Program-made: the position numbers and the translations under genes
Source: an uncultured Bacteroidales bacterium
GTDB lineage: Bacteria > Bacteroidota > Bacteroidia > Bacteroidales > UBA10428
Direction of reading: 5' to 3'
DNA length: 64,000 nt
Assembly: GCA_963822145.1 (NCBI GenBank)
Contig: CAWGGG010000005.1
Location: 221,899-285,898 of the forward strand
The notes under the pieces: generated by a model
Told to the model about the DNA's origin: nothing
The model's database searches: none
The model's input: only the letters and a program-made list of their open reading frames with translations
Part shown: piece after piece, positions 1 through 64,000 of the stretch
How the letters are laid out: each line of letters starts with the position of its first letter
Position numbering within the stretch: the stretch's first letter is position 1

Positions 1-108
1 AACTTTCTCAGCCAGTTCATCCACATCCAGTTCTCCTGCTTCTATCTGTTGCAGTATTTCATCAATCCTGGTTACAGCTTCGGAATAGGAAAAATTTTTC
101 TTGCTCAT
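1..108 (-). CDS. xseB: exodeoxyribonuclease VII small subunit (5' part; continues past window start)
   Basis: Reverse strand from ATG at 108 reads MSKKNFSYSEAVTRIDEILQQIEAGELDVDELAEKV, an XseB-like N-terminus. It starts 9 nt after the xseA stop. Confidence 0.7.
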   Translation of the reverse strand, partial: MSKKNFSYSEAVTRIDEILQQIEAGELDVDELAEKV

Positions 109-117
109 ATCAATAGG

Positions 118-1419
118 TTAAAGTTTTTTGCTTTTCATCATGCCCCGAGCCATCCTGGTTTCAAGGATCTCTCCTGGAGGAACCTGCGAAGGGTCCTTCA
201 ACGCCCTCCCCTTAAAGTAGGTTATAGAATAACCACGCAGTAGGATCAGGAAAGGATCCAGGTAAGTGTTGGCCTTTTCCAGGAGTGCAAGCGCATGGTT
301 TTTAACTGCCAGAAATTGTTTGGCATTTGCTTTTACCTGAAGGTTCATCCTGATAACGGCTTCAGACTTCCTGGCAAGCATATGTTTCACCGATCCGTTC
401 AGCTGCATACCGAGATAACGGAGATTGGCCGCACCGGAAGACAGTTTTTCCTTTATTGCGGGCTTCAGCAACAACAGCAATCTGCTCAGCCGATCCTTCT
501 CGGCTCTGACCTTCCCGGAAACTACCTCGGAAAAAGCCAGTGACAATTCACTGATTCTCTCATCGGCCTGCCGGAAATGGTTGATCAGAAATTCCGCCAC
601 AGCGGTGGGTGTTTTCAGTCGGGTATGCGCTACCAGGTCTGCAATAGTTTCATCCTGTTCGTGACCGATTCCTGTTAATACCGGAAGTGGAAACTGGCAG
701 ATGTGTGAGGCCATCCAGTAACTGTTGAAGCAGTTGAGTTCCGATTTCGCGCCACCTCCACGGATGAGAACCACAACATCAAAGAAGTTTTCGTAGGGAA
801 AAATACGATCCAGTGCAGCAATAACGGATTGTTCCGCTTCATCACCCTGCATCACTGAAGGGAAAAGCTTAACATCGAACCTGTAACCAAAGACATTACC
901 GGTTAGTTGATCCATGAAATCACCAAAGCCTGCTGCAGTTCTTGAGGAAATAACAGCAATTCTTTTTGGCAATTCAGGAATGACCAGGGCTTTGTTCATC
1001 TCATAGACCCCTTCGGCGATCAGCCGGTTGATGATTTCCTGCTTTTGACGGGCAAGCTCTCCCACCGTATAGGAGGGCTCAATATCAGTGATGTTCAGGC
1101 TGAATCCATAAAGTTCATGAAATTCGACGCCAACCTTTACCAGCACTTTAATCCCTGCCTCCAGCCGGGTGTGTGTGGTTGTCTCAAAATAGGGCTGCAG
1201 CATCCTGAAAACAGAGGACCAGATCGTTGCCCTGGCTTTGGCTTTGATAGTCTCACCCGCAGTTTCTTTCTCAATGAGCTCCAGGTAGCAATGGCCTGTA
1301 TAATTCACTTTTAGCTCGCTGATTTCAGCAATAACCCACCAGGAAAAGGGCAGGGAATTTTTTAGTGTCGCTTTGACCTGACCCAGCAACTGGTAAAGTG
1401 ATAGCGCCTGGTTTTCCAC
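118..1419 (-). CDS. xseA: exodeoxyribonuclease VII large subunit
   Basis: 433-aa ORF with an N-terminal OB-fold-like region (WVIAEISELKVNYTGHCYLELIEKE) and a central RGGG block typical of XseA. It is followed directly by xseB. Confidence 0.9.
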   Translation of the reverse strand: MENQALSLYQLLGQVKATLKNSLPFSWWVIAEISELKVNYTGHCYLELIEKETAGETIKAKARATIWSSVFRMLQPYFETTTHTRLEAGIKVLVKVGVEFHELYGFSLNITDIEPSYTVGELARQKQEIINRLIAEGVYEMNKALVIPELPKRIAVISSRTAAGFGDFMDQLTGNVFGYRFDVKLFPSVMQGDEAEQSVIAALDRIFPYENFFDVVVLIRGGGAKSELNCFNSYWMASHICQFPLPVLTGIGHEQDETIADLVAHTRLKTPTAVAEFLINHFRQADERISELSLAFSEVVSGKVRAEKDRLSRLLLLLKPAIKEKLSSGAANLRYLGMQLNGSVKHMLARKSEAVIRMNLQVKANAKQFLAVKNHALALLEKANTYLDPFLILLRGYSITYFKGRALKDPSQVPPGEILETRMARGMMKSKKL

Positions 1420-1422
1420 GAT

Positions 1423-3201
1423 TCAGTATTTGATCAGTTTGGCATAACCATGCAGGGTTTCGGAATGGACTTTCAATAGGTATGCTCCATTGGGCAGATG
1501 GCTAAAGGCTCCTTCCAGTTTCAGGTAATTCCTGCCGGGCAAAGGAGGTGCTGTTGACTGCATGATTTCCTTTCCGGCAAGATCAATCAGGCTGATCTCC
1601 AGGGCGCCATCCACCGGGGTTTGAAAAATGACATAAAGATGATCGCTGAAGGGGTTGGGAAAAGCAGTAATAGGCTCTGCAGATTCCAGATCATCCTGAC
1701 CAACCTTAAGCAATACACACGCCAGATTAAAATCGGGGATACCATAGCCATAGTCCTCACTGGGCTGCTGATAGCGATCTGCGCTTTCCCTGATGGCAGC
1801 AAGCACCTCCATAGCAGTTGAACCCGGACTGGCCTGCCACAGGCAGGCTGCAAGCCCGGTAATGACAGGAGCTGATAGGGATGTGCCGTTTCCCTGAACG
1901 ATGCCTCCTCCAATTCCTGCCATGTAGGTGCCTTTGCCAATAGCCATTACATCAGGCTTTACATTACCATCCGCTGAAGGTCCCCGGCTGCTGAAACCAG
2001 CTATGTAATAGGTTGCATCAACAGCGCCAACGGCCAGGACACTGTCGGCATCGGCCGGTGCGCCAATGTGCCTCCATGTCGAATTACCCTCATTTCCCGC
2101 ACTGATCATAACCAGTATGCCTTTTGAGGCAGCTATATCGGCAGCCCGGGAAATGCGTGTGGTATTTCCGTCCATGTCGGCATAAAGATGGTCCTGGCGG
2201 GGATCGTCAAAACGAGTATAACCCAACGAGGTATTGATGATGTCGACACCGGAACTGTCGGCATATTCAGCGGCAGTAATCCAGTTATCCTCCTCAATAA
2301 TGAATTCAGAATTGGCATCTTCCGACCGCAGCAGCAAGAAATTTGCTTCAGGCGCCGTACCGATCAGCTCCCCGGGCAGGTAACCCCCTATAATGGAAAG
2401 GACAACCATGCCGTGCGAGTGACCGAAAAACAGATCAGAGCCGGGTTCTACAAAATCCCTGGTATCCAGGATTCTGCCATTATTCCAGAGATTGTCAAAA
2501 GCAGGAAGTTCGTCAACCGCATAAAACCCGGCATCGATAACAGCGATGGTCATGCCTTTCCCCCAGTAACCTGCGTCGTGAAGGATCTGTCCCTGGTGTA
2601 TGGCGGTTTGCCACCACGAAGGTCCGTAATCCTGCTCCAGGGGCGCTGTTTCCTGTTTTATTCCTGAACGGTTCCCTTGATAGAGAGAAGGATAGGCCGT
2701 TTTTTTCTGCTGACCCTTTTTTACAAAAGTAAACCGGGCGATGGCGTTCAGAATGCTGTCATGGCTGACATGAACTGTTGCCGCATTGAACCATTTGGTA
2801 ACGTTGAGTATATTGGCGCCGGTGGCAACCAGACTGTCAAGATAAGCCGGGGTAACGGGCAGGTCATTCTCTTTAACCGCTATGCCCTGCCGTTCACGCC
2901 GTTCTAGAGCCCTTGGCGAAAGGAACTCAGCAGGATTGTCAATAGTGAAGGGATTGTTGTTCTTGTTGGTGAATTCAATTCTGTAACACGAAGGAGCTGT
3001 TTCTTCAAAAACTGCCTGCGCCGATAAACGCGCTAGTGTCCAGGTGAAAACAACCGGTAAAACCAACAGGCAACGCAGCAGGGATGAAAGGGCTGGCGAT
3101 GGGCTATTTCTCTTGCGGAACAAGGAAATTGGTTTCATCGGGTTCTTCAAATTTACCTTCATTGGCATCGATGGAGCGGAAAAGCTCCTGTTGTTTCTCA
3201 T
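1423..3201 (-). CDS. S8 (subtilisin) family serine peptidase with T9SS-type C-terminal sorting domain
   Basis: Asp/His/Ser triad contexts AVIDAGF, HSHGMVV and GTSLSAP. Hydrophobic signal region. The last ~80 aa (PNPFSDHLYV...YLLKVHSE...KLIKY) look like a T9SS CTD. The true start is probably an internal ATG (3138-3168), and the ORF overlaps the end of the upstream gene. Confidence 0.85.
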   Translation of the reverse strand: MRNNRSFSAPSMPMKVNLKNPMKPISLFRKRNSPSPALSSLLRCLLVLPVVFTWTLARLSAQAVFEETAPSCYRIEFTNKNNNPFTIDNPAEFLSPRALERRERQGIAVKENDLPVTPAYLDSLVATGANILNVTKWFNAATVHVSHDSILNAIARFTFVKKGQQKKTAYPSLYQGNRSGIKQETAPLEQDYGPSWWQTAIHQGQILHDAGYWGKGMTIAVIDAGFYAVDELPAFDNLWNNGRILDTRDFVEPGSDLFFGHSHGMVVLSIIGGYLPGELIGTAPEANFLLLRSEDANSEFIIEEDNWITAAEYADSSGVDIINTSLGYTRFDDPRQDHLYADMDGNTTRISRAADIAASKGILVMISAGNEGNSTWRHIGAPADADSVLAVGAVDATYYIAGFSSRGPSADGNVKPDVMAIGKGTYMAGIGGGIVQGNGTSLSAPVITGLAACLWQASPGSTAMEVLAAIRESADRYQQPSEDYGYGIPDFNLACVLLKVGQDDLESAEPITAFPNPFSDHLYVIFQTPVDGALEISLIDLAGKEIMQSTAPPLPGRNYLKLEGAFSHLPNGAYLLKVHSETLHGYAKLIKY

Positions 3202-3910
3202 TCAGCTGATCTTCATTCAAAGGCTTACCATTCACATATTCCAATTCAGCCTCAACTGTTCCGTCTTCCCTGAAAAAGGTCCATTTCCCCTGTCGTCGGT
3301 CATCTGCGTATCTGCCCTTTAAATAGGGTTTTCCCATTTCATCATAAACAAAGAAATCTCCATCCAGTTTATTACCGGCGTAATTCCCTTTCATTTTCAA
3401 CACACCCCCTTTATAGTATTGTTCCCATATGCCGTCTCTCTGGTCATTTTTCCATTCGAGTTTTTCAGAAACGTCACCATTATTGTAATAGCTGAGCATC
3501 ATGCCCTGCCGGGCACCTTTGTTGTAGCTCTCGCTGGCCGTAAGAGAATGGTCATAATAGCTGTAATAGAGCCATGTACTGTCTTTCAATGACTTGAAAA
3601 ACAAACCTTTGGCAGCAATCTGTCCATCTTCATAGAGGAGTTTTGCCCGTGCATATTCACTTTTGGCATCATACTGAAGGATGGCTTTTATGGCACCGGT
3701 CTCGTAATATCGGTACATCATTCCCACCGGTTTATCATCCTTGAAGAACCCTTTGTACATGAGTTTTCCGTTCGGGTAAGTCTTTTTCCACCAGCCCTGT
3801 TTGAGTCCCTGACCATCGGTTTGGTTAAAAAGGGTATCAGATTGGGCTTTCAGCGATGGCGAAACAAGCAGGAAGATCAGGAGGAGGACTATAAAGGATC
3901 GGGTATGCAT
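3104..3910 (-). CDS. MORN-variant repeat protein (YwqK-like), secreted
   Basis: Repeated G-x-W-x-x-Y/F-Y-x-N-G motifs (GWWKKTYPNGKLMYKG, GIWEQYYKGG, GKWTFFREDG). I chose ATG at 3910 because it gives the signal peptide MHTRSFIVLLLIFLLVSPSLKAQ. The upstream part of the 334-aa ORF looks non-coding. Confidence 0.7.
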   Translation of the reverse strand: MHTRSFIVLLLIFLLVSPSLKAQSDTLFNQTDGQGLKQGWWKKTYPNGKLMYKGFFKDDKPVGMMYRYYETGAIKAILQYDAKSEYARAKLLYEDGQIAAKGLFFKSLKDSTWLYYSYYDHSLTASESYNKGARQGMMLSYYNNGDVSEKLEWKNDQRDGIWEQYYKGGVLKMKGNYAGNKLDGDFFVYDEMGKPYLKGRYADDRRQGKWTFFREDGTVEAELEYVNGKPLNEDQLNEKQQELFRSIDANEGKFEEPDETNFLVPQEK

Positions 3911-4082
3911 ATCGTCGAATATATGCGCTAAAGATAATAAAAAAGAGGTTTTTCCCCGATGAATCTTCTCAACATGTCTGGGTACTGATGCTGAATATTT
4001 TAATAAAAATTTGGATTTCGCTGAGGAAAGTACTAATTTACATTGAATAAGTAATTTATAACCAAAACTAAACATACTTATT

Positions 4083-5087
4083 ATGTTAACCAAAGGATAT
4101 GCAGCCACCGAAGCCGGTGGTGTGTTGAAACCGTTTGAATATGACCTGGGACCGCTGGGCGATCACCAGGTTGACGTAAAAGTAGATTATTGTGGCATTT
4201 GCTACAGTGACCTCAGCATGCTCGACAACCACTGGGGTATGACCCAGTATCCCTTTGTGCCGGGGCATGAAATTATCGGGACGGTAGAGGCGATTGGACC
4301 ACACGTTAAAAATGTAACGCTGGGACAGCGTGTCGGCATTGGCTGGAGCTCCGGTTCCTGCGGTATATGTGAGAGCTGTCTCACTGGCAATCATAACCTC
4401 TGCGCTTCAAATGTTCCGACGGTTCTGGGACCTTACGGCGGCTTTGCCGACCGGGTGAGGGCCCAGTCCGAATGGGTATTGCCGATACCGGCGGCTCTTG
4501 ACCCTGTGAAGACAGGACCATTGCTCTGCGGCGGGATCACGGTTTTTAATCCCATGCTCGAGTTTGAGGTCAAACCCACGCACCGGGTGGGAGTAATAGG
4601 CATCGGCGGACTGGGCCATATGGCCATCAAGTTCCTGCGGGCCTGGGGCTGCGAAGTGACCGCATTTTCGAGTCATCCCGGGAAGGAAGCAGAAGCCAGG
4701 CAATTCGGTGCCCATCACTTTGTAAATTCCAGTGATCCTGAAGCCCTGGGTAAACTGGCTTATTCGTTTGACTTCATCCTGTCGACCGTGAATGTTACAC
4801 TCGACTGGAATGCCTATCTGAATGCGCTGCGGCCTAAAGGCAAGCTTATCATGGTAGGTGCTGTTCTCGAACCCATGCAGATCAGCATGTTTACCCTGCT
4901 GATGGGTCAGCGCATGGTTTCTTCCAGTCCCACCGGAGGACCTCCGGCCATGGCCGCCATGCTCGATTTTGCCGCGCGACATAACATCTTGCCCATGACC
5001 GAAAACTTTAAATTCAGCCAGGTGAACGAGGCCATCGAAAAGCTCAAACAGGGCAAGGTCCGTTACCGGGTTGTTCTGACACATTGA
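4083..5087 (+). CDS. zinc-dependent NAD(P) alcohol dehydrogenase (cinnamyl-ADH/YahK-like)
   Basis: Zn-ADH signature CGICYSDLSM...PFVPGHEIIG, structural-zinc Cys cluster CGICESC and Rossmann motif GIGGLGH. Confidence 0.85.
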   Translation: MLTKGYAATEAGGVLKPFEYDLGPLGDHQVDVKVDYCGICYSDLSMLDNHWGMTQYPFVPGHEIIGTVEAIGPHVKNVTLGQRVGIGWSSGSCGICESCLTGNHNLCASNVPTVLGPYGGFADRVRAQSEWVLPIPAALDPVKTGPLLCGGITVFNPMLEFEVKPTHRVGVIGIGGLGHMAIKFLRAWGCEVTAFSSHPGKEAEARQFGAHHFVNSSDPEALGKLAYSFDFILSTVNVTLDWNAYLNALRPKGKLIMVGAVLEPMQISMFTLLMGQRMVSSSPTGGPPAMAAMLDFAARHNILPMTENFKFSQVNEAIEKLKQGKVRYRVVLTH

Positions 5088-5097
5088 TAAAACATTA

Positions 5098-5130
5098 CCC
5101 CGACGGGGGTATCACCTAGCCCCGTCGGGG
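5098..5130 (+). repeat. palindromic REP-like hairpin CCCCGACGGGG / CCCCGTCGGGG (probable 3' stem-loop)
   Basis: Two 11-nt perfectly complementary arms (5098-5108 and 5120-5130) lie 11 nt after the ADH stop. The same arms recur at 8484-8509. Confidence 0.6.
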
Positions 5131-5152
5131 TGTAATTCAAAACACATTATAA

Positions 5153-6250
5153 ATGAAAATGATGAAGAATTCTGGACTTGGCCGTCGGGAATTCCTCAAA
5201 AGGGGAATGGCCACCATGGGAGCCCTGACAGCAGTTCCGTTACTTGACCCCTTTGAAGAACTATTCAAAGCTCCGAAACAGGTGGTCAGTATTGTTAAGA
5301 TCAAGGACGACCGGATTGATTATGCCATTGAGCAGGCAATTGATATGCTGGGTGGCATGTCCGAGTTAACCAGGCGTTACAATAAGATCATGCTGAAACC
5401 CAACCTGGTTTCTGATGATCCGAACAGCACTACCAAACCAATAGTTGTTAAGACACTGGCACAACTGATGAAGAAGGCCGGAAAGGATGTATGTATTGGG
5501 GAAGGGTCAGCAGCAGCTGCCGGAATAAATGCCGATGCAGATGGCGTTTATTTTACCCGAAAGACAGAATTGCTGGATAAAATTCAACAACAGGTCTTTG
5601 ATAAGCTTGGTTATACGGCTCTTGCAAGTGAACTTGGCATCCCTTTGATAAACCTGCATACCGGCGAACTGGTTGAGGTGGAGGTTCCTGATGCCCATTA
5701 TTTTAAAAAGCTGACCATACACCGATCGCTGAGCGATATCGATATGTTATGTTCTGTGCCCATGATGAAAACCCATGCACTGGCCACGGTAACCCTCGGT
5801 TTGAAGAATGTGATCGGTCTTTATCCTGGCTCGGCTTATTGCTCTGTACGTTCGTGTGTGCACACTGAAGCAGAAATGGCAGGATCCACCGGCGTAGCCT
5901 TTGAGATCCTCGATATGGTAAAGGCCAACAAGCTCGGTTTAACCGTAATCGACGGCTCCATGGCCATGGAGGGAGAGGGGCCATCCAACGGGCAGCTGGT
6001 GAAGATGGACCTGATCATTGCGGGTACCAATGCCCTGGCTGCCGATATGGTAGCAGCTGCGATCATGGGAATTGAACCGCAGGAGGTTCCCACCTTTGCA
6101 GTAGCGCACCAATCGGGTCTGAAACCTGCTTCACTCGATGAGATCGAGATCAGGGGCGAAAAGATACCGGACGTTGCCAGAACGTTCGCCCGGGCTACCG
6201 TGGTACCCTGGCATACCATCAAGGACTGGTTCGGGGCTAAGGAGGTGTGA
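5153..6250 (+). CDS. DUF362-like protein with twin-arginine signal
   Basis: N-terminus GLGRREFLKRGMATMGALTA is Tat-like. The body (IMLKPNLV..., MKTHALATVTLGLKN, GTNALAADMVAA) resembles DUF362 proteins. Confidence 0.65.
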   Translation: MKMMKNSGLGRREFLKRGMATMGALTAVPLLDPFEELFKAPKQVVSIVKIKDDRIDYAIEQAIDMLGGMSELTRRYNKIMLKPNLVSDDPNSTTKPIVVKTLAQLMKKAGKDVCIGEGSAAAAGINADADGVYFTRKTELLDKIQQQVFDKLGYTALASELGIPLINLHTGELVEVEVPDAHYFKKLTIHRSLSDIDMLCSVPMMKTHALATVTLGLKNVIGLYPGSAYCSVRSCVHTEAEMAGSTGVAFEILDMVKANKLGLTVIDGSMAMEGEGPSNGQLVKMDLIIAGTNALAADMVAAAIMGIEPQEVPTFAVAHQSGLKPASLDEIEIRGEKIPDVARTFARATVVPWHTIKDWFGAKEV

Positions 6251-6254
6251 GCGA

Positions 6255-6296
6255 TCAGTATTCAGTGTTCGGTGTTCAGTATTCGGTGTTCGGTGT
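6255..6296. repeat. heptamer tandem array (TCRGTRT)x6
   Basis: tcagtat tcagtgt tcggtgt tcagtat tcggtgt tcggtgt, starting 5 nt after the stop at 6250. Confidence 0.9.
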
Positions 6297-6360
6297 TTTC
6301 AGATATTCCTTTTTTGATCTTCCATCTTGATCTTCAATCTTGAATTTTAAATCTTTACTT

Positions 6361-6684
6361 ATGAAAACGATTCGCTACTTTGCCGCTTTGCTCATGCTGG
6401 TTTCAGGGGTATGGCATGTGGTCCTTTATTTCAAAGCTCCTGATGTATGGGGAATAACTGCCCTGGTATTTGGCATTCTCTATCTCATCATCGGCCTGCT
6501 GCTGCTTAGGCCTAAGATGATCGGCGTGTATCTCGGACTAATTCCGGTTATTCCGCTAATCTCGGCTCCGTTTATAGTCAAGCCTGAAGACCTTGATATG
6601 ACTACAACCTCAATTTTGCTCATTGATCTGGTTGTGTTTGTCTGCTGTGTCTACCTGATCCTGAACAGAAAAAAGACATCCTGA
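6361..6684 (+). CDS. small integral membrane protein, unknown function
   Basis: The ORF encodes ~107 aa from ATG 6361 (the track start at 6340 is TTG), with 3-4 hydrophobic segments. No recognisable motif. Confidence 0.45.
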   Translation: MKTIRYFAALLMLVSGVWHVVLYFKAPDVWGITALVFGILYLIIGLLLLRPKMIGVYLGLIPVIPLISAPFIVKPEDLDMTTTSILLIDLVVFVCCVYLILNRKKTS

Positions 6685-6718
6685 ATTTCAATTTACCCAA
6701 CATAAAACCTATAAACAC

Positions 6719-7183
6719 ATGAGAAAAGTACTTTTTGTTCTGATTGCTGCCGTCATGGTTATTGCCCTGGCATGTTCGCCAAAGACGGCAGTCGTGAATA
6801 ACGATGCGCTGGTTGATTCACTTAATGCTGCCTGCGCTGCCGTATGGAACTCCGGCAATGCTGAAACAGCTGCAAACTATTATGCAGAGGATGTCATCAT
6901 GACTTTTCAGGACAATGTAACCATCAGCGGCAGGGATTCAATGCTGATTTTTTGCAAAGGTGCCTCACCTTATATAAAGAATATGAAAATTTTCAGGGGT
7001 ACCTATGCGATTGTGGATGATCTCATCACAGAAACAGGACTGTATTCTTTCGACTGGGTGGCAGATGATCAGACCGTTTATCCGAACAGGGGAAGCTATA
7101 TGATGTATTGGAGAAAAGCACCTGAGAACAAGTGGGTGGCCATCATGCAGATCAACCACCAGGCCAATGTGGTGGTGAAGTAA
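6719..7183 (+). CDS. SnoaL/DUF4440-like (NTF2 fold) lipoprotein
   Basis: Lipoprotein signal MRKVLFVLIAAVMVIALAC. Size and pattern (AETAANYYAEDVIM..., YMMYWRK...WVAIM) fit NTF2-like domains. The family call is tentative. Confidence 0.5.
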   Translation: MRKVLFVLIAAVMVIALACSPKTAVVNNDALVDSLNAACAAVWNSGNAETAANYYAEDVIMTFQDNVTISGRDSMLIFCKGASPYIKNMKIFRGTYAIVDDLITETGLYSFDWVADDQTVYPNRGSYMMYWRKAPENKWVAIMQINHQANVVVK

Positions 7184-7194
7184 TCCAGTGCGGT

Positions 7195-8073
7195 ATGAAA
7201 CCTGCATTATTATTCTGCCTACTGCTGGTATCCGCCGGTATTGCTGCACAGGATGCCGTGCCTTACGGTTCTAACGAAAAGGTTGGCAAATATTTGGAAG
7301 TGAATGATATCAAAGTCTATTATGAAATCTATGGCGAAGGGGAACCCCTGTTGTTGATCCACGGAGGAATGGGATCCATTGAAAATTTTGTATATCAAAT
7401 TCCCGAATTCTCAAAGGATTTCAGGGTAATAGCTGTGGACAGTCGTGCACAGGGAAGATCAACCGATTCGGAAAAGGAGATCACCTACGCCCTGATGGCT
7501 TCAGATATGGCTGAGCTGATCAGCAAGCTGAAGCTGGGAAGTGTAAACGTGGTCGGATGGAGTGACGGAGGCAATATAGGTCTGGAACTTGCCTATGCCC
7601 ATCCTGAAATGCTGAAAAAGCTCGTTTGCATCGGGGGGGATTATACGCACGAAAACTGGGAAGCAGATACCACCCGCACCGTCTGGATGGCAGCCGATGA
7701 TCCGCTGTTATTAAAGACGCGCGATATGCTTATCCGGTATATGGGATCCATGGACAGGCTGTCATATCAACCTGACCGTTTGCCGGAGATCCGGAAAAAG
7801 CTCGGATATATGTGGGCCAATTATCCCAATTTCACTCCGGATCAGCTGCAAACGATCCAAACACCCACCCTGGTCATGGCCGGAGATCATGATTTGATCA
7901 GGGACCAGCTGACTTTTGATCTTTATGAAGCATTGCCCCATGCCCAATTATGCATCTTTCCGGGTGTTACTCATCTACTGCTTTGGGAAATTCCAGAGCT
8001 TGCAAACCAAACCATTCTTAATTTTCTGAAGACCCCTTACCGTGACATTGACCGGCTATATTTCTTCAGGTAA
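7195..8073 (+). CDS. alpha/beta hydrolase
   Basis: I chose ATG at 7195 because it gives the signal peptide MKPALLFCLLLVSAGIAAQ. Oxyanion region LLLIHGG, nucleophile elbow GWSDGG and C-terminal His context GVTHLL. Confidence 0.8.
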   Translation: MKPALLFCLLLVSAGIAAQDAVPYGSNEKVGKYLEVNDIKVYYEIYGEGEPLLLIHGGMGSIENFVYQIPEFSKDFRVIAVDSRAQGRSTDSEKEITYALMASDMAELISKLKLGSVNVVGWSDGGNIGLELAYAHPEMLKKLVCIGGDYTHENWEADTTRTVWMAADDPLLLKTRDMLIRYMGSMDRLSYQPDRLPEIRKKLGYMWANYPNFTPDQLQTIQTPTLVMAGDHDLIRDQLTFDLYEALPHAQLCIFPGVTHLLLWEIPELANQTILNFLKTPYRDIDRLYFFR

Positions 8074-8106
8074 AATACTTAAAAACAAAAACTTATTATA
8101 CCTTTT

Positions 8107-8154
8107 AATCACTTAATCACTTAATCACTTAATCACTTAATCACTTCATCACCT
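8107..8154. repeat. octamer tandem array (AATCACTT)x5 plus one degenerate unit
   Basis: Five perfect units at 8107-8146, then catcacct. The array ends 14 nt upstream of the ATG at 8168. Confidence 0.95.
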
Positions 8155-8167
8155 AAACCCTATAAAC

Positions 8168-8476
8168 ATGATAAGAGTTGTAGTTCTCTACCCGCAAACC
8201 GGCGACAATTGGTTCAACATGGATTATTATATCAAGAACCATATTCCATTGGCCAAAAGACTGCTGGAGCCCTATGGTATGGAAAAATTCGAATTCGATA
8301 AAGGACTTGCCGGCCTGGAGGGTCCTGCTCCCTATTTTGCCATTGCCTACCTAACCTTTAAAAGCCCGGATCAATTTCAGGCTGGTTTTGCCGCCCATGG
8401 TAAAACCCTATCCGATGACATGCCCAACTACACGAAGGATGTCATCATTCAGATCGGCGAAATCGTTCAGTTGTAA
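8168..8476 (+). CDS. EthD family protein
   Basis: 102-aa ORF MIRVVVLYPQ...FNMDYYIKNHIPLA...FAIAYLTFKS. Length and pattern match EthD-domain (dimeric alpha/beta barrel) proteins. Confidence 0.65.
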   Translation: MIRVVVLYPQTGDNWFNMDYYIKNHIPLAKRLLEPYGMEKFEFDKGLAGLEGPAPYFAIAYLTFKSPDQFQAGFAAHGKTLSDDMPNYTKDVIIQIGEIVQL

Positions 8477-8483
8477 GGAACCA

Positions 8484-8509
8484 CCCCGACGGGGTACACC
8501 CCGTCGGGG
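8484..8509 (+). repeat. second copy of the CCCCGACGGGG/CCCCGTCGGGG hairpin
   Basis: Arms at 8484-8494 and 8499-8509 with a 4-nt loop, 8 nt after the stop at 8476. Arm sequences are identical to 5098-5130. Confidence 0.6.
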
Positions 8510-8546
8510 TGTCTGACAATCACCTAACCACTAATCAATCAATACC

Positions 8547-9524
8547 ATGAAAATTTTCATAACAGGGGCTACCGGGTTTATCGGAAACCAGGTGGTCAAC
8601 CGGCTGAGTCAAACCGAATCATGAACTGGTCTGTCTGGTCAGGAAAAACAATGAAGCCAGCGAACGACTCAAATCGCTCGGCGCAAAATTAATTATAGGA
8701 GATATTACCGATAAAGCGTCCATGTTACCGGGAATGAAAGGATGTGACTGGGTAATAAACATTGCTGCACTTTACTCATATTGGGAACCGGATAATGGTC
8801 TTTATCATAAGAATAATGTTGAAGGAACACGTAATGTGCTGGAGTGTGCTCTGGAGAACAAATTTCAAAGGTGGTGCATGTTAGCACCGTAGTCACGTAT
8901 GGAAAGCCTGCTGATGTTCCCTACACCGAAGAAAGCAAGGTTGGTCCTGTTCGTTTCAGCAGATACTCCCAGACAAAATTCGAAGGAGATCAGATACTTT
9001 GGGACTTATACAGGAACAAGAGTCTACCGGTAGTGGTGGTATATCCTTGCGCAGTATTGGGAGCCGGAGATCCAAAAGCAACAGGAAAATATGTTTCTGA
9101 CCTGATACATAAAAGATTGCCTGCCACTGTTTTTAAAAATGCCACGCTCACCTGGGTACATGTGAATGATGTAGCTGAAGCCATTGTCAGGGCCGTCGAG
9201 AAGCCTGGAAATCTGGGTGAGAAATACCTGATCGGTAATAATCGGCTGACCCTGGCCGAAATAAATAAGATGGTCAGTGAAATATCCGGAATAAGAATAC
9301 CAAAAATGTCAATGCCTGATTTCCTAGCCGTGCTTAGTGCCTACCTGTTTACCGGCCTGTCCAGATTGATTAAGGTCCAACCCCCCTGGGGCATGTCAGT
9401 CGATCAAATCAGAATGATGAAAGTTGGATTCCAGGTTGATGGAAGCAAAGCTGAGCGGGAGCTGGGCATTAAATATACCCCGATCTATAAAGCATTGGAA
9501 GAGGAAATTGCTGCAGATAAATAG
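8547..9524 (+). pseudogene. NAD-dependent epimerase/dehydratase (SDR) gene interrupted by two frameshifts
   Basis: Frame 0: MKIFITGATGFIGNQVVNRLSQTES then TGA at 8622. Frame +1 (8620-8892): HELVCLVRKNNEASERLKSLGAKLIIGDITD...GTRNVLECALENK. Frame 0 again from ~8862: ISKVVHVSTVVTYGKP... to 9524. Confidence 0.7.
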
Positions 9525-9536
9525 TAGGACAAAAAT

Positions 9537-10451
9537 ATGAAAGTATTACTTATTATTATCGGGGCACTTTTCATGCTTGGACTTTTATTGTGGTTTGCAG
9601 GGGAGCGTGGAAGGCTTATTCTGCCTTCAACAGGAAGGTTTATAAGAATGGCCGGTCTGAAGCGTTTCCTGAGCTTTTCCACCCTGCATGGGTACATCTA
9701 TCTCAGGCTGCAGAAACAATACCTGAATTTTCTGATCAAGGCTAATCCGACCTCGCCTGATTTTGTGCGCAAATTTGTAACCAACAGATATCACAGCAAG
9801 ATCCTAACTCAGGAACAGGCGAAAAAGATCATTACCATCGACAGGGATATACCCTTACAGAACCTTGAACAGGTCATTCCCCATGAGATTGCCCGTAGCA
9901 TTGTGCTGAATGCTTCTCCGAAAATTGTAGCCTTTGAATGCGGATGCAGGCATTCACGCCCCAATCCCTGCCAGCCCACCCAGGTATGTTTGTTTATTGG
10001 GGAACCCTATGCGGATTTTATGCGGGAACATCACCCGAAAGAAAGCCGGGAGCTCACCAGGGCAGAGGCGCTTAAATTAATCGATGAGGAACATGCGCGC
10101 GGGCATCTTCATTCCGCCTGGTTCAAGGACGCGATGATGGACCGGTTTTATGTCATCTGTAATTGCTGCAAATGCTGTTGCGGCGGAATTGAGAATATGG
10201 TGAAATTTGGTTCGCCACAGATGGCCTCCTCAGGATATGTTATTGAGGCCAATGCTGATCTTTGTGAGGCTTGCGGCAGATGCGTGGAAACCTGTCCGTT
10301 TGAGGCACTCTCACTTGCAGATGATCAGGTGGCCATGGATTGGGAAAAATGCATGGGTTGCGGGGTATGCGTGGATCAGTGCCCCAATAAAGGATTGACG
10401 TTGAAAAGGGATGAAAGGAAGGGTATGCCGCTGGAGGTGGAGACATTGTAG
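9537..10451 (+). CDS. membrane-anchored 4Fe-4S dicluster domain protein
   Basis: N-terminal TM helix, Cys-rich core (CGCRHSRPNPC, CNCCKCCCGG) and two ferredoxin motifs CEACGRCVETCP and CMGCGVCVDQCP. Confidence 0.7.
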   Translation: MKVLLIIIGALFMLGLLLWFAGERGRLILPSTGRFIRMAGLKRFLSFSTLHGYIYLRLQKQYLNFLIKANPTSPDFVRKFVTNRYHSKILTQEQAKKIITIDRDIPLQNLEQVIPHEIARSIVLNASPKIVAFECGCRHSRPNPCQPTQVCLFIGEPYADFMREHHPKESRELTRAEALKLIDEEHARGHLHSAWFKDAMMDRFYVICNCCKCCCGGIENMVKFGSPQMASSGYVIEANADLCEACGRCVETCPFEALSLADDQVAMDWEKCMGCGVCVDQCPNKGLTLKRDERKGMPLEVETL

Positions 10452-10520
10452 GCTGAAGACTGGAGGCTAAAGGCTGAAGGCTGAAGGCTGAAGGCTGAAG
10501 GCTGAAGGCTGAAGGTTGAA
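10451..10520. repeat. heptamer tandem array (GGCTGAA)x10
   Basis: The array starts on the last base of the stop codon at 10449-10451. It has 7 perfect and 3 variant units (gactgga, ggctaaa, ggttgaa). Confidence 0.95.
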
Positions 10521-10549
10521 GAGGAACACTTAAGAGGCAAAAGTACTGA

Positions 10550-10900
10550 TTAACGCATAGCTTTAATTAGCGATCCCAGTACTTTTTCGGTTTCCAATAT
10601 TTTTAAATCACATTCTTTACCAAGGGTTTCTTGAATATAGCCGAGTCGCAATGCCAACCCAAATTGATAATGCAGTTCTTTTAATGAACCGTATGCGATT
10701 TCAAGAAATCTGCGGTACTCACTCTGGGTCAGACGCGCACAACCTTCAACAATATTAGAAGGTACTGAAATTCCACATCTTCTCATTTGGGATGTAAGAC
10801 CAAACATTTCGTCCTTGGGGAATCCTTTGGTCAATCTGTAAACCAGGAACACCAATTCATCAGCAAGTTCAAATGCTCTTAATTTTGAATGATCTCTCAT
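10550..10900 (-). CDS. four-helix-bundle protein (23S rRNA intervening-sequence protein family)
   Basis: 116 aa. FELADELVFLVYRLTKGFPKDEMFGLTSQMRRCGISVPSNIVEG...YGSLKELHYQ matches the conserved pattern of this family. Confidence 0.8.
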   Translation of the reverse strand: MRDHSKLRAFELADELVFLVYRLTKGFPKDEMFGLTSQMRRCGISVPSNIVEGCARLTQSEYRRFLEIAYGSLKELHYQFGLALRLGYIQETLGKECDLKILETEKVLGSLIKAMR

Positions 10901-10950
10901 GCCTAACGGGTTTTAATAATTAACAAACCTGAACTTTCTAAAATATGCTT

Positions 10951-10992
10951 TAAGCCTTCAGCCTTTAGCCTTAAGCCTTAAGCCTTAAGCCT
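10951..10992. repeat. heptamer tandem array (TNAGCCT)x6, the reverse complement of the 10451-10520 unit
   Basis: taagcct tcagcct ttagcct taagcct taagcct taagcct. The reverse complement is AGGCTNA, a circular permutation of GGCTGAA. Confidence 0.95.
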
Positions 10993-11002
10993 CATATTCC
11001 CC

Positions 11003-12280
11003 TCAATCATCCAGTGCCGCATACACCAGCGCCCTGAATTTGTCCCCTAACTCGCCGTGAGTAAGCGGGAATTGCTGTGCAAAGAGCAGGCATACCAGTT
11101 GCTCTTCAGGATCAGCCCAATAGGTGGTTCCCCAGAAACCGCCCCAGGCGAAAGATCCCTCAGTCATTCCCAGTCTGGCCTGACCGGCTTGGGTCGTAAT
11201 TTCGAATCCAAGGCCGAATTTATTGGCGCCAAGGTTCAGATCCCCGATCTGGTTGCAGGTCATCAGATCCACCGTTCTTCTGGAAAGAATTCGCTTTCCG
11301 TTGTATTCGCCGTCGTTCAGCAGCATCTGGAGAAAAATGGCATAATCCGAAATAGAGGAACTCAATCCGGCCCCGCCGGAAAAATAGGTGCCCTCTGCAA
11401 GAGGATAATCGGCATTGATACCCGGTAAGGCCTCTGGATACCATTTCATGGCATGGTGTCCCGTATCTTCGGTGGATACGGCTACGAGCCGGGATTGCTT
11501 TTCTTTGGGCAAGTAAAAATAGGTATCTTCCATGTCCAGGGGTTCAAACAGTTTTTCCTTCAGGAAACGATCGAACGGCATGTCCGAAAGAACCTCCACC
11601 AGGTAACCCAGGACATCGGTATTGAGACCGTAAGTGAATCGCTCCCCGGGTTGATGAACCAGCGGAAGTTTTGCGAGTTTTTTCATCCAATCGCCCAGGA
11701 CAAGAGGACGGCTTTCAAATCCAACAGGAATGCCGGCTTTGGCATAGATGGCGTTCATGGGAGCAGAACCGATTCCGGCATAATCAATTCCGGAAGTATG
11801 GGTGAGCAGATCCCTGATGGTGATCTCACGGCTGGCAGGCACGGTTGTATAAGAAGTATCTTTGGGATCAAACTGACTGAGCACCACAGGATGGGCAAAC
11901 TCAGGTATGTATTTGGAGATCGGGTCGTCGAGCAGGAGTTTCCCCTCTTCATAAAGCATCATAACGGCCACACTGGTGATGGCCTTGGTCTGTGAAGCAA
12001 TGCGGAAAATAGCATCCTTTTCCAGGGGTGTCTTCTTTTCTGCATCACTGACCCCGAATGATTTCCAGTAGGCAATCTTGCCATTCCGGGCAATAAAGGC
12101 TACTGCGCCATTGACCAATTGATTATCAATACTTCTCTGTATCAGGCTGTCAATATTGCCGAGTCTGTCGGATGACATTTCAACTGTGGCAGGATCAACC
12201 TTTTCGATCGCAGTTTGTTTGATACATGAATGGAAGCCGATCCAGGAAAAGACCAGCAGCAGCAGGGTTAATTTTTTCAT
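11003..12280 (-). CDS. serine hydrolase, beta-lactamase (class C/PBP4-like) family
   Basis: S-x-x-K motif in RIASQTKAITSV and family-typical length. ATG at 12280 gives the lipoprotein-like signal MKKLTLLLLVFSWIGFHSC. Confidence 0.8.
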   Translation of the reverse strand: MKKLTLLLLVFSWIGFHSCIKQTAIEKVDPATVEMSSDRLGNIDSLIQRSIDNQLVNGAVAFIARNGKIAYWKSFGVSDAEKKTPLEKDAIFRIASQTKAITSVAVMMLYEEGKLLLDDPISKYIPEFAHPVVLSQFDPKDTSYTTVPASREITIRDLLTHTSGIDYAGIGSAPMNAIYAKAGIPVGFESRPLVLGDWMKKLAKLPLVHQPGERFTYGLNTDVLGYLVEVLSDMPFDRFLKEKLFEPLDMEDTYFYLPKEKQSRLVAVSTEDTGHHAMKWYPEALPGINADYPLAEGTYFSGGAGLSSSISDYAIFLQMLLNDGEYNGKRILSRRTVDLMTCNQIGDLNLGANKFGLGFEITTQAGQARLGMTEGSFAWGGFWGTTYWADPEEQLVCLLFAQQFPLTHGELGDKFRALVYAALDD

Positions 12281-12387
12281 TGCCGGTAATTTTAGAAATG
12301 ATGAATAGAAAAGCTTTTTTAACACGATTAAAGTAATAAAAGGTGGGGAAATATCAAAGGAATTTTTAAACTATTAGTCTTCAGGCT

Positions 12388-12429
12388 AATGTTATATGTT
12401 GTAGGTTGCATGTTGTATGTTGTAGGCCT
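12388..12429. repeat. heptamer array (TAKGTTG-like)x6 enclosed by a 7-nt inverted repeat
   Basis: aatgtta tatgttg taggttg catgttg tatgttg taggcct, flanked by ttcaggc (12380-12386) and gcctgaa (12426-12432). Confidence 0.85.
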
Positions 12430-12500
12430 GAATACCAGTGAGACAGAATGATGATTAACTTTTTTAAAGCAAGTTTGTTTCTATTCTAAAATCTACAACA

Positions 12501-13118
12501 ATGAAAACCAAAAATCTACTTTTAATGATGCTTTTATGCACGGTTTCAGGTTTAAAAGCACAGACAACCCATACAATAAGCGAAAGCGGTTTTACATATG
12601 TACCTACGGAGCTAACCGTGAATACAGGAGAAACGGTTGAGTTCAATACCACTTCAAGCCACCCTGTACGTGAAGTGAGTGAGGCAACCTGGAATGACAA
12701 TGGCATAACGTTGCTTGAAGGAGGATTCTCATTTAATGATGGGAGTGGTACGGTAACTTTTAACACGCCAGGTGTGCATTATTATGTTTGCACGGCACAT
12801 GTGGCTTCACAGGGCATGAAAGGTAAGATAACTGTAGTGGGAGCGGCAGGACTTGATGAAATATCAGTCTCTGATGGATATGATGTTTATCCGGTTCCAC
12901 TTAAAGGAAGTGATCTGACGATCTCGTCAAAAACATCAGCGCCGGAGACCGTGGATGTTTCTATCTATGACCTGGCAGGTAACCTCAGGATATCCGCTCT
13001 GGTAACAATCACAGACGGCAAATATCCAATGGATTGTTCCGTGCTTCCGGCGGGCATTTTCATCATGAAACTGAAAACTGCGGAGGGAGCTTCATTTGCC
13101 AAGCTGGTTAAGGAATAA
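12501..13118 (+). CDS. cupredoxin (plastocyanin/azurin-like) domain protein with T9SS-type C-terminal domain
   Basis: Signal peptide. Type-1 copper ligand spacing SSHPV ... YYVCTAHVASQGM (His, Cys-x2-His-x4-Met). The C-terminal ~80 aa (VYPVPLKG...IFIMKLKTAEGASFAKLVKE) look like a T9SS CTD. Confidence 0.7.
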   Translation: MKTKNLLLMMLLCTVSGLKAQTTHTISESGFTYVPTELTVNTGETVEFNTTSSHPVREVSEATWNDNGITLLEGGFSFNDGSGTVTFNTPGVHYYVCTAHVASQGMKGKITVVGAAGLDEISVSDGYDVYPVPLKGSDLTISSKTSAPETVDVSIYDLAGNLRISALVTITDGKYPMDCSVLPAGIFIMKLKTAEGASFAKLVKE

Positions 13119-13130
13119 AAGCTTCTGTAG

Positions 13131-14060
13131 CTATCTTATCTCCAGTGTTTTCATAAGCTGGACCATACCTTGTTCGGGTGACAGCGGTTCATAGCCAAAG
13201 CGCTTTTCGAACTTACTGCTGTTAAATATATAATCCCTGTCATACTGGTAGGCCATTTCTGCAAATTCCCTAAAGAGGGGTACAAACAGCCCTATCAACC
13301 GTAACATCCAGACGGGTATGACAGTGAAGCGCGGATTTTTATTCATAATTCCCGCGATGAGCTCAATCCATTGCTGGCCGGTTAAGCGTTGATTACTTGT
13401 TGGAAGGTGCCAGATCTGGTTAAAAGCATCAGGTGTGTTACCCAGGATGGCAGTAGCTTTAGCCCCATCGGTGGCTGCAGTAAAGGTGTGAATTTTTGCA
13501 GCACTGGCAAACCACATGGCTTTCTTTCCTTTGGCCAGGTTTTTAACCACCATTTCCACCAGTACACTATTCTTTGGTGAATAAAAGTCAGCTGCGCGCG
13601 CGATGATGGCAGTGAGTCTTTTTCGCTGCACTTCTTCCAGGATCATGCCGGCAATGGTTGCCCTAACAACTCCTTTTTTACTGGAAGGCCTCACAGGTGT
13701 TTCCTCGGTGAGGTTATTCATATAATCTTTGTCATACATGTAAACATTGTCAAAAAAAACAAGCTTTGCCTGATGTTTTATACATCCATCCAGTACATTA
13801 CGCATGATAACAGGCCATTGTCTTTGCCACACGCTGGCCTTGTATGCAAGACCGGCAGTGAGGTAAACCACCTCAGATCCTTCTATGGCCCTATCCACTG
13901 CAGCATGATCCATAAGATCTGCTGGTAATAGCTCATCTCCATCGTTTACCTTTTTTGGGTTGCGACTTACCAGCCTAATGCTGCTGGTGTGCCGGCGGAG
14001 TTCTTTTGCCAGTGGAATGCCTATTCCGCCTCCGGAGCCAAGAATGGTTTGCATGGACAT
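13131..14060 (-). CDS. NAD(P)H-binding SDR/NmrA-like oxidoreductase
   Basis: N-terminal Rossmann motif ILGSGGGIGIPLAKEL and atypical-SDR length (309 aa). Confidence 0.65.
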   Translation of the reverse strand: MSMQTILGSGGGIGIPLAKELRRHTSSIRLVSRNPKKVNDGDELLPADLMDHAAVDRAIEGSEVVYLTAGLAYKASVWQRQWPVIMRNVLDGCIKHQAKLVFFDNVYMYDKDYMNNLTEETPVRPSSKKGVVRATIAGMILEEVQRKRLTAIIARAADFYSPKNSVLVEMVVKNLAKGKKAMWFASAAKIHTFTAATDGAKATAILGNTPDAFNQIWHLPTSNQRLTGQQWIELIAGIMNKNPRFTVIPVWMLRLIGLFVPLFREFAEMAYQYDRDYIFNSSKFEKRFGYEPLSPEQGMVQLMKTLEIR

Positions 14061-14069
14061 AAGGTTATT

Positions 14070-14157
14070 AAGTGATTAAGTGATTAAGTGATTAAGTGAT
14101 TAAGTGATTAAGTGATTAAGTGATTAAGTGATTAAGTGATTAAGTGATTAAGTGATT
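14070..14157. repeat. octamer tandem array (AAGTGATT)x11, the complement of the 8107 array unit
   Basis: Eleven perfect units begin 10 nt from the start codon (14058-14060) of the minus-strand gene. Read on the gene strand the unit is AATCACTT. Confidence 0.95.
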
Positions 14158-14255
14158 AAGTTATGCATGCTGATATGGTAATTTAACAGGCAGCACGGAA
14201 TTTGGTTTAAAGTTAGTAATTTGGTTCTGTTCATTTATTTAAAGAATTCCTAAAA

Positions 14256-16250
14256 ATGGATACAAAGGTTCAACTCATGGTCAGGGCATTGATATTGTTC
14301 ACCATTTCCTGGTACACTTGTTCCTCATTGGCCCAGGTCAGGGAAGTCCGGTCACCCGATGGTAATATACTGGTAACCTTTACGGGCGGAGAGAACCGTA
14401 AGATTGCAGCTGTTTTCAGGAACAGGCCTGTTATTACTATTGACAGGCCTGTCCTGATCATCAACAATAAAAATGCCGGGTCTGACTCATTTTCCGGACA
14501 TTTGTCAACTGTTAACCAGATTCAGTATCCCGTGGTGAAGGAAAAACGGTCCCTCGTAACCGATCATTACAACGAACTGACAATCAAGTTTAAAGATAAG
14601 ACCGGCATGATCATCCGGGTTTATGATGATGGATTTGCATATCGTTTTATTACCCGTATTCCGCAGGATACTGTTCTGGTGTCTGATGAAACGGCTACTC
14701 TGATTTTCTCACCCGGCGATTCCCTCTATCTTTCAAGGATCAAATGCCGTAACGAGAAGAATGTAGACTGCTTTCATACCAGTTTTGAAGAGGATTTTGT
14801 ACATGCCTCGGTCAGCGGTGTGGGCCCGGCCAGTCTGGCTTACCTGCCCGTATATGCCCGCACGGGTAATGGCATCAGCCTGGCATTCACGGAAAGCGAT
14901 CTGCGGGATTATCCCGGGATGTTCGTCTGTGGCGGCGATACAGGAAAATCTCAGTTGCATTTGAGATTCCCGCGATATCCGGTCCGGACGAACATTTTTG
15001 GAGATTATTTTAAGCAGGAGCTGGTTACGCAGCGGGCGGCATATATTGCCAGAACTTCCGGGAACCGCGACTATCCCTGGCGGGTCTTTATCCTGGGCGA
15101 GCATGATAAGGATCTGGTAAATTCCGATATGGTATACCGGCTGGCGCCAGACTGCAAGCTTGCAGAGACTGGCTGGATCAGGCCCGGTCAGATTACCGAT
15201 GAATGGATCACGAACAGCATTTTATATGATGTGGATTTTAAATCGGGAATCAACACAAAAACCTATAAGTATTATATTGATTTTGCCAGCCGGTTCAGAC
15301 TGGATTATATTTTTCTGGATGCAGGTTGGTGTGACATTGATGATTTCTCGAAAATAACCCCCGGAATGGACATAGCCGAGATTGTGCGATACGGGGCCGA
15401 AAAAGGAGTGGGCATCTGGCTTTGGACCAACGCCCTCACCCTGAAGCACAACATGAGCTATTTGAAGCAATTCCATGACTGGGGCATCAGGGGTATAATG
15501 GCTGATTTCATGGATCGTGAGGACCAGCTGATGGTGCGATTCCAGGAAGCTGTTGCCCGTGAGGCAGCAGTCAACAAACTGATGGTGTTTTTTCATGGTG
15601 CCAGCAAACCGGCCGGCCTGCGCAAGGCATACCCCAACGTGTTGATCCGGGAAGGGGTAATGGGTCATGAATATGATAAATGGTCAGATCGGCTCACTCC
15701 CGAGCACAACCTCATTCTCCCCTTCACCCGCATGATCGCCGGTCCGCTTGATTATGAAGGCGGAGGCATGATCAATGCACAGAAGAATTCCTTCCGTATA
15801 GTGGATGCTGTTCCCATGACCCAGGGAACCCGTATCCACCAGCTGGCCATGTATGTGGTGTATGAAAGTCCGCTGCAGTTTCTGGGGGGGAATATCAGCG
15901 ACTACCTGAGGGAACCTGAATATGCAGCCTTTTACGGAAGTATACCGTTTGTCTGGGATGAAACCCTGGTGCTGGACGGAAAGATTTCAGATTATATACT
16001 CGTAGCACGCAAAAGCGGGAATGACTGGTGGGTGGGGGCAATGACCGATTGGACGCCCAGAATCCTGGAAGTGGACCTGTCGTTCCTGGGGGATGGTAAT
16101 TATTCTGCTGAAATATATCAGGATGGCAGGAATGCGGAACAATATGCATCAGATTATGCCAGGAGACTTCAAACAGTTTCCTCTCAATCGAAACTCCAGG
16201 TTCAAATGGCCCCGGGCGGGGGGTGGATTGCACATTTCAGCAAAGAATAA
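14256..16250 (+). CDS. glycoside hydrolase family 97 (alpha-glucosidase/alpha-galactosidase, SusB-like)
   Basis: 664 aa with a signal peptide. GH97-like blocks DYIFLDAGW, GIRGIMADFMDREDQ and FFHGASKPAGLRKAYPNVLIREGVMGHEY. Confidence 0.85.
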   Translation: MDTKVQLMVRALILFTISWYTCSSLAQVREVRSPDGNILVTFTGGENRKIAAVFRNRPVITIDRPVLIINNKNAGSDSFSGHLSTVNQIQYPVVKEKRSLVTDHYNELTIKFKDKTGMIIRVYDDGFAYRFITRIPQDTVLVSDETATLIFSPGDSLYLSRIKCRNEKNVDCFHTSFEEDFVHASVSGVGPASLAYLPVYARTGNGISLAFTESDLRDYPGMFVCGGDTGKSQLHLRFPRYPVRTNIFGDYFKQELVTQRAAYIARTSGNRDYPWRVFILGEHDKDLVNSDMVYRLAPDCKLAETGWIRPGQITDEWITNSILYDVDFKSGINTKTYKYYIDFASRFRLDYIFLDAGWCDIDDFSKITPGMDIAEIVRYGAEKGVGIWLWTNALTLKHNMSYLKQFHDWGIRGIMADFMDREDQLMVRFQEAVAREAAVNKLMVFFHGASKPAGLRKAYPNVLIREGVMGHEYDKWSDRLTPEHNLILPFTRMIAGPLDYEGGGMINAQKNSFRIVDAVPMTQGTRIHQLAMYVVYESPLQFLGGNISDYLREPEYAAFYGSIPFVWDETLVLDGKISDYILVARKSGNDWWVGAMTDWTPRILEVDLSFLGDGNYSAEIYQDGRNAEQYASDYARRLQTVSSQSKLQVQMAPGGGWIAHFSKE

Positions 16251-16272
16251 AAAACCCCGCCATGAGCGGGGT
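16249..16272 (-). terminator. rho-independent terminator of dnaK (bidirectional hairpin)
   Basis: Stem CCCCGC/GCGGGG (16255-16260 and 16666-16671 read as 16266-16271) with loop catga. On the minus strand it is followed by T6 (complement of 16249-16254). It lies 28 nt after the dnaK stop. Confidence 0.8.
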
Positions 16273-16299
16273 CTTAAGGGATACACTTAAAAACTATAT

Positions 16300-18222
16300 T
16301 TACTTCACTTCTTCAAAATCAACGTCGGTAACCTCATCATCCTTTTTACCACTGGTGGATTGTCCTGAGGTGGCTCCAGCATCTGCCGTATCACCGTCTT
16401 GCGATCCCTTAGGTCCGCCCTGGGTGTTTTTATACAGTTCTTCCGACGCGGCCTGCCATACTGCAGTAAGCTCGGCTGTTGCCTTGTCAACCGCTGCGAG
16501 GTCCTGGCTCTTGTGGGCCTCCTTCAGTTTTGTCAGGGCCTGCTCAATAGGTCCTTTCTTGTCGGCCGGAAGCTTGTCTCCAAACTCCTTCAGCTGCTTT
16601 TCAGTCTGGAATATCAAACTATCCGCTGCATTAAGCTTATCCACGCGTTCGCGCTGTTCTTTATCCTTGGCTTCATTTTCCTTGGCCTCGCGTTTCATCT
16701 TTTCGATCTCATCGCTGGTGAGACCTGATGAAGCCTCGATCCTGATGCTCTGCTGTTTGCCTGTACCTTTATCCTTAGCTGAAACGTGCAGTATTCCGTT
16801 GGCGTCGATATCAAAAGTCACTTCGATTTGTGGGATACCACGGGGAGCCGGGGGTATACCGTCGAGGTGGAACCTGCCGATGGTCTTGTTATCACCGGCC
16901 ATGGGTCGTTCACCCTGAAGTACATGTATTTCTACCGATGGCTGGTTGTCCGATGCTGTGGTAAAGGTTTCGGTCTTTTTGGAAGGTATGGTTGTGTTGG
17001 CTTCGATCAGCCGGGTTGCCACACCGCCCATGGTCTCAATACCCAGAGAAAGCGGGGTAACGTCGAGAAGCAGGATATCCTTTACCTCACCGGTGAGAAC
17101 TCCACCCTGTATGGCAGCGCCGACGGCGACCACCTCATCGGGATTTACGCCCTTGGAAGGTTTGCGGTTGAAAAACTTCTCCACAACCTCCTGTATAACG
17201 GGGATACGGGTGGAACCACCTACAAGAATTACTTCGCTGATGTCGGACGCATTTAAGCCCGAATCTTTAAGCGCTTTACGGCATGGTTCAATGGTTGCCT
17301 GCACCAGTGGATCAATAAGGCTTTCAAATTTCGCGCGGGTGAGGGTTTTCACCAGGTGCTTGGGAATCCCGTCAACGGGCATGATATAGGGCAGGTTGAT
17401 CTCGGTTTGTGTTGAACTGGACAATTCGATCTTGGCCTTTTCAGCGGCTTCCTTCAGGCGCTGCAAAGCCATAGGATCTTTCTTGAGATCCACGCCCTCG
17501 TCCTTTTTAAACTCTTCAGACAGCCAGTCGATCACACACTGGTCAAAATCATCTCCACCCAGGTGCGTATCCCCATTGGTTGATTTTACCTCAAATACAC
17601 CATCTCCCAATTCGAGGATGGAAATATCAAATGTTCCACCGCCAAGGTCATACACGGCGATCTTCATGTCGTGGTGTTTCTTATCAAGTCCGTAGGCAAG
17701 GGAAGCAGCTGTGGGCTCATTGATGATGCGCCTTACCTTCAGCCCTGCAATTTCACCGGCCTCCTTAGTAGCCTGGCGTTGAGAATCGCTGAAATAGGCA
17801 GGTACGGTGATCACCGCTTCAGTAACCTCGTGACCCAGATAATCTTCAGCAGTTTTCTTCATCTTCTGCAAGACAAGAGCGGAAATTTCCTGGGGAGTAA
17901 ATTTGCGGTCATCGATCATTACCCTGGGTGTATTGTTGTCACCCTTGGCAACTTTATAAGGAACGCGTGCAATTTCTTTCTGAACCTTGTCAAAAGTCTC
18001 TCCCATGAAACGCTTAATGGAATAAACCGTTTTGGTGGGATTTGTAATGGCCTGCCTTTTTGCAGGATCACCGACTTTCCGCTCACCGTTATCCATGAAA
18101 GCTACCATTGAAGGAGTGGTGCGCTTACCTTCGCTGTTGGGAATTACAACCGGTTCATTACCCTCCATTACCGCAACGCATGAATTGGTCGTCCCCAGAT
18201 CAATTCCGATTATTTTGCTCAT
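16300..18222 (-). CDS. dnaK: molecular chaperone DnaK (Hsp70)
   Basis: 640 aa with canonical Hsp70 signatures [24 protein letters not shown] and [11 protein letters not shown]. Confidence 0.98.
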
Positions 18223-18442
18223 GCCAAAATATTTTATTGGTTAATACTCTTTTTCTGTTTGAGCATTGTATAGACAAGGATTGTGCCATTCGGTAATGCT
18301 GACAATACGACAGTCATGGGAAAGCGGATGTGTCAGTATTTGCAGGCAAATACATGGCGAAAATGACAGTTTACAGCCGTTTTATTGGTTAATCCGGGTT
18401 TATTTATAAACTTTGTATCTGAAACTTATTAATCATTACACC

Positions 18443-19264
18443 ATGTCAGTTGCTACAACCGATAAACCCAAAAGGATCACCACCCATGTATTGCAGGAGA
18501 TGAAAGTACGTGGAGAGAAAATTTCCATGCTTACCGCTTATGATTATTCCATGGCCAAGATCATTGACCGCGCCGGCATTGATGTGATACTGGTTGGCGA
18601 TTCTGCTTCCAATGTGATGGCCGGTCATGAGACCACCATACCCATTACGCTTGACGAGATGATCTATCATGCGGCATCTGTAGTACGTGCTGTGGAAAGG
18701 GCATTGGTTGTTGTGGATATGCCATTCGGATCCTATCAGGGGAATTCCAAGGAGGCCCTGAATTCAGCCATACGCATCATGAAAGAAACCGGTGCCAGTG
18801 CGGTTAAACTCGAAGGCGGCCAGGAAATCCAGGAATCCGTGATCCGTATCCTATCTGCCGGTATCCCGGTTATGGGACATCTCGGTCTTACCCCCCAGTC
18901 GATTCATAAATTCGGCACCTTTGTGGTAAGGGCGCGGGAGGACCAGGAAGCCAGGAAGCTGGTTGAAGATGCTCATTTACTGGAACTGACCGGATGCTTC
19001 TCCATTGTACTGGAAAAGATCCCTGCCCGGCTGGGTGCTCAGGTAGCCCAGGAATTAAAGATACCCATTATCGGAATCGGTGCAGGCAGGTTTGTTGACG
19101 GTCAGGTGCTGGTGTTGCATGACATGCTGGGTATTACCCAGGATTTCTCTCCCCGGTTTCTCCGGCGGTATCATAATCTTTACCAGGAAATTACCGGGGC
19201 GGTGAATAACTACATTACCGATATCAAGAACCTGGAGTTTCCGAATGACAAAGAGCAATATTAG
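18443..19264 (+). CDS. panB: 3-methyl-2-oxobutanoate hydroxymethyltransferase
   Basis: [36 protein letters not shown]...[10 protein letters not shown]...AVKLEGG is the PanB pattern. I chose ATG at 18443 (the track start at 18413 is an upstream extension). Confidence 0.9.
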
Positions 19265-19305
19265 GGACAAGGGACGAGGGACAAGGGACGAGGGACAAGG
19301 GACAA
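19264..19305. repeat. heptamer tandem array (GGGACRA)x6
   Basis: gggacaa gggacga gggacaa gggacga gggacaa gggacaa. It fills the whole spacer between the panB stop (19262-19264) and the ATG at 19309. Confidence 0.95.
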
Positions 19306-19308
19306 GGA

Positions 19309-20022
19309 ATGGAAGGATTGATTAATATTATTTTCGAGGATAATCACATCATTGCGGTGAACAAAACGCACCACGATCTGGTGCAGAAGGATGTTACCGG
19401 TGACCTTTCCCTGGATGACAAGGTGAAGCACTATATTAAGGAGAAATACAACAAGCCCGGCGAGGTCTTCCTGGGTGTAGCGCACCGGCTTGACAGACCC
19501 GTAACCGGGGTTGTTTTATTTGCCCGCACCAGCAAAGCGCTTACCCGGCTCACCCAGATGTTTCGTGACGGTGAAATGAAAAAAACCTATTGGGCCATCG
19601 TAAAAAGCAAGCCACCCCGGGAAGCGGACCGGCTGGTGCACCATTTGGTCCGTAACACCAAACAAAATAAATCCTATTGCAATGAAACTCCCCGGCCTGC
19701 TTCCAAGGAAGCAGCTTTAACCTACCGGATTATAGGCAAATCGGATAATTACTACTTGCTGGAGGTTGGCCTGGAAACCGGTCGCCATCATCAGATCCGG
19801 GCACAACTGGCGCATATCGGGTGTCCCATAAAAGGGGATCTGAAATACGGATTTCCACGATCAAATCCTGATGGCGGTATCAGTCTGCATGCCCGGGAAA
19901 TCAGGTTTATTCACCCGGTGACCAAAATTGAAACGTTGATCACGGCAGGGTTACCGGAGGGAGACGGACTGTGGGCGGCGTTTACGAGCTTACCTGGTGA
20001 CGATCCACCTCACCCGGCTTAA
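19309..20022 (+). CDS. RluA family pseudouridine synthase
   Basis: Catalytic motif HRLDRPVTGVVLFA and HQIRAQLAHIG, with no S4 domain. 237 aa. Confidence 0.85.
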   Translation: MEGLINIIFEDNHIIAVNKTHHDLVQKDVTGDLSLDDKVKHYIKEKYNKPGEVFLGVAHRLDRPVTGVVLFARTSKALTRLTQMFRDGEMKKTYWAIVKSKPPREADRLVHHLVRNTKQNKSYCNETPRPASKEAALTYRIIGKSDNYYLLEVGLETGRHHQIRAQLAHIGCPIKGDLKYGFPRSNPDGGISLHAREIRFIHPVTKIETLITAGLPEGDGLWAAFTSLPGDDPPHPA

Positions 20023-21353
20023 TGCATAAACAACGACAACACAAAAACCACCACAAACGCTGTTAATCCCATCACTATTGTCGCCGTTGAATACACCTTC
20101 AGGGTATCATCCGCTTCAATTTTGGAGAAGTTTGTGATCACCCAGAAATAGGAATCATTGGCGTGTGACGCAATCATCGATCCCGCGCCCATAGCCAACA
20201 TGACCAGCATTTTACCGGTTTCTCCCGAAAACCCGAGATTGCCGGTCATGGAAGAGACAATTGAGGCAGCTGTTATGATGGCCACGGTGGAAGATCCTTG
20301 CGCGGTCTTCAATACAGCTGCAAGGAGAAAAGGTATCAGCAACCCCAGTCCGGTACCTGATAAAAAGGTTCCGGCAAGCTCCCCGGTCCCGGTAGCCTTG
20401 AGCACTGCGCCAAAGATACCCCCGGCTGCAGTGATGATGATAATCGGACCGGCTTTTTCAATCGAAACCGACAGCACGTGGTTGATTTCTTTTTTAGAAA
20501 TGACAGGAAATAAGGTAAATGAAAGAAACATACCCATGAGCAGGGCAATAACTGGCTCCCCCAGTAAACCGGTAATTTTAAACAACAACAGCGTTGTACC
20601 GGGAAATAAAAAATCAGTCAGTGATTTCAGGGTGATCAGCAGCAATGGAACCAATATGGGAACAAACGATCTCCCGGGTGAAGGCAGCTTATTTGCCACA
20701 GTAACTTCTGGTTCGTTACTTACCGCAGGATTTGTTTTCAGCCGGAATTTCCGGGTGATGAACCTCGACCAGCCATAGCCGGCAAGGGCAGCCGGAATAG
20801 CGACAACAATGCCCATAAGGACGAGCTGGCCAACATTTGCTCCAATAATGCCTGCGGCAGCCGTGGCACCGGGGTGGGGCGGTATCAGGCAATGCACTGA
20901 ATAGAGGGAGCAGGCCAGCGTTGATGACATGAGCACAGGATTAGTCACGCTCCTTGCGGTCAGGGAACGGTTCAGCCCGCTGAGCACTATGAATCCTGAA
21001 TCACAAAAAATAGGCAGACCAGTGATAAAGCCCGTTATGCCAATGGCAGCAGTGGCATTATTCCTGCCTGTTTTATTGAGGATAAAGCTGGCCATGCTGA
21101 CGGTGGCGCCGGTAACATCAAGGGTCACCCCGATGACGGCACCAAAAATGATGATGAGACCAATGGAAGCCATGGTGTCTCCAAAGCCCTTTTTAAGCAC
21201 CGGAACAATATCCTGAAAGGGCAGGACCAGGAGGGCCAGAAACAGTGATACAATAAACAGGGACAGAAACGAATTGATCTTAAGCCAGGATGTCAGGGCA
21301 ATAATGAGCAGGATACCTGCCAGCACCAGGGATAGACCATAAAGGAGCGTCAT
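20019..21353 (-). CDS. GntP family (gluconate:H+) permease
   Basis: 444 aa, ~12 TM segments, with a GntP-like N-terminus and internal blocks (FGDTMASIGLIIIFGAVIG, MLAMGAGSMIASHANDSYFW). Confidence 0.8.
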   Translation of the reverse strand: MTLLYGLSLVLAGILLIIALTSWLKINSFLSLFIVSLFLALLVLPFQDIVPVLKKGFGDTMASIGLIIIFGAVIGVTLDVTGATVSMASFILNKTGRNNATAAIGITGFITGLPIFCDSGFIVLSGLNRSLTARSVTNPVLMSSTLACSLYSVHCLIPPHPGATAAAGIIGANVGQLVLMGIVVAIPAALAGYGWSRFITRKFRLKTNPAVSNEPEVTVANKLPSPGRSFVPILVPLLLITLKSLTDFLFPGTTLLLFKITGLLGEPVIALLMGMFLSFTLFPVISKKEINHVLSVSIEKAGPIIIITAAGGIFGAVLKATGTGELAGTFLSGTGLGLLIPFLLAAVLKTAQGSSTVAIITAASIVSSMTGNLGFSGETGKMLVMLAMGAGSMIASHANDSYFWVITNFSKIEADDTLKVYSTATIVMGLTAFVVVFVLSLFMH

Positions 21354-21386
21354 GGCATTGTGAATTGCTGGTATAAATATAACAAT

Positions 21387-21413
21387 AAAGCCCGGCTTTT
21401 CAACCGGGCTTTT
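21387..21413 (-). terminator. hairpin terminator downstream of the TolC-family gene
   Basis: Stem AGCCCGG/CCGGGCT with an 8-nt loop and T-rich flanks on both strands. It lies 29 nt after the stop at 21442. Confidence 0.65.
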
Positions 21414-21441
21414 GCGGAACTAATGCCTGCATGAAACAGAC

Positions 21442-22785
21442 TTAAAGCACAATCGGCTTATCCATATATAAGTCGAGAATCTTCAGTTTAAAAATATATT
21501 CATATTTGGCCTGCAGCATATTTGACTGAGCGCTGATCAGGTTTTTCTGAGAAATGTTGTAATCGACGGAGTTTACCAGCCCTACCTCAAATTTCTGGCT
21601 GGTATATTTAAAGGCTTCCTCGTTATATTTCACGGCTTCAACGGTGGAGAAGTACTTTTCACGGGCTGCGGAGGCGTCGGCATGCGCCTGCTGAACTTCC
21701 TTGTAAAGGGCATTCTTAGCGATATCGTACTGCAGCTTGGTGTCATTCACCTGCAGTTTGGCATTGCTGATGGAGTTTTTGATCTGCAGCCTGTTGAATA
21801 TCGGAATGGACAATCCGAAGGTGACCTGTTTGTAAAAATTATCTCCCAGCTGTTCTTTTGCCGTATAGGTGCCATCGGGATCCATGGGATCGTCTACGTT
21901 GGGTGAATAACGACTGGACAGGTTACCACTCAGATCAAGTGAGGGGGATACCTGTCCCCAGGCCATAGCCAAATCTTTTTCTGAACTTTTGAGCGCATAA
22001 TCCGCACTGCGAATCTCAGGCATGGTTTGCAGGGCAACATCGAAGATATTCTGAACCGATTCCAGTGGAGATAAAACTTCCACTTCCATGTTCTTGGGCA
22101 CAACAATTTCAAAACCGGCCACCGAATCAAGATCGAGCAGCTGTGTAAGGTCGAGATAAGCAATATCCCGATTATTCTGGGCATTGATAAGCGCGGTTTT
22201 ATCGTCTGACTCCTGGGCCTTGATCTGCAGGTATTCTCCCTGTGCTACATTGCCCACCTCCATCATTTTGCGTGTCCGCTCAGCCTGCATGGAGGTCACT
22301 TCCAGTTTCTTTGCGGCAACATCCGTCAGTTCTTTGGCAAACAGGATTTGAAGGTATGCCCGGGTCAGCAACAGGGCCATGTCGTTCTTGGATTTCTCCA
22401 GATCAGCCTGGCTTTTTAAATAGTCGTACTTTGATTTCAGAATATTGTTATAGGTTTGAAGTCCTGAAAACAAAGTCATATTGCCGTTTAGTCCCATGTC
22501 TCCCGACCAGTAGTCCACATTGACATACTCCAGTTTTGCCATGTCAATGGACTTGCCCGAACTGTAACCGTAATTGACACCGGCATTAAAGCTTGGCACA
22601 GTATTGAAATAGCTTTGCGTGAGGTTGTTTTTATTGTATTGCACGTTCAGTTCCTGTCGTTTGACCTGTAAATTGTTTTCCAGGGCATAGTTGAAGCATT
22701 CCTGCAGCGACCATACTTTTTGTGCTCTAACCGGCATTAAACCTAACAGGCTCATAGCGCACAAAAACAATATTGCTTTTTTCAT
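21442..22785 (-). CDS. TolC family outer-membrane efflux protein
   Basis: 447 aa with a signal peptide and two-repeat coiled-coil/beta-barrel organisation (LQECFNYALENNLQVK..., typical TolC N-terminus). Confidence 0.85.
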   Translation of the reverse strand: MKKAILFLCAMSLLGLMPVRAQKVWSLQECFNYALENNLQVKRQELNVQYNKNNLTQSYFNTVPSFNAGVNYGYSSGKSIDMAKLEYVNVDYWSGDMGLNGNMTLFSGLQTYNNILKSKYDYLKSQADLEKSKNDMALLLTRAYLQILFAKELTDVAAKKLEVTSMQAERTRKMMEVGNVAQGEYLQIKAQESDDKTALINAQNNRDIAYLDLTQLLDLDSVAGFEIVVPKNMEVEVLSPLESVQNIFDVALQTMPEIRSADYALKSSEKDLAMAWGQVSPSLDLSGNLSSRYSPNVDDPMDPDGTYTAKEQLGDNFYKQVTFGLSIPIFNRLQIKNSISNAKLQVNDTKLQYDIAKNALYKEVQQAHADASAAREKYFSTVEAVKYNEEAFKYTSQKFEVGLVNSVDYNISQKNLISAQSNMLQAKYEYIFKLKILDLYMDKPIVL

Positions 22786-22820
22786 AAAAGAGAAGTTTAT
22801 TTGGTTTATTGCAATTATAA

Positions 22821-23114
22821 TTATTTAAGTTTTTTGCGATACAAAACATGGATATGATCTGCATGTTCGTCGGGATTGAATATCTGAATCAGTTCCCATT
22901 CTTTGTCATAATTTTCAATAGCGCTCTTTAATTTATATATTCTGGCCAGCGATCTTTCAAGAGGATCCGTGAGCGCTGAGAATTCATCCTTCACTTCCCA
23001 GGGGAATGATTCCACCCTGAAATTGTACCGGAGCCTCTGTCCGGCCAGGGTAACCTCCACATCGGCAATTTCCTGCTCTTTGAGGTAGGGTATGGGAATA
23101 CAGATCTCTTTCAT
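22821..23114 (-). CDS. hypothetical 97-aa protein (no TM segment, no signal peptide)
   Basis: Tightly packed between the ABC ATPase (12-nt gap) and the TolC gene (35-nt gap). I recognise no motif. Confidence 0.5.
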   Translation of the reverse strand: MKEICIPIPYLKEQEIADVEVTLAGQRLRYNFRVESFPWEVKDEFSALTDPLERSLARIYKLKSAIENYDKEWELIQIFNPDEHADHIHVLYRKKLK

Positions 23115-23126
23115 AGAATGCAGGAA

Positions 23127-23810
23127 TTATAATATCTGCCTGATGTTTTCAGTAACAATGTGCCCGTCGAACAATTGAACGATACGATGGGCCTTATCAG
23201 CGTCGGAAGGGGAGTGTGTAACCATAATGATCGTAGTTCCTTCATTGTTGAGTTCCGTAAGCAGGTTCATCACTTCTTCACCATTGGCTGAGTCGAGGTT
23301 ACCCGTGGGTTCGTCGGCAAGGATCAGCTGGGGCCTTGTTACTACTGCCCTGGCAATGGCAACACGCTGCTGCTGCCCGCCCGACAATTGCTGTGGAAAA
23401 TGTTTTTTGCGATGGGTGATCTTCATGCGTTCCAGCACATCAGCGAGCTTTTTTCTCCGCTCGGTCGCTGAAACTTTCAGGTAGAGCAAAGGCAGTTCCA
23501 CATTCTCATAAACCGTAAGCTCATCAATGAGATTAAAACTCTGAAAAACAAACCCGATATTCCCCTTGCGGAGATTGGTGCGTTGTTTTTCCTTGTATTT
23601 CGCAACTTCCTCGCCATGGAAGTAGTACTGGCCTCCTGTAGGCGTATCAAGCAATCCAAGAATGTTCAGCAGGGTAGACTTGCCGCATCCGGAAGGACCC
23701 ATTATGGCAACGAATTCACCTTTTTCCACGGTAATATTTACCTTGTTGAGTGCTGTGGTTTCCACCTCATCAGTGCGGAAAACCTTTACCAGATCAATAG
23801 TTTTTATCAT
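23127..23810 (-). CDS. ABC transporter ATP-binding protein, MacB/LolD type
   Basis: Walker A GPSGCGKST, signature LSGGQQQR and Walker B ILADEPTGNLD. 227 aa with no membrane domain. Confidence 0.9.
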   Translation of the reverse strand: MIKTIDLVKVFRTDEVETTALNKVNITVEKGEFVAIMGPSGCGKSTLLNILGLLDTPTGGQYYFHGEEVAKYKEKQRTNLRKGNIGFVFQSFNLIDELTVYENVELPLLYLKVSATERRKKLADVLERMKITHRKKHFPQQLSGGQQQRVAIARAVVTRPQLILADEPTGNLDSANGEEVMNLLTELNNEGTTIIMVTHSPSDADKAHRIVQLFDGHIVTENIRQIL

Positions 23811-23842
23811 AATGAGCGTATTAATTTTTGTAACTAAAGTTA

Positions 23843-25108
23843 TTATTTGTTTTTTTTCAGTATCAGCTTATCTGCGTCACCGAAGTTTTCATAGTCAGAG
23901 ATGATGACCTTCTCTCCGGGTTTCAGCCCTTCGAGGATTTCATAGAACCTGGGATTTTGCCGGCCCATTCTGACTTTGCGTCTTTCCGCAATATTACCCT
24001 CCGGATTCAGCACAAAGACCCATTGACCGCCGGTGCTCTGGTAAAACCCACCTTTTGGCAGCAGCAGGGCATTTTCGGATTCTCCGAGTTCAAGTCGGAT
24101 CCGTGCAGTCTGTCCGATCCTGATCTGCTCGGGTATAGGACTGGTGAATTCCATGTCAACCGCGAATGTGCCATTCTGTACTTCGGGGTAAACCTTTATG
24201 ATCCTGAGCGTATTTTTCTGCCCGGCAAAATCGAAATCTGCAGGAAGACCCCTGGAAATCCGCGTTATGTAATGCTCATCGATCATAACGCGCATTTTAT
24301 AGGAATCGAGAATATTGATGGTACCGATACGGGTGCCATAATTGATAACTTCTCCCACTTCCGGATGCAGCGTGGCCAGCTCCCCGTCAACCGGAGCCTT
24401 GATATCAAGATCTTCCAGTCTTCTGCGGGTAAGGTTCAGGTTTTTCTGCATGCGTTCAATGGTCCCTTCATCTGACTGAATCCGGGTTCTGGTGTACACC
24501 GAATCGCGCGCATATTTCTGTCTTTGCAGTTCAAGCTGCATCGTGGTCTCTTCATACTGTTCCCTGGAGTATTCAAATTCCTCTTTTGATATCAGGTTCT
24601 GCGTATTGAGCTTCTTGTTGTTGCTATACTGCCTTTCCAGTTTCTTTAACTGATACTCCAGCTGCAGGATGGTGGAACGGGTCTGAAGGTTCTGGTTCTC
24701 CAGGTTGATGCGGGCAGTTTTGAGATCATTCACGGCGCGGGATACATCTGCTTCGTTGCCTGAGATGTCGAGGAGCAGGTTATAATTGCTCAGGCGGAGT
24801 ATGACATCACCTTTTTTTACCATGGTACCCTCTTCAATCAGGATCTCCTCCACACGACCAGATTCCACTGCATCCAGATAGACAGTTTTTATAGGTTCCA
24901 CAGTACCGTTCACAGAAATATAGTCCTGGTATTTTCCGGCAATCACCTCTCCGATGGTAATCTTGTCCTTTTCAACATTCAGTTTGGCACTTTTATCTCC
25001 AAATGCCATTTGAAACAAAATCAGTAAGAATACCAGACTTCCGATGGCAATCCATATATGCTTTTTTTTCAGACCTTTTTTCTCGATTTTTCTATCCATT
25101 CCTTCCAT
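23843..25108 (-). CDS. HlyD/MacA-type periplasmic adaptor (membrane fusion protein)
   Basis: N-terminal TM anchor, long coiled-coil (LEYQLKKLERQ..., LELQRQKY), and lipoyl/beta-barrel regions. The first ATG is at 25108 (the track start at 25120 is TTG). Confidence 0.85.
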   Translation of the reverse strand: MEGMDRKIEKKGLKKKHIWIAIGSLVFLLILFQMAFGDKSAKLNVEKDKITIGEVIAGKYQDYISVNGTVEPIKTVYLDAVESGRVEEILIEEGTMVKKGDVILRLSNYNLLLDISGNEADVSRAVNDLKTARINLENQNLQTRSTILQLEYQLKKLERQYSNNKKLNTQNLISKEEFEYSREQYEETTMQLELQRQKYARDSVYTRTRIQSDEGTIERMQKNLNLTRRRLEDLDIKAPVDGELATLHPEVGEVINYGTRIGTINILDSYKMRVMIDEHYITRISRGLPADFDFAGQKNTLRIIKVYPEVQNGTFAVDMEFTSPIPEQIRIGQTARIRLELGESENALLLPKGGFYQSTGGQWVFVLNPEGNIAERRKVRMGRQNPRFYEILEGLKPGEKVIISDYENFGDADKLILKKNK

Positions 25109-25157
25109 GTGATGATACAAAAAAGCTGTAAATGAATATTATATTTTAACGTTTTTT

Positions 25158-25173
25158 AGCATGAATTGTGCCA
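25158..25173 (-). promoter_or_regulatory. sigma-54 (-24/-12) promoter candidate for the efflux operon
   Basis: The minus strand reads TGGCAC-AATTC-ATGCT against the consensus TGGCAC-N5-TTGCW. The GG and GC are correctly spaced, ~50 nt upstream of the ATG at 25108. A sigma-54-dependent regulator is encoded divergently. Confidence 0.55.
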
Positions 25174-25407
25174 TTTCTAATAATGGGTTAAAATACAACT
25201 AATTATTAAAATATGAATCATCCTGCAGGTGACTTTTTTGTACAAATTTGAAACACATGCAGTACGAAAACGGACAATCTCTATGGTTCACTTTTATTCA
25301 ATAAAGCAGCTGATCGTCCTGATATTATTCAAAGTAATTATATATTTTTGTTAAGCTGATGAAACAAGAAGGTTTGAGAAACTTACAGGAAGTAATAACC
25401 AGGAACC

Positions 25408-26784
25408 ATGAGTGAAAAAGTCGGAAATATTCTTGCCGTAGATGACAATGAGGACATTCTGTTTGCGTTGAAGCTTTTGCTGAAACCTCATGTCGAAAAG
25501 TTAACCGTTTTAAATAGTCCGGATAAGATCCCGGAAATACTGGGCAAGGAGAATTTCGACATGATCCTGCTCGATATGAATTTCAATAAGGATGCCATTA
25601 GCGGGCAGGAGGGCTTTGATTGGCTGGGCAGGATACTGGAAATTGATCCCCAGGCTGTTGTGGTTTTCATAACCGCATACGGTGATGCCGAAAGGGCAGT
25701 AAAGGCCATTAAATCCGGCGCCACAGACTTTGTGCTGAAGCCCTGGCAGAATGAAAAACTACTGGCCACCATATCTTCTTCCATCAAGTTGAGGCGTTCG
25801 AGGCTCGAGGCCAATGATCTTCGCGCCAAGCAAAAAGAGATGAGTGCTGTGATGGACCAGCCGTTTACCGATTTCGTAGGCAGTTCGGCCAAGATGATGG
25901 AAGTATTCAATACCATTAAAAAAGTAGCACAGACCGACGCCAATATATTGATCCTGGGAGAGAACGGTACGGGAAAGGAGCTGGTTGCCCGTGCTTTGCA
26001 CCGCAATTCTCCCAGACGTGACGAAGTATTTATCAGTGTAGACCTGGGCTCGTTGAGCGATACCTTGTTTGAGAGTGAATTGTTTGGGCATGAAAGGGGA
26101 GCGTTTACCGATGCTAAAAAGGAAAAGCCGGGTCGTTTCGAAATAGCGTCCAAAGGAACGCTCTTTCTGGATGAGATCGGTAACCTGCCCATGCCGCTGC
26201 AATCGAAAATACTTACCGTTATTGAGCGGCATGAGGTAACCCGGGTGGGGGCAAACCGGCCCATCCCGGTGGATGTAAGATTGATCTGCGCTACCAACAG
26301 CGATCTTTATGAGACAGTGAGCAACAACCTGTTTCGGCAGGATTTGCTTTACCGTATCAACACCGTTGAAATACACCTTCCGCCCCTGCGGGAACGTGGC
26401 GACGATATTGAATTGCTCTCCAATCACTTCCTGAAAATCTATGCCAAGAAATACCGGAAGTCACTAAGATCGATCACCGCTGCAGCACTTAAAAAGCTGA
26501 TGCATTACGCCTGGCCGGGCAACGTACGGGAATTGCAGCATGCCATTGAAAGAGCGGTTATCATGACGGAAACCCCTTCTCTTGAACCAGAGGACTTTAT
26601 TTTATCACCCCCGAGAAAGAAATCAGGAGACCTTGAATTTGAGACCTATAACCTGGATGAGATCGAAAGACAGGTGATAGAAAAGGTCATGAAACAGAAC
26701 CAGGGTAATATTTCTCAGGCGGCACAGGAACTCGGACTTACCAGAACATCTTTATATCGCAGGATAGAAAAATATGGGTTTTAG
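25408..26784 (+). CDS. sigma-54-dependent response regulator (NtrC/Fis family)
   Basis: REC domain (ILAVDDNEDI...LLDMNF), AAA+ domain (ILGENGTGKE, GAFTDA variant of GAFTGA, LFLDEIG) and a C-terminal Fis-type HTH (NISQAAQELGLTRTSLYRRIEKYG). Confidence 0.9.
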   Translation: MSEKVGNILAVDDNEDILFALKLLLKPHVEKLTVLNSPDKIPEILGKENFDMILLDMNFNKDAISGQEGFDWLGRILEIDPQAVVVFITAYGDAERAVKAIKSGATDFVLKPWQNEKLLATISSSIKLRRSRLEANDLRAKQKEMSAVMDQPFTDFVGSSAKMMEVFNTIKKVAQTDANILILGENGTGKELVARALHRNSPRRDEVFISVDLGSLSDTLFESELFGHERGAFTDAKKEKPGRFEIASKGTLFLDEIGNLPMPLQSKILTVIERHEVTRVGANRPIPVDVRLICATNSDLYETVSNNLFRQDLLYRINTVEIHLPPLRERGDDIELLSNHFLKIYAKKYRKSLRSITAAALKKLMHYAWPGNVRELQHAIERAVIMTETPSLEPEDFILSPPRKKSGDLEFETYNLDEIERQVIEKVMKQNQGNISQAAQELGLTRTSLYRRIEKYGF

Positions 26785-28129
26785 AAACTACCGGCTGAAT
26801 ATTATTTTTCGTGTAATCCTGCTGGTTGCGACCATTTACCTGCTCTATTACACACTTAAATCAAACTTGTTTATTGCGCCTGTCATTGTGGCAGTTATTG
26901 TAATATTTCAGGTGGCCTCTCTCATCCGTTACCTGGATAAAACCAACCGGGAACTGACCAGTTTTCTGCAATCCATAAGGTTCTCAGAATTCACCCGCAC
27001 TTTCCAGATTGAAGGGATGGGGGGGACTTTCAATGAGTTGAACAAGGCCTTCAATGAAGTTATGCAGGATTTTCAGAAAGTGCGGGCCGAAAAGGAAGAA
27101 AGCTTTCATTACCTGCAGACAATTGTGCAGAATATTGATGTAAGTGTGATTGCCTACAGCGCCGATGGCAACATTGAACTCATCAATAAAACCGCCAAGA
27201 AACTTTTCCAACTGGCTACCATCCGGAATATCAAATCGCTGGAAACCCTCAGCGCAGAATTGGTGACTACCCTGCTGAACATCAAACCTGGCGAGAACAA
27301 ACTGGTCAAAATCCAGTTCGAGGACGACATGCTGCAGCTGGCCATTTATGCCTCTACGATCAAGGTAAAGGACAAGCTCATTTACCTGGTGACCATCAAG
27401 GATATACAGAATGTACTGGAAGAGCAGGAAACAGAAGCCTGGCAGAAACTCATCCGGGTGCTCACCCATGAGATCATGAACTCCATAACCCCCATTGCCT
27501 CTCTTTCCTCAACGCTCGATCTGATGCTGAAGGGGATGGTGGCCCAGGGCGACAAGGAATCGCTGGAAATGGACCGGGAATCGGTGGGTGAGATACAGGA
27601 AGCACTGCAGACCATCAACAAACGAAGCACCGGCTTGCTCCATTTTGTCAATACCTACCGGAACCTAACCCGCATTCCCAAACCCAATTTCAGGCTTTGC
27701 AGCATCAAGGAGCTCTTCGAAAATATCGAAAAGCTCATGGAGGATGAAATCCGTAAATGCGGGGTGGAGTTCACCGTCAGGGTTGATCCCGAAAGTCTTG
27801 AATTTACGGCTGACGATCAGCTGATCGAACAGGTGCTCATCAACCTGCTGAAAAATGCCATCCATGCACTCAACGGCAAACCATCAGGGAAAATCCAGCT
27901 GTTAGGATTCATAAACAAAAGAGGTCGCATCACCCTGCAGGTGATTGATAATGGTCCCGGTATCCTGAAAGATGTACTTGATAAAATCTTCATACCATTT
28001 TTCACCACCAAACCCTCCGGATCGGGGATCGGACTGAGTCTGTCCAAACAGATCCTGCGTTTGCACAATGCCACCATAACGGCACATTCGGAGCCTGATG
28101 TGGAAACGATTTTTACCATGACTTTTTAG
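26774..28129 (+). CDS. sensor histidine kinase
   Basis: Two N-terminal TM segments, H-box LTHEIMNSITPI, N/G boxes (LINLLKNAIHAL, DNGPGI, GSGIGLSL). It overlaps the regulator gene by 11 nt. Confidence 0.85.
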   Translation: MGFRNYRLNIIFRVILLVATIYLLYYTLKSNLFIAPVIVAVIVIFQVASLIRYLDKTNRELTSFLQSIRFSEFTRTFQIEGMGGTFNELNKAFNEVMQDFQKVRAEKEESFHYLQTIVQNIDVSVIAYSADGNIELINKTAKKLFQLATIRNIKSLETLSAELVTTLLNIKPGENKLVKIQFEDDMLQLAIYASTIKVKDKLIYLVTIKDIQNVLEEQETEAWQKLIRVLTHEIMNSITPIASLSSTLDLMLKGMVAQGDKESLEMDRESVGEIQEALQTINKRSTGLLHFVNTYRNLTRIPKPNFRLCSIKELFENIEKLMEDEIRKCGVEFTVRVDPESLEFTADDQLIEQVLINLLKNAIHALNGKPSGKIQLLGFINKRGRITLQVIDNGPGILKDVLDKIFIPFFTTKPSGSGIGLSLSKQILRLHNATITAHSEPDVETIFTMTF

Positions 28130-28222
28130 GCTAAAGACTTTTAGGCTAAAGGCTTTTAGGCTTAAGGCTTGAAGCATCAGGTAACAACCTGACAGCCTAA
28201 TAGCCTAACAGCCTACTAGTCT
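28128..28222. repeat. inverted pair of short-unit arrays: AGGCT-type x6 (28128-28169) and AGCCT-type x4 (28194-28222)
   Basis: AGGCT/AGACT recurs every 7-8 nt starting inside the kinase stop codon. After a 24-nt spacer the complementary AGCCT/AGTCT recurs every 8 nt. This could form an imperfect long hairpin. Confidence 0.85.
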
Positions 28223-28273
28223 AATTTAGATTCATTCTACAGAATAATACATATAAACATATCTATATTTATC

Positions 28274-28281
28274 TATATTTG
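28274..28281 (+). promoter_or_regulatory. Bacteroidota-type -7 box candidate (TATATTTG)
   Basis: Matches TAnnTTTG, 14 nt upstream of the ATG at 28296. It lies inside the direct repeat atctatattt x2 (28261-28280). Confidence 0.3.
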
Positions 28282-28295
28282 TAGCAAATTTCATC

Positions 28296-28943
28296 ATGGA
28301 TACATCATCGATCAATATCCGTTACTCCGCACTGGCAGAAGAGTCCTGCTGTCTTTCCTGCGGCAGTGCCATCAATTTCGCTGAACCTCAGCCCGGGGAA
28401 TGTTGCATGGACCTCGGCAGCGGCAGGGGAACCGACGCATTGCGCATGGCAGAAGCAGTAGGTGAGAAGGGTTTCGTTTTCGGCGTTGATGCATCGGACG
28501 GAATGCTGGAAACAGCACAAAAAAATGCTGAAAAGCTTGGCATTTCCAACATCAGTTTCATGAAGTCGGATCTCGAAAGAATTGCCATACCGGGTGGAAT
28601 TGTTGACCTGATCATTTCCAACTGTACCATCAACCACGCTGCTGACAAGGTAAAGGTATGGGGCGAAATCTTCCGTATGCTGAAAGGGGGAGGCCGGTTT
28701 GTGGTAAGCGACATCTACGCGGTTGCCCCGGTGCCGGAGGATTACCGTAATGACCCGGTAGCTGTTTCGGAATGCTGGGCAGGCGCCATTACCCGTGATG
28801 AATATTTACAAACGGTTGCCCGGGCAGGTTTTACTGGAATACAAATCCTGGAAGAAAGCAAACCCTATGCAAAAGGTAAGGCTGAAATTGTTAGTTTTAC
28901 TATCTTTGGCAGGAAAGAGAAAAAATGCAGTTGTTGTTCTTAA
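28296..28943 (+). CDS. ArsM-like class I SAM-dependent methyltransferase with Cys-rich tail
   Basis: SAM motif CCMDLGSGRGTD. ArsM-like blocks LSCGSAINFAEPQPGE, VDLIISNCTINHAADK, GGRFVVSDIY and SECWAGAITRDEY. C-terminus EKKCSCCS. Confidence 0.8.
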   Translation: MDTSSINIRYSALAEESCCLSCGSAINFAEPQPGECCMDLGSGRGTDALRMAEAVGEKGFVFGVDASDGMLETAQKNAEKLGISNISFMKSDLERIAIPGGIVDLIISNCTINHAADKVKVWGEIFRMLKGGGRFVVSDIYAVAPVPEDYRNDPVAVSECWAGAITRDEYLQTVARAGFTGIQILEESKPYAKGKAEIVSFTIFGRKEKKCSCCS

Positions 28944-28963
28944 ATAACTATCTATCAAATATC

Positions 28964-29062
28964 ATGAAATCGCTGATATCAAAAAAGAAATCTCAGAAGA
29001 AGCAGAAAGTTGCTCAATGTTGTGCCAAAACCTCAAAAGTTGTAGCCGGCTGTCACGACTGA
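28964..29062 (+). CDS. unannotated 32-aa Lys-rich, three-Cys peptide (candidate precursor/scaffold peptide)
   Basis: ATG at 28964 to TGA at 29060-29062 gives MKSLISKKKSQKKQKVAQCCAKTSKVVAGCHD. It starts 20 nt after the methyltransferase stop and ends 11 nt before the radical-SAM start. It is below the 60-aa ORF-track cutoff. Confidence 0.45.
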   Translation: MKSLISKKKSQKKQKVAQCCAKTSKVVAGCHD

Positions 29063-29073
29063 CCCTTTAAATT

Positions 29074-30390
29074 ATGGAGCTTTCCAGGCACAACATTCTT
29101 TCCAGGATCCATCGCTCCGATGAATACTTCCTGGTGAATGTGCTTTCGGGAAATGCAGATATACTCACCTCCTTGGAAGCTCAGCGGGTATTGGACAGAT
29201 GTGTGCTGAACGACCCGGAATACATCAGCAAAGGTTATGTTGTAGATCCGGCTCAGGAAGAAAAGGAATTCCGCATGAAATACCTCGATTTTCTGGATTC
29301 CAGGGATACAGATGAAATCCAGTTGTTTTACGTTCCATCCTTTGCCTGTAATTTCAGTTGCTCTTATTGTTACCAGGAAGGTTACCTGAACCAGGGCCCG
29401 GAATACGGCCCGGAAGTGGCCGATGCGTTCTTCACGTATTTGCAGATGAATTTCGCGTCAAGAAAGAAATACATTACATTATTTGGTGGAGAACCCTTGC
29501 TTGCCGGTCAGAAGAGCCGGGAATTCCTGGACTTTTTCACCAGGAGATGCCGGGAGTTGGATCTCGAACTTGCCGTGGTAACCAATGGTTATAACCTGGA
29601 GGAATATATACCCCTGTTATCGCGTACCCGGATACGGGAGATCCAGGTTACGCTTGACGGACCCGAGACTATTCATAACCTGCGCCGTCCCCTTAAAGGC
29701 GGACAGGGTACTTTCAGCAATATTGTTAGAGGCATTGACACTGCGTTGACTGCCGGATTACCAGTTAACTTAAGGGTGGTGCTCGATCGTGAAAATATCA
29801 CTGCTTTGCCTGAGCTGGCTCACCTTGCCATCAGCAAAGGCTGGACAGGGTCACCATTGTTTAAGACACAGCTGGGACGCAATTATGAATTGCACTTCTG
29901 CCAATCCAGGCAATCCAGTTTGTACTCAAGGATCGATCTGTACAGGGACCTGTATGAACTTATCCTGAAGGATCCCGGTCTGCTGCAATTTCATCGGCCG
30001 GCCTATTCCCTTTCGAAGTTTCTTTTTGAGAACGGTGAACTGCCGGCACCCTTATTTGATTCCTGCCCTGGCTGCAAAACCGAGTGGGCGTTTGACTATT
30101 CCGGCAGGATATTTTCCTGCACCGCCACCGTGGGGAAACCCGGCGAAGCGTTGGGTTCCTTCTGGCCCATCGTTGATTTGAACAAGCAACGTATTGAATC
30201 CTGGCAACAGCGTGATATACTGAGCATTTCGTCCTGCACTGGCTGTAACCTCAGGTTGGCTTGCGGAGGAGGATGCGCCAGTGTTGCCTTTAACCGTGAA
30301 GATAACCTGCATGCGCCGGACTGCAGGCCGGTTAAAGAATTGCTGGAGCTTGGAATCTCTTTATATTCAACACTTGAAAGTGAAGCGTGA
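29074..30390 (+). CDS. radical SAM / SPASM domain protein (peptide-maturase-type architecture)
   Basis: CX3CX2C at Cys92/96/99 (FACNFSCSYCYQ) after a ~90-aa N-terminal extension. C-terminal CPGC...SC...CTGCNLRLACGGGC (CX2CX5CX3C SPASM motif)...DC. Confidence 0.85.
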   Translation: MELSRHNILSRIHRSDEYFLVNVLSGNADILTSLEAQRVLDRCVLNDPEYISKGYVVDPAQEEKEFRMKYLDFLDSRDTDEIQLFYVPSFACNFSCSYCYQEGYLNQGPEYGPEVADAFFTYLQMNFASRKKYITLFGGEPLLAGQKSREFLDFFTRRCRELDLELAVVTNGYNLEEYIPLLSRTRIREIQVTLDGPETIHNLRRPLKGGQGTFSNIVRGIDTALTAGLPVNLRVVLDRENITALPELAHLAISKGWTGSPLFKTQLGRNYELHFCQSRQSSLYSRIDLYRDLYELILKDPGLLQFHRPAYSLSKFLFENGELPAPLFDSCPGCKTEWAFDYSGRIFSCTATVGKPGEALGSFWPIVDLNKQRIESWQQRDILSISSCTGCNLRLACGGGCASVAFNREDNLHAPDCRPVKELLELGISLYSTLESEA

Positions 30391-30438
30391 AGGGTTATGG
30401 TTGTTGCGAAAGATCTTGAATTAATTACTTAACATATT

Positions 30439-31710
30439 ATGAAAGAAATTGTAACGACTGATTTTGAAAAAGAAGTACTGCAGGGGGGTAAAGTCGTACT
30501 TGACTTTTATTCCACCGAATGTCCGCCATGTGACGCTTTGGCGCCAAAATTTGAATCCCTTGCCGACCTGTATGGTGAGGATATAACCTTTCTGAAGGTA
30601 TTTCGCCAGGGTAACCGTGATCTGGCAGAACGTCTGAGTGTCCACAGTTCTCCCACCCTAATATTTTTTGATCACGGGCATGAGGTGGGCATCCGTTTAA
30701 GCGGAGGGATCAAGCGCTCTGAAATCCTCCATAACCTGAATGCCATGCTGCCGGCAGAAAAGGTTTCTTCGATCAAAAGTCGCATTAAACCTCATACCAG
30801 TCCGTATGATGTTGCCATCATCGGCAGTGGGCCGGGTGGACTCACCGCCGGATTATACCTCTGCCAGGCACGTATCAATACAGTGCTGATCGATACAGGC
30901 CTGCCGGGCGGGCATGTCAGTCTTACCCACCAGGTATCCAATTATCCGGGTTTCATTGATCCTCAGCCGGGTTACCTGCTTTCACACAACATGTCGGAGC
31001 AGACCAAGAAATGCGGCAGTGTATTTAAGGTAGCAGTGGATGTTACCCGCGTTGATCTTGTGAATAAGGAAATTGTCATTGATGATTTTGAAACGGTTCG
31101 GGCCAGGAAGATCATCATTGCCACCGGGACCTCCCCGAACTACCTTAATATACCCGGTGAGAAGGAGTTCAAAGGGAAGGGAATATCTTATTGCGCCACC
31201 TGTGATGCCAAGTATTATGGTGATAAAGAGGTTGTCGTTATCGGAGGAGGCAATTCTGCAGTGGAAGAGGCCGAGTTTATTACCAAATTCGCCTCCAAAG
31301 TAACCATGGTGCACCAGTTTGATAAGTTTCAGGCCAACAGGCAGGCCCAGGAGAAATTGCTGGCCAATCCGCGTGTGCAGGTATTGTTCCGTCACGAACC
31401 CCGGTCCTTTGTCCGCCAGGGCGACAAAATGATTGTTACCGTCGAAAAACTGGAGAACGGAAATCTCAGTGAACTGATCACGGACGGCATTTTCATTTTT
31501 GTGGGATTAAAGCCCAATATCGATCTTTTCGGAGGGGCACTTACGCTTGATGACTGGGGTTACCTGAAAACAGATGAGGATATGCGGACAAACCTTCCGG
31601 ATGTATATGCCGTTGGAGATGTCAGAAGCAAAAAATACCGGCAGATCACTACAGCCATAGCCGATGGGACTATTGCTGCCATCAGCATCACGAGGGAACT
31701 GGATAGCTGA
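30439..31710 (+). CDS. thioredoxin-fold domain fused to thioredoxin-disulfide reductase-like flavoprotein
   Basis: N-terminal ~105 aa is a Trx fold with CPPC (VLDFYSTECPPCDAL). It is followed by DVAIIGSGPGGLTAG (FAD), CATCDA (redox disulfide), VIGGGNSAVEEA (NADPH) and YAVGDV. Confidence 0.8.
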   Translation: MKEIVTTDFEKEVLQGGKVVLDFYSTECPPCDALAPKFESLADLYGEDITFLKVFRQGNRDLAERLSVHSSPTLIFFDHGHEVGIRLSGGIKRSEILHNLNAMLPAEKVSSIKSRIKPHTSPYDVAIIGSGPGGLTAGLYLCQARINTVLIDTGLPGGHVSLTHQVSNYPGFIDPQPGYLLSHNMSEQTKKCGSVFKVAVDVTRVDLVNKEIVIDDFETVRARKIIIATGTSPNYLNIPGEKEFKGKGISYCATCDAKYYGDKEVVVIGGGNSAVEEAEFITKFASKVTMVHQFDKFQANRQAQEKLLANPRVQVLFRHEPRSFVRQGDKMIVTVEKLENGNLSELITDGIFIFVGLKPNIDLFGGALTLDDWGYLKTDEDMRTNLPDVYAVGDVRSKKYRQITTAIADGTIAAISITRELDS

Positions 31711-31869
31711 TGGCGTGTTAAACTTTTGTTAAAATCGGCATATTAAGATCCTGGTTTTCTTTCTCTTATTGCATGAATAGCCCTTGCCGGAGCATCATGA
31801 TTTGAACCTGGCAGGGATTATTGTGTTTAATGTATATTAATTAATTTGAAACAAAAAAATGACTGCATT

Positions 31870-32508
31870 ATGAACATGAAAAGAATATCTCACGGAATTG
31901 CTGCACTCCTGCTGCTTTTTTCAGTTTCAGCAAATGTCTTGCTGGCTCAGAAACAAAATGCCTCAAACAAGTTTGCTATCAATACAGCCGATAGTAAAGT
32001 GAACTGGATGGGCAAAAAACCAACCGGGGAACATACAGGTTATGTTAAACTTTCCAGTGGCGAAATCCTCCTGGAGAAGAAAGAAATCAAGGGAGGCTCA
32101 TTTGTAATTGATCTCAATACAATTATCAATACCGATTTGAAAGATGAAGGTATGAATGGCAAGTTGGTTGGACATCTGAAATCACCTGACTTTTTTGATG
32201 TGGCCAAATATCCCACGGCCAGATTTGTGATTACCAAGGTCACCAAAGCTCCAGAGACGACTGCAGGCGCTCCAAAAGCTACCCATACCATCGAGGGAGA
32301 CCTCACCATCAAGGGAATCACCAAGAAAATCAGGTTTGATGCCAGTATCAATGAATTGAACGGCAAGGTAACGGCAAGCACGGCCCCCTTCACTATCGAC
32401 CGAACCCTTTGGGGGGTTAATTACCAGTCTAAGTCGGTTTTTGCCGAACTGAAAGATCAGTTCATTTATGACGACATGACATTGTCTATTGACCTGGTCA
32501 CCCAATAA
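31870..32508 (+). CDS. YceI family periplasmic protein
   Basis: Signal peptide from ATG 31870 (the track start at 31846 is TTG). YceI-like pattern KVNWMGKKPTGEHTGYVK...GDLTIKGITKKIRFDA. Confidence 0.75.
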   Translation: MNMKRISHGIAALLLLFSVSANVLLAQKQNASNKFAINTADSKVNWMGKKPTGEHTGYVKLSSGEILLEKKEIKGGSFVIDLNTIINTDLKDEGMNGKLVGHLKSPDFFDVAKYPTARFVITKVTKAPETTAGAPKATHTIEGDLTIKGITKKIRFDASINELNGKVTASTAPFTIDRTLWGVNYQSKSVFAELKDQFIYDDMTLSIDLVTQ

Positions 32509-32535
32509 GATATTCTTCCTTTTTTTTCTTTAAAG

Positions 32536-32564
32536 ATCCCGTTTTCGAAACGGGATTTTTTTTT
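32536..32564 (+). terminator. rho-independent terminator
   Basis: Stem ATCCCGTT/AACGGGAT with loop ttcg, followed by T9. It lies 28 nt after the stop at 32508. Confidence 0.85.
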
Positions 32565-32669
32565 GTTCCGGCTATTCGTTCATGGAAATTCAGCATTCGT
32601 TCATTTTTTTTCCCAAACTGAAATACTTCTTCCATCTTTCGCCAAGATATAATACAAAATGAGGATGTC

Positions 32670-34916
32670 ATGAGGAATACTTTTTTAGTCTTACTGATAA
32701 TTCTACTGTCGTGGTTGGTTCCATTCAAACTGGCCGGGCAGGAATCTGTATCTATAAAACGCTTGAAAGCGCCTGTTGATTTTGATGGACGCCCCTTTGA
32801 ACCGGCATGGGAAAATCTGGAATTCTTTCCGTTGATCCAGAACCGGCCAAATTTCGGCAATGCCCCGATTGAAATGACGGAAGCGATGGTCGCTTATGAC
32901 GATGAATTTCTCTGGGTGGGAGCCCGCCTGTATATGCGTGATGCATCGAAGATCTTTGTCAACAGCAAAAAAAGAGATGCAGAGCTGTTTGGATTTGATT
33001 CCTTCGGTATATTGCTGGACAGTTATAACGACAATGAGAATGCCCTGGTGTTTTTCACCACTCCAACCGGATTAAGGACAGATTATGCGGTTTCCAAGGA
33101 TGCGGTGGAAGACGGCGGCCAGCAAGGTCCTCCGGGCATGGGAGCCCTGAACTTCAGCTGGAATACTTTCTGGGATGTTAAAACCACCCGTGATGACAAG
33201 GGATGGTACGTGGAAATGCGGATACCTTTCTCGAGCATCCGCTTCAAGCCACAGGATGATAAAGCTGACATGGGGCTGATAATAAGCCGCACCATCAGCG
33301 CCAACAGTGAAACCGACACCTGGCCTGCCATTGATCCCAAATATGGTTTTATGGCCACCAATAAACCTTCGCAAGCTGCCACGATTGAATTTGAAGGGGC
33401 CAGACCGAAAAAGCCCGTATACGTTTCTCCCTATGTGATCGGGGGTTTTTCGAGGGACTGGGTGCTTGACAGCACGGAAACACAATACCTGTCGGATGAC
33501 AATCCCCAATACAATGCCGGTTTGGATATAAAATACAGCCTGAACAGCAATCTGACGCTTGACCTGACAGCCAATACCGATTTTGCCCAGGTGGAGGCAG
33601 ATGACCAACAGGTGAACCTCACCCGGTATGATCTTTTCTTTCCCGAGAAACGGTCGTTCTTCCAGGAACGATCCAGTTTGTTCAGTTTCGGCCTGGGGGG
33701 CATGTCTGATCTATTCTACAGCCGGAATATCGGTATATCTGAAGACGGCAATCCCATCAGGATCTATGGTGGGGCAAGGATGACCGGAAGAGTGGGCATG
33801 TGGGATGTCGGTCTTCTGGATATGCAAACCAAGGAATACAAGGAAACTCCAAGTGAGAACTTCGGCGTATTGCGTTTGCGGCGCCAGGTGATCAACCCGA
33901 ATACTTATGTAGGAGGTATTTTCACTTCGCGACTTGGCATGAACGGTGATCAGAACCTGGCTTACGGTCTCGATGGGATCTTCAGGCTTTTCGGGGATGA
34001 TTACCTCTCTGTCAAGGGAGCACAGTCTTATGACAAGGAGATGGGAACCAGTCTGGCATCCCTTGACCCTTCCTTTTTCCTGGCGCAATGGGAACGGCGT
34101 TCCGAAGAAGGCTTTGCCTACAATCTTGGATATACCTATACCGGTGAGAAATTCGCGCCCGGGATAGGATTTGTGCAACGGCCCGGCATACAGGGATTTC
34201 AGGGAAGTTTACTTTACGGCTGGATGCCCGGTGAGCAGTCCAAATGGTTCAGCATTATTGCAAAAGTTATTGGAGAGCGATATACCAGGCTTTCAGATGG
34301 AGGACTTGAAAACATGCGTATCATGCCACAGGTGGAGTTCAATACAAAGAAAGAATATGGCGGCGAGATTTCTCTGGAATATCAGCAAGAAGGCGTGTTA
34401 GAGGACTTCCCCCTGTCGGACAGCATCTGGATCGAAGCGGGTGAATATTCATTTGCCTCTTTGGGCTTAGAATTACGCACGCCGCAATCCAAGAAGATAT
34501 CGGGCTTTTTGGGACTGAACGGCGGGGAGTTTTATGACGGGAAGAAATATGGGGTAATGTTTGGTCCGATGCTGAATATTGGTGCCAGTCTGCAGCTTTC
34601 CGCTCATTATGAATTCAATGCCCTGCGCTTTCCCGACCGTGAAACCAATAATTCACTGAACATCCATGCGGTCAATATGAAGGCCCTGTATATGCTGAAC
34701 ACCAAAATCTCAGCCAGCATCATGGCGCAATATGTCAATACGGAGGATGATTTCGTATTCAATTTCAGGTTCCGCTATAATCCACGTGAAGGCAATGACT
34801 TTTATATCGTGTACAATGAGTATCGGGGTCTTGACGGAAACAATGAGATACCGGCACCTCCCTCATACTACAACCGGACCATCATGTTAAAATATACCCA
34901 TACATTCATTTTTTAA
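32670..34916 (+). CDS. CBM9-like/DUF5916-type outer-membrane beta-barrel protein
   Basis: Signal peptide. N-terminal region IKRLKAPVDFDGRPFEPAWENL resembles carbohydrate-binding family 9-like modules. The long beta-rich C-terminal part ends in an aromatic residue (HTFIF). The family call is from memory. Confidence 0.5.
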   Translation: MRNTFLVLLIILLSWLVPFKLAGQESVSIKRLKAPVDFDGRPFEPAWENLEFFPLIQNRPNFGNAPIEMTEAMVAYDDEFLWVGARLYMRDASKIFVNSKKRDAELFGFDSFGILLDSYNDNENALVFFTTPTGLRTDYAVSKDAVEDGGQQGPPGMGALNFSWNTFWDVKTTRDDKGWYVEMRIPFSSIRFKPQDDKADMGLIISRTISANSETDTWPAIDPKYGFMATNKPSQAATIEFEGARPKKPVYVSPYVIGGFSRDWVLDSTETQYLSDDNPQYNAGLDIKYSLNSNLTLDLTANTDFAQVEADDQQVNLTRYDLFFPEKRSFFQERSSLFSFGLGGMSDLFYSRNIGISEDGNPIRIYGGARMTGRVGMWDVGLLDMQTKEYKETPSENFGVLRLRRQVINPNTYVGGIFTSRLGMNGDQNLAYGLDGIFRLFGDDYLSVKGAQSYDKEMGTSLASLDPSFFLAQWERRSEEGFAYNLGYTYTGEKFAPGIGFVQRPGIQGFQGSLLYGWMPGEQSKWFSIIAKVIGERYTRLSDGGLENMRIMPQVEFNTKKEYGGEISLEYQQEGVLEDFPLSDSIWIEAGEYSFASLGLELRTPQSKKISGFLGLNGGEFYDGKKYGVMFGPMLNIGASLQLSAHYEFNALRFPDRETNNSLNIHAVNMKALYMLNTKISASIMAQYVNTEDDFVFNFRFRYNPREGNDFYIVYNEYRGLDGNNEIPAPPSYYNRTIMLKYTHTFIF

Positions 34917-34955
34917 AGTTTAACGATTATTTACATATATAATTTCCAATTAATT

Positions 34956-35822
34956 ATGAAAAACAGAAATCTTATCAGTCTTGCGGTGGCATTTGGATTC
35001 TTATCGATAGGTATTACCGGTATCCTGATGTATTTTGGCCTGGAAGGCGGAGTGACCACCGTTCATGTGATATTTGGCTTGCTGTTCGTAGCCTTTTCAA
35101 TTTTCCATGTGATCAACAACTGGAATTCTATTAAACTATATACACTGGATAAACAAAAAGGTAGTATCCGTAAGGAATTCATTCTGGTTAATGTTATTCT
35201 ATTAGCAGTTCTCATTGCTGCTGCCGTTAACCTCCAACCCTTCACAGCTATCGCGCATGCAGGCGAAGAAGGCGGCCGGCGAGAAGAAGGGAAGGAAGGA
35301 GGAAGGGAACATGGTTTTTTCAGGAATGCATCATTTGAGGAAGTTGTCACAAACGAAGATGTTCAAGGCACGTCACTCAGTTTGATCATCCAAAAAAGCA
35401 ACAACATCGTAGCGCCCTCAATAGCCATCTGGGTGGTTGATACAACAGGCAGGTTTGCGGGCAATCTCTTTGTGCCGTCCAAGGTAGCCAAATTTAAAAC
35501 CGATAGGGGGGAAGAAAAAAGAGAGCGTTTCGAAGGTCGGATGGAGACAGAAGATTTCAAACCGGAATTGCTGATGGAATGGTATGCCGCTTCGGGTGGT
35601 TCAGCTTCAAATTATGATGGCATTACTCCTGTTGAGAACTTCTTTTTAAATACAAAAACCACATCTTCCGGTAAATTCTCAGTACTGATGGAGGTCACCT
35701 ACAATGGCACAAAGGAGTTGTACCGTGCTGATGTGGATATGACTGAAGGCAAGATATTCAGGCTGGAATCGCAGGATAATAAAATGCTCACCAGGGCAAT
35801 ACTGGAAGTAGTGAATATATAA
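34956..35822 (+). CDS. membrane protein (DUF4405-like N-terminus, periplasmic C-terminal domain)
   Basis: TM helices with His pairs (VHVIFGLLFVAFSIFHVINNW). A Glu/Gly/Arg-rich linker is followed by a soluble domain. The family assignment is tentative. Confidence 0.45.
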   Translation: MKNRNLISLAVAFGFLSIGITGILMYFGLEGGVTTVHVIFGLLFVAFSIFHVINNWNSIKLYTLDKQKGSIRKEFILVNVILLAVLIAAAVNLQPFTAIAHAGEEGGRREEGKEGGREHGFFRNASFEEVVTNEDVQGTSLSLIIQKSNNIVAPSIAIWVVDTTGRFAGNLFVPSKVAKFKTDRGEEKRERFEGRMETEDFKPELLMEWYAASGGSASNYDGITPVENFFLNTKTTSSGKFSVLMEVTYNGTKELYRADVDMTEGKIFRLESQDNKMLTRAILEVVNI

Positions 35823-35880
35823 ATGTTCCGAGATTCCGTACCTTGTAATTGCAAATTTACAGCACATTCAAACCAAAAGT

Positions 35881-36885
35881 ATGACTAAGAAAATTCTCTT
35901 ACAGGCTGGTTTCTGGATCAGCATCTTTGTGATCAACCTGGCCCTGGTTCCGGATGATGATCATGTATCAAAAACGCTGTTGTTTGAGACGATTTGCCTG
36001 GCAGCTTACGCCTTTGTGTTCTACCTGAATATTTTATACCTGTTCCCAAAATATTATGAAGACAGCAAGTATAAATATATTCTGGCAGGTGTTGTAATGG
36101 TTTTCCTTATGTTCCTGGTCATATATGCAATAAACAAGCTGATATTCTGGAACCCTTTCAGGAGACATCATAACAGCTGGTTTGAAATGTTCTTCTCGTT
36201 CAGGTATTTGCTTTGGCTTTCTTTTATTTATCTTATCGGAACGGTATATTCTATCCAGCACATGCTGAACCAGCAGATTTCTCACAACAAGAAAATGATG
36301 GAGGAAAAGCTGGAAACCGAGCTTCAGTTGCTGAAAGCCCAGATCAATCCGCACTTCCTTTTTAACGCGCTGAACAACATTTATTCCTTAACCTACCTGA
36401 AATCGGAAAAAGCACCAGAAAGTGTTTTAAAGCTTTCTGAGATGTTGCGCTATGTACTTGAGGATTGCAGTTCGGAAAAGGTGCCTATTAGACATGAGAT
36501 TGATTATATGCAGAACCTGATTGATTTTTATCAGATGAAAAGTCCGGGTAAGCGCAAAGTCCAGTTCAATAAGGAAATTGAGCACATGGATATTCATATA
36601 GCCCCAATGCTCTTCATTCCTTTCATTGAGAACAGTTTTAAGTACAGCCGGATTGAAGAGGACAAAGCTGGATTCATTCTGATCGACCTCCGGGAATCTG
36701 CAGGAAAACTGAGCTTTACTATTAAGAATTCGGTATTTTTGTCAAGGGCCATTCTTAATGGCTCACGAAAGGGGATCGTCAATGTGCAGCAACGCCTGGA
36801 GATTATCTATCCTGGCAAGTATAAGCTTATCGTAGGTGAAAAGGACAATGTTTATACCGTGGAACTGGAAATCGACCTGACATGA
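35881..36885 (+). CDS. LytS/YehU-type sensor histidine kinase
   Basis: Multiple TM segments, then the His-kinase internal region QINPHFLFNALNNI and an ATPase domain. Confidence 0.8.
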   Translation: MTKKILLQAGFWISIFVINLALVPDDDHVSKTLLFETICLAAYAFVFYLNILYLFPKYYEDSKYKYILAGVVMVFLMFLVIYAINKLIFWNPFRRHHNSWFEMFFSFRYLLWLSFIYLIGTVYSIQHMLNQQISHNKKMMEEKLETELQLLKAQINPHFLFNALNNIYSLTYLKSEKAPESVLKLSEMLRYVLEDCSSEKVPIRHEIDYMQNLIDFYQMKSPGKRKVQFNKEIEHMDIHIAPMLFIPFIENSFKYSRIEEDKAGFILIDLRESAGKLSFTIKNSVFLSRAILNGSRKGIVNVQQRLEIIYPGKYKLIVGEKDNVYTVELEIDLT

Positions 36886-37643
36886 AACTGACCTGTGCCA
36901 TAGTGGATGATGAATTTCTAGCCCGGCAATATCTGAAGGATTATGTCGAAAAACTGCCATTTCTGGAACTGATGGGTGATTATGACTCGCCCCTGATGAT
37001 TCTGGAAGAGTTAAAACGCAATGCCATTGACATCCTCTTCCTGGATATTCAGATGCCGGATATCTCCGGACTCGATTTCCTGAAAACCCTGAATCCCCAG
37101 CCCTATGTTATTCTCACCACGGCTTATAAGGAATATGCCCTGGAGGGTTATGAGCACAATGTGATCGATTACCTGCTAAAACCATTTTCATTCGACAGGT
37201 TCCTGAAGGCCGTCAATAAAACTGCCGATATGATCCGGAAGGAAAGATCTGGCGGCAGCCGGTCAATAAGCGGAGTTGCTGGGCCGCTTGTGGGAGAAAA
37301 TTTTATGACAATCCGGGCTGACAGGAAATGGTATAAAATCAATTTTGACGATTTGATTTACGTGGAAGGTCAGAAAGCTTACGTTACCTTTCATACCCGG
37401 ACAAAAAAAATCACGGCACTGATTGCACTGAAAGAACTGGAGGAGACCCTTCCACCTGAAAAGTTCATCCGCATTCACAAGTCCTTTATTATATCCATAG
37501 GTCATGTAGAAACTCTTGAAGGCAACCTGGTTGGCATCAGCGGACAGAAATTGTCAATTGGCAGCAGCTACAGGGAGAAAGTTAACAGTCTTTTTAAAAT
37601 TCAGCATCCTGAAGAAGACATTTCAAAGGAAACAATAGAATAG
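36882..37643 (+). CDS. LytTR family response regulator
   Basis: REC domain (CAIVDDEFLA...LFLDIQMPDISG) plus a C-terminal LytTR DNA-binding domain (FIRIHKSFII). It overlaps the kinase stop by 4 nt. Confidence 0.85.
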   Translation: MKLTCAIVDDEFLARQYLKDYVEKLPFLELMGDYDSPLMILEELKRNAIDILFLDIQMPDISGLDFLKTLNPQPYVILTTAYKEYALEGYEHNVIDYLLKPFSFDRFLKAVNKTADMIRKERSGGSRSISGVAGPLVGENFMTIRADRKWYKINFDDLIYVEGQKAYVTFHTRTKKITALIALKELEETLPPEKFIRIHKSFIISIGHVETLEGNLVGISGQKLSIGSSYREKVNSLFKIQHPEEDISKETIE

Positions 37644-37795
37644 GAATTACCCCTGCCAGGATGGAAACCTGCCCAGTGGTATTATTTTTTTGATTTTGCT
37701 TGACTTATTGGCAATTTTTTGGTAAATTAACTATATCATACTTACTCCGATAAAAGTAAAGTTGATCTTCTAAAATATTCTAAACACTTAACAAA

Positions 37796-38560
37796 ATGAA
37801 TACTTTTGTATACCTGAGTGTTTTACCGGAGGCCCTGATTGCCTCCATGCACCCTCCAAAGGACTTTGCCGAATACATGGCAACAGGTACCAGAAAGAAA
37901 ACGCGCGGACAGGCTATCTTTTTTGAAGTGGACCAGGATCTGGCACGAAACCTGCTGCCTGCGGAATACATCAGCAGAAGATGCGTCCGAAAACCTGACG
38001 GTTCTCCAAAGAGTTCGGTATATCTTACCATTTACCGGGCGCTGGAGCATCTGCCGCTCAAAGCCCTTAAAAACCTCTACCTCGTAACTGAAGACGGCAA
38101 AACGCTTGAACTCAGGAAGGGCCCTTACGATATAAAATCAGAAATCCCAAAACAACTTCATCTTTACCAGGAGCTCTGTCCGGTTACCCCCATAATAGCC
38201 AGCACGCTTAGTCCTTCGGAGTTTGGCAGGGAAATGACCTCGGAAAAGGAACAGGTAAATATCCCAAAGATCATGTTCGTGGAATTGATCCTCGATCAAC
38301 TCGCTTTTGATCCTGTCCGCGGTTCCGCCCAGAACCTGCCGTATCCCGATATCGGGCATCTGCGGGACTGTCTCATCATCCTGAGGAATGAAGAAATGAA
38401 ATCCAGGAAAACGGTGCAGCGCACCTTCAACGGAAACTTGCTGTACAGGACATGTACCAATGGTTTTTTTGTTGTTTCCAAAGATGAATTCCTTTATTAT
38501 CCTTATCCAACCATGCAGCAATTGGAGGAAGAAAACTACGATTTCTGGCGTTCCTTTTAG
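37796..38560 (+). CDS. hypothetical protein (254 aa)
   Basis: Long ORF in an otherwise empty interval with coding-like composition. No motif recognised. Confidence 0.5.
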   Translation: MNTFVYLSVLPEALIASMHPPKDFAEYMATGTRKKTRGQAIFFEVDQDLARNLLPAEYISRRCVRKPDGSPKSSVYLTIYRALEHLPLKALKNLYLVTEDGKTLELRKGPYDIKSEIPKQLHLYQELCPVTPIIASTLSPSEFGREMTSEKEQVNIPKIMFVELILDQLAFDPVRGSAQNLPYPDIGHLRDCLIILRNEEMKSRKTVQRTFNGNLLYRTCTNGFFVVSKDEFLYYPYPTMQQLEEENYDFWRSF

Positions 38561-38604
38561 AGGAGATGAATTACCTTTGAGTCGGGTAATTTCATGGAAC
38601 ACTC

Positions 38605-39225
38605 ATGGTGGTAAATAAGGAAGAATTCGCAAATTCACTTTCGCATGGAATCGGAGCAGTGATATTGCTTATTGCTGCTCCTGCTTTATTTTCACAGCTT
38701 TCCGCAAAAGGTGCCGTGATGTGGCCTGTGGTGGTTTATCTCTTATGCCTGTTCATGACTTATCTGACATCCACAGTTTACCATGCCTTTACGAATGACC
38801 AGTACAAAAAAATCCTAAGGATACTGGATCATATTTCAATATTCCTGCTGATAGGCGGTACATTTACACCCATTGTAGTCTACAATATGGGCAATTGGAA
38901 CGGATGGCCGTTTCTATGGATATTTTGGCTTGCCATGGCCGGGGGCATTGTTTTTAAAATCTTTTATACCGGAAAGCACAAGCTAATCAGCACCCTGATC
39001 TATATCGGTATAGCCTGGGTGGGGGCGGTATTTCTCTGGCCCTTGATTAAGAGCATGCCCAAACAGGTACTGTTGTATGTCATCATCGGGGGTTTATTCT
39101 ACACGGGAGGCACAGTGTTTTATATGCAGAAGAACATGAAGTTCCACCATGCCTGGTGGCATTTGTTTGTCATGGCCGGCAGCATTTCACATTATATCGC
39201 GGTATATATTTCCCTGAATGCATAA
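38605..39225 (+). CDS. hemolysin III / PAQR family membrane protein
   Basis: 7-TM, 206 aa, with conserved EEFANSLSHGIG, LDHISIFLLIGGTFTP and HHAWWHLFVMAGSISHY. Confidence 0.85.
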   Translation: MVVNKEEFANSLSHGIGAVILLIAAPALFSQLSAKGAVMWPVVVYLLCLFMTYLTSTVYHAFTNDQYKKILRILDHISIFLLIGGTFTPIVVYNMGNWNGWPFLWIFWLAMAGGIVFKIFYTGKHKLISTLIYIGIAWVGAVFLWPLIKSMPKQVLLYVIIGGLFYTGGTVFYMQKNMKFHHAWWHLFVMAGSISHYIAVYISLNA

Positions 39226-39239
39226 TGATACTCTCGTCA

Positions 39240-41753
39240 TTACTGATCATTCGGCTGGTGCTTTTGTTTTTTTAAGTATTCCAGATACTTGGTCACAAAC
39301 CGGAGATCACTCCAGGAAACCAGCTCTCCAAGTGCTTCTTTAGCGGAGGAAATGGAATAATTCTCCCGGTTCCGGAAATACCGGGTAATCAACGCAATCT
39401 TGTCGGGCGACGCGAATTCATTCACGGATAGTTCTCCCGAGCCGACGAAATGCGCCAAATGACCTTCAATGGTAGAAATCGCCATATCCCGCTCCCGGGC
39501 GATATGTGGTAATGATTTTCCTGCCTTGAACAGGTTGTAGCTGATGAGTTTGGTGTCTTTTTTGATCCGTACGGAAGGTGCTTTAGGGGTAAATACCTCA
39601 GGCAGTGGTGATTCGAGATTATGTTCACGGCAATAATCCTGGATGATCAGCAACAGCTCATTTCCGTATTGTTCTAACTTCTTTTTCCCCATTCCCTTAA
39701 CCTTCTTCAGTGCTTGTGAGGTTTGTGGGAGAAAGTTAGCGAGGGTGGCGATGGTTCCTTTGGGAAGAATCATGTAGTGTGTCAGATTCAATTCCCTGGC
39801 CATGTCATCCCGCCAGGCTTTCAGTCTGTTATACAATCCGGGATGTTGAACTATTCCGGAAGTGTCTTCAATACCAGCTGACACAGGTTTTTTTACCAGC
39901 GATGTTTCCAGGGTTGCCAGTGCTTTCGCATCAAGATAGGATTTAATCCGGAATCCTGTTTTAACGGCATTCAGGCAGGCCAGCTTCATCAGGGCTTCCT
40001 GCCTGACTCGTTCCAGGGCTTCTGCGACTGATTTCCTTATGGCTTTGTTGTCGGTTTCAATGGTCACTCCCGCAAGAATTTCATGCAGTCCTTCGTTAAT
40101 CCTGTCGGAAAAGTAAAGTGCTGCTTTCCGGATCCTTTCCTGTACCGTTTCATCGTGTTCAATATCAGGATGCAAAGGCAGCAAACGTGTCAGTTGAAGG
40201 AGAAACTTTCGGGAAACCTCAATGAGTCCCCCGGTTACAAAGGAGTCCGTCCTTTCCAGCAGAGCATCCGTATGGCCCAGTATGCTGTTGCCATTTTCCT
40301 TGATCAGTTTATGGCAGTTCTGGATCCCACGGGAAATGGAATGGAAGTCAAAGAGTTCGGTCAGCAGTTCTTGCAGGTAAACTTGTTTCGATTCGCTGAG
40401 CATTTGCTTGTCGGGTTGATGTTGCGCAGCATCCCTGACAAATCCCGAAACCGCAGGATCACTGATGATCCCCTGTTGCTGTACCTGAGTGCTGAGCACG
40501 AGACCTTCCAGTGTTCTGCAACGACTCAGTGCCACATACACCTGACCGTGTGCAAAGGCCGCCCGGGCATCAATGATGGCCTTGTCAAAAGTCAGTCCCT
40601 GGCTCTTGTGTATGGTAATGGCCCAGGCCAATTTCAACGGATATTGCGTGAACGTACCGACAATAGTCTCCTCAATTTCCCTGGTTTCCGGGTTGAGCGT
40701 ATACTTCATGTTCTGCCATTCGGCCATTTTCACTTCCACAGGGGCATCATCCTCTTGACAGTGGACAATGATGACATCATTCTCAAAGTCTATGATCCTG
40801 CCAATTTTGCCATTGAAATATAGCTTTTCCCGGGAGATGTCATTCTTGACAAACATCACCTGGGCGCTGGTCTTCAATTCAAGTTTGTAGGCCGTGGGAT
40901 AGGCATATTCCGGGAAATCATCCTTTATCAATGCCTGGAAAGTATGGACCTGGCCGGGAAGTTTTTCCAGTTGGGTATTATTAATGGACTGTGCCTGTGC
41001 ATTATGGGTGGTAAGGGTAATGTATCCTTCGTTTTCACCAGGCTGGAAATGGGGATCAAATCTTTTATTCAGTTGTTGCAGGGCATCAGTATCCAGCCGG
41101 TTATCGCGGATTTTGTTTAACAGATGGATGAAATCCAGGTCACGCTGCCGGTAAATATGTTTCAGTTCAATGGTGATATAGTCGGTATTCTGGAGCGCCC
41201 TGCTGCCAAAGAAAAAGGCGGTATCGTAATACTTTCCCAGGATTTCCCAGTCCTCATCCTTCACCACCGGAGCAAGCTGCTGGAGATCGCCGATCATCAG
41301 CAACTGAACACCTCCGAAAGGCTTATGGCGATTTTTATAGCGACGGAGAATCTGGTCCACAGCATCGAGCAGGTCGCACCGCACCATACTGATCTCGTCA
41401 ATTACCAGAAGGTCCAGACTTTTAATAATATTGATTTTTTCGCGGCTGACTTTGTAGGGGGCAGACTCGGGAGATCCGGACGAAAGATTGCCATCTTCAG
41501 GGTTTAAATATTGAATGGGAAGGTGGGGATGAAAGGGAAGCTGAAAGAAGGAATGGATGGTAACGCCGCCGGCATTGATCGCTGCCACACCGGTGGGGGC
41601 CACCACGATCATACGCTTTGGTGATGTTTTTTTTAGTTTGTGAAGAAAAGTTGTTTTACCTGTCCCGGCTTTTCCGGTCAGGAAAATATGCCGGTTGGTG
41701 TATTGCACAAAATCGTGGGCAAGCTGCAGGTCTTGGTTGGTAACGGGTTCCAT
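39240..41753 (-). CDS. Pif1/RecD-like SF1 helicase with HRDC and C-terminal HTH-like domains
   Basis: Walker A LTGKAGTGKTT, Walker B LLVIDEISM, VALSRCRTLEGLVL, and an HRDC-like segment (LYNRLKAWRDDMAREL...VKGMGKKKLEQYG). I chose ATG at 41753; the track extension to 41828 starts with TTG and runs into a repeat array. Confidence 0.8.
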   Translation of the reverse strand: MEPVTNQDLQLAHDFVQYTNRHIFLTGKAGTGKTTFLHKLKKTSPKRMIVVAPTGVAAINAGGVTIHSFFQLPFHPHLPIQYLNPEDGNLSSGSPESAPYKVSREKINIIKSLDLLVIDEISMVRCDLLDAVDQILRRYKNRHKPFGGVQLLMIGDLQQLAPVVKDEDWEILGKYYDTAFFFGSRALQNTDYITIELKHIYRQRDLDFIHLLNKIRDNRLDTDALQQLNKRFDPHFQPGENEGYITLTTHNAQAQSINNTQLEKLPGQVHTFQALIKDDFPEYAYPTAYKLELKTSAQVMFVKNDISREKLYFNGKIGRIIDFENDVIIVHCQEDDAPVEVKMAEWQNMKYTLNPETREIEETIVGTFTQYPLKLAWAITIHKSQGLTFDKAIIDARAAFAHGQVYVALSRCRTLEGLVLSTQVQQQGIISDPAVSGFVRDAAQHQPDKQMLSESKQVYLQELLTELFDFHSISRGIQNCHKLIKENGNSILGHTDALLERTDSFVTGGLIEVSRKFLLQLTRLLPLHPDIEHDETVQERIRKAALYFSDRINEGLHEILAGVTIETDNKAIRKSVAEALERVRQEALMKLACLNAVKTGFRIKSYLDAKALATLETSLVKKPVSAGIEDTSGIVQHPGLYNRLKAWRDDMARELNLTHYMILPKGTIATLANFLPQTSQALKKVKGMGKKKLEQYGNELLLIIQDYCREHNLESPLPEVFTPKAPSVRIKKDTKLISYNLFKAGKSLPHIARERDMAISTIEGHLAHFVGSGELSVNEFASPDKIALITRYFRNRENYSISSAKEALGELVSWSDLRFVTKYLEYLKKQKHQPNDQ

Positions 41754-41804
41754 ATTGGGCCTAAGGGGTTGTTTAGAACAATAAATATAATATTTAACAG
41801 GGTA

Positions 41805-41844
41805 ATGTGCAAATGTGAAAATGTGCAAATGTGCAAATGTGAAG
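41805..41844. repeat. octamer tandem array (ATGTGMAA)x5
   Basis: atgtgcaa atgtgaaa atgtgcaa atgtgcaa atgtgaag, upstream of the helicase gene. Confidence 0.9.
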
Positions 41845-41959
41845 AACGAGAAATTGCTGGATCAGGTATTGGGAATAAAGAAGTTACTGGGTAGAATATT
41901 TTATTCTTCTAAGAATCAGGTATAATTTCCGCCATAAAATGTTTCTTAATAAAAGTGGC

Positions 41960-41999
41960 GTTTACATTTGCACATTAGCATATTTGCACATTTGCAGAT
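41960..41999. repeat. octamer array (TTGCACAT-like)x5, inverted complement of 41805-41844
   Basis: gtttacat ttgcacat tagcatat ttgcacat ttgcagat. It ends 3 nt before the AraC gene stop codon (42003-42005). Confidence 0.85.
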
Positions 42000-42002
42000 T
42001 AA

Positions 42003-42881
42003 TTACTTGTTCCTATTACGCTTCCTGTACTCACTTGGTGTTTTACCGGTCTTTTCCTTAAACAGTTTACTGAAATAAAACACAGAACAGAAACCCAGGG
42101 TGAAGGAGATCTCCTTAACACTCATTTCGCTGCTGGTGAGGAGGTAAACAGCCTGCTTCATGCGCAGGGAGGTGTGATACTGCATGGGGGATAGTCCTGT
42201 ATATTTCTTAAAGGCCTTTCTGAACAGGGAATAGTTCACGTTCAGATCACGCGCAAGATCTTCAATATTCAGGTTTTTGGAGGGATTATCACGGATAATC
42301 AGGCAGGCTTTCTGGATGATCTCTTCAATGGGGTTATGACGGAAATTCTCATTTTTTTTGAGGGATATGATCTGCCCCAGGATCTGTATCACCAGTCCGG
42401 AACAAACCTGGTGGTAACCCGGCCTTTCAATCATAGCCAGGTTAAAAATATCCTGGAAATCCCGGATAATATCTTCCTGGAAACCGATTTGCAGAATGGT
42501 TGATTCAGTTAGCACTTCCGAGGATTTGATCATTTCGTCGACTATGGTGCCCATAAAACCCACGTAGTGTTCCTTCCATCCTGTATGCTTAAGTGGTCGG
42601 TACCGGTGCCAGAGGTTGGGCCGCAGCAGGATCAGTGATCCCTCACGGACAGGCCAGGAACCCTCACGTGTTTCCAGGATGCCTGCCCCTTCAGTTATGT
42701 AGTTGATCTGGTATTCCTGGAGAATCCGACCGTTTTGCCATTTAAAATGATATCCGGTCGGATGCCCCGACGGGGGGTAGTCCGATTCCGGATCCACCCG
42801 GGCAGATCCAGCAACTGTAAGATATAGTCCCCAGTTCTCATCCTCGGGATTATGGGTAATATATTTGAAATGGTTCTGCAT
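42003..42881 (-). CDS. AraC family transcriptional regulator (rhamnose-cluster associated)
   Basis: N-terminal cupin-like sensing domain and C-terminal double HTH (LARDLNVNYSLFRKAFKKYTGLSPMQY...FCSVFYFSKLFKEKTGKTPSEYR). It is divergent from rhaT. Confidence 0.85.
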   Translation of the reverse strand: MQNHFKYITHNPEDENWGLYLTVAGSARVDPESDYPPSGHPTGYHFKWQNGRILQEYQINYITEGAGILETREGSWPVREGSLILLRPNLWHRYRPLKHTGWKEHYVGFMGTIVDEMIKSSEVLTESTILQIGFQEDIIRDFQDIFNLAMIERPGYHQVCSGLVIQILGQIISLKKNENFRHNPIEEIIQKACLIIRDNPSKNLNIEDLARDLNVNYSLFRKAFKKYTGLSPMQYHTSLRMKQAVYLLTSSEMSVKEISFTLGFCSVFYFSKLFKEKTGKTPSEYRKRNRNK

Positions 42882-42946
42882 CAGGTCATATCATTTTATA
42901 CAAACATTTAACCAGTTTGTGTATTGATATACCATATAATGAATGA

Positions 42947-42954
42947 TATATTTG
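42947..42954 (+). promoter_or_regulatory. -7 box candidate (TATATTTG) for the rhaT operon
   Basis: Matches TAnnTTTG, 41 nt upstream of the ATG at 42996, in the divergent AraC/rhaT spacer. Confidence 0.3.
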
Positions 42955-42995
42955 ATCAACCATTGAGCCAAATTACTAAATTATTTTACCAAAAT

Positions 42996-44021
42996 ATGAA
43001 TTCTGTTTGGAGCATTCTTCTGATGGCCATCGGCAGTATTTGTGCTGCCAGTTTTTATGTCCCCATAAAGAAAATCAAGGGATGGTCGTGGGAATCCTAC
43101 TGGATTGTGCAGGGCGTTTTCTCCTGGATCCTGGTCCCGGCATTATTTGCCTGGCTCACAGTACCTTCCGGAACTCTGGATGATATCATAAGTCTGGCTC
43201 CGGCCTCCTCACGTTGGTGGGCGGCTTTTTACGGTGCCTTATGGGGTGTCGGAGGTCTTACTTTCGGATTGAGTATGCGCTACCTGGGTGTTGCATTGGG
43301 GCAATCGATCGCACTGGGATTATGTGCCGGCATCGGTACGCTGGTGCCGCCATTGCTGAAAGGTCAAAACCTGTTTGCCGACCGGTCAGGTGTTCTCATC
43401 CTGATCGGTGTTGCTGTCAGCATGGCCGGTATCGCTATTATCGGATATGCTGCAAGTCTGAAAAGCAGGAATATGACTGAAGATGAAAGAAGATCAGCCA
43501 TCAAGGAATTTGCCCTGAAGAAAGGCATCCTGATCGCCATTCTGGCGGGTGTCATGAGCGCCTGTTTCAGTTTCGGCCTGAACGCCGGAAAGCCGATCCA
43601 GGATGCTGCCCTGAGTTTTGGCACCAATCCGCTTTTTGCCAAGAATCCCGTTATCCTTTTTGTCACATTGGGCGGCTTTGTAACCAACCTCATTTATTGT
43701 GTCTTTCTGAACATCAAAAACGGAACGGGCCGGGATTACTTGTCCGTCTCTTCTGCAGTCCTGATCAACAACCTCATCTTTTCCGCCATTGGCGGTACCT
43801 TGTGGTACATGCAGTTCTTTTTCATGGGGATGGGTGAAAGCCAACTTCCGGCAACCATGATTGCATTTGCCTGGAGCATCCTGATGTCGATGAATATCGC
43901 TTTCAGCAACATCTGGGGGATCATTCTGAAAGAATGGAAGGGAGCGGGGAGGAGAACGATACTGGTGCTGGTGATAGGCATTGTGATTCTGGTATTGTCA
44001 ACCTTTGTAATCAAGTTGTGA
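42996..44021 (+). CDS. rhaT: L-rhamnose/H+ symporter
   Basis: Aligns by eye with E. coli RhaT along its length (CAASFYVPIKKIKGWSWESYW, LSMRYLG, WYMQFFF, ILKEWKGAGRR). ATG at 42996 (the track start at 42924 is TTG). Confidence 0.85.
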   Translation: MNSVWSILLMAIGSICAASFYVPIKKIKGWSWESYWIVQGVFSWILVPALFAWLTVPSGTLDDIISLAPASSRWWAAFYGALWGVGGLTFGLSMRYLGVALGQSIALGLCAGIGTLVPPLLKGQNLFADRSGVLILIGVAVSMAGIAIIGYAASLKSRNMTEDERRSAIKEFALKKGILIAILAGVMSACFSFGLNAGKPIQDAALSFGTNPLFAKNPVILFVTLGGFVTNLIYCVFLNIKNGTGRDYLSVSSAVLINNLIFSAIGGTLWYMQFFFMGMGESQLPATMIAFAWSILMSMNIAFSNIWGIILKEWKGAGRRTILVLVIGIVILVLSTFVIKL

Positions 44022-44093
44022 TCGTTGCGGTTGTTGTGGGTTATTAACTGTAAAAAGTTGTGGTGGTTGTGATGGTTGTGTGTTATGATGGTT
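44016..44093. repeat. degenerate nonamer-like array (TTGTGATNG-type), inverted relative to 44107-44160
   Basis: ttgtgatcg ttgcggttg ttgtgggtt ... ttgtggtgg ttgtgatgg ttgtgtgtt atgatggtt. It begins just before the rhaT stop codon. Confidence 0.7.
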
Positions 44094-44106
44094 AAGAATG
44101 ATCCAA

Positions 44107-44160
44107 CAATCACAACAATCACAACAATCACAACAATCACAACAATCACAACAATCACAA
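44107..44160. repeat. nonamer tandem array (CAATCACAA)x6
   Basis: Six perfect 9-nt units, ending 26 nt before the rhaA ATG. Confidence 0.95.
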
Positions 44161-44186
44161 CTTTTTAAAACATAAAAACCAACCAT

Positions 44187-45452
44187 ATGAAAAAAGATAA
44201 AGTCTTACAGTCCTACAACGACGCGAAAGAACAATACGCTGCAATGGGTGTGGATACCGATGCTGCTTTAAGAAAACTTGACCAGGTGAAAATCAGCCTG
44301 CACTGCTGGCAAACCGATGATGTCGGCGGTTTTGAAACACCTGATGCCGTGTTGGGAGGCGGAGGCATTCAGGCCACTGGTAATTATCCCGGGAAGGCGC
44401 GCACCATTGATCATCTTCGGCAGGACATTGAAAAGGTAATGTCCCTTTTACCCGGTAAACAACGCCTTAATCTGCATGCCATCTATGGCGATTTCAAGGG
44501 TGAGAAGGTGGATCGCGACCAGATTGAAGTAAGGCACTTCCAGAGCTGGATCGACTGGGCTAAAAAGCATGAAACAGGACTCGATTTCAATCCCACTTGC
44601 TTTTCACATCCTTATGCCGATGACGGCTTCACCCTGTCGAGCAAGAATGAGAAATACCGCAAATTCTGGATTGAGCATACAAAACGCACACGGAAAATTG
44701 CGGCTGAAATGGGGAAGCAATTGGGCACACCCTCGGTGAACAACATCTGGATTCCCGATGGGTCAAAAGACATTCCTGTGGACAGAAATGCACACCGAAC
44801 CCTGCTGAAGCAATCTCTTGATGAGATATTTAAGGAGGAATACCCGAAGCAGTACCTGAAAGACGCGGTGGAAAGCAAATTGTTCGGCATTGGTTCAGAG
44901 TCTATGGTGGTGGGATCAGCCGAGTTTTACCTGGGCTATGCGATCAAAAACAACAAGCTTATCTGTCTGGATAACGGTCATTTTCACCCCACAGAGCAGG
45001 TAGGTGACAAAATTTCTTCGGTGCTGCAATATGTGGATGAGTTGTTGCTTCACGTGACCCGCGGTGTCAGATGGGACAGTGACCATGTGGTGATCTTCAA
45101 CGACGAGATCCAGTTGATCGCCCAGGAAATAGTACGCTGCAATGCTTTGCACCGGGTGAATGTCGGGCTTGACTATTTCGACGCCAGCCTGAACCGTATC
45201 GGCGCTTACGTGATTGGAACACGTGCTGCCCAGCTGGCGTTCCTGTATGCCTTGCTTGAACCTGCAGAAACCCTGAAAAAATATGAAGAAACCGGGCAGA
45301 ATTTTGAACGGCTGGCATTGATGGAGGTCATGAAAACCAAGCCCCTGGGAGCTGTTTACAATTACTATTGTCTCATCAACAATATTCCGGTCGCTGAGGA
45401 TTATATCTCAGAGGTTCAGCAGTATGAGAAGGAGGTTTTAAGCAGAAGATAG
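44187..45452 (+). CDS. rhaA: L-rhamnose isomerase
   Basis: 421 aa. ISLHCWQTDDVGGFE and the overall pattern are typical of RhaA, and the gene sits in a rhamnose cluster. Confidence 0.9.
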   Translation: MKKDKVLQSYNDAKEQYAAMGVDTDAALRKLDQVKISLHCWQTDDVGGFETPDAVLGGGGIQATGNYPGKARTIDHLRQDIEKVMSLLPGKQRLNLHAIYGDFKGEKVDRDQIEVRHFQSWIDWAKKHETGLDFNPTCFSHPYADDGFTLSSKNEKYRKFWIEHTKRTRKIAAEMGKQLGTPSVNNIWIPDGSKDIPVDRNAHRTLLKQSLDEIFKEEYPKQYLKDAVESKLFGIGSESMVVGSAEFYLGYAIKNNKLICLDNGHFHPTEQVGDKISSVLQYVDELLLHVTRGVRWDSDHVVIFNDEIQLIAQEIVRCNALHRVNVGLDYFDASLNRIGAYVIGTRAAQLAFLYALLEPAETLKKYEETGQNFERLALMEVMKTKPLGAVYNYYCLINNIPVAEDYISEVQQYEKEVLSRR

Positions 45453-45520
45453 TGATTAGTGACTAGTGACTTGTGACTAGTGACTAGTCACCAATCACTC
45501 TTCACTCTTCACAATTCACT
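45451..45520. repeat. heptamer arrays in head-to-head inversion: (AGTGACT)x5 then (NNTCACN)x5
   Basis: agtgatt agtgact agtgact tgtgact agtgact | agtcacc aatcact cttcact cttcaca attcact. It starts inside the rhaA stop codon and ends 10 nt before the next ATG. Confidence 0.9.
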
Positions 45521-45530
45521 TTTTTAAAAA

Positions 45531-46901
45531 ATGCTACAAGAAGTAATAGCCATATTTGATATCGGGAAGACAAACAAGAAATTTCTTTTGTTTGATGCAG
45601 CATTGAACCTGGTTCACCAGGAGGAAGGGACTTTCCCTGAGATTTTGGATGAGGAGGGATTTTCATGCGATGATGTGTTACTGCTGGAAAACTGGATGTG
45701 GAAAACCCTTTCCGCCGCTGTCAGTAATGGAGCCTACCTCGTTAAAGCGGTAAATTTCACTTCTTACGGGGCCAGCCTGATGCATCTAGATGCTGAAGGA
45801 AAAAAGCTAACACCTGTATATAATTACCTGAAGCCGATGCCTGAAGGTGTATTGGAGGGCTTTTATGAAACATGGGGCGGGATAGAGGAATTCAGCCGAA
45901 AAACCGCATCACCGGCACTGGGGATGCTGAATTCAGGCCTTCAGATCCTGTGGCTGAAAAGAAAGAAACCAACGCTTTTTGCAAAGATCAAGGCGGTTTT
46001 GCATTTCCCCCAGTTCCTAAGTTATTGTTTTACAAATACCATTGCATCAGAGTATACCTCCATCGGTTGTCATACGGCCATGTGGGATTTTGACAACAAA
46101 TGCTTCCATCCCTGGCTGGCACACGAGGGGATTACACTGCCCAGCCCGGTTTCCAATGCAACGGTGCTGGATGTTGCCATTGACGGCCACAGGGTGCAAG
46201 CGGGTATTGGTATTCATGACAGTTCTTCCTCACTGGTTCCCTATTTGAAAGGAAGCAAGGAAGAATTTATACTCATCTCCACGGGTACCTGGTGTATTTT
46301 TATGAATCCTTTCAATCCTGAACCCCTTACGCCCGGGCAGCTACAACGGGACTCTTTGTGCTATATGAGCATTCAGCAGCAGCAGGTGAAATCTTCGCGC
46401 CTGTTCCTGGGCCATATTCATGATGCACACGTGGAAAAACTAAACAAACACTTTGGCGTTGTCAGGGAGCACTATAAATCAATTAAAACTACCAGCGAGA
46501 AGGTCAGCAGGTTGTTGATGAACAGCAGGGGTAGGGTGTTTTTCAGGCAGGGAGTGCCGGCAGATTATGTTGATTCGTCAGTGAGCCTTTCTCAATTCCT
46601 GACTTTTGCCGATGCGTATCACCAGCTCATGGCCGACCTGGTGGATCTGTGTTTGGAATCCCTGGATCTTATAATACCCGTGGAAGATCATACCAAAACG
46701 GTTTATGTTTCAGGCGGTTTTGCGCGAAATGAGTTATTCGTCAGGTTACTTGCTGCCCGTCTGCCAGGCAAAAAGGTTTACACCTCCGAAGTCGACAATG
46801 CCACCGCACTGGGAGCAGCCATGGTGGTTTATGAAGCTGCTTTTGGCAGCGAAATACCGTCAATTGATCTTGGTTTGAATCTAGTACAAGGAATACTATA
46901 A
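45531..46901 (+). CDS. FGGY-family carbohydrate kinase (putative rhamnulokinase)
   Basis: 456 aa. N-terminal AIFDIGKTNKKFLLFD (actin-like ATPase phosphate-1) and C-terminal VYVSGGFARNELFVRLLA. Position after rhaA. Confidence 0.65.
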   Translation: MLQEVIAIFDIGKTNKKFLLFDAALNLVHQEEGTFPEILDEEGFSCDDVLLLENWMWKTLSAAVSNGAYLVKAVNFTSYGASLMHLDAEGKKLTPVYNYLKPMPEGVLEGFYETWGGIEEFSRKTASPALGMLNSGLQILWLKRKKPTLFAKIKAVLHFPQFLSYCFTNTIASEYTSIGCHTAMWDFDNKCFHPWLAHEGITLPSPVSNATVLDVAIDGHRVQAGIGIHDSSSSLVPYLKGSKEEFILISTGTWCIFMNPFNPEPLTPGQLQRDSLCYMSIQQQQVKSSRLFLGHIHDAHVEKLNKHFGVVREHYKSIKTTSEKVSRLLMNSRGRVFFRQGVPADYVDSSVSLSQFLTFADAYHQLMADLVDLCLESLDLIIPVEDHTKTVYVSGGFARNELFVRLLAARLPGKKVYTSEVDNATALGAAMVVYEAAFGSEIPSIDLGLNLVQGIL

Positions 46902-46904
46902 TAA

Positions 46905-46976
46905 GTCGTGCAGTCCTGCAGTCCTGCAGTCGTGCAGTCTATATTCGCGGATCGCAAGACCGCAAGACCGCAAGAC
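46905..46976. repeat. two octamer arrays: (GTCSTGCA)x4 and (CGCAAGAC)x3, near-complementary
   Basis: gtcgtgca gtcctgca gtcctgca gtcgtgca (46905-46936) ... cgcaagac x3 (46953-46976). The reverse complement of the second unit, gtcttgcg, matches the first unit at 6 of 8 positions. Confidence 0.9.
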
Positions 46977-47016
46977 TTTAAAACTGCATAACAAAATAAA
47001 CTATTTAAAGATCCGT

Positions 47017-48108
47017 ATGAAAAACTTCAGACTTTATTACTGGGTGTTCCTGCTGATGGCCTCGTGTTCAATCCCCGCAACAGAATCCTGGCAGCTGGGG
47101 AAATTCGAGAAACCGGCAGATAACCCGATCCTTACCGCCGACAGTACCTACACCTTCCTCTGTCCGGTAAGGAAAGTCCTGGTTCGCTGGCAGAAAGCCG
47201 ATGTGTTTAATCCGGCTGCCATAGTGAAAGACGGCAAGGTCTATGTTCTTTTCCGCGCCGAAGACAACCCGGCTGCCGGGATCGGCGGTCGAACCTCCAG
47301 GATCGGCCTGGCAGTCAGTGATGACGGCATTCATTTTGAAAAGATGAAGGAGCCGGTGTTATATCCCGACAGCAGTGAATTCATGCAGTATGATTTCCCG
47401 GGAGGCTGTGAAGATCCGAGAATAGTGGAAAGCGAGGACGGCCTTTATGTACTGGTCTATACCAGCTGGAACACCAAAGTGGCCCGGCTGAGCATTGCCA
47501 TCTCCCGAGACCTGATCCATTGGGAAAAGAAAGGGCCCGCCTTTACAAAAGCCTACAATGGAAAGTTTATGAATATCTGGTCAAAATCAGGATCCATAGT
47601 AACTGAATTGAAAGATGGTAAACTGGTAGCCGCTAAAATTCAAGGTAAATACTGGATGTACTGGGGAGAGGCATTTGTGAATGTGGCCACTTCTGATAAT
47701 CTGATCGACTGGACCCCCATGGTGGATGGCCAGGGCGAACTTCTGAGGCTCATCAGTCCCCGTAAAAACAAGTTCGACAGCCACCTGACCGAATGCGGCC
47801 CCCCTGCCCTGATTACAGAAAAGGGTATTTTGCTGTTGTACAACGGGAAAAACGCTGAAGGAGAAAATGCTGATCCTTCGATACCCGAGAACACCTATTG
47901 TGGCGGACAGGTGCTGTTCGCCAAGGATGACCCGACAAAAGTCATTGCCAGGGCAGATACCTATTATATAAAGCCCGATCTGCCGCATGAGATCTCCGGC
48001 CAGTACAAGGCCGGAACGACGTTCACGGAAGGACTGGTGTTTTTCAGGGGCAGATGGTTCCTGTATTATGGTACAGCGGACTCGATGGTGGGATTGGCCA
48101 TTAAGTAG
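47017..48108 (+). CDS. glycoside hydrolase family 130 protein (secreted subgroup)
   Basis: Signal/lipoprotein peptide. GH130-like blocks VFNPAAIVKDGKVYVLFRAED, GGCEDPRIV and FLYYGTADS. Confidence 0.8.
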   Translation: MKNFRLYYWVFLLMASCSIPATESWQLGKFEKPADNPILTADSTYTFLCPVRKVLVRWQKADVFNPAAIVKDGKVYVLFRAEDNPAAGIGGRTSRIGLAVSDDGIHFEKMKEPVLYPDSSEFMQYDFPGGCEDPRIVESEDGLYVLVYTSWNTKVARLSIAISRDLIHWEKKGPAFTKAYNGKFMNIWSKSGSIVTELKDGKLVAAKIQGKYWMYWGEAFVNVATSDNLIDWTPMVDGQGELLRLISPRKNKFDSHLTECGPPALITEKGILLLYNGKNAEGENADPSIPENTYCGGQVLFAKDDPTKVIARADTYYIKPDLPHEISGQYKAGTTFTEGLVFFRGRWFLYYGTADSMVGLAIK

Positions 48109-48160
48109 TTTCGAACTACATGATCATCGCCATGTACAAAACAATATAAAATAATTGACT

Positions 48161-50938
48161 ATGCGTAAATCATTATTCCTGGTTCTTATTTTTGGTATCA
48201 TAACTTTATGGGTTGAAGCCAAAATCACGCCAGGTCAATTAAAGTGCGAATATCTGGAGAATCCTCAGGTTGTGGATGTTCTTAATCCTCGTCTTTCCTG
48301 GGTGAATACTGCAGAAGAAGGAGAGCGCGGCCAGGTTCAGACTGCCTGGGAGATCAGGGTTGCAGGTTCAAGGGATAAGCTGCTGAACAACCAGGCCGAT
48401 TTGTGGACCAGCGGCAAGGTGATATCCAATCAGTCCGTCAATATTCAGTATAACGGAAAGCCATTGACATCCAGGCAGGATTGCTGGTGGCAGGTGAGAA
48501 CATGGGATATAAACGGGGAAGTATCAGACTGGAGTGAACCTTCGTTTTGGAGCATGGGACTGCTGAAAGCCGAAGAATGGAAAGCACAATGGATCGGAGC
48601 GCCATGGCAGGGAGAAGAAGTATTGCCGGACCCGCAAAGCAGGAGGCCCGGACAGGAAGCACCCGCGGTTAAAAGAGAATTACCGCCTCCGGCTCCCATG
48701 TTACGGAAATCATTTACAGTTAACAAGGAAGTGGCATCCGCCCGTGCCTATGTGACCGGACTGGGTTATTTCGAGTTTTATATAAATGGCGAAAAAGTGA
48801 GCGATGATGTATTGGTCCCCAACCTCACCCTCTATGGGAAACGCCCCGGATTGGAAAATAACTACATTTCAGTACCGGATAATTTCAGGGAATACAGGGT
48901 AATGTACTTGTCCTATGACATTAAGGAACTGTTGAAAAAAGGGGAGAATGTTGCCGGTGCATGGGTTGGCAATGGTTTCTATAATGCTCCGATTAACTGG
49001 ACCCAATCCTATGGTTCTCCAAGGTTTTTAAGTCAAATCTACATTACTTATACCGATGGTACGGAAGATGTAATCGTCAGCGACCAGAGCTGGAAAGCAT
49101 CAAAAAGTCCGATCGTGATGGATCTGGTTTATGACGGGGAGCATTATGATGCCCGATTGGAACAGCCGGGCTGGTGCAGTCCGGGTTTTGACGATTCAAC
49201 ATGGGAGCAGGCAGCCATCAGGAAAACCCCGGAGGGTAAGATGAAGGCACATATGTCGCCCACCGACAAGGTGATGGAACGATTGAAGCCGGTTTCAATA
49301 ATTAAAAATGCAGATGGCAAATATTATGTGGATTTCGGAGAGGAAATTTCAGGATGGATCAGCATTTCCGTTAAAGGTGATTCTGGCCGGGTAATCGATT
49401 TTGATTATATATGTGAATCTCCCGTCGGAGAGAATACATACACCTTAAAAGGAGGAGATACCGAAACCTACGCGGCGCATTTCACATGGTTTGTTTTCAG
49501 GGTTGTTGTAGTAAGCAACTGGCCGGGAAATCTGAGTGCAGATCAGATCACTGCGGAAGCTGTTTATTCAGATGTAGAGACAACCGGAAAATTCGAATCT
49601 TCTAATGATTTATTCAATAAAATTAATAAGATCTGGTGGCGCAGCCAGACCGATAACATGCATGGCGGAATTGCCAGCGATTGCCCGCATCGTGAGCGAT
49701 CACCCTATACAGGCGACGGACAGGTGGCCTGCGTTACCGTCATGCACAATTTTGATGCCCGTGCATTCTATACCAAATGGATACAGGATATTCTCGGTTC
49801 CCAGATCGCTGAAACCGGATATGTCCCCAACGGAGCTCCCTGGCAACCGGGTTGCGGCGGAGGGGTAGCCTGGGGCGCTGCCATCAGTATCATGCCCTGG
49901 GAATTTTATCTGCATTACGGTGATACCGATATGCTGAAGAACAACTATGAAGGCATGAAGGGTTATATCAGATACATGCTAACCTGGACGAATGAGAACG
50001 GGATTATGTTCTCGCAGGCGCCTGATACGGCGAGACCAAACCGGTGGCTGAACCTGGGGGACTGGTGTACTCCCGGTAAATTGCCTCCGGATGACATGGT
50101 GCATACCTTTTATCTATGGAGATGTGCCGATTTGACTGCCCAAACAGCAAAGGTGTTAGGAAAGACCGCGGAAGCAGAAGAATACAGCAAGCTGGCGGAG
50201 AAAGTCAGGAAAGCTTTCCAGCAAAAGTATTATGATACGAAAAAGGGAACCTATGGTCCCCATGGAGGCAATATTTTTGCGCTGAAGATGGGCGTACCTG
50301 CTGATCAATATCCGAAAGTAATAGCTGCCCTGAAATCAGACATTGCTGCAAACGGCGGACATCTGGATACCGGAATATTCGGGACCCAGTTCCTTTTTGA
50401 GGTGCTGTCTGAAAACGGACTTCATGAACTGGCATACGAAGCCATGAATAAAAAAACACAACCGGGCTATGGCTGGTGGATTGAACAGGGTGCAACAACA
50501 ACCTGGGAGCGGTGGGACGGTGATGGCTCCCGCAACCATCCCATGTTTGGGGGCGGTATTGTTTGGTTCTATCGTGTACTTGCCGGCATGATCACCGATC
50601 CTTTAAAGCCAGGCTACGCGCATATCATTTACAAGCCGCAGCCGGCAGGAGATGTTACCTTTGCTTCATACTCCAACGAAACACCCTTTGGCACGGCAGC
50701 AATAAACTGGAAAAGGGAAGCCGGTGCATTTAAATTGGATATTCATGTCCCGGTGGGAAGTACGGCCACGGTTTATGTGCCGGCATCCGGCATAAAATAT
50801 GTTACTGAAAGCGGAACAGAAATAAAGGGAAAAAGTGCAGTGCGTTTTCAAAAGATGGAAAACGGGTATGCCATTTTTGCTGTTGGCTCAGGCGATTATT
50901 CCTTTGACTCACAAGATAACCAAAACCTGTTAAAATGA
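48161..50938 (+). CDS. alpha-L-rhamnosidase (GH78)
   Basis: ~925 aa with a signal peptide from ATG 48161. GH78-like N-terminal block PRLSWV...QTAWEIRVA and an (alpha/alpha)6 catalytic region (DCPHRERSPYTGD). Confidence 0.85.
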   Translation: MRKSLFLVLIFGIITLWVEAKITPGQLKCEYLENPQVVDVLNPRLSWVNTAEEGERGQVQTAWEIRVAGSRDKLLNNQADLWTSGKVISNQSVNIQYNGKPLTSRQDCWWQVRTWDINGEVSDWSEPSFWSMGLLKAEEWKAQWIGAPWQGEEVLPDPQSRRPGQEAPAVKRELPPPAPMLRKSFTVNKEVASARAYVTGLGYFEFYINGEKVSDDVLVPNLTLYGKRPGLENNYISVPDNFREYRVMYLSYDIKELLKKGENVAGAWVGNGFYNAPINWTQSYGSPRFLSQIYITYTDGTEDVIVSDQSWKASKSPIVMDLVYDGEHYDARLEQPGWCSPGFDDSTWEQAAIRKTPEGKMKAHMSPTDKVMERLKPVSIIKNADGKYYVDFGEEISGWISISVKGDSGRVIDFDYICESPVGENTYTLKGGDTETYAAHFTWFVFRVVVVSNWPGNLSADQITAEAVYSDVETTGKFESSNDLFNKINKIWWRSQTDNMHGGIASDCPHRERSPYTGDGQVACVTVMHNFDARAFYTKWIQDILGSQIAETGYVPNGAPWQPGCGGGVAWGAAISIMPWEFYLHYGDTDMLKNNYEGMKGYIRYMLTWTNENGIMFSQAPDTARPNRWLNLGDWCTPGKLPPDDMVHTFYLWRCADLTAQTAKVLGKTAEAEEYSKLAEKVRKAFQQKYYDTKKGTYGPHGGNIFALKMGVPADQYPKVIAALKSDIAANGGHLDTGIFGTQFLFEVLSENGLHELAYEAMNKKTQPGYGWWIEQGATTTWERWDGDGSRNHPMFGGGIVWFYRVLAGMITDPLKPGYAHIIYKPQPAGDVTFASYSNETPFGTAAINWKREAGAFKLDIHVPVGSTATVYVPASGIKYVTESGTEIKGKSAVRFQKMENGYAIFAVGSGDYSFDSQDNQNLLK

Positions 50939-51123
50939 AATCAATCAACCGAAGACAATTTGTAACCCGAATGTCAATGTCGGCAGCCGCTGCCATCACA
51001 TATACAAAAATTGGGTATGCGACTCCCTTGTATTTCGCAAAGCGCATTGATACAACATGCGAGGTGATTAATGACAGGTTCAAAGACGAACTGGCTATGT
51101 GGAGATCGCTTGGAAGATTATAA
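50935..51123 (+). CDS. 62-aa ORF with Tat-like signal; possible 5' stub of a lost gene
   Basis: ATGA overlap with the GH78 stop. MKSINRRQFVTRMSMSAAAAITY looks like a twin-arginine leader, but the ORF ends after 62 codons and is followed by ~190 nt of AT-rich non-coding DNA. Confidence 0.3.
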   Translation: MKSINRRQFVTRMSMSAAAAITYTKIGYATPLYFAKRIDTTCEVINDRFKDELAMWRSLGRL

Positions 51124-51317
51124 TTAATAAAAATGAGTATCGGCCAAGAGTAATAATCACTATTTTATTATCATTTTTATCAGGTTTACATCATGCATTA
51201 AACAAACTCAAACACAATGCATGCGGAGCAAAGAAACAAAAACCTTATTCAGACGGTTTGCCGTTCAAACGAAGGCGAAAGCCGGAGTGCGTTCAAACCG
51301 TCAGTCTTCTAATGTTT

Positions 51318-52073
51318 TTAAACATTATTCATCATCCAGGCTTTAAATTCCGCTGCTTTGTTTTTACTGATATAGATCCTTTCGGGTGGATCGATATCAA
51401 GGGTTATAAGCAAACGGCTGTCAAACCAGATCGTAATATTCTTAACGCTGTTACGGGCAAGGATAAATTGTTTATTCGCCCGAATGAATTCACCGGGATC
51501 CAAGGAAACTGATATCTGTTCCAGGGTCTTGCAGTAAGGATAATACCTGCCGTCTTTCAAATATACACGTGTGTTTTTATCAGTTGTGTAGAAGCAGGAG
51601 ATCTCATGGAGATCTACTGGCAGTAACTGATCCTTTACAGGTATCAGGAGCTTTTCCTTATGTCTGGAAACTGGCTGTAAATGCATTAAATGAGAAAGAT
51701 ATTGAACGATATCCTGTCGTGTCCATTTTTTAAACTTCTCTAGGGCGCACCTCAATTCTTCTACCTTAATGGGTTTAAGAAGATAATCAATGCTGTTTAC
51801 CTTAAAGGCTTCAATGGCATATTCATCATAGGCAGTCGTAAAAATGACAGGAGTTTCCAGTTGAATGTTTTTGAAAATGGAGAATGCAGATCCATCAGAT
51901 AAATGAATATCCATTAATATCAGATCTGGCAAAGGATTGGTTTGTAACCAATGGATAGTCTGGCTTATGCTTTCTGTATTTCCCGCAATCTGAATGGCAG
52001 GATCTAATTCTGCCAGTATATCCACCAGGTTTTCGTAAGCTGCAGTTTCATCTTCAACTATTAGTACTCTCAT
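51318..52073 (-). CDS. LytTR family response regulator
   Basis: REC domain (MRVLIVEDETAA...LMDIHLSDGS) and LytTR domain (FIRANKQFIL). Confidence 0.85.
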   Translation of the reverse strand: MRVLIVEDETAAYENLVDILAELDPAIQIAGNTESISQTIHWLQTNPLPDLILMDIHLSDGSAFSIFKNIQLETPVIFTTAYDEYAIEAFKVNSIDYLLKPIKVEELRCALEKFKKWTRQDIVQYLSHLMHLQPVSRHKEKLLIPVKDQLLPVDLHEISCFYTTDKNTRVYLKDGRYYPYCKTLEQISVSLDPGEFIRANKQFILARNSVKNITIWFDSRLLITLDIDPPERIYISKNKAAEFKAWMMNNV

Positions 52074-52080
52074 GTTAATG

Positions 52081-53088
52081 CTATTTTAGCGGAAGATAAA
52101 CATGAAATATCTTCCCGTCATTTTCAATTCGGATCTGTTTGTTCATTAAAAGTGAAAACCGGTTTTCAAGATTTTTGAGTCCTATTCCATTGGTGTCAGG
52201 CGGTGCCAGTTTTGGAAAAACAGGATTGGAAACTACCAGTTCCATTTGGGCGTTTAACCGGATATTGACCACCATTTTATGTTCACTGTCAATGATATTG
52301 TGCACAACCACATTATCTATCAGCGGAAGTAAAGTAAGAATGGGTATTTTAAGGTTCATTTTATCGCTTTCCACATCAACAACAAATGAAAGTTTGTTGG
52401 CGAAACGGACTTCCATCATATAGCGGAAAGACTGCATAAACTCCAGTTCTTCTTCCAGTGTGACCAGGCCTTTTTTTTCACTTTGAAGGATATAGCGGAA
52501 GACATCCGAAAGTTTATTTACGTAGGCCAATGTGGTTTCCTCGTTCTTTTTCCTGATCAAAGAAGTAAGGCCATTCAGGGAATTAAAGAAAAAATGCGGG
52601 TTGATCTGATTGGTCAGCGCATCATATCGGCTTTGCAGGTTTTCGATTTTCAACTGTTCGATCTCCAGCTCTTTTCTTCTTTTCTCATAATACAACAGTG
52701 CAACATGTCCTATCAGTGTACTAAGAATCCAGGTGACGAAGAACTGAAAGAGCAGGGTGCCGGTAAAACAATCGTGCTTATAACCGGAAAGGAAGGAAAT
52801 GCCAATATATACCAGGTAACCTATCCCGGTGATCAGAAACGTGTAACGTAACCGTGCTTTAAAAACCGGGGTATTAATTTTCCTCAGGTTATAATACAAT
52901 AAAGTCCAGATAAGGATCAGAAAGAAAAAATACCGGTAAATAAAAAACAGAATATAAGCAGTATGTTCTGATTGATCTAAAAAACGAAATTCCCACGGGA
53001 AGTAAGCAATGTTGATATAAATGATGATAACTGCACCGAGCAGGCTAACCAGCAGAAGTTTGTACGCGGTTGTATTCTTGTCTAGCAT
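52081..53088 (-). CDS. LytS/YehU-type sensor histidine kinase
   Basis: TM-rich N-terminus, QINPHFFFNSLNGL His-kinase region and an ATPase domain. It lies 7 nt upstream of its response regulator. Confidence 0.8.
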   Translation of the reverse strand: MLDKNTTAYKLLLVSLLGAVIIIYINIAYFPWEFRFLDQSEHTAYILFFIYRYFFFLILIWTLLYYNLRKINTPVFKARLRYTFLITGIGYLVYIGISFLSGYKHDCFTGTLLFQFFVTWILSTLIGHVALLYYEKRRKELEIEQLKIENLQSRYDALTNQINPHFFFNSLNGLTSLIRKKNEETTLAYVNKLSDVFRYILQSEKKGLVTLEEELEFMQSFRYMMEVRFANKLSFVVDVESDKMNLKIPILTLLPLIDNVVVHNIIDSEHKMVVNIRLNAQMELVVSNPVFPKLAPPDTNGIGLKNLENRFSLLMNKQIRIENDGKIFHVYLPLK

Positions 53089-53276
53089 ATTTGATTTTTT
53101 CTCATCAAAGCTAAGTTAAAGCTATTATTTCAGCCTTAAATCGTTGTGAAAAGGTTTTACAAATATGATAGAATCAAACCAAAGAAGGACTTACATCAGG
53201 CGTGAAAAGGAAAAAAAAGGAATAATCACGAATATAGATAATAACGGAACGCTTTCAGGTCATCAACGGTTTTAAA

Positions 53277-54335
53277 TTATCTTTTCAGTGATGCCATGTC
53301 AATTACGAAACGGTAGCGTACATCGCTTTTCAGCATTCTTTCGTAGGCGTTATTAATGTCCTGCATGTTGATTATTTCTATTTCAGATACGATATTGTGT
53401 TCGCCGCAAAAATCCAGCAATTCCTGTGTTTCAGCAATGCCGCCGATAACGGAACCCGCTATGGCTTTTCTGCCTAAAATCATCGGAACGGAATTCAAAA
53501 ATGGATCCAGACCACCTAAATAGCCAACCAGAACCAAAGTACCGTCGATATGCAAAGTGGAAACATAAGGATTGACATCATGAATATAAGGCACGGTATC
53601 AATTATCAGATCAAATTTTCCATTTACAGTGTTCATTTGATTATTGTCGGTTGAGATAATTACTTCGTCCGCTCCAAGTTCCAAGCCGTCTTTCTTTTTA
53701 TCCGGTGTTCTTGAAAAGAGTGTAACTTCTGCTCCTAAAGATTTCGCCAGTTTAATGGCCATATGACCTAATCCGCCTAAACCTACAACTGCCACTTTGC
53801 TTCCCTTACCTACTTTCCAGTGACGAAGCGGCGACCAGGTGGTAATTCCGGCACAAAGTAAGGGTGCCGTGGCTGCCAAATCAAGATTTGAAGGCACTTT
53901 CAGAACGAAGTGCTCATCCACTACTATCTTTTCGGAATAACCACCAAAAGTATGCGTTTCTAAATGTTTGTCCTTCCCGTTGTAGGTTCCGGTAAATCCG
54001 CTTAAACAGTATTGTTCAAGGTCGTGCTTACAACTTTCACATTCCCGGCATGAATCCACCAAACAGCCAACAGCAGCAAAATCTCCTACTTTCAGTTGGG
54101 TAACTTCACTTCCTGTTTTGGTAATTTTTCCAACAATTTCATGACCAGGAACTGTAGGATAGATGGTTACGCCCCAATCATTTCTTGCCGTGTGCAAATC
54201 GGAATGACAAACCCCACAATATAAAATTTCGATTTCAATATCTTTTGCAGTAACTTCTCTGCGCATGATGTTCATTTGCTTTAAAGACGCATTGGCTGCC
54301 TCTGTTCCGAATGCTTTTGTGATCATTGTTTTCAT
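53277..54335 (-). CDS. zinc-dependent NAD(P) alcohol dehydrogenase (YahK-like)
   Basis: CGVCHSDLH...PTVPGHEIVG, structural Zn CRECESC and Rossmann GLGGLGH. Confidence 0.85.
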   Translation of the reverse strand: MKTMITKAFGTEAANASLKQMNIMRREVTAKDIEIEILYCGVCHSDLHTARNDWGVTIYPTVPGHEIVGKITKTGSEVTQLKVGDFAAVGCLVDSCRECESCKHDLEQYCLSGFTGTYNGKDKHLETHTFGGYSEKIVVDEHFVLKVPSNLDLAATAPLLCAGITTWSPLRHWKVGKGSKVAVVGLGGLGHMAIKLAKSLGAEVTLFSRTPDKKKDGLELGADEVIISTDNNQMNTVNGKFDLIIDTVPYIHDVNPYVSTLHIDGTLVLVGYLGGLDPFLNSVPMILGRKAIAGSVIGGIAETQELLDFCGEHNIVSEIEIINMQDINNAYERMLKSDVRYRFVIDMASLKR

Positions 54336-54357
54336 GCTTTATTATTTTTTTTATTTA

Positions 54358-54597
54358 TTATACCGAAAACCCTAACTGATATGCTGCTTGTATCGCCGGC
54401 TTATCTTTTGTTTCTCCCATGTTCCATGCTCCTGTTCCATAGATTATCCCTTTTTCTTTGGCACCATCAAGACACGAGGTAAAACACCTGAATCCTTCAA
54501 TTGTTTTATCTATTGCAGGTTTACTGCTGTCAGCGGCAGTTGCAATGAAATAAAATAAAACTTCTTTTAAATTCTTATTAATAGCGATAATCCGCAA
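54358..54597 (-). pseudogene. C-terminal fragment of a flavodoxin-like/NADPH-dependent FMN reductase family gene
   Basis: Only ~65 aa of family-like sequence is present (ATAADSSKPAIDKTIEGFRCFTSC...GTGAWNMGETKDKPAIQAAYQLG). There is no N-terminal flavin-binding part and no plausible start context. Confidence 0.35.
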
Positions 54598-54636
54598 TTT
54601 ACGAGAATCAAACCTTCCTTATCCGCTGGTATGTAT

Positions 54637-54843
54637 TCACAGTTGCTTGTCCATTCCCCTAAGCTGTTTAATTTTCATTGCAAAATGAAGCACTTCAGAA
54701 GCAAGATTCCTCAACACATCATACTGAATAAGGTAATCGGAATTGATTTCTTCAAACATACGCTCATAGAAACCTGATAATATGGTTACCTGTTCGTCTG
54801 ACAAATCAAATACAGGTATTGTATTGGGCTGCTTTACCAGCAA
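54637..54843 (-). pseudogene. internal fragment of an AraC-family regulator gene
   Basis: LSDEQVTILSGFYERMFEEINSDYLIQYDVLRNLASEVLHFAMKI resembles the linker preceding the HTH domain of Bacteroidota AraC regulators. The sensing domain and HTH are absent. Confidence 0.35.
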
Positions 54844-55052
54844 AATTCAAGGCAGTACTTACGAATTTCAAATATTTTATAATGCCAGCATTAAGAAACT
54901 CAGTTTACTTAGTTTAACACCGATTTCAGGAGAGTCTATCCTTGTAAGAACCGAATCGATCGCGAAAAGGAAAGAACCGGGAATTATCACGAAAGAATTG
55001 AATAGTAGTACTTTATCTGTTTTGCGAAATATTGATTAATATTGCCCCTGAT

Positions 55053-55138
55053 GTCATGCTGAGCGGAGTCGCAGTCATGCTGAGCGGAGTTGAAGCATGA
55101 TTTTTAGGTCGTCATCCTTCGACTCCGCTCAGGATGAC
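55053..55138. repeat. three copies of a ~28-nt hairpin (REP-like) element, two direct and one inverted
   Basis: gtcatgctgagcggagtcgcag (55053-55074), gtcatgctgagcggagttgaagcatga (55074-55100), and the reverse complement of 55111-55138, GTCATCCTGAGCGGAGTCGAAGGATGAC (stem GTCATCC/GGATGAC). Confidence 0.85.
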
Positions 55139-55203
55139 AATAGCAGTTAACATTTAGAATTCCCGGTAGCCCATTAATATTTATATAATTACCCTTTTCA
55201 ATT

Positions 55204-55872
55204 ATGATTATTGAATTGCACAATATTACCAGACAATATGACGGCAATCCCAGGCCGGTACTCGACAGCATTTCGTTTAAAATATCCGAAGGCAGCACTG
55301 TGGCTGTAACCGGTCCATCAGGATCAGGTAAAAGTACGCTCCTTAACCTGCTTGGAACCCTGGATTTTCCTTCAACCGGAGAGGTATTATTTAATGGTAT
55401 AGCCACCAGCTCATTAGCATCTGATGAGCTTGTAAAACTGCGCAACAACAGCATCGGCTTTGTTTTTCAAACTCATTTGTTGCTGCCCCAGCTTACCGTC
55501 ATAGAAAATGTGCTGCTTCCGGTATTACCACAGGATAAAAACCGGCAAAAACAGGCGCCGGAAAGAGCCTGCCGATTGCTTGATACTGTTGGACTTGCTG
55601 ATAAAACACAGCGCTTCCCCGGTGAATTGTCCGTTGGTGAATGTCAGCGTATTGCCGTGGTTCGGGCGCTTATCAATGAACCTGAATTGCTCCTGGCAGA
55701 TGAACCTACCGGTTCTCTTGACCACGATACGGCTGAAATATTAAGCGATATGATCCTGGAGCTGAGACACCAATATCGATTTACCCTGGTGGCCGTCACC
55801 CATTCACCTGATCTGGCGAAGCGAATGGAAATCACTTATAAGCTTGTAAACGGTAAAATTACAGCCAACTAA
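55204..55872 (+). CDS. ABC transporter ATP-binding protein (LolD/MacB type)
   Basis: Walker A GPSGSGKST, a signature-like LSVGECQR and Walker B LLADEPTGSLD. 222 aa. Confidence 0.9.
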   Translation: MIIELHNITRQYDGNPRPVLDSISFKISEGSTVAVTGPSGSGKSTLLNLLGTLDFPSTGEVLFNGIATSSLASDELVKLRNNSIGFVFQTHLLLPQLTVIENVLLPVLPQDKNRQKQAPERACRLLDTVGLADKTQRFPGELSVGECQRIAVVRALINEPELLLADEPTGSLDHDTAEILSDMILELRHQYRFTLVAVTHSPDLAKRMEITYKLVNGKITAN

Positions 55873-55874
55873 TT

Positions 55875-56910
55875 GTGTTCAGCATAAAACCACATTCAGC
55901 CACCGGCAGATTGAACATGGTCCTTCTTCTGTTTCCTTGCTGGCTATTGCTTTTTTACTTTAAAGAGAGGGCAGCCGGATGGCTTATCTACCATTTCTTT
56001 TCGCTTAATCACGGTGAGCGTCTTTCCCTATCCCTGGTATTTTTCCTTACCACTTTTCTTAAAATATTTCTGTTGCTTGTCCTGATCATATTTATCATGT
56101 CACTTTTGCGCTCCTGGCTTCCTGTGGGAAAAATCCGCAACCGCCTCAGATCTATGCCTTTACTGCAGGCAAACGTATTGGCAGGGCTGTTCGGTATTCT
56201 TACGCCTTTTTGTTCCTGTTCTGCCATTCCCATGTTCATCGGTTTTCTGGAAACAGGTGTTCCGCTGGGGACAACTTTCTCATTTCTGATTGCGTCACCA
56301 CTTGTAAATGAGGTGATTATTAATTATGCTTGCCGGATTATTCGGTTTTAAAATTGCACTTTTATATTTACTGGCTGGCCTAATGGTTGCCATTGTGTCG
56401 GGGTTCATTATTGACCGGCTACAATTGGAAAAATACCTGCCCGGTTGGCTTTTGACTTTCAGAAAAGAAAAAGAGATACAGCTACCAGAAATGAATCTGG
56501 ATACCAGAATTACCATCGCTTATCAAGCTGTTAAGGAGGTTTTGTCACAGATTTGGGTTTATGTTCTGGCGGGTATTGTCATTGGTTCAGTTATTCATGG
56601 TTATGTTCCCGATGCCTGGCTCCAAAATTTTTTAGCAAAAAGTAACTGGTACGCATTGCCGCTCACGGTGTTGACAGGCATTCCCCTGTATGCATGTTCT
56701 GCCTCTGTTGCACCTGTTGCGTTCTCCTTGGTCGACAAAGGTATGCCCATTGGAACTGCATTGGCCTTTATTATGGCTGTGGCCGGTTTGTCATTGCCCG
56801 AGTTTATCATGTTAAGAAAAGTATTGTCACTCAGGCTTGTATTTATTTTTATTGGGATTGTTTTTGCAGGCATCTTATTGGTAGGGTATCTGTTTAATTG
56901 GCTATTATAA
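55875..56910 (+). pseudogene. COG0701/PF03773-type permease (ArsP/YraQ-like), split by a frameshift near 56316-56326
   Basis: ORF1 (GTG 55875-56351) carries TPFCSCSAIPMFIGFLETGVPLGTTFSFLIASPLVNEV. ORF2 (56326-56910, +1 frame) continues MLAGLFGFKIALLYLLAG... as in intact family members. Confidence 0.65.
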
Positions 56911-56924
56911 AGAAGATATTTAGC

Positions 56925-59900
56925 ATGACATTTTATAAGTACATCATCCGCAGTATTGTCCACTACCGTAAGCAACACCTGGCGTTATGCTGCGGCATAG
57001 CCGTAAGTGCAGCTGTTTTAACCGGTGCACTGATTGTGGGAGATTCCATCCGCTATAGCCTTCGCAATATGGTTGGCACCCGGTTGGGTAAAACACAGGC
57101 TGCCATTATCGGTGGTTCAAGGTTCATGGATGCCAGCCTTGCCGGTAGTTTAACGCAGGCATTGCATGTGCCTGTCTCGCCACTGCTTATGCTTCGGGGT
57201 ATTGCTATTGAACCTGATTCCGGTATCCGGGTAAATGGAGTTGGGGTAATAGGTATCGACAGTTCCTTTAACGATTTGTGTGAGTCTCCGGTTCCTGTTC
57301 CGGTTGACGATGAGGCGGTTATCGGAAAAAACCTGGCCGACAGGCTACAAGTAAAGGTAGGGGAGGAGCTGCTTGTTAGGGTAGAGAGCGCCAGCCTGAT
57401 ACCGGTTAATGCCCCGTTTGCAAGGGAACCGGCCCCGACTGTTGCTTTAAGGCTTACCGTAAAAGCAATCGCATCCGATGCCCAGCTTGGCAGGTTTAAC
57501 CTGGGGAATGACCAATCCAATGCCTATAATGTTTTTTTATCCCTCGGCTTCCTTGGCCGGAAACTTGACCTGTCGGGATTGTCAAATACCATGCTGGTTG
57601 CCGGGGAACAAGGAATATTCACCCCATCTGCCATCGAAGATTCGGTGCAATCCGTATGGTCATTAAAGGATCTTGGTTTGGCGATTGAAGAACGGCGGGG
57701 GAAAGGCACCTACGACCTCACTTCCAACCGTGTATTTATTGATACCATTGTCCAGCAAGTGATTGTAGAAGCTGCTTTACCACATCAGGAGGTTATCACC
57801 TACCTTGTAAACGGGATAGGCTTGAATGGTAAGCATACTCCCTATTCTTTTGCATCCGCTGTACCCGCTTCACTCTCGGGCAATGTGCTGAATAACAAGG
57901 AGGTGGTCATTAACAAGTGGACTGCCGAAGATCTGGGGGCAAGGGTCGGAGACTCTATTGAATTATCATTTTATGAAATTGGAACCTTGCGTGAGCTCCG
58001 TGTGACAGAGCACATGTTGGCCGTTAAGGATATCATTGATAATACAACAATCCATATTGACAGTTCACTGATGCCAAGATTTCAGGGGCTTTCAGAGGCC
58101 GGGAACTGCAGAGACTGGAATGCCGGTGTACCCGTCGATCTGAAACGTATCCGTGACAAGGATGAGAAATATTGGGATGATTACAGGGGCACACCGAAAG
58201 TACTATTGTCTCTGGAAACAGGTAAGGAATTGTGGAAGAATCCGTTCGGATCTCTCACTGCGATCAGGTTTGATGAGATGCAGGTCCCGGAAAGCAATCT
58301 TACAGCTGTGCTGCTGAAAAGGATAGAACCATCAGATATTGGACTGCAGGTGGTTGATGTGCGAAATGAAGGTGCCCTGGCCGCCCGGAACGCGGTGAAC
58401 TTTACAGAACTTTTCCTGGGTATGAGCTTTTTTATCATAGTGGCAGGAGGACTACTGACAGTACTCATTTACACGCTGCATTTCAACAGGCGTTCATCGG
58501 AAACTGCTTTATTAAGCGGGCTTGGCTTTGGTGTCAACATGATTATCCGGCTTAGGTTTGCCGAGGCATCCCTGGTGATCTTAATGGGTTCTATAGCAGG
58601 TTCCCTGCTGGGGATACTTTATAACTATGCCCTGATAGCAGCACTGAACTCGGTTTGGAATGATATGGTCCGTACCGACATGCTGCTGGTACATGTCAAA
58701 TTCTCAAGTATTGTTTCAGGTGCAGTTTTCAGCGTGGTTATTGCTTTGCTGCCCATTTACCGGGTAACCTCAAAAAAGCTGAAGCAACCGGTTGCTGGAC
58801 AGTTAAAAGGTTATACAGATACAGTACCCGCTGCATCCCGTAAGAAAATTAATTCAGTTGTATTTGGATTTGCATTGCTGGCAATTTCCTTCCTCCTCGT
58901 ACTGTACTCTTTTGTTGTATCTGCCTTAGATAATGCAGCATTATACCTGTCCTCCGCAGCCCTGTTTCTTACCGGCAGCATACTGTTGGTGCAAGGTAGG
59001 TTTAAGAAGATACTCCCATCACCAAAAAACACGATACCTTCAATTGGAAGTCTGGCTGTTAAAAACCTGCAGCGGAACCCTGCCAGAAGCCTTTCTGTTA
59101 TTGCCTTACTGGCAGCCGGAACTTTTACAATCGTGCTTACCGGAGCTTACCGTAAAACTTTTTATGGAACGGAGCATCTCAGGAATTCCGGTACCGGAGG
59201 ATACCTGCTCTGGGCAGAAACTACCAGTCCGGTTCCTTATGATCTCAATAGCATGGATGGCAAAAGCAGAATGATCACTCAAAGTATGGATGACCTGGAG
59301 GATGTGCATTTTTTGCAATTCAACCGATTGGAAGGCGATGATGCAAGTTGCCTGAACCTTAACCAGGCACAACGACCACGTTTGTTAGCGGTAAATCCTG
59401 CTGTTTTTGACTCGGCGAGCGCATTTTCGTTTGTGCGGCTTCTACCCGGTATCTCCCGCGAACACCCATGGAAGGGACTTGAAATATCATTTAACGACAG
59501 CACGTATCCTGCTTTTGCCGACCAGACTGTCATTCAGTATAGCCTGAAAAGAAAACTGGGTGATACGCTGGTGTACCTGAATGAATCGGGAAAAGCATTC
59601 AGACTTGTGCTGGCAGGTTCCCTCAGCAATTCGGTCTTTCAGGGCAATATCCTGGTTTCGGATAAGATATTCCGAAAGCAATTTCCATCTTCAGGAGGTT
59701 CAAAGACTTTCCTCATTGACGCTTCTTTAAATAAACAAGCACTTATTGCCGATGTTTTATCACAAAGCCTTATCGATTACGGCATTGAAGTAACACCCAC
59801 CAGTCAGCGGCTTGCAACTTTCAACAGCGTGGAAAATACTTATCTGACGGTATTTATGGCGTTGAGCGGACTTGGATTTATCATCGGAACCATCGGACTG

Positions 59901-60218
59901 GGCATGGTACTGTTGCGCAACGTTTACGAAAGAAGGCAGGAACTTGCGCTGTTGCTTTCGTTGGGCTATAACCGGCAACAGGTATTCAGCATTGTTTTTG
60001 CCGAAAACTTTTACTTGCTGGCTACCGGATTTTGCATCGGTCTAATGGCAGCGTTTGTTGGCATTTTACCCTCCCTGCTTTCTGCTTCGTTCAAAATACA
60101 AGGCAGTTTTATGCTAATATTAACTGCAGGTATTTTTCTCAGCGGACTGCTATGGATTTACCTTCCCCTTAAATCAGCATTAAAAAGGCCATTGATACAG
60201 GCGCTGCGAAATGATTGA
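56925..60218 (+). CDS. large FtsX-family ABC permease (two FtsX/MacB-type modules)
   Basis: ~1097 aa from ATG 56925. It has two periplasmic MacB-like regions, each followed by a 3-4-TM FtsX-type bundle (…LSGLGFGVNMI…, …LLSLGYNRQQVFSIV…). Confidence 0.8.
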   Translation: MTFYKYIIRSIVHYRKQHLALCCGIAVSAAVLTGALIVGDSIRYSLRNMVGTRLGKTQAAIIGGSRFMDASLAGSLTQALHVPVSPLLMLRGIAIEPDSGIRVNGVGVIGIDSSFNDLCESPVPVPVDDEAVIGKNLADRLQVKVGEELLVRVESASLIPVNAPFAREPAPTVALRLTVKAIASDAQLGRFNLGNDQSNAYNVFLSLGFLGRKLDLSGLSNTMLVAGEQGIFTPSAIEDSVQSVWSLKDLGLAIEERRGKGTYDLTSNRVFIDTIVQQVIVEAALPHQEVITYLVNGIGLNGKHTPYSFASAVPASLSGNVLNNKEVVINKWTAEDLGARVGDSIELSFYEIGTLRELRVTEHMLAVKDIIDNTTIHIDSSLMPRFQGLSEAGNCRDWNAGVPVDLKRIRDKDEKYWDDYRGTPKVLLSLETGKELWKNPFGSLTAIRFDEMQVPESNLTAVLLKRIEPSDIGLQVVDVRNEGALAARNAVNFTELFLGMSFFIIVAGGLLTVLIYTLHFNRRSSETALLSGLGFGVNMIIRLRFAEASLVILMGSIAGSLLGILYNYALIAALNSVWNDMVRTDMLLVHVKFSSIVSGAVFSVVIALLPIYRVTSKKLKQPVAGQLKGYTDTVPAASRKKINSVVFGFALLAISFLLVLYSFVVSALDNAALYLSSAALFLTGSILLVQGRFKKILPSPKNTIPSIGSLAVKNLQRNPARSLSVIALLAAGTFTIVLTGAYRKTFYGTEHLRNSGTGGYLLWAETTSPVPYDLNSMDGKSRMITQSMDDLEDVHFLQFNRLEGDDASCLNLNQAQRPRLLAVNPAVFDSASAFSFVRLLPGISREHPWKGLEISFNDSTYPAFADQTVIQYSLKRKLGDTLVYLNESGKAFRLVLAGSLSNSVFQGNILVSDKIFRKQFPSSGGSKTFLIDASLNKQALIADVLSQSLIDYGIEVTPTSQRLATFNSVENTYLTVFMALSGLGFIIGTIGLGMVLLRNVYERRQELALLLSLGYNRQQVFSIVFAENFYLLATGFCIGLMAAFVGILPSLLSASFKIQGSFMLILTAGIFLSGLLWIYLPLKSALKRPLIQALRND

Positions 60219-60258
60219 ACATATCATCCGAACCATGATTTGAGTGCTGTGGAGAGGT

Positions 60259-61518
60259 TCATTTTTTGGTGATATCATAGGCAAATATCGTATCATCGTG
60301 ACGCAGGTACAGCCTTCCCCCGCAAACCACAGGATGAGCCCAATATGGTCCCTTTCCGCCGGCAGGCACTTTGAACTCCCCTGTTTTTTCAAAGCTGTCA
60401 CCAGAAGCCTTTACAAGCTTCATCGTACCTTTCTCATCGTATAGATATACCATACCATCGGCATAGGTCAAAGATCCCGAACCCGGTGTTTTCCATATCA
60501 CCTTTCCGGTGAGAAATTCTACACAAAACCAGCTTCGGGTGGTGTTTCCGGCGCCATAAACATAGCCGTTGTGAAGCATAATTCCACCATGAGAGTTGTC
60601 CATCACCTGATCATTTTGCCATACCGTTTCAACTGATAGTTTTTCTGCGGAAGGTTTCATTTTTAAGAGTGTACATCCTTTTCCTGAAGTTGATATAAAT
60701 ACATATTCATTGAAAGTAATTGCATCCACACAATTCAGGCTGTGCTGGTTCTCATAATCATATTTCCAGAGAAGTTTTCCCGTTTTAACATCAACACTGT
60801 AAAAGCAGTTTGAGCTGGCACCTATGATCTGGCGAAATCCACTGAAGTCTTTAATTATAAGTGAATTGTATCCTATGGTTCCCGGAATTTCATTATTGAC
60901 CCAGATGGTCGCTCCCGTCATTTTATTCAGGCATACTTGATGTGCCATTTTGCCGCCCGGTCTGACATAAAGGTTATTGCCATCTATCAGTACAGATTCG
61001 GAAAATCCATACATGGGTATTTCAGCCTGGAAGTCCTTGGTAAGCTCTCTTGCCCATATTAATTCCCCGGTTTTCGATTTATAGGCTGAAAGTCGGCCTG
61101 CTTCACTCAGATGATAGACTACTCCCTGATCATAAGTTGGTGTACTTCGGGACCCATTGTAAGAACTTGCCCATGAAACCTTTACTTCCCATGCTGCCCC
61201 GTTGGGTTTTTTCCATACCGGTTTTCCGTTCAGGTCAAAGGCATATACCCAGGTCTGATTATCAGATTTCCCTGATGCGAACAATAAGCCATCGGCAATC
61301 GATACAGAACTGTAACCCTCTCCGATTCCATTAATTTTCCATACAAGGGGAGGTCCGGCTTGCGGCCAGGCATTTAAAAGTCCTGATTCCGTTGATTTAT
61401 TTAGTCGGTCCGATCCGTGAAAAGAAGGCCAACTTGTATGTTCCTGGCTATAAACAGAGGTAATGCCGGAAAAAATAAAACATAGCAAGAACGATAGTTT
61501 TTCTGTAAGGTTTTTCAT
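60259..61518 (-). CDS. PQQ-like beta-propeller repeat protein (BamB/PQQ-binding-like), secreted
   Basis: Signal peptide. Repeated W-x-hydrophobic-strand motifs (VWKING, PVWKKPNG, LIWAREL, TIWVNN, LLWKYDY, VIWKTPG) are typical of 8-bladed PQQ-like propellers. Confidence 0.65.
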   Translation of the reverse strand: MKNLTEKLSFLLCFIFSGITSVYSQEHTSWPSFHGSDRLNKSTESGLLNAWPQAGPPLVWKINGIGEGYSSVSIADGLLFASGKSDNQTWVYAFDLNGKPVWKKPNGAAWEVKVSWASSYNGSRSTPTYDQGVVYHLSEAGRLSAYKSKTGELIWARELTKDFQAEIPMYGFSESVLIDGNNLYVRPGGKMAHQVCLNKMTGATIWVNNEIPGTIGYNSLIIKDFSGFRQIIGASSNCFYSVDVKTGKLLWKYDYENQHSLNCVDAITFNEYVFISTSGKGCTLLKMKPSAEKLSVETVWQNDQVMDNSHGGIMLHNGYVYGAGNTTRSWFCVEFLTGKVIWKTPGSGSLTYADGMVYLYDEKGTMKLVKASGDSFEKTGEFKVPAGGKGPYWAHPVVCGGRLYLRHDDTIFAYDITKK

Positions 61519-61523
61519 AATTA

Positions 61524-62849
61524 TTAATTTAGATTAGAATTAATTGCGGGGTTTCTTAAAGATAATACGTCATAATATGTTTCAACAAGTTCTTTGGCCA
61601 AATGATTGATATTCAGATGCAATTCAGCGCCTTTTCGTGCATCATCACTTAATCGTCTCAACATGGCCGGATCATCCATAAGCTTTTTCAATGCTGATGA
61701 CAATGCTTCAGGTGTGTTTTCACCGTATATAATACCTCCCCCGGTTTTGACCAGCACTTCCGGAAATGCACCCAGGGCAGGCTGCACGACCGGAATTCCC
61801 GATGCCAGTGATTCTGCTATGTATATTCCAAATGCTTCGCCATTGCGCACAGGAACTGAGATTACAGATGTTTTGCCGAAAAATGTTTTTCTGCCCTCAC
61901 CTTCAAAATCTTTATGAAATTCAACTGCGGTGCGCAAACGGTTTATATCCAATTTCTTTCTGATCTGTCTCAGGAAGGTTTTGTCATCGCCCGTCTGTCC
62001 GCCGGTAACAATGAGCCTGACGTCATCATATCCAGGCTGTTTTTTCAAAAGTATAAAGGCATCCACCAGTATATCCAGCCCGTTTTCGTGGCACATCCTG
62101 GAAATAAAACCAATGGTGCGTGCTTTTTCCCCTGAGTTTTTGTATTGATAATCGGATGGATTGACGCCGATATGGATACTGGTTATTTTATCCGGGGAAA
62201 TTCTCATTTTTTCTGTAGAAACGGTCGCATAAAAATGGCTAACCGAAATAAAACGGTCAACATAACCGGCGTTCTGGGACATCAGGTCCCATACCCTCTT
62301 TCTGTTTTGAGCGCTCATGACATCCACCCAAACATCTTCATCCTGAAGGGAACATACAACCGGCACTTTCAGTTTCTCCTTAAGTTGTTTGGCAAGTCCC
62401 AGCAGCAGCGCATTGGAAAGGTGCACCACATCAGGTTTGAAGTGATCTTTCATCCAATCGGTCATTCGCTCAAGCTCTTCATGCTGTTTGCCTTTTTCAC
62501 CCTGGAGCATGGAGATAGTCATCTCCTCCAGTCCCTTGGCCCTTGTGCTGCCTGCCTTGGAGGCAGCATATTTCAGCATGGGTTTTGAATTCAGCAGTTT
62601 GTCAACCCATGCCGGGGCTTTTCGGAATAACGGCATCAATTGTTTCAGATAAATGCTCACAGCCCCGTAAAAAACAGGAACATCGTTCAGATCATGTTCA
62701 TCTGCGAAAATGGGCAGGTACATGGGTACTTTTATCACATCATGTCCCATATTACGCAGGGCGTCAAAGTACTTGCTGTCGCGCAGGCAATTGCCGCAAT
62801 AGAAACTGCCACCAGAACCGGGTATAATATGAATGATTTTCATTGACAT
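61524..62849 (-). CDS. glycosyltransferase family 4
   Basis: GT-B C-terminal domain with an E-x7-E-like region (GEAFGIYIAESLASGIPVV) and an N-terminal GSGGS... sugar-acceptor domain. Confidence 0.75.
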   Translation of the reverse strand: MSMKIIHIIPGSGGSFYCGNCLRDSKYFDALRNMGHDVIKVPMYLPIFADEHDLNDVPVFYGAVSIYLKQLMPLFRKAPAWVDKLLNSKPMLKYAASKAGSTRAKGLEEMTISMLQGEKGKQHEELERMTDWMKDHFKPDVVHLSNALLLGLAKQLKEKLKVPVVCSLQDEDVWVDVMSAQNRKRVWDLMSQNAGYVDRFISVSHFYATVSTEKMRISPDKITSIHIGVNPSDYQYKNSGEKARTIGFISRMCHENGLDILVDAFILLKKQPGYDDVRLIVTGGQTGDDKTFLRQIRKKLDINRLRTAVEFHKDFEGEGRKTFFGKTSVISVPVRNGEAFGIYIAESLASGIPVVQPALGAFPEVLVKTGGGIIYGENTPEALSSALKKLMDDPAMLRRLSDDARKGAELHLNINHLAKELVETYYDVLSLRNPAINSNLN

Positions 62850-62877
62850 AGACCAGCAATTTTTAAGTTGTTCATAT

Positions 62878-63008
62878 TACCATTATGTCGCCCAGAATGG
62901 GGCTGAGTTTTAACCGAATTATTTGTAAAAGCACCATAGGTGCGACATTATGGTAGAAATTAGCAAAAATAACACTCCTTTAGCCCCATTCGGGGCGACA
63001 TTATGGTA
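62878..63008. mobile_element. MITE-like element with 27-nt terminal inverted repeats (25/27 match) and an internal third half-copy
   Basis: Left taccattatgtcgcccagaatggggct (62878-62904). Right agccccattcggggcgacattatggta (62982-63008). Internal gcgacattatggta (62942-62955). No ORF. Confidence 0.45.
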
Positions 63009-63076
63009 ATGTTTAATTTTATTGTATAACTGTATCAAAATAATATCGAATACCGATAGTCATAAATAGTGAAAAG

Positions 63077-64000
63077 CTATAAGTTCCTCTTATACCTGTA
63101 AGTTGGCTTTGGATAGCCGGGGCTGATACTCCTGATTCTGTTTATTCTTACCTGAATATGGTTATTGGTAATCTTATCAAGGGTGTTTACAAATACGTTT
63201 TGAAGTTCTTCAGGCGACATCTCCACACGGGCATTCACGATCATCTCAGCATTGTTACCCGAACCGGCAGACCAGCGGTAAGTAAGGGTTTCTGCCCGGC
63301 CGGTCAGATTGGCGGAAATGTACTGATCCCCGTTTTCCACCATCATTTTCACATGGCCAACGGGCGAATTTTTACCATCAAATATTTCGGACATGGCTAG
63401 CATAAACCTTCGTGCAAATTCATCCCAGTCTGTTTCATTGCCTGACAATGAAGCGGAACAATTTAGCCAGCCCAGAACAGCCTCTCCCTCAGCATATTTG
63501 TCGTAATCCATATCCACAATGTGTTTACCGGCCTCTTCCTCGGATAATACATATTCAAGCCAGCCATCGATTCCTTCACCGGTTTTTGCACTGATGGCCC
63601 TGATTTCGCAATCCGGAAAATTCTCTTTTAACCTTACGGACAATTCAGCGATTTCCACTGGTGGATAAAGATCAGTTTTTGTAATGACTATGATATCGCT
63701 TTCTTCAAGTTGTTTTTTAATAATATAGGCAGCCGCAGGATGCAGCCCTGCCGTACCGCCGTCCAGGATGTCTTTCAGCCGGCCGGGATCAACAAGAACG
63801 GTTAAAGGGCTCACCGACACCTCTGTTTTCATCATATCTTTAATCGGATTGATCAGGGTGGCCGATAAATCGGTACAGCTGCCAACAGGCTCTGCTAATA
63901 TTATATCTGTTTTCTGCGGTTGGCCAACCCTGTCAATTGCCTTGCGTAATCCTTTGAAATCGCAACAAAAACAACTTCCTGACACTTCAGCTATGTTGAT
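63077..64000 (-). CDS. P-loop GTPase-like protein, G3E (CobW/HypB/UreG-like) family; N-terminus beyond window end
   Basis: SGSCFCCDF (GCxCC-like metal motif), EPVGSCTDL and ITKTDL (NKxD-like). The reading frame stays open to position 64000 (the track start at 63985 is GTG). Confidence 0.45.
   Translation of the reverse strand: MNIAEVSGSCFCCDFKGLRKAIDRVGQPQKTDIILAEPVGSCTDLSATLINPIKDMMKTEVSVSPLTVLVDPGRLKDILDGGTAGLHPAAAYIIKKQLEESDIIVITKTDLYPPVEIAELSVRLKENFPDCEIRAISAKTGEGIDGWLEYVLSEEEAGKHIVDMDYDKYAEGEAVLGWLNCSASLSGNETDWDEFARRFMLAMSEIFDGKNSPVGHVKMMVENGDQYISANLTGRAETLTYRWSAGSGNNAEMIVNARVEMSPEELQNVFVNTLDKITNNHIQVRINRIRSISPGYPKPTYRYKRNL

Follow-up and report, generated by a model that had tools for sequence, protein, structure and literature searches.

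What are the short tandem arrays that fill gene spacers in the genome of this uncultured Bacteroidales lineage, and what accounts for those that occur as inverted pairs? Tandem Repeats Finder (TRF), run on the 64-kb stretch of DNA analysed here (the window), yielded an array at every coordinate on the list of the initial annotation, and 50 dinucleotide-preserving shuffles of the window, used as a chance control, contained none with a period of 5-11 nt and at least 3.5 copies.

Short tandem arrays in gene spacers

The repeat units are 7-9 nt long, which places the arrays in the "heptamer class" of short tandem repeats, and they also show higher-order periodicity at 14, 15 and 21 nt. All 13 strong arrays in the window lie outside the gene calls, which are crude and cover 89% of it. 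Of the 136 arrays in the window and 160 related loci together, 121 were intergenic, with spacers making up about 11% of the bases; many of these loci are orthologous to each other, so the counts are not independent samples. In relatives of the window lineage the corresponding spacers also contain arrays, with copy numbers that differ. The arrays are real short tandem repeats, present lineage-wide; they are neither assembly artefacts nor confined to the window, and they are not CRISPRs.

About eight arrays start at stop codons, in line with the initial annotation. Those at 10450, 19263, 28124 and 45450 overlap the codon, those at 6255, 42000 (minus strand) and 46904 begin 2-4 nt past it, and the array at 44016 spans it. 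The units had been described as locus-specific, and there are indeed several unit families. Some are shared, however: AGGCT-type units are common to three loci (10450, 10950 and 28124/28194), the AATCACTT unit occurs at 8105 (plus) and 14067 (minus), in the same sense and just upstream of an ATG both times, and the families recur in other species. Arrays outside inverted pairs were delimited by TRF as follows.

6255-6297, plus strand: lone G/T-rich array, TCRGTRT x6 (7-mer, x5-6), 4 nt past the stop of a DUF362 gene (5153-6250)
6314-6355, plus strand: degenerate C/T-rich 7/13-nt array, just upstream of the start codon at 6361
8105-8156, plus strand: lone G-free array, AATCACTT x6.5 (8-mer), 11 nt upstream of the ATG at 8168
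12396-12426, minus strand: weak degenerate 7/14-nt array, TAKGTTG-like, x4, 81% matches, TRF score 37-47, in a divergent spacer
14067-14161, minus strand: lone G-free array, AATCACTT x11.9 (8-mer), 100% matches, 6 nt upstream of the ATG of an epimerase-family gene (13131-14060, minus)
19263-19307, plus strand: AGGGACR x6.4 (7-mer), filling the entire 44-nt panB-rluA spacer and beginning in the TAG stop

Spacer folding indicates that lone arrays are unstructured (MFE 0.0). Both AATCACTT arrays have a G content of 0.00; the sense-strand MFE is 0.0 kcal/mol for the spacer at 8105-8156, and at 14067-14161 it is 0.0 in sense versus -17.9 in antisense. Such G-free arrays directly upstream of start codons could provide a structure-free leader. 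The array at 6255-6297 (G 0.32 and C 0.14 in mRNA sense) has no complementarity to its neighbour at 6314-6355, and the spacer that holds both folds no better than shuffles (z = +1.7). The same is true of the spacer of 12396-12426, which is the least convincing array on the initial list. The AGGGACR unit also occurs past stop codons in related loci L001, L003, L008 and L009.

Copy numbers change rapidly, as had been proposed. The CAACAATCA array upstream of rhaA has 6.4 copies in the window versus 16.7 in L001, the spacer with the 10450-10521 array is 42 nt, or six heptamers, shorter in a near-identical (98%) strain, and contigs with identical flanking genes differ in array copy number.

Inverted pairs and the PF05635 gene

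One inverted pair encloses a complete gene. This gene, which was passed over by the initial annotation, is the key to the pairs.

10450-10521, plus strand: distal arm, AGGCTGA x10.3 (7-mer; TCAGCCT when read along the enclosed gene), with the first unit overlapping the TAG stop of a convergent Fer4 gene (9537-10451)
10550-10900, minus strand: gene for a four-helix-bundle protein of 116 aa (S23p, "23S rRNA-intervening sequence protein"), PF05635 E = 4e-31
10950-10992, minus strand: proximal arm, AGGCTTA x6.1 in minus sense (7-mer), 10 nt past the stop of a beta-lactamase-family gene (11003-12280, minus)

The gene occupies the loop between the two AGGCT-type arms, which are complementary (cofold -79.6 kcal/mol, z = -8.4). 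Its product also matches TIGR02436 (E = 1.5e-30) and the Xanthomonas protein XCC0516 (PDB 2GSC, E = 7e-24), with a weak match to Avd of diversity-generating retroelements (DGRs).

The other pairs lack a complete gene. Their five spacers fold better than shuffles (z = -3.8 to -5.4), which, with the pair at 10450/10950, bears out the six long imperfect hairpins that had been reported.

28124-28170 / 28188-28225, plus strand: hairpin-only pair, AGGCT-type and AGCCTAA-type arms, 18-nt loop, first arm beginning in the TAG stop of a histidine kinase gene, z = -5.1
41804-41841 / 41964-42000, minus strand: decayed cassette, arms AATGTGCA x4.8 and ACATTTGC x4.6, between an araC-family gene and a PIF1-like helicase gene, z = -4.8
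44016-44161 (TRF 44057-44093 / 44104-44161), plus strand: hairpin-only pair in the rhaT-rhaA spacer, a GTTGTGATG-like arm spanning the rhaT stop and a G-free CAACAATCA x6.4 arm that stops 25 nt short of the rhaA ATG, z = -4.6
45450-45488 / 45495-45520, plus strand: hairpin-only pair in the rhaA-rhaB spacer, AGTGACT x5.6 (beginning in the TAG stop) and TCACTCT x3.7, with about 20 nt unpaired before the downstream ATG, z = -5.4
46904-46939 / 46953-46976, plus strand: hairpin-only pair after rhaB, GTCSTGCA x4.5 (2 nt past the rhaB stop) and CGCAAGAC x3, z = -3.8

Several of these sites have relatives in which a PF05635 gene is present. The spacer orthologous to 28124-28225 in L195, between kinase and methyltransferase genes 87% and 75% identical to those of the window, contains a complete PF05635 gene flanked by (TAGGCTAT)x4 and (AATAGTCT)x8; this comparison identifies the window pair as a PF05635 cassette in its ORF-less form. 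At 41804-42000 the arms enclose 122 nt in which about 24 C-terminal codons of a PF05635 gene remain (41846-41920, plus strand). This remnant matches the proteins of L011, L014 and L024 (E = 5e-10 to 8e-8), where the same arm pair surrounds an intact gene. In L098 the rhaA-rhaB spacer is occupied by a PF05635 gene with AGTAGTY units on one side and (ACTTCTA)x17 on the other. Orthologs of the rhaT-rhaA pair were found in L009 and L011, and the place equivalent to 46904-46976 is taken in L002 by GTCGTGCAG x8.9. Descent from a cassette is shown for three window loci only, and arm similarity or orthology suggests it for two more.

The association is also seen across the 2.03 Mb formed by the window and the 160 related loci (1529 crude genes). 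Arrays lie within 300 nt of all seven PF05635 matches. Seventeen genes have arrays on both sides, and the flanking arrays are mutually complementary for 4 of 4 complete PF05635 genes versus 0 of 1525 other genes. The distances that separate complementary arms form three classes, namely 428-489 nt with a gene, 84-122 nt (including window pair 41804-42000 with its 24 remaining codons), and 8-21 nt in hairpin-only pairs. The layout varies: some PF05635 genes in L162 and L197 have arms of two units only, or none on one side, and the gene in L182 has direct, not inverted, arrays.

Proposed stem-loop cassettes and competing explanations

We consider it probable that the inverted pairs are the arms of stem-loop cassettes in operon spacers, resembling the intervening sequences (IVSs) of 23S rRNA, in which the PF05635 gene has been kept or lost. 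A cassette would consist of a G-rich arm that starts in or beside the upstream stop codon, a loop that is empty or holds the small PF05635 (S23p / four-helix-bundle, Avd-like) gene, and a G-poor arm, complementary to the first, with its end 10-30 nt upstream of the following start codon. Arm, gene and arm would move together as a single unit, slipped-strand mispairing would lengthen or shorten the arms, and frequent gene loss would leave hairpin-only pairs; the reverse order, insertion of an ORF into an existing hairpin, is also a candidate direction. Single arms are probably leftovers of the same loss process, and the arrays at 6255, 8105, 12396, 14067 and 19263 may have originated in place. 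In transcripts the arms would form a long stem interrupted by periodic mismatches. By analogy with rRNA IVSs, RNase III would most likely cut or bind this stem, and the cassette would then be an intercistronic processing or stability element. Such processing, a benefit to the host, a role for the protein and the descent of lone arrays from cassettes are putative extensions of this reading.

Joint movement of arms and gene is observed in L014: homology of its cassette with the cassettes of L011 and L024 covers the gene and both arrays up to their outer edges, and the flanks are unrelated. The stem-loop cassette is apparently a small mobile unit; neither a target-site duplication nor a mobility enzyme was identified for the cassettes. 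The array/PF05635 gene/array layout extends to Nostoc plasmids, Verrucomicrobiota, Armatimonadota and Paludibacter. AGGCT-type arms accompany a window-type protein in Bacteroidales, Ignavibacteria, Verrucomicrobiota, Armatimonadota and an organism with a cheA context, and AATGTGCN arms accompany an L011-type protein at four Bacteroidales loci and in Paludibacter. Judging from these sequences, the arm motif tracks the PF05635 protein subfamily across phyla.

These observations bear on a different account, in which each array arose by slippage in its own spacer as a neutral or weakly selected filler, of the generic kind known as STRR or LSSR5-11, and PF05635 genes homed separately into existing hairpin loops. 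The account gains from the numbers, since for about 120 of the 136 arrays neither a PF05635 gene nor a remnant of one could be detected in the vicinity, which counts against a cassette origin of all arrays. The many different units, the several lone arrays, the fast copy-number change and the periods of 14, 15 and 21 nt typical of slippage fit it as well, and slippage has been linked to a 7-nt polymerase footprint in a proposal of Mrazek et al. 2007, as far as it is relayed in PMC4679880. We nevertheless regard it as rather unlikely. Pairing alone allows any sequence, yet the arm core motif is kept with the protein subfamily across phyla, and the homology of L014 to L011 and L024 takes in the arrays and ends at their outer edges. 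In Xanthomonas campestris, where accB-XCC0516-accC has the same architecture, variant units are mirrored in order between the two arms, a pattern not expected from independent slippage in each arm.

The initial annotation read the pairs as transcription terminators or insulators and the arrays as stabilisers of mRNA 3' ends. The stems are long, E. coli REP elements stabilise upstream mRNA, and a short U-run follows two or three stems (rhaT-rhaA, CUUUUUAAAA; rhaA-rhaB, UUUUUUAAAAA). This role is improbable, and several observations speak against it. Pairs separate the cistrons of a single co-directional rhamnose operon, lone arrays form no structure, and a terminator scan flagged no pair as a complete stem plus U-tract site, while clear intrinsic terminators of this genome are short GC stems with a U-tract and without repeats (16251-16275 and 32532-32560). 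X. campestris pairs lie inside the atp, groESL and glt operons (PMC4692102), where termination would be harmful.

Nor is the position of the arms proof of selection on transcripts. Of 17 pairs, 15 have more G than C in the first arm and more C than G in the second, a uniform polarity that fits the cassette reading, and in X. campestris the plus-strand GGGAATC copy comes first in every pair among the PMC4692102 rows covered here. This polarity survives reverse complementation, so for pairs a rule of "G-rich after stop, G-poor before start" does not demonstrate transcript-level selection.

It is improbable to a slightly greater degree that the arrays serve as contingency loci or as clusters of regulator-binding sites whose copy number tunes the expression of neighbours. 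Arrays are hypervariable among strains with identical neighbouring genes, and deletion of heptamer repeats upstream of Nostoc recO and recF reportedly alters reporter activity (preprint, 10.1101/2022.06.06.494920). The units, however, are 7-9 nt long, and the arrays follow stops or lie between cistrons, not within promoters or reading frames; the neighbours are housekeeping or catabolic genes without a common theme, and numerous unit families would need numerous regulators. Least credible is that the G-rich arrays act as DNA or RNA G-quadruplexes, as proposed for GGGAATC and GGGGAYT repeats: the motif fits 19263-19307, with six G3 tracts and 4-nt loops on the sense strand beginning inside the stop codon, which is precisely the arrangement of Rehm et al. 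2015 (PMC4692102), but AGGGACR is the only unit family in the window with G3 tracts, and a three-tetrad quadruplex is impossible for AGGCTGA, AGTGACT, GTTGTGATG, GTCGTGCA and TCGGTGT.

Relation to described repeats and intervening sequences

The initial annotation was aware of no described element class into which the arrays would fit. The class is in fact already described, as cyanobacterial STRR, as "long SSRs of 5-11 nt" and as G-rich heptamers of Xanthomonas and Nostoc; it is known yet unexplained. STRR consensus sequences were reportedly given by Mazel et al. 1990. The closest match is Rehm et al. 2015 (PMC4692102), who described intergenic tandem 7-mers, mostly between co-directional genes (GGGAATC in Xanthomonas, GGGGAYT in Nostoc), that are G-rich on the sense strand 0-50 nt from or overlapping the stop and C-rich before the start. 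Inverted pairs are frequent there, 36-67 nt apart in intercistronic spacers, and length and sequence vary between close relatives. The window arrays agree in position rule, inverted pairs and variability, but comprise several 7-9 nt families, most without quadruplex capacity, whereas that study found one dominant unit family per genome and focused on G-quadruplexes. Its repeat #15 abuts XCC0516, yet the S23p gene goes unmentioned. STRR/LSSR5-11 repeats (Mrazek et al. 2007), as summarised in PMC4679880, have tandem units of 5-11 nt, 7 being commonest, at many intergenic loci per genome and with a patchy phylogenetic distribution; the window arrays are alike in unit length, intergenic site and number of loci and differ in phylum and unit sequences. 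The papers searched do not connect STRR/LSSR5-11 repeats with a protein-coding cassette, and the nature of the pairs as cassette arms around a PF05635 gene appears to be new.

The cassettes themselves resemble the 23S rRNA IVSs of Leptospira and Coxiella (PMC4990558), in which a PF05635 ORF lies in the loop of a long inverted-repeat stem. These sit in helix 25 or 45 of 23S rRNA, and their excision by RNase III has been demonstrated; the 5' arm has heptamer repeats of strain-variable copy number (2-3 heptamers at the RNase III site in Coxiella), the ORF decays, and mobility is suspected. The window cassettes share the ORF in the stem loop, heptamer arms, ORF decay and suspected mobility, but lie between protein-coding genes, with arms that are far longer arrays and processing that is putative.

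TAACTGA direct repeats of Beggiatoaceae, cyanobacteria and some Bacteroidetes (MacGregor 2015, PMC4679880) lie a few nt upstream of starts, with a proposed post-transcriptional role, and spacers bearing them in Gramella and Aequorivita contain further heptamer arrays. They are likewise heptamers near start codons, but of a single unit, mostly in 2-6 copies, and an inverted-pair or cassette architecture is not described for them (PMC4679880).

REP/BIME elements and MITEs are, like the cassettes, intergenic hairpins in operon spacers whose ORF-less derivatives outnumber the ORF-carrying form. A REP consists of one palindromic unit and is moved by a RAYT transposase, and MITEs have terminal inverted repeats with target-site duplications; the cassettes differ in having tandem arrays for arms, contain no transposase and showed no duplication. 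In contrast to DGRs, the cassettes have no adjacent reverse transcriptase and no template/variable repeat pair, and the Avd-family scores of the cassette protein are below the family cut-off. Avd and the cassette protein belong to a homologous four-helix-bundle fold family (PF05635 / bAvd), a relationship discussed in PMC10053308.

Tandem arrays at gene ends in the window and its relatives

All of the short tandem arrays that the initial annotation had listed in the spacers of the window were recovered by Tandem Repeats Finder (TRF) and by reading the sequences directly. Their units are 7, 8 or 9 nt long and occur in 3 to 12 copies, with 80–100% matches, and the sole weak array is that at 12396-12426. 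Comparable arrays did not occur in any of 50 dinucleotide-preserving shuffles of the window. When the window was pooled with 160 related loci, the intergenic arrays had periods of 7 nt (n = 49), 8 nt (n = 44) and 9 nt (n = 8).

Genes were called simply as longest ORFs, and these crude calls gave 51 genes and 89% coding sequence in the window. All 13 strong arrays fall outside them, as had been claimed, and in the pooled set, in which many loci are orthologous, 121 of 136 arrays lie in spacers, which make up 11% of the sequence. The reported tendency to start at stop codons was also borne out, with about eight arrays whose first base is in the upstream stop codon or at most 5 nt past it, and the folds of the five adjacent inverted pairs are much more stable than those of shuffled sequence (z = −3.8 to −5.4). 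The description of the units as specific to each locus is accurate except in two cases. AGGCT-type units occur at 10450, at 10950 and in the 28124/28194 pair, and AATCACTT forms the arrays at both 8105 (plus strand) and 14067 (minus strand), each in the sense of the downstream gene and directly before its ATG.

The gene content of the window is that of Bacteroidota and includes GH97, GH130, a GH78 rhamnosidase, DnaK, PanB and a rhaT-rhaA-rhaB operon with an AraC-family regulator; RhaA is 93–94% identical to its counterparts in uncultured Bacteroidales genomes. Database look-ups gave no exact match to RhaA or DnaK, and the records include no strain identical to that of the window. By TRF on the 160 related loci, the arrays are a clade trait, present in the nearest relatives, Anaerophaga thermohalophila and others, and mostly absent from Ignavibacteria, Melioribacter and more distant taxa. 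The order helicase-araC-rhaT-rhaA-rhaB is conserved in the relatives, and arrays occupy the matching spacers. Copy number differs between relatives at orthologous arrays; for example, the unit CAACAATCA upstream of rhaA is present 6.4 times in the window and 16.7 times in the related locus L001. Units also change: L009 and L011 carry GTTGTGATG/AACAACCAC pairs and other relatives AAATCAAC or AAATCAT units. The unit AGGGACR lies after a stop codon not only in the window but also in L001, L003, L008 and L009. Because arrays recur in the same spacers with changed units and copy numbers, they are not assembly artefacts. The association with gene boundaries thus extends beyond the window, and the copy-number polymorphism that the initial annotation proposed to look for is evident among the relatives, in which arrays turn over fast and change length quickly. 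At 12800-12867 of L003, a hexamer array (GGCAGT, 11 copies) follows the AGGGACA array past rhaB and reaches the contig end.

PF05635 genes between complementary arrays

The paired arrays at 41804 and 41964 (AATGTGCA/ACATTTGC) recur in the related loci L011, L024 and L014, where they enclose about 480 nt with a small gene of family PF05635, the "23S rRNA-intervening sequence protein". A gene of this family is also present in the window. The ORF at 10550-10900, between the GGCTGAA and TNAGCCT arrays, matches PF05635 (E = 4e-31) and TIGR02436 (E = 1.5e-30); its product is named a four-helix-bundle protein by NCBIfam (TIGR02436) and weakly matches Avd of diversity-generating retroelements (DGRs). 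The nearest solved structure is that of the pentameric XCC0516 from Xanthomonas campestris (2GSC, E = 7e-24). The two flanking arrays, or arms, cofold at −79.6 kcal/mol (z = −8.4). We refer to a PF05635 gene enclosed by complementary arms as a cassette.

An HMM scan of all loci identified seven PF05635 genes or fragments, every one with arrays within 300 nt. Arrays lie on both sides of 17 of 1529 genes, and they are mutually complementary at only four, which are the four complete PF05635 genes. Complementary flanking arrays therefore accompany 4/4 complete PF05635 genes and 0/1525 other genes, a comparison based on crude gene calls at loci many of which are orthologous. PADLOC found no defence-system match for the PF05635 proteins.

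The gaps between complementary arms form three groups, of 428–489 nt (gene present), 84–122 nt and 8–21 nt, which look like a decay series from the full cassette to a bare hairpin. The 122-nt gap of the 41804/41964 pair retains the 24 C-terminal residues of a PF05635 protein (41846-41920), and this was the only remnant found in the gaps of two further loci (L061 and L157) and among six-frame fragments of the window. Between the same flanking arrays, L011 (at 2889-3230) and L024 carry the intact gene on the other strand. This opposite orientation is consistent with either inversion of the loop via recombination between the inverted arms or an independent insertion. Adjoining this decayed cassette is a PIF1-like helicase with HRDC and HTH_40 domains (39240-41753, minus strand). 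The helicase gene keeps this position in L011 and L024, perhaps by chance; HRDC proteins have been described as an alternative accessory component of DGRs (PMC10053308).

Two orthologous spacers bear on the pairs that enclose no gene. In L195, a Bacteroidales locus, homologues of a histidine kinase (87% identical) and a methyltransferase (75% identical) of the window are neighbours, and in the spacer between them the stop codon TAG starts four copies of TAGGCTAT, followed by a PF05635 gene and eight copies of AATAGTCT. The same spacer in the window has two AGGCT-type arms that align with those of L195 and are separated by an 18-nt loop. Likewise, the rhaA|rhaB spacer of locus L098 contains a PF05635 gene between AGTAGTY units and 17 copies of ACTTCTA, at the site of an AGTGACT/TCACTCT hairpin in the window. 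In this light the hairpin-only pairs are the same element without its gene, which may have been either lost or gained.

A cassette origin is demonstrated for three loci of the window and suggested for two more. Most arrays had no PF05635 gene or remnant nearby in the HMM scan and the remnant search, and lone arrays may be independent slippage products. Arm length varies on a short time scale: among contigs whose proteins are identical, arm length and unit variants differ, and a strain whose PF05635 protein is 98% identical has a spacer exactly 42 nt shorter than that of the window, as taken from a contig listed without its DNA. PF05635 genes often lie on very short contigs, which suggests that the arrays break assemblies.

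Apparent movement, arm motifs and occurrence in other phyla

In L014 the cassette follows a sigma-factor gene, in a neighbourhood different from those of L011 and L024, and homology to these loci runs from outer array edge to outer array edge, with none beyond. The cassette appears to move, its arms travelling with the gene. No target-site duplication or transposase was seen at the cassettes examined.

The arm motif follows the protein subfamily. Homologues of the window-type protein at 66–77% identity occur in several phyla with AGGCT-type arms, including TAGGCTG x3 / CAGCCTA x3 in a Verrucomicrobiota genome, TAGGCTGTAGG in an Armatimonadota genome and two AGACTNA units in Ignavibacteria, and very large AGGCTGTAG/CTACAGCC arrays flank such a gene in a cheA|cheB spacer. 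Arms of AATGTGCN accompany the L011-type protein, also in Paludibacter, where its gene lies between leuC and leuD. AGGCT-type arms are found at three loci of the window and in five phyla. Dispersed elements of MITE or REP type are defined by many near-identical copies, with terminal inverted repeats and either target-site duplications or a cognate transposase. Arms of any sequence could pair, so a motif kept while the proteins have diverged by 30% suggests that whole cassettes spread recently or that something recognises the motif; in the latter case the recogniser would most simply be the encoded PF05635 protein.

A translated search of 72,556 plasmids identified PF05635 genes in 26 records, nearly all from filamentous cyanobacteria. 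Of eight plasmid regions fetched, several have the gene between neighbours of one system, such as the ribonucleotide reductase (RNR) beta and alpha genes or cas6 and cas4. Flanking arrays include (GTAGGGA)x8 with (TCCCTAC)x5, (AGGGAAC)x4 with (GTTCCCT)x7 and (GGGTGTR)x4 with (YACACCC)x5; the remaining cases are weaker, and one has direct instead of inverted arrays. The two cas6|cas4 cases, on plasmids of Pseudanabaena (L182) and Anabaena sp. 90 (L185), place the gene and its arrays inside a CRISPR-cas operon, which in L185 is of type I-D by its cas1d annotation.

The gene for XCC0516 itself lies between accB and accC of X. campestris. The upstream units are GGGAATC GGGAGTG GAGAATC GGGAATC, and the downstream units, CATTCCC CATTCTC GACTCCC TATTCCC, run straight into the accC ATG. 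Variant units are mirrored in order between the arms, and the seventh base of every unit is mismatched. DGR-like adenine mutagenesis as the origin of these periodic mismatches is ruled out because the mismatched positions are not adenines.

Intervening sequences (IVSs) of 23S rRNA resemble the window cassette in that inverted repeats enclose a PF05635 ORF and form a long stem around it, but they are sited in helix 25 or 45 of 23S rRNA, whereas the window cassettes lie between protein-coding genes. Rfam and tRNA scans of the window gave no match, and no rRNA was found. In the Coxiella 23S IVS, two to three GACAGAT heptamers, in strain-variable number, lie at the RNase III site upstream of the S23p (PF05635) ORF, and cleavage of the stem by RNase III is shown only for rRNA IVSs (PMC4990558).

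Relation to described repeats and possible roles

The arrays have the features of the heptamer class (LSSR5-11, or STRR in the broad sense), namely head-to-tail units of 5–11 nt beyond chance, intergenic bias, many loci and variable copy number. According to Rehm et al. 2015, the GGGAATC arrays of Xanthomonas and the GGGGAYT arrays of Nostoc lie in spacers of co-directional genes, are mostly transcribed, vary among close relatives and, on the sense strand, are G-rich at or overlapping the stop codon and C-rich before the start codon (PMC4692102). Their supplementary table has many inverted pairs of 4+4 units, 36–67 nt apart, with sites in the gltB|gltD, groES|groEL, atpA|atpG, atpD|atpC and holC|pepA spacers; the X. 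campestris pairs examined there are all G-first, and the array upstream of XCC0516 appears as repeat #15, by a "conserved" gene whose family is passed over (PMC4692102). MacGregor 2015 reported TAACTGA arrays directly upstream of start codons and further heptamer arrays in Bacteroidetes spacers; the same paper summarises the survey of Mrazek, in which long repeats of 5–11-nt units, above all heptamers, are abundant in scattered bacteria (PMC4679880). Because the position rules are shared with Rehm et al., the view that the window represents an undescribed class was wrong, and the arrays add another lineage to a phenomenon that is known but has no explanation.

Read in the sense of the neighbouring gene across the pooled set of window and relatives, G and C make up 27% and 12% of the arrays nearest a stop codon and 10% and 23% of those nearest a start codon (Mann-Whitney p = 2e-9); spacers without arrays are close to balanced. 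The rule is kept locus by locus in the window, whose arrays thus resemble the Rehm-type heptamers at both stop and start but differ in that at least four G3 tracts (G-quadruplex) occur only at 19263-19307, other units having no G3. No window unit matches the consensus sequences of STRR1-3 in the strict sense, and the window is Bacteroidales-like, whereas the STRR units, CCCCAGT, TTGGTCA and CAACAGT, are reportedly from heterocystous cyanobacteria (Mazel et al. 1990).

Pairs are G-first in 15 of 17 cases. A G-rich arm followed by its complement reads alike on both strands, so that this polarity is a property of the element; unchanged by reverse complementation, it is no proof of selection on the RNA, and only lone arrays are informative on selection at the transcript level. 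The lone arrays before start codons at 8105 and 14067 contain no G, and their spacers have minimum free energies of 0.0 kcal/mol in sense versus −7 and −18 kcal/mol in antisense. For pairs, fold energy was rejected as a guide to the selected transcript: the antisense is slightly more stable in 5/5, but the differences come largely from the flanks.

Of the mechanisms first proposed for the arrays, hairpin formation and slippage are supported and termination is not. The pairs sit between operon cistrons, and a scan found no complete stem with a U-tract at them; counts in sigma-70 promoter and terminator scans of the window were near shuffle expectation and have no bearing on the arrays. The organism has ordinary terminators unlike the arrays, as two textbook examples indicate:

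16251-16275, minus strand: intrinsic terminator after dnaK, a short GC stem with a T-run
32532-32560, plus strand: intrinsic terminator after the gene ending at 32508, a short GC stem with a T-run

Phase-variation repeats, with 1–5-nt units or an in-frame tract in a promoter spacer or reading frame where slippage turns a gene on or off, do not fit units of 7–9 nt after stops or between cistrons. CRISPRs were rightly excluded, as the units abut directly, in contrast to 23–50-nt repeats with unique spacers of similar length.

By analogy with rRNA IVSs, the arm stem in a polycistronic transcript would probably be an RNase III substrate, and a cut would separate or stabilise the cistrons and release the message of the small gene. 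About 20–30 nt of A-rich leader before the next ATG stays unpaired in paired spacers. G-free arrays before start codons would likewise provide a structure-free, A-rich leader, of the kind favoured by Shine-Dalgarno-poor Bacteroidota. More speculatively, G-first polarity could keep the C-rich, G-poor arm from exposure as a Rho loading site.

We know of no accepted origin or function for tandem heptamer arrays, which were reported from 1990 on in cyanobacteria and subsequently in Xanthomonas, Beggiatoaceae and others, and of no role for the S23p/four-helix-bundle family, which is thousands strong, includes a solved structure and has the well-known Avd as a relative. A tentative wider reading, which we doubt somewhat more than we credit, is that PF05635 cassettes form a cross-phylum family of mobile stem-loops whose arms are the source of bacterial heptamer arrays (the cyanobacterial STRR, the Xanthomonas GGGAATC arrays and those of the window), that the pentameric protein of each subfamily recognises the matching arm motif and acts in cassette propagation or RNA-stem handling, and that 23S rRNA IVSs are a special case of a wider class found mostly in mRNA spacers. 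If arrays and S23p belong together, the protein gains candidate nucleic-acid targets and the arrays a plausible source, and the "intervening sequence" idea would extend from rRNA to polycistronic mRNAs, including those of atp, groESL, acc, leu, cas and rha operons. The link of paired arrays to PF05635 cassettes looks new, the array class itself being known; in the literature searched we found no paper connecting an S23p, PF05635 or four-helix-bundle gene to intergenic repeat arrays, and older papers on IVSs and on structured nif spacers of Anabaena may hold related remarks. In practice, arrays break short-read assemblies and shift annotated gene starts and ends, and strain-variable ones could be typing markers.

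Other repeats and irregularities occur in the same regions. GCTGAGCGGAGTCGAAG and its complement form the basis of a dispersed palindrome, present at 55040-55140 of the window and in rha operon spacers of L001 (11320-11390 and 12790-12870), which seems to be a REP-like family separate from the tandem arrays. Further hairpin families occupy the same spacers in relatives (rhaT|rhaA in L008, L018 and L019; also L009, L010 and L017), for example GTAGAGACAAGGCATTGCCTTGTCTCTAC and G/C-rich CCCCCTTCGGAGGGGG-type stems, sometimes beside arrays. The stop codon of an EthD-like gene is immediately followed by a perfect GC-rich hairpin at 8482-8512 (CACCCCGACGGGGT A CACCCCGTCGGGGTG), and degenerate heptamers poor in G extend from there to the ATG at 8547. 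The NAD-dependent epimerase gene that begins there (8547-9524) looks disrupted: the ORF stops after about 25 codons and resumes as a 226-aa ORF at 8844-9524. A related contig has an intact 325-aa epimerase gene at this site, and the break is either a pseudogene or a sequencing error. Two putative 334-aa ORFs on opposite strands, at 3104-4108 (minus) and 4083-5087 (plus), overlap by 26 nt.

What the first reader, a model, noticed from the sequence alone, without database searches (positions are those of the whole stretch)
28274..31710. Operon coupling an ArsM-like methyltransferase, a hidden 32-aa Cys peptide, a radical-SAM/SPASM enzyme and a Trx-TrxR fusion
Seen: four co-directional ORFs (28296-28943, 28964-29062, 29074-30390, 30439-31710) are separated by gaps of 20, 11 and 48 nt. 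They are preceded by a TATATTTG -7-like box and insulated from the upstream kinase gene by an inverted-array hairpin (28128-28222). Established: enzymes with CX3CX2C plus a CX2CX5CX3C SPASM motif and an N-terminal extension are typically peptide maturases (sactipeptide/ranthipeptide, PQQ, mycofactocin types). ArsM-family enzymes methylate thiol-bound As(III) and can use Trx/TrxR as reductant. Some ars clusters carry trx/trxR genes (arsTX). Organoarsenical pathways pair ArsM with a radical-SAM enzyme (ArsS, ArsL). Inference: this combination is not a canonical ars operon (no arsR, acr3/arsB or arsC), and it matches no RiPP class I can name. I see two hypotheses. (i) It makes a thioether-crosslinked, methylated RiPP with a dedicated redox supply. 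(ii) It is a peptide-scaffolded metalloid (As/Sb/Se/Te) methylation or organo-metalloid biosynthesis system in which the CC...C peptide presents the substrate.
Basis: partly seen in the sequence, partly recalled or inferred. Interest (0 to 1): 0.88.

Follow-up and report, generated by a model that had tools for sequence, protein, structure and literature searches.

The report
Conserved Cys-peptide maturation cassette, unnamed
A never-annotated 32-residue cysteine peptide sits between an arsenic-methylase-like enzyme, a radical-SAM peptide-modifying enzyme and a built-in disulfide reductase, and this four-gene set recurs almost unchanged in hundreds of anaerobic bacteria from many phyla without being named or studied, so it is probably a new peptide-derived cofactor or metal(loid)-handling system.

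Summary
The 32-aa micro-ORF is a real gene. In 78 of 78 loci carrying it, 11 of 17 core residues (AQCCAKxSxxxxGCHD-stop) are invariant while all synonymous codons are used.

The set MTase, peptide, rSAM/SPASM and Trx-TrxR recurs in essentially all 80 loci fetched (514 species-level genomes matched) across at least 8 phyla, with variable flanks. It persists in sister clades down to about 40% rSAM identity, where the core is CC(A/S)KxSx4GCH(D/N/G).

The rSAM has a predicted RRE-like N-domain and a full SPASM domain. Its closest solved structure is the thioether-forming CteB. It fails every curated family cutoff.

The MTase is a truncated ArsM. All As(III)-binding cysteines are invariant and most copies carry a poly-Cys tail.

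The Trx-TrxR keeps CPPC and CATC but lacks the NADPH arginines.

No ars genes, exporters or proteases recur nearby. No curated family or paper describes the system in the resources I could reach.

Best reading: an intracellular RiPP-like, cofactor-like peptide maturation module. Whether the MTase methylates the peptide or a peptide-held metalloid stays open.

The parts
28253..28281 (+). Conserved promoter footprint: an ATATAAACATAT block followed by a Bacteroidota -7-type box, TA(T/C)ATTTG (28274-28281)
   Evidence: The columns are invariant or nearly so in 13 of 13 syntenic Bacteroidales loci, 13-20 nt upstream of the MTase ATG. The motif alone is not enriched in the window.
28296..28943 (+). 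Truncated ArsM-like SAM methyltransferase (215 aa) with an N-terminal SCCLSCG motif and a C-terminal KKCSCCS tail
   Evidence: NCBIfam PRK11873 arsenite methyltransferase scores 190 bits, below the cutoff of 263. Alignment to CmArsM puts C22 at C72, C110 at C174 and C160 at C224. C18, C19, C22, C37, C110 and C160 are invariant or nearly so in 70 homologues, and most copies have a poly-Cys tail. The AF2 model has pLDDT 87, and the 13 best PDB fold matches are all ArsM/AS3MT with TMq 0.73-0.80.
28964..29062 (+). Precursor peptide (32 aa): Lys-rich leader MKSLIxKK plus invariant core AQCCAKxSxxxxGCHD-COOH
   Evidence: Present in 78 loci. Eleven of 17 core residues are invariant with all synonymous codons in use. 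About 1,470 peptide clusters exist in public data, all labelled 'hypothetical' and none with a Pfam family. No Pfam or NCBIfam hit. Not called as a gene in the source genome.
29074..30390 (+). Radical SAM/SPASM peptide maturase (438 aa) with an RRE-like N-terminal domain (residues ~7-76)
   Evidence: CX3CX2C plus 8-9 SPASM cysteines are invariant. The best NCBIfam hits are CefB (138 bits, cutoff 600), TIGR04463 (121, cutoff 525) and PapB (94, cutoff 340). The AF2 model has pLDDT 89 and an N-terminal beta3-alpha3 domain. The best PDB fold match is CteB 5wgg over the full length, E 3e-17, TM 0.68.
30439..31710 (+). Thioredoxin (CPPC) fused to a low-Mr thioredoxin reductase (CATC); the NADPH 2'-phosphate arginines are replaced (HQFDKFQAN)
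   Evidence: TIGR01292 scores 309 bits, cutoff 343; Pfam finds Thioredoxin plus Pyr_redox_2. CPPC and CATC cysteines are invariant in 68 homologues. HRRDTLRA in D. radiodurans TrxR corresponds to HQFDKFQA here, and this is a family-wide signature.
28131..28229 (+). Hairpin of inverted TTAGGCT-type arrays between the kinase gene and the cassette; a local insertion, listed only because the finding cites it
   Evidence: -40.8 kcal/mol, z = -4.4. Absent from 12 syntenic loci.

Best explanation
This is a self-contained, horizontally mobile four-gene module that matures one ribosomal peptide into an intracellular, cofactor-like product. It is not a secreted antibiotic or an arsenic-resistance operon.

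Proposed mechanism:
1. The 32-aa precursor is translated from its own micro-ORF. The gene is shown to be real by codon-level conservation.
2. Its Lys-rich MKSLIxKK leader docks on the RRE-like N-domain of the rSAM/SPASM enzyme. This is inferred from the predicted fold and from analogy with CteB.
3. The rSAM abstracts a hydrogen atom within the invariant C-terminal core CC(A/S)KxSx4GCH(D/N/G). It most likely joins one Cys sulfur to a carbon of a neighbouring residue, forming a sacti/ranthi-type thioether and leaving at least a vicinal thiol pair free. This is inferred from its nearest relatives: CteB, CefB, TIGR04463, PapB and QhpD.
4. The truncated ArsM-type methyltransferase keeps the whole ArsM cysteine set and usually a poly-Cys tail. 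It binds the peptide's remaining thiol(ate)s, directly or through a bridging soft metal(loid), and transfers a methyl group from SAM. This is inferred.
5. The fused Trx-TrxR is probably NADH-linked or uses another donor, because the NADPH arginines are missing. It keeps the peptide and enzyme cysteines reduced, or recycles a disulfide formed in each catalytic cycle. This is inferred.

The product stays in the cell and works as a thiol/thioether redox or metal(loid)-handling factor. This is inferred from the invariant core and from the absence of an exporter, protease or immunity gene.
For: Gene set and order are conserved. tblastn finds MTase upstream and Trx-TrxR adjacent to the rSAM in nearly all 80 loci from Bacteroidales, Spirochaetota, Ignavibacteriota, Myxococcota, Elusimicrobiota, Chitinivibrionales, Brevinematales and a Syntrophomonadaceae MAG. 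The peptide is present in all but one locus with upstream DNA.

Only these four genes are shared, and the flanks differ between lineages.

The peptide is under strong purifying selection at the protein level.

The association survives in sister clades at 40-45% rSAM identity, with the core motif retained. It ends at about 36%, where the peptide and the MTase type both change.

The rSAM has an RRE-like beta3-alpha3 N-domain and a SPASM domain, with CteB as the best structural match. All its top NCBIfam neighbours are Cys-peptide maturases.

The MTase has an ArsM fold and the ArsM cysteine triad.

The Trx-TrxR redox motifs are invariant.

No exporter, leader peptidase or ars gene recurs among 112 neighbours. 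The recurrent accessories are thiol- or metal-type proteins: MarR, DUF1847, DUF6132, DUF302, rhodanese and extra thioredoxins.

Pairwise distances of the three enzymes correlate (rho 0.35-0.47, Mantel p <= 0.003).
Against: No chemistry has been observed. The modification type, the modified residue and the methyl acceptor are all inferred by analogy.

The rSAM is below the cutoff of every curated family, so 'thioether' is only the modal activity of its neighbours. SPASM enzymes also make C-C and C-O links, epimerise, or oxidise Cys to formylglycine.

The N-domain has no sequence-level PqqD/RRE hit.

Simple S-, N- or O-methylation of a peptide needs neither ArsM's cysteine triad nor a reductase. 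That fits metalloid methylation better.

The C-terminal Asp, an attractive ranthionine acceptor, is N or G in sister clades.

L054 has the rSAM and Trx-TrxR without an MTase or peptide within 6 kb.

Co-transcription has not been shown.

The distance correlation is partly explained by shared phylogeny.
Confidence: 0.5

Rival explanations
1. Peptide-scaffolded metal(loid) methylation. The CC...CH core, perhaps pre-organised by an rSAM-made crosslink, chelates As(III), Sb(III), Se, Te or another soft metal and presents it to the mini-ArsM. Each oxidative methyl transfer (Challenger-type) leaves a disulfide that the fused Trx-TrxR reduces. The rSAM might even make a peptide carbon-metalloid bond.
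For: All ArsM As(III)-binding cysteines are invariant, and most MTase copies carry a poly-Cys tail. The 13 best fold matches are all ArsM/AS3MT. Established knowledge of the ArsM mechanism says catalysis forms a disulfide that Trx/TrxR reduces, which explains an obligatorily linked reductase better than peptide methylation does. The peptide ligand set CC...C(H) resembles the ArsD CCx4C site (from memory, not tested). Accessory partners are Cys-rich proteins: DUF1847, and DUF5714, whose only NCBIfam hit is the 'metal-binding' selenoprotein family MbdU (128 bits, cutoff 600). One sister locus has a CsoR-type metal-sensing repressor.
Against: No ArsR, Acr3, ArsB, ArsC or ArsP recurs among 112 neighbours in 61 diverse loci. 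The MTase scores below the ArsM subfamily cutoff (190 against 263) and lacks ArsM's N-terminal segment and C-terminal domain. A carrier peptide has no obvious need for an RRE-bearing rSAM maturase. Near-universal core invariance and wide distribution in ordinary anoxic habitats fit a housekeeping role better than a stress-specific one.
Confidence: 0.3
2. An ordinary secreted sactipeptide or ranthipeptide bacteriocin or signal, with a tailoring methyltransferase. The reductase merely supplies electrons or keeps the cysteines reduced.
For: An rSAM/SPASM enzyme with an RRE next to a short Cys peptide is the classic architecture. In the close Bacteroidales clade an HlyD/ABC/OEP efflux set and a two-component system lie just upstream.
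Against: The core is essentially invariant across at least 8 phyla, whereas antimicrobial RiPP cores are usually variable. There is one precursor copy per locus. No exporter, C39 or other leader peptidase, or immunity gene recurs outside one narrow clade. The efflux and two-component synteny is confined to close relatives.
Confidence: 0.1
3. A conventional arsenic-detoxification unit (arsM plus trx/trxR, arsTX-like) that happens to sit beside an unrelated rSAM gene. In this view the micro-ORF is a regulatory leader peptide or a chance ORF.
For: JGI pipelines annotate the MTase as 'arsenite methyltransferase'. Trx/TrxR is a known ArsM reductant (established knowledge).
Against: The peptide is under amino-acid-level selection over 17 residues, not just at regulatory codons. 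The rSAM and peptide accompany the MTase and TrxR in nearly all loci across phyla, and even in sister clades. No ars genes are nearby.
Confidence: 0.04

Closest known systems
SCIFF / CteA-CteB (ScfA-ScfB) system of Clostridia
   Same: Both pair a short, highly conserved Cys-rich peptide with one rSAM/SPASM maturase that carries an N-terminal RRE. Both are widespread in anaerobes, lack a dedicated exporter or protease, and have no known physiological role. CteB is the best sequence and fold match in the PDB.
   Different: The rSAM scores 66 bits against a cutoff of 425 for the SCIFF maturase model. The peptide has 3 Cys in a CC...GCH core, not six Cys in forty-five residues. SCIFF loci lack the ArsM-like MTase and the Trx-TrxR fusion.
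CefB (Cys-every-fifth) and TIGR04463 (rSAM next to a Cys-rich peptide) maturase families
   Same: These are the best NCBIfam profile matches. The CefB match runs over the full length, including the N-terminal domain (residues 1-431 against profile positions 1-430), and the TIGR04463 match covers residues 33-406. Both families are named for Cys-rich RiPP precursors.
   Different: The scores are 138 against a cutoff of 600 and 121 against 525, far below membership. The precursor motif and the partner genes are different.
ArsM / AS3MT arsenite S-adenosylmethionine methyltransferases
   Same: Same fold: the 13 top PDB matches have TMq 0.73-0.80. The cysteines that align with CmArsM C72, C174 and C224 are invariant. 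Both depend on a thiol reductant, and Trx/TrxR serves ArsM in vitro (established knowledge).
   Different: Only 215 aa. It lacks the N-terminal ~50 residues (the C44 region, replaced by an adjacent CC pair) and the whole C-terminal domain. It is below the subfamily cutoff (190 against 263). It is never found in an ars operon here, and it is always linked to a peptide and an rSAM.
Peptide-derived cofactor systems (PQQ: PqqA/PqqE/PqqD; mycofactocin: MftA/MftC/MftB)
   Same: Single small precursor with a near-invariant C-terminal core ending at the stop codon. An rSAM/SPASM enzyme with an RRE. No exporter. Wide but patchy distribution consistent with transfer as a module.
   Different: The rSAM is below the cutoff of the mycofactocin model (56 against 265), and PqqE is only a distant fold match. 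The core is thiol-based, with no Glu/Tyr or Val-Tyr. No cofactor-dependent dehydrogenases have been identified. The partners are an ArsM-like MTase and a Trx-TrxR.
Dithiol/disulfide natural-product logic (gliotoxin GliT/GtmA, holomycin HlmI)
   Same: A TrxR-like flavoenzyme paired with a thiol-directed SAM methyltransferase acting on a vicinal dithiol. This resemblance is recalled from memory and was not tested here.
   Different: Those are non-ribosomal small molecules from aerobes, and their flavoenzymes are O2-dependent dithiol oxidases without a fused Trx. Here the substrate is a ribosomal peptide in anaerobes.

Membership tests
rSAM/SPASM RiPP maturases (general class) | CX3CX2C radical-SAM cluster motif | tested here: met
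   C92, C96 and C99 are invariant in 72 of 72 sequences. Pfam Radical_SAM E = 6e-19.
rSAM/SPASM RiPP maturases (general class) | SPASM 7-Cys motif (CX9-15GX4C ... CX2CX5CX3C ... C) for two auxiliary clusters | tested here: met
   C334-x9-G-x4-C349, C388-x2-C391-x5-C397-x3-C401 and C417, plus C276 and C331. All are invariant or nearly so.
rSAM/SPASM RiPP maturases (general class) | RiPP recognition element (PqqD-like winged helix) for leader binding | tested here: inconclusive
   AF2 predicts beta-beta-beta-alpha-alpha-alpha at residues 7-76 with pLDDT ~95. The full-length fold match to RRE-bearing CteB has TM 0.68. There is no sequence-level Pfam hit for residues 1-85 even at E <= 10.
rSAM/SPASM RiPP maturases (general class) | Adjacent co-conserved short precursor peptide | tested here: met
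   The peptide lies immediately upstream in 78 loci and in 5 sister-clade loci.
rSAM/SPASM RiPP maturases (general class) | Demonstrated modification of the peptide | not testable with these tools
   Needs co-expression and mass spectrometry.
SCIFF maturase (TIGR03974) / CefB (NF038107) / TIGR04463 / PapB (NF047865) / QhpD (TIGR03906) / anSME (TIGR03942) / MftC (TIGR03962) | Score at or above the curated NCBIfam cutoff | tested here: not met
   Scores against cutoffs: 66/425, 138/600, 121/525, 94/340, 71/453, 59/349, 56/265.
Organoarsenical rSAM enzymes ArsS / ArsL | Profile membership; non-SPASM rSAM acting on As(III) species | tested here: not met
   No arsenic-pathway rSAM family is among the 25 best NCBIfam hits. 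Most of those hits are peptide or protein maturases; the rest are MoaA and viperin. The enzyme is of the SPASM/RRE type.
ArsM arsenite methyltransferase (NF008823 / PRK11873) | Score at or above the curated cutoff (263 bits) | tested here: not met
   190 bits, covering profile positions 60-239 of 272.
ArsM arsenite methyltransferase | Conserved As(III)-binding cysteines (CmArsM C72, C174, C224; C44 for the first methylation) | tested here: met
   C22, C110 and C160 align to C72, C174 and C224 and are invariant in 70 of 70 sequences. The C44 segment is absent, but an invariant CC pair (C18, C19) sits 3 residues upstream of C22, so that position is ambiguous.
ArsM arsenite methyltransferase | ars-operon context (ArsR, efflux, ArsC) | tested here: not met
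   None recurs among the 112 flanking ORFs of 61 loci.
ArsM arsenite methyltransferase | As(III) methylation activity | not testable with these tools
   Needs an enzyme assay with HPLC-ICP-MS.
Low-Mr thioredoxin reductase (TIGR01292) | FAD and CATC redox-active disulfide | tested here: met
   The two redox cysteines are invariant in 68 of 68 sequences (CATCD in 66, CSTCD in 2). The GxGxxG FAD motif is present. The domain aligns with D. radiodurans TrxR 2q7v at E = 1e-70.
Low-Mr thioredoxin reductase (TIGR01292) | NADPH-binding HRRxxxR motif; curated cutoff 343 bits | tested here: not met
   HQF(D/E)xxQAN is found throughout the family. The score is 309 bits against a cutoff of 343.
Peptide-derived cofactor systems (PQQ, mycofactocin) | Co-occurring enzymes that depend on the cofactor | not tested
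   Would need genome-wide phylogenetic profiling across the 514 carrier genomes.

The most novel reading that the evidence does not exclude
The cassette makes a third kind of widespread peptide-derived cofactor, after PQQ and mycofactocin. It would be a thioether-constrained CC...CH peptide that carries a soft metal(loid) (As, Sb, Se, Te or a transition metal) or a reactive sulfur species. An ArsM-type enzyme alkylates that species while it is held on the peptide, and a dedicated Trx-TrxR recycles the thiols. That would be the first ribosomal-peptide-scaffolded organometal(loid) chemistry. It would also mean that a sizeable share of 'arsM' genes counted in anoxic metagenomes are not arsenic-detoxification genes.
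Probability: 0.3. Interest if true: 0.92.

Novelty: new variant of a known kind. Interest (0 to 1): 0.8.

Why it matters
1. It defines a large, unnamed gene system. At least 514 species-level genomes carry it, about 1,470 peptide clusters exist, and at least 8 phyla of mostly anaerobic bacteria are involved. Its central gene is usually unannotated or labelled 'hypothetical'. No NCBIfam or Pfam model and no accessible paper covers it.

2. The partner set is unprecedented: an rSAM/SPASM maturase with a truncated but cysteine-complete ArsM and a Trx-TrxR fusion lacking the NADPH arginines. It links RiPP enzymology with metalloid and thiol redox biochemistry. It gives a directly testable question: what does an ArsM scaffold methylate when it is tied to a peptide?

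3. JGI pipelines call this MTase 'arsenite methyltransferase'. Surveys of arsenic methylation potential in paddy soils, sediments and guts may therefore be counting a gene with a different function.

4. Cultured carriers exist: Spirochaeta isovalerica (peptide MBB6478724.1) and Pleomorphochaeta sp. DL1XJH-081. Experiments are therefore feasible.

Tried and rejected
- Profile searches of the peptide gave no hit in Pfam or NCBIfam.
It was redone with an alignment.
- Ten full-text literature searches found nothing describing the system. They covered the peptide motif, ArsM plus radical SAM plus thioredoxin, SPASM/RiPP/ArsM, DUF5714/DUF1847, CefB/TIGR04463, RiPP plus arsenite methyltransferase, and MbdU/MduS.
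- Haft & Tolstoy 2025 (mSystems) and Haft & Gwadz 2023 (J Bacteriol) define MbdU and the ArsM-fusion selenoproteins. Neither is held, so they could not be checked. A related neighbourhood may be discussed there.
- The metagenome scan for a selenocysteine variant (AQC-U-AK) returned only chance matches. None of the 120 stored hits has the rest of the core.
- I considered a sigma-54 promoter driven by the upstream NtrC-type regulator. On reading the intergenic region by eye I saw no TGGCAC-N5-TTGC-like element (no pattern search was run), and the two-component synteny is confined to close relatives.
- I considered an internal promoter for the peptide, the TAnnTTTG at 28901. I rejected it as likely coincidental, because it lies in the codons of the MTase's C-terminal TIFG segment, most of which is conserved.
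- A sequence-level RRE test on residues 1-85 gave no Pfam hit.
- Rejected: the 'hairpin as conserved insulator' idea.
- Rejected: an attenuator leader peptide.
- Rejected: a canonical ars operon.

Full report
**Observation.**
- 28296-28943: 215 aa.
- 28964-29062: 32 aa, MKSLISKKKSQKKQKVAQCCAKTSKVVAGCHD.
- 29074-30390: 438 aa.
- 30439-31710: 423 aa.

All are on the + strand, with gaps of 20, 11 and 48 nt. A simple scan found three weak terminator-like sites, all inside coding sequence, against 4.1 expected by chance.

The TATATTTG box (28274-28281) lies 14 nt before the first ATG. The bare motif is not enriched in the window (40 found, 48.8 expected). However, this copy and a preceding ATATAAACATAT block are conserved in all 13 syntenic Bacteroidales loci aligned. 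That is a real promoter footprint.

The hairpin (28131-28229) is stable: -40.8 kcal/mol, z = -4.4. It is missing from the same intergenic region in the 12 relatives. It is therefore a local insertion and not part of the system.

**What the four products are.**

*The methyltransferase.* It is ArsM-like by profile, sequence and fold.
- NCBIfam PRK11873 scores 190 bits, below the cutoff of 263.
- The closest PDB sequences are ArsM/AS3MT. C22, C110 and C160 align to CmArsM C72, C174 and C224.
- The AF2 model (pLDDT 87) has ArsM/AS3MT as its 13 best PDB fold matches, TMq 0.73-0.80.
- It is truncated. It has no N-terminal C44 segment and no C-terminal domain.
- It carries an invariant SCCLSCG motif, and most copies have a poly-Cys C-terminal tail.

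*The rSAM.* It has invariant CX3CX2C and full SPASM cysteines.
- Its best NCBIfam hits are Cys-peptide maturases, all far below cutoff: CefB 138/600, TIGR04463 121/525, PapB 94/340, SCIFF 66/425, anSME 59/349.
- The AF2 model (pLDDT 89) shows an N-terminal beta3-alpha3 domain with the topology of a RiPP recognition element.
- The best PDB match by sequence and by fold is CteB, the thioether-forming SCIFF maturase, over the full length.
- The N-domain alone has no Pfam hit. The RRE call therefore rests on predicted structure.

*The reductase.* It is a Trx (CPPC) fused to a low-Mr TrxR (CATC), with both redox motifs invariant. The three arginines that bind the NADPH 2'-phosphate (HRRxxxR) are replaced by HQF(D/E)xxQAN throughout the family. 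From this I infer a different electron donor, perhaps NADH.

**The micro-ORF is a gene.** A scan of one genome per species found 514 genomes encoding a relative of the rSAM. I examined 80 loci in detail.
- Every locus with enough upstream DNA, except L054, encodes the peptide between the MTase and the rSAM. Some copies use GTG, TTG or CTG starts.
- In 78 sequences, 11 of the last 17 residues never change: A-Q-C-C-A-K-x-S-x4-G-C-H-D-stop.
- All synonymous codons are used, including both Ser codon families.
- Synonymous codon differences outnumber non-synonymous ones, 23,738 to 9,175.
- About 1,470 peptide clusters exist in public data. All are 'hypothetical' and none has a Pfam family.
- The window's own copy was never called as a gene, although its three neighbours are in the collection.

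**The cassette is a unit.**
- MTase, peptide, rSAM and Trx-TrxR are the only genes shared across the loci. The flanks differ from lineage to lineage.
- Carriers include Bacteroidales, Spirochaetota, Ignavibacteriota, Myxococcota, Elusimicrobiota, Chitinivibrionales, Brevinematales and a Syntrophomonadaceae MAG.
- Pairwise distances of the three enzymes correlate (rho 0.35-0.47, Mantel p <= 0.003). Shared phylogeny contributes to this.
- Sister clades at 40-45% rSAM identity keep the same architecture and core. Their peptides end ...AQCCSKSSKIVAGCHG...AQCCSKSSKIVAGCHN...AKCCAKSSKRAVGCHD and ...ALCCAKQSSVKTGCHD.
- The deep invariant is therefore CC(A/S)KxSx4GCH(D/N/G)-COOH.
- In some sister clades a Cys-rich DUF5714 domain is fused to the rSAM or follows it. 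Its only NCBIfam hit is the 'metal-binding double selenoprotein MbdU' family, at 128 bits against a cutoff of 600.
- The system ends at about 36% rSAM identity. There the peptide is different (WTCCLYVC) and the MTase is UbiE-like.

**What is not there.** I ran a Pfam census of 112 immediate neighbours from 61 diverse loci.
- No ArsR, Acr3, ArsB, ArsC or ArsP recurs.
- No exporter or leader peptidase recurs.
- The recurrent accessories are MarR (11), DUF1847 (10, sometimes between the rSAM and TrxR genes), DUF6132 (5), DUF302 (2) and rhodanese (2). Extra thioredoxins also occur.
- The sigma-54 response regulator, kinase and divergent HlyD/ABC/OEP genes next to the window's cassette are syntenic only in close Bacteroidales relatives.

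**Interpretation.** What is shown:
- a real, strongly constrained peptide gene;
- an rSAM/SPASM enzyme whose nearest relatives are Cys-peptide maturases;
- a cysteine-complete mini-ArsM;
- a self-contained disulfide reductase;
- inheritance of all four as a module, without export, proteolysis, immunity or ars genes.

What is inferred:
- The leader binds the RRE-like domain.
- The rSAM crosslinks the core, most likely through a Cys-derived thioether.
- The MTase acts on the remaining thiol(ate)s or on something they hold.
- The Trx-TrxR keeps or restores reduced thiols.
- The product remains intracellular.

The invariant core and the gene content resemble PQQ, mycofactocin and SCIFF more than antimicrobial RiPPs.

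The main open question is the methyl acceptor. Three things favour a bridging metal(loid): retention of the full ArsM cysteine set, the poly-Cys tail, and an obligatory reductase, which ArsM-type oxidative methylation needs and peptide methylation does not. The complete absence of ars context favours the peptide itself, as does the continuity with a neighbouring rSAM-plus-MTase RiPP family. I rate an all-on-peptide maturation pathway at about 0.5. I rate peptide-scaffolded metal(loid) methylation at about 0.3. A secreted bacteriocin-like product gets about 0.1, and a conventional ars unit less than 0.05.

**Comparison and novelty.** The kind of system, an rSAM/SPASM peptide maturation unit, is known. 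This precursor family, this enzyme combination and the truncated ArsM and NADPH-motif-less Trx-TrxR partners match no curated family: NCBIfam release 20, Pfam. Ten full-text searches found nothing.

One caveat applies. Two Haft papers that define related selenoprotein families could not be read. Subscription literature is largely outside the library.

I classify the finding as a new variant of a known kind, with high interest. It is widespread, unannotated and experimentally tractable. It also bears on how 'arsM' is counted in environmental surveys, because JGI labels this MTase 'arsenite methyltransferase'.

Noticed in passing
window 28131-28229: A hairpin built from about four TTAGGCT-like repeats followed by their inverted copies (-40.8 kcal/mol, z = -4.4). 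It is absent from the same intergenic region in 12 syntenic Bacteroidales loci, so it looks like a lineage-specific inserted repeat element.
   Followed up: partly
window 28253-28281: A conserved ATATAAACATAT block directly upstream of the invariant TA(T/C)ATTTG box in 13 of 13 syntenic loci. It could be an operator or an upstream promoter element for the cassette.
   Followed up: partly
window 21442-28129: A sigma-54-type response regulator (25408-26784) and a histidine kinase (26774-28129, 11-nt overlap) sit next to divergent HlyD adaptor, ABC ATPase and outer-membrane efflux genes. They are syntenic with the cassette only in close Bacteroidales relatives. On reading the intergenic region by eye I saw no sigma-54 promoter before the MTase.
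   Followed up: partly
window 30439-31710 (and 68 homologues): The Trx-TrxR fusion family has HQF(D/E)xxQAN in place of the NADPH-binding HRRxxxR motif. It keeps GGGNSA, FAD, CATC and CPPC. Its electron donor may not be NADPH.
   Followed up: yes
window 28964-29062: The exact 32-aa peptide is not in a 15-billion-protein public collection, although the three flanking enzymes from the same 299,630-bp contig are. The gene was never called in the source genome.
   Followed up: yes
L081 5832-8184; L087 1723-4142; L088: A sister clade (41-44% rSAM identity) in which a Cys-rich DUF5714 domain (NCBIfam MbdU-like 'metal-binding') is fused to the rSAM or encoded right after it. Its peptide has a second CC motif (SCC(A/S)) and ends in GCHG or GCHN. 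L081 also has a CsoR-type metal-sensing repressor nearby.
   Followed up: partly
L084 357-2650: At 36% rSAM identity there is a different three-gene system: a 48-aa peptide with WTCCLYVC, the rSAM, then a UbiE-like (not ArsM-like) methyltransferase. It is probably another uncharacterised RiPP family.
   Followed up: partly
L056, L062, L066, L068, L075, L077 (between MTase and peptide): An extra thioredoxin of about 155 aa with an N-terminal hydrophobic, signal-peptide-like segment is inserted between the MTase and the peptide. L062 and L068 then lack the Trx-TrxR fusion nearby.
   Followed up: partly
L024, L072, L074, L078, L079 (between rSAM and Trx-TrxR); L022, L026, L028, L035, L040 downstream of the Trx-TrxR; L061 upstream of the MTase on the opposite strand: DUF1847, a Cys-rich protein of unknown function, recurs inside or next to the cassette in 11 loci. 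It has no NCBIfam family.
   Followed up: partly
L025, L047, L076: Peptides from Myxococcota and delta-proteobacterial MAGs carry an additional CCAP motif in the linker between the leader and the core. This echoes the second CC motif of the DUF5714 sister clade.
   Followed up: no
L033 and L043: A 'Syntrophomonadaceae' MAG and an 'Ignavibacteriales' MAG share an identical peptide and the same flanking gene clusters. This suggests either mis-binning or very recent transfer.
   Followed up: no
L054 6001-8599: The only locus with the rSAM and Trx-TrxR but no MTase or peptide within 6 kb upstream or downstream.
   Followed up: no
window 31846-32508 and 32670-34916: A YceI-like lipid-binding protein follows the cassette in this window and in 17 related Bacteroidales loci, but not in other phyla. 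In this window it is followed by a DUF5916 protein.
   Followed up: partly

What the first reader, a model, noticed from the sequence alone, without database searches (positions are those of the whole stretch)
29074..30390. Radical-SAM enzyme with a ~90-aa N-terminal extension and a full SPASM domain
Seen: the Cys92/Cys96/Cys99 triad (FACNFSCSYCYQ) comes after a 90-residue N-terminal region (…YFLVNVLSGNADILTSLEAQRVL…). That region resembles the start of peptide-modifying rSAM maturases, where a precursor-recognition (RRE-like) element lies. The C-terminus carries CPGC, SC, CTGCNLRLACGGGC and DC, enough cysteines for two auxiliary clusters. Established: anaerobic sulfatase maturases and most small-molecule rSAM enzymes start almost directly with the CX3CX2C motif. 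Inference: the substrate is a peptide, and the adjacent 32-aa product is the obvious candidate.
Basis: partly seen in the sequence, partly recalled or inferred. Interest (0 to 1): 0.6.

Follow-up and report, generated by a model that had tools for sequence, protein, structure and literature searches.

The report
Peptide-modifying radical-SAM enzyme, undescribed family
This gene encodes a radical-SAM enzyme built like known peptide-crosslinking enzymes, and it always sits next to a tiny, almost invariant three-cysteine peptide gene in a four-gene cassette, found in many anaerobic bacteria, for which I found no description.

Summary
ORF 29074-30390 encodes a 438-aa radical-SAM protein with Cys92/96/99 after a ~90-residue N-terminal domain. 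It carries the full seven-cysteine SPASM motif (C331, C349, C388, C391, C397, C401, C417), which scores above the cutoff of the curated SPASM model TIGR04085.

AlphaFold2 predicts the N-terminal domain with high confidence as three strands followed by three helices, the RiPP-recognition-element (RRE) topology. The whole model matches CteB, the RRE-bearing SCIFF thioether maturase, best and over its full length. The isolated domain's only likely matches are TbiB1, a leader-binding RRE, but that match is weak. No sequence profile sees PqqD.

All top family matches are peptide maturases (CefB, TIGR04463, Clo7bot, PapB), and all score far below their cutoffs. This is therefore an uncurated family.

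In 85 of 85 fetched loci from six or more phyla, the enzyme follows a peptide gene with an invariant core, AQCCAKxSxxxxGCHD, alongside an ArsM-like methyltransferase and a thioredoxin/thioredoxin-reductase fusion. A Clostridia/Atribacterota sister family, including cultured Acetivibrio cellulolyticus, keeps the same cassette.

The chemistry is untested; thioether crosslinking is the most likely reaction. The scan has noted this cassette before in other genomes.

The parts
29074..30390 (+). Radical SAM/SPASM enzyme gene (438 aa), single copy in this genome
   Evidence: ORF; Pfam Radical_SAM 69 bits; AF2 pLDDT 87.4, pTM 0.86; only one orthologue in the genome
29074..29310 (+). N-terminal RRE-like domain (residues 1-79): three strands then three helices; acidic (median net charge -7)
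   Evidence: AF2 secondary structure and pLDDT about 95; Foldseek matches to TbiB1 RRE, prob 0.96, and full-length to CteB; invariant N22, L24, D29, G54, Y55, E62, Y70, E81; charge
29347..29370 (+). CX3CX2C motif (C92, C96, C99) for the SAM-binding [4Fe-4S] cluster
   Evidence: Sequence; invariant in 51 + 123 sequences
29317..29883 (+). Radical SAM partial TIM-barrel core (residues about 82-270), including the F137-GGEP-L142 SAM motif
   Evidence: Pfam PF04055 residues 87-251; alternating strands and helices in the AF2 model; invariant G138, G139, E140, P141
29875..29904 (+). Invariant loop G268-R-N-Y-E-L-H-F-C276-Q277 after the last barrel strand; low model confidence; candidate active-site loop or fourth ligand of auxiliary cluster I
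   Evidence: Invariant columns; pLDDT below 50 at 272-277; C276 kept in the sister family and in 50/124 distant relatives
30064..30324 (+). SPASM domain with seven conserved Cys (331, 349, 388, 391, 397, 401, 417) for two auxiliary Fe-S clusters
   Evidence: TIGR04085 41.2 bits, cutoff 27; Cys conservation; structural alignment with CteB and anSME
28964..29062 (+). 32-aa precursor-like peptide gene: basic leader MKSLISKK..., variable linker, invariant core AQCCAKxSxxxxGCHD-stop
   Evidence: Present in 85/85 loci; invariant residues encoded by all synonymous codons in 82 distinct DNAs; leader conservation and charge
28296..28943 (+). Short ArsM-like SAM methyltransferase (215 aa) with invariant Cys18/19/22/37/110/160 and a Cys-rich C-terminal tail
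   Evidence: NF008823 190 bits, cutoff 263; present in 84/85 loci; Cys conservation
30439..31710 (+). Thioredoxin (N-terminal) fused to thioredoxin reductase (C-terminal)
   Evidence: PF00085 + PF07992, TIGR01292 309 bits; present in 81/85 loci

Best explanation
The gene encodes a peptide-modifying radical SAM/SPASM maturase with CteB-like architecture. An acidic N-terminal RRE-like winged-helix domain would dock the basic, conserved leader (MKSL[I/V]KK) of the 32-aa peptide encoded just upstream. The radical-SAM core would cleave SAM to a 5'-deoxyadenosyl radical that abstracts a hydrogen atom from the invariant core AQCCAKxSxxxxGCHD. The two SPASM auxiliary Fe-S clusters would hold a substrate cysteine and take up the electron. 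The most likely product is one or more intramolecular Cys-S-to-carbon thioether crosslinks (ranthipeptide-type). The modified peptide probably stays inside the cell, because no protease or exporter is conserved with it, and it probably works with the co-conserved ArsM-like methyltransferase and the Trx-TrxR fusion. Shown here: the domain architecture, the cluster motifs, the family placement among peptide maturases and the strict gene linkage. Inferred: leader binding by the N-terminal domain, the identity of the substrate, and the reaction type. I put about 0.8 on 'peptide maturase acting on this peptide' and about 0.4 on thioether formation specifically.
For: Architecture: CX3CX2C, the GGEP motif and seven SPASM Cys are invariant; TIGR04085 is above cutoff. 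AF2 model pLDDT 87.4; N-terminal domain beta-beta-beta-alpha-alpha-alpha at pLDDT about 95. Foldseek: CteB (5why, 5wgg) is the top match, E 4e-17, with 455-476 aligned columns, against 385 for anSME, which has no RRE. TbiB1 RRE-leader complexes are the only probable matches of the isolated domain. Sequence: the best PDB match by phmmer is CteB. The best NCBIfam matches are CefB (full length, 1-431), TIGR04463, Clo7bot, PapB, geopeptide, DynA, nif11, FlmE/OhkG, QhpD, SCIFF and YhhB maturases. From my own knowledge, PapB, CteB and QhpD are experimentally shown thioether formers. Linkage: the peptide gene lies directly upstream in 85/85 loci from Bacteroidota, Spirochaetota, Ignavibacteriota, Myxococcota, Deltaproteobacteria-labelled MAGs, Chloroflexota and one Hyphomicrobiales MAG. 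The core residues are invariant while every synonymous codon is used. The leader is conserved with median charge +5, against -7 for the N-terminal domain. A sister family at 41-43% identity in Clostridia and Atribacterota keeps the same cassette and nearly the same core (AQCCSKSSKVVAGCH[D/N]). A distant relative is fused to an ArsM-like methyltransferase.
Against: There are no biochemical data. No sequence profile recognises the N-terminal domain as PqqD/RRE. The isolated-domain fold match is weak: E 8e-3, TM 0.35, and no match below E 1e-3. One relative (P0237) has this N-terminal domain and also a canonical C-terminal PqqD domain, so the N-terminal domain may not always be the leader binder. 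The invariant extra C276 could complete the ligation of auxiliary cluster I, as in anSME, which would differ from the open site that CteB uses to bind the substrate Cys. I could not inspect the model coordinates. The extreme conservation of the core across phyla and the absence of a protease or exporter are untypical of RiPP natural products. The ArsM-type Cys triad in the partner methyltransferase hints at metalloid chemistry that plain thioether formation does not explain.
Confidence: 0.7

Rival explanations
1. The substrate is the same peptide but the radical chemistry is different. Candidates are Cys C-beta oxidation or heterocycle formation (anSME-like or SbtM-like), epimerisation with C276 as hydrogen donor, a C-C or C-O crosslink, or formation of a carbon-metalloid bond on a peptide whose three thiols hold As(III) or a similar soft metalloid, which the ArsM-like enzyme then methylates.
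For: The invariant loop GRNYELH[F/Y]C276Q sits after the last barrel strand, which is the active-site side. Known rSAM epimerases use such a Cys as hydrogen donor (my own knowledge). The partner methyltransferase keeps invariant cysteines in the ArsM-type motif contexts and adds a Cys-rich tail. Sister enzymes are fused to DUF5714, which matches the 'metal-binding double selenoprotein MbdU' model at 113 bits. A CsoR-type repressor flanks the cassette in L087 and L089. DynA, YhhB and GrrM (C-C and C-O crosslinkers) are also among the matches.
Against: The closest characterised relatives by sequence and by fold (CteB, PapB, QhpD) make thioethers. No ars genes or metalloid transporters are conserved next to the cassette. 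No precedent exists for SPASM enzymes forming carbon-metalloid bonds (my own knowledge).
Confidence: 0.2
2. The enzyme's true substrate is not the small peptide. It could be a protein partner, for example the Cys-rich tail of the methyltransferase or the Trx domain, or a small molecule. The peptide would then be a separate thiol carrier or metallochaperone.
For: Most methyltransferase orthologues end in a CC-rich tail that resembles the peptide (one ends CGCHN). anSME and QhpD show that SPASM enzymes can modify proteins (my own knowledge, and for the structural similarity).
Against: The methyltransferase tail is variable and is missing in about a dozen orthologues, whereas the peptide is present in 85/85 loci with an invariant core and a conserved leader. 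The N-terminal RRE-like domain and the basic leader are what a leader-dependent peptide maturase needs. Matches to small-molecule rSAM enzymes (MoaA, viperin, BlsE) are weaker and lack the N-terminal domain.
Confidence: 0.07
3. It is an anaerobic sulfatase-maturating enzyme (anSME) homologue that makes formylglycine in a sulfatase.
For: anSME is the second-best structural match (E about 1e-13, TM 0.61) and a significant sequence match.
Against: TIGR03942 scores 59 bits against a cutoff of 349. anSME lacks the 90-residue N-terminal domain. No sulfatase gene is linked in any of the 85 loci. The genome has a separate, distant rSAM/SPASM gene elsewhere.
Confidence: 0.02

Closest known systems
CteB / SCIFF system (Clostridium thermocellum; PDB 5wgg, 5why; NCBIfam TIGR03974)
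   Same: Same three-part architecture: N-terminal RRE-like domain, radical-SAM core and SPASM domain with two auxiliary clusters. It is the best structural match (full length) and the best PDB sequence match. The substrate is a short Cys-containing peptide encoded beside the enzyme. That peptide is highly conserved across many species, and no dedicated protease or exporter is present (the last two points from my own knowledge of SCIFF).
   Different: Only 17-18% identity. TIGR03974 scores 66 bits against a cutoff of 425. The peptide is unrelated to SCIFF: three Cys, core AQCCAKxSxxxxGCHD, no family match. The enzyme has an extra invariant Cys276. The cassette obligatorily includes an ArsM-like methyltransferase and a Trx-TrxR fusion.
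CefB (NF038107) and TIGR04463 Cys-rich-peptide rSAM/SPASM maturases
   Same: These are the best-scoring curated families. CefB aligns over the full length, including the N-terminal domain (residues 1-431 to profile 1-430). Both are predicted to act on Cys-rich peptides.
   Different: Scores are 138 and 121 bits against cutoffs of 600 and 525, so the enzyme is not a member. These families are themselves known only from genomics, and their target peptides differ.
PapB / freyrasin and QhpD (thioether-forming rSAM/SPASM enzymes)
   Same: Homologous core and SPASM domain (PapB aligns 91-411 to profile 12-326 of 330). They link Cys sulfur to Asp or Glu carbons, and the peptide here ends in Cys-His-Asp.
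   Different: PapB has no N-terminal domain of this kind in the alignment. It scores 94 bits against a cutoff of 340, and QhpD 71 against 453. The sister family tolerates Asn instead of the terminal Asp, so an Asp carboxylate is not strictly required.
anSME (PDB 4k36-4k39)
   Same: Radical-SAM core plus SPASM domain with two clusters; second-best structural match.
   Different: anSME has no N-terminal RRE-like domain, it acts on sulfatase proteins, and the family threshold is not met.
MftC/MftA and PqqE/PqqA (peptide-derived redox cofactors)
   Same: An rSAM/SPASM enzyme acts on a short peptide with an invariant C-terminal core, the product stays inside the cell, and the system is conserved across phyla.
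   Different: Those systems use a separate RRE protein (MftB, PqqD) and dedicated peptidases (my own knowledge). MftC scores only 56 bits against a cutoff of 265. No peptidase is conserved here.

Membership tests
Radical SAM superfamily | CX3CX2C cluster motif and SAM-binding GGE motif in a partial TIM barrel | tested here: met
   C92/C96/C99 and G138-G139-E140-P141 are invariant; PF04055 scores 69 bits against a cutoff of 29.5; barrel seen in the AF2 model
SPASM-domain rSAM enzymes | C-terminal seven-Cys motif CX9-15GX4C ... CX2CX5CX3C ... C, recognised by the curated domain model | tested here: met
   C331-x12-G344-x4-C349, C388-x2-C391-x5-C397-x3-C401 and C417 are all conserved in 51 orthologues and 120-123 of 124 aligned sequences (123 distant relatives plus the query); TIGR04085 scores 41.2 bits against a cutoff of 27. 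Pfam's SPASM model gives no match
SPASM-domain rSAM enzymes | Two auxiliary [4Fe-4S] clusters actually bound | not testable with these tools
   Needs Fe/S analysis, EPR or a structure; the model coordinates could not be inspected for ligand geometry
RRE-containing RiPP maturases (CteB-like) | N-terminal winged-helix RRE fold (three strands followed by three helices) | tested here: met
   AF2 gives beta7-11, beta18-22, beta27-31, alpha33-40, alpha48-52, alpha59-79 with pLDDT about 92-97; full-length alignment with CteB; TbiB1 RRE is the top match of the domain alone (prob 0.96, E 8e-3, TM 0.35). This is a predicted fold only
RRE-containing RiPP maturases (CteB-like) | Sequence homology of the domain to PqqD/RRE profiles | tested here: not met
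   No PF05402 match in any of 50 N-terminal domains at E up to 10; hhalign against one verified PqqD domain gives prob 0.2. No RRE-Finder-type profiles were available
RRE-containing RiPP maturases (CteB-like) | Co-encoded precursor peptide with a conserved leader and core | tested here: met
   85/85 loci; leader MKSL[IV]KK and invariant core
RRE-containing RiPP maturases (CteB-like) | Leader-dependent modification of the peptide | not testable with these tools
   Requires a binding assay and an activity assay
SCIFF maturase (TIGR03974) | Score above the curated cutoff, and a SCIFF-family six-Cys peptide partner | tested here: not met
   66.4 bits against a cutoff of 425; the peptide matches no NCBIfam family
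CefB (NF038107) / TIGR04463 | Score above the curated equivalog cutoff | tested here: not met
   137.8 bits against 600 and 121.1 against 525. The nearest 50%-identity cluster representatives also fall below every cutoff
anSME (TIGR03942) | Score above cutoff, motif near the N-terminus, linked sulfatase | tested here: not met
   59.3 bits against 349.45; 90-residue N-terminal domain; no sulfatase among the recurrent neighbours
MftC (TIGR03962) / PqqE | Score above cutoff, with a separate RRE protein and a peptidase in the cluster | tested here: not met
   MftC 55.8 bits against 265; PqqE is not among the top 25; PqqE ranks 46th by fold; no such neighbours

The most novel reading that the evidence does not exclude
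The enzyme does not make an exported natural product. It matures an intracellular, universally conserved three-thiol peptide that serves as a carrier or cofactor for soft metal(loid) chemistry. The crosslinked or otherwise modified peptide presents a metalloid such as As(III), or a similar thiophilic species, to the ArsM-like methyltransferase, and the dedicated Trx-TrxR fusion recycles its thiols. In the extreme version the radical-SAM step itself forms a peptide carbon-metalloid bond.
Probability: 0.2. Interest if true: 0.9.

Novelty: new variant of a known kind. Interest (0 to 1): 0.6.

Why it matters
The enzyme's architecture is the well-known RRE / radical-SAM / SPASM maturase plan. The family, however, is not covered by any curated model. 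Its peptide partner is invariant across at least six phyla, and more so than the enzyme itself: 100% in the core against about 55% for the enzyme. It is also locked to an arsenite-methyltransferase-like enzyme and a private disulfide reductase.

That pattern fits a housekeeping peptide cofactor or metal(loid)-handling module of anaerobes better than an antibiotic. If confirmed, it would add a new class of intracellular modified peptide and might link RiPP-type radical chemistry to metalloid methylation in anoxic sediments and guts. The presence of the cassette in cultured Acetivibrio cellulolyticus makes it directly testable.

Tried and rejected
- Pfam on the whole protein, on the C-terminal 119 and 178 residues, and on 50 isolated N-terminal domains gave no SPASM (PF13186) or PqqD (PF05402) match. 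The SPASM question was settled by TIGR04085. The PqqD negative stands.
- hhalign of the N-terminal profile against the one Pfam-verified PqqD domain available (C-terminus of P0237) gave probability 0.2. This is a weak test with a single sequence.
- Foldseek with the isolated domain gave no match below E 1e-3. Apart from TbiB1, the list is noise (retroviral integrase cores and the like).
- The promoter/terminator scan of 28000-32000 found nothing above the shuffled expectation.
- Literature searches found no description of the cassette. The search for 'CefB' returned only unrelated acronyms. The Bacteroidales RiPP-mining paper PMC10352776 does not mention thioredoxin, arsenite or this peptide.
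- Haft & Tolstoy 2025 (mSystems; it defines MbdU and MduS) is not held, so I could not check whether it touches on related neighbourhoods.
- An SSN or tree with AlbA, Tte1186, QhpD, PqqE and MftC reference sequences was not built, because those sequences could not be fetched. HMM bit-score ranking was used instead.
- I could not read the AF2 coordinates, so it remains open whether C276 or C334 reaches auxiliary cluster I.
- The anSME reading and the small-molecule rSAM reading were rejected on family thresholds and gene context.
Full report
**Observation.** The window holds an ORF at 29074-30390 (+) of 438 aa. It reads ...LFYVPSFAC92NFSC96SYC99YQ... after about 90 N-terminal residues. Directly upstream, 11 nt before the start codon, lies a 32-codon ORF (28964-29062) encoding MKSLISKKKSQKKQKVAQCCAKTSKVVAGCHD. 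The gene is clearly real. A word-indexed search found more than 120 clusters of full-length homologues at 57-95% identity, all about 437 aa and all named only 'radical SAM protein' or 'uncharacterized'. An exhaustive HMMER search of 50%-identity representatives found 518 clusters at E<1e-30.

**Domain anatomy: core and SPASM.** Pfam sees only Radical_SAM (residues 87-251) and Fer4_12. An alignment of 51 orthologues (A1) shows several invariant features:
- C92, C96 and C99;
- the SAM motif F137-G-G-E-P-L142;
- eight further cysteines: C276, C331, C349, C388, C391, C397, C401 and C417.

Seven of these fit the SPASM pattern (C331-x12-G344-x4-C349; C388-x2-C391-x5-C397-x3-C401; C417). They are also conserved in 120-123 of 124 aligned sequences (123 more distant relatives plus the query). 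C334 is not conserved (36/51). C276 is invariant in orthologues and kept in 50/124 of those aligned sequences. Pfam's SPASM model finds nothing even on the isolated C-terminus. The curated NCBIfam SPASM domain model TIGR04085 matches residues 334-414 at 41.2 bits, above its cutoff of 27. So 'full SPASM domain' is confirmed at the sequence level.

**Domain anatomy: the N-terminal region.** AlphaFold2 on A1 gave a confident model (mean pLDDT 87.4, pTM 0.86). Residues 1-79 form beta7-11, beta18-22, beta27-31, alpha33-40, alpha48-52 and alpha59-79, with block pLDDT of 94-97 up to residue 70 and 84 for residues 71-80. This is the three-strand, three-helix order of RiPP recognition elements. The same elements appear when the domain is folded alone from its own 50-sequence alignment (A2; pLDDT 87.4).

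**Fold comparisons.**
- Foldseek of the full model against the PDB puts CteB, the SCIFF thioether maturase that has an N-terminal RRE, first (5why, 5wgg; E 4e-17 to 9e-16; 455-476 aligned columns; TM 0.66).
- Next come anSME (about 385 columns; it has no N-terminal domain), SuiB, BlsE, ChlB and SkfB. PqqE ranks 46th.
- The isolated domain finds TbiB1, the lasso-peptide RRE crystallised with its leader peptide, as its five best matches. These are the only matches with probability above 0.5. The match is weak, however (best E 8e-3, TM 0.35, no match below 1e-3).
- Sequence profiles do not recognise the domain. None of 50 domains matches PqqD in Pfam, and hhalign against one verified PqqD domain gives probability 0.2.

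The RRE assignment therefore rests on predicted topology and on the CteB-like whole-protein match, not on detectable homology. The most conserved residues lie in beta2-beta3 (N22, L24, A28, D29) and in alpha3 (E62, Y70, L71, F73, R77). From my own knowledge of RRE complexes, this is the groove where leaders bind.

**Family placement.**
- NCBIfam ranks CefB first (137.8 bits, aligned over residues 1-431). TIGR04463, Clo7bot, PapB, geopeptide, DynA, nif11, FlmE/OhkG, QhpD, SCIFF and YhhB maturases follow. anSME is 12th, MftC 14th, and MoaA and viperin are lower still.
- Every score is far below its curated cutoff.
- The nearest 50%-identity cluster representatives also belong to no named family.
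- By phmmer the best solved structure is CteB, at E 6e-9.

The protein thus groups with peptide-modifying enzymes but forms an uncurated family.

**Gene linkage.** Eighty loci from one-genome-per-species contigs (of 416 confirmed) plus five from metagenome look-ups were examined. They come from Bacteroidales and other Bacteroidota, Spirochaetota, Ignavibacteriota, Myxococcota, Deltaproteobacteria-labelled MAGs, Chloroflexota and one Hyphomicrobiales MAG.
- All 85 carry, directly upstream of the rSAM gene, a small ORF with the core AQCCAKxSxxxxGCHD followed by a stop. Three of them use a non-ATG start.
- In 82 distinct DNA versions the eleven fixed residues never change, while all synonymous codons are used: four for Ala, six for Ser, and all three stop codons. 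This is strong purifying selection on a translated product.
- The leader M-K-S-L-[I/V]-K-K is conserved, and a variable linker follows it.
- The leader carries a median net charge of +5, against -7 for the N-terminal domain of the enzyme.
- The ArsM-like methyltransferase is present in 84/85 loci and the Trx-TrxR fusion in 81/85. Some of the missing cases lie at contig ends (for example L009 and L080), while in others, such as L007 and L056, the fetched locus extends about 3 kb beyond the rSAM gene without a TrxR match.
- No protease or exporter recurs. Occasional extras are DUF1847 (22 loci), DUF6132 (16), DUF302 (14) and MarR (10).
- In the window's own genome the gene is single-copy.
- In the same order, 33 of 201 sampled genomes have it, scattered across families. 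Identity across phyla (55-60%) is no lower than within the order. This suggests horizontal spread.

**Sister family.** Relatives at 41-43% identity are common in Clostridia and occur in Atribacterota. They are often fused at the C-terminus to DUF5714. DUF5714 matches the NCBIfam model 'metal-binding double selenoprotein MbdU' at 113 bits. Four loci were read, including cultured Acetivibrio cellulolyticus (GCA_000179595.2). Each keeps the methyltransferase, the Trx-TrxR fusion and a peptide of the form MKKVTK...CC..F.TAQCCSKSSK[VI][VL]AGCH[D/N]. The core is therefore almost unchanged while the enzyme has diverged to about 42% identity. C276 and its loop (GRNYELFDC) are kept as well. One more distant relative is fused to an ArsM-like methyltransferase that is 37% identical to the window's. 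Another carries an additional C-terminal PqqD domain.

**Mechanism.** The best-supported reading is a leader-dependent peptide maturase. The acidic RRE-like domain binds the basic leader. The radical-SAM cluster generates the 5'-deoxyadenosyl radical, a hydrogen atom is abstracted from the core, and the SPASM clusters assist. Because the closest characterised relatives (CteB, PapB, QhpD) make Cys thioethers and the core has three invariant Cys, thioether crosslinking is the most likely reaction. This is inference, at about 0.4.

Other chemistry on the same peptide stays open:
- the invariant flexible loop ending in C276 sits on the active-site side of the barrel, and could be a hydrogen donor, a base, or the fourth ligand of auxiliary cluster I;
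- the methyltransferase keeps invariant cysteines in the ArsM-type motif contexts (C22, C110, C160) plus C18, C19, C37 and a Cys-rich tail;
- the sister family adds a metal-binding-type domain and, in two loci, a CsoR-type repressor.

Together these hint that the matured peptide serves intracellular soft-metal(loid) or thiol chemistry rather than acting as a secreted product.

**Comparison and novelty.** In architecture this is a member of the known kind 'RRE / radical-SAM / SPASM peptide maturase'. It fails the thresholds of SCIFF maturase, CefB, TIGR04463, PapB, QhpD, anSME and MftC, so I file it under none of them. The obligatory coupling to an ArsM-like enzyme and a private Trx-TrxR, the missing protease and exporter, and a core more conserved than its enzyme make it a new variant. 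I found no description in the searchable literature. One possibly relevant paper (Haft & Tolstoy 2025) is not held.

The scan has noted the same cassette before, in this genome and in four other genomes, with the same reading. Those are unchecked AI notes. I re-derived the linkage here myself.

**Limits.** All functional statements are predictions.

Noticed in passing
L086:4001-7716 (Acetivibrio cellulolyticus GCA_000179595.2); L087, L088, L089: A sister cassette occurs in Clostridia and Atribacterota. The rSAM/SPASM enzyme is often fused to DUF5714 (similar to the MbdU 'metal-binding' model) and is accompanied by the ArsM-like methyltransferase, the Trx-TrxR fusion and a five-Cys peptide MKKVTK..CC..F.TAQCCSKSSKVVAGCH[D/N]. 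In A. cellulolyticus the gene order is rSAM, methyltransferase, peptide, TrxR.
   Followed up: partly
L087:7458-7607, L089:6524-6670, L086:9094-9240: A conserved 48-49-aa four-Cys protein (MFT.SL.EKE..LLKKSI.HCL.TC..GG...GCTDC...) lies next to the sister cassette. In L087 and L089 a CsoR-type metal-sensing repressor gene (PF02583) follows it.
   Followed up: no
window 28296-28943: The ArsM-like methyltransferase has invariant Cys18, 19, 22, 37, 110 and 160 across 82 orthologues. It also has a variable Cys-rich C-terminal tail (CSCCS, CCCC; one ends CGCHN, resembling the end of the peptide). About a dozen orthologues lack the tail.
   Followed up: partly
P0158 (792 aa) and P0237 (611 aa), distant relatives: P0158 is a natural fusion of this type of rSAM/SPASM enzyme to an ArsM-like methyltransferase that is 37% identical to the window's. 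P0237 keeps the N-terminal domain and also has a canonical C-terminal PqqD domain.
   Followed up: partly
loci L003, L010-L012, L042-L046, L070-L085 and others: Accessory genes recur beside the cassette: DUF1847 (22 of 84 loci, sometimes inserted between the rSAM gene and the TrxR gene), the small Cys-containing membrane protein DUF6132 (16), DUF302 (14) and MarR regulators in spirochaetes (10). No DUF1847 or DUF5714 match was found in the window's own genome.
   Followed up: partly
own genome, contig C1:583665-584729 (-), outside the window: A second, distant rSAM/SPASM-like reading frame (29% identity over residues 80-423) contains one in-frame TGA. It could be a pseudogene, a frameshift or a selenoprotein.
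   Followed up: no
window 28128-28295: The spacer between the histidine-kinase gene and the methyltransferase gene holds AGGCT/AGCCT repeats that form a hairpin, followed by an AT-rich stretch with TATATTTG shortly before the ATG. From memory this resembles the Bacteroidetes -7 promoter element. The sigma-70 scan found nothing above chance.
   Followed up: no
window 25408-28129 and L001:1327-4048: A sigma-54 response regulator and histidine kinase pair lies directly upstream of the cassette, here and in the closest relative (L001) only. It is not a conserved part of the cassette.
   Followed up: partly
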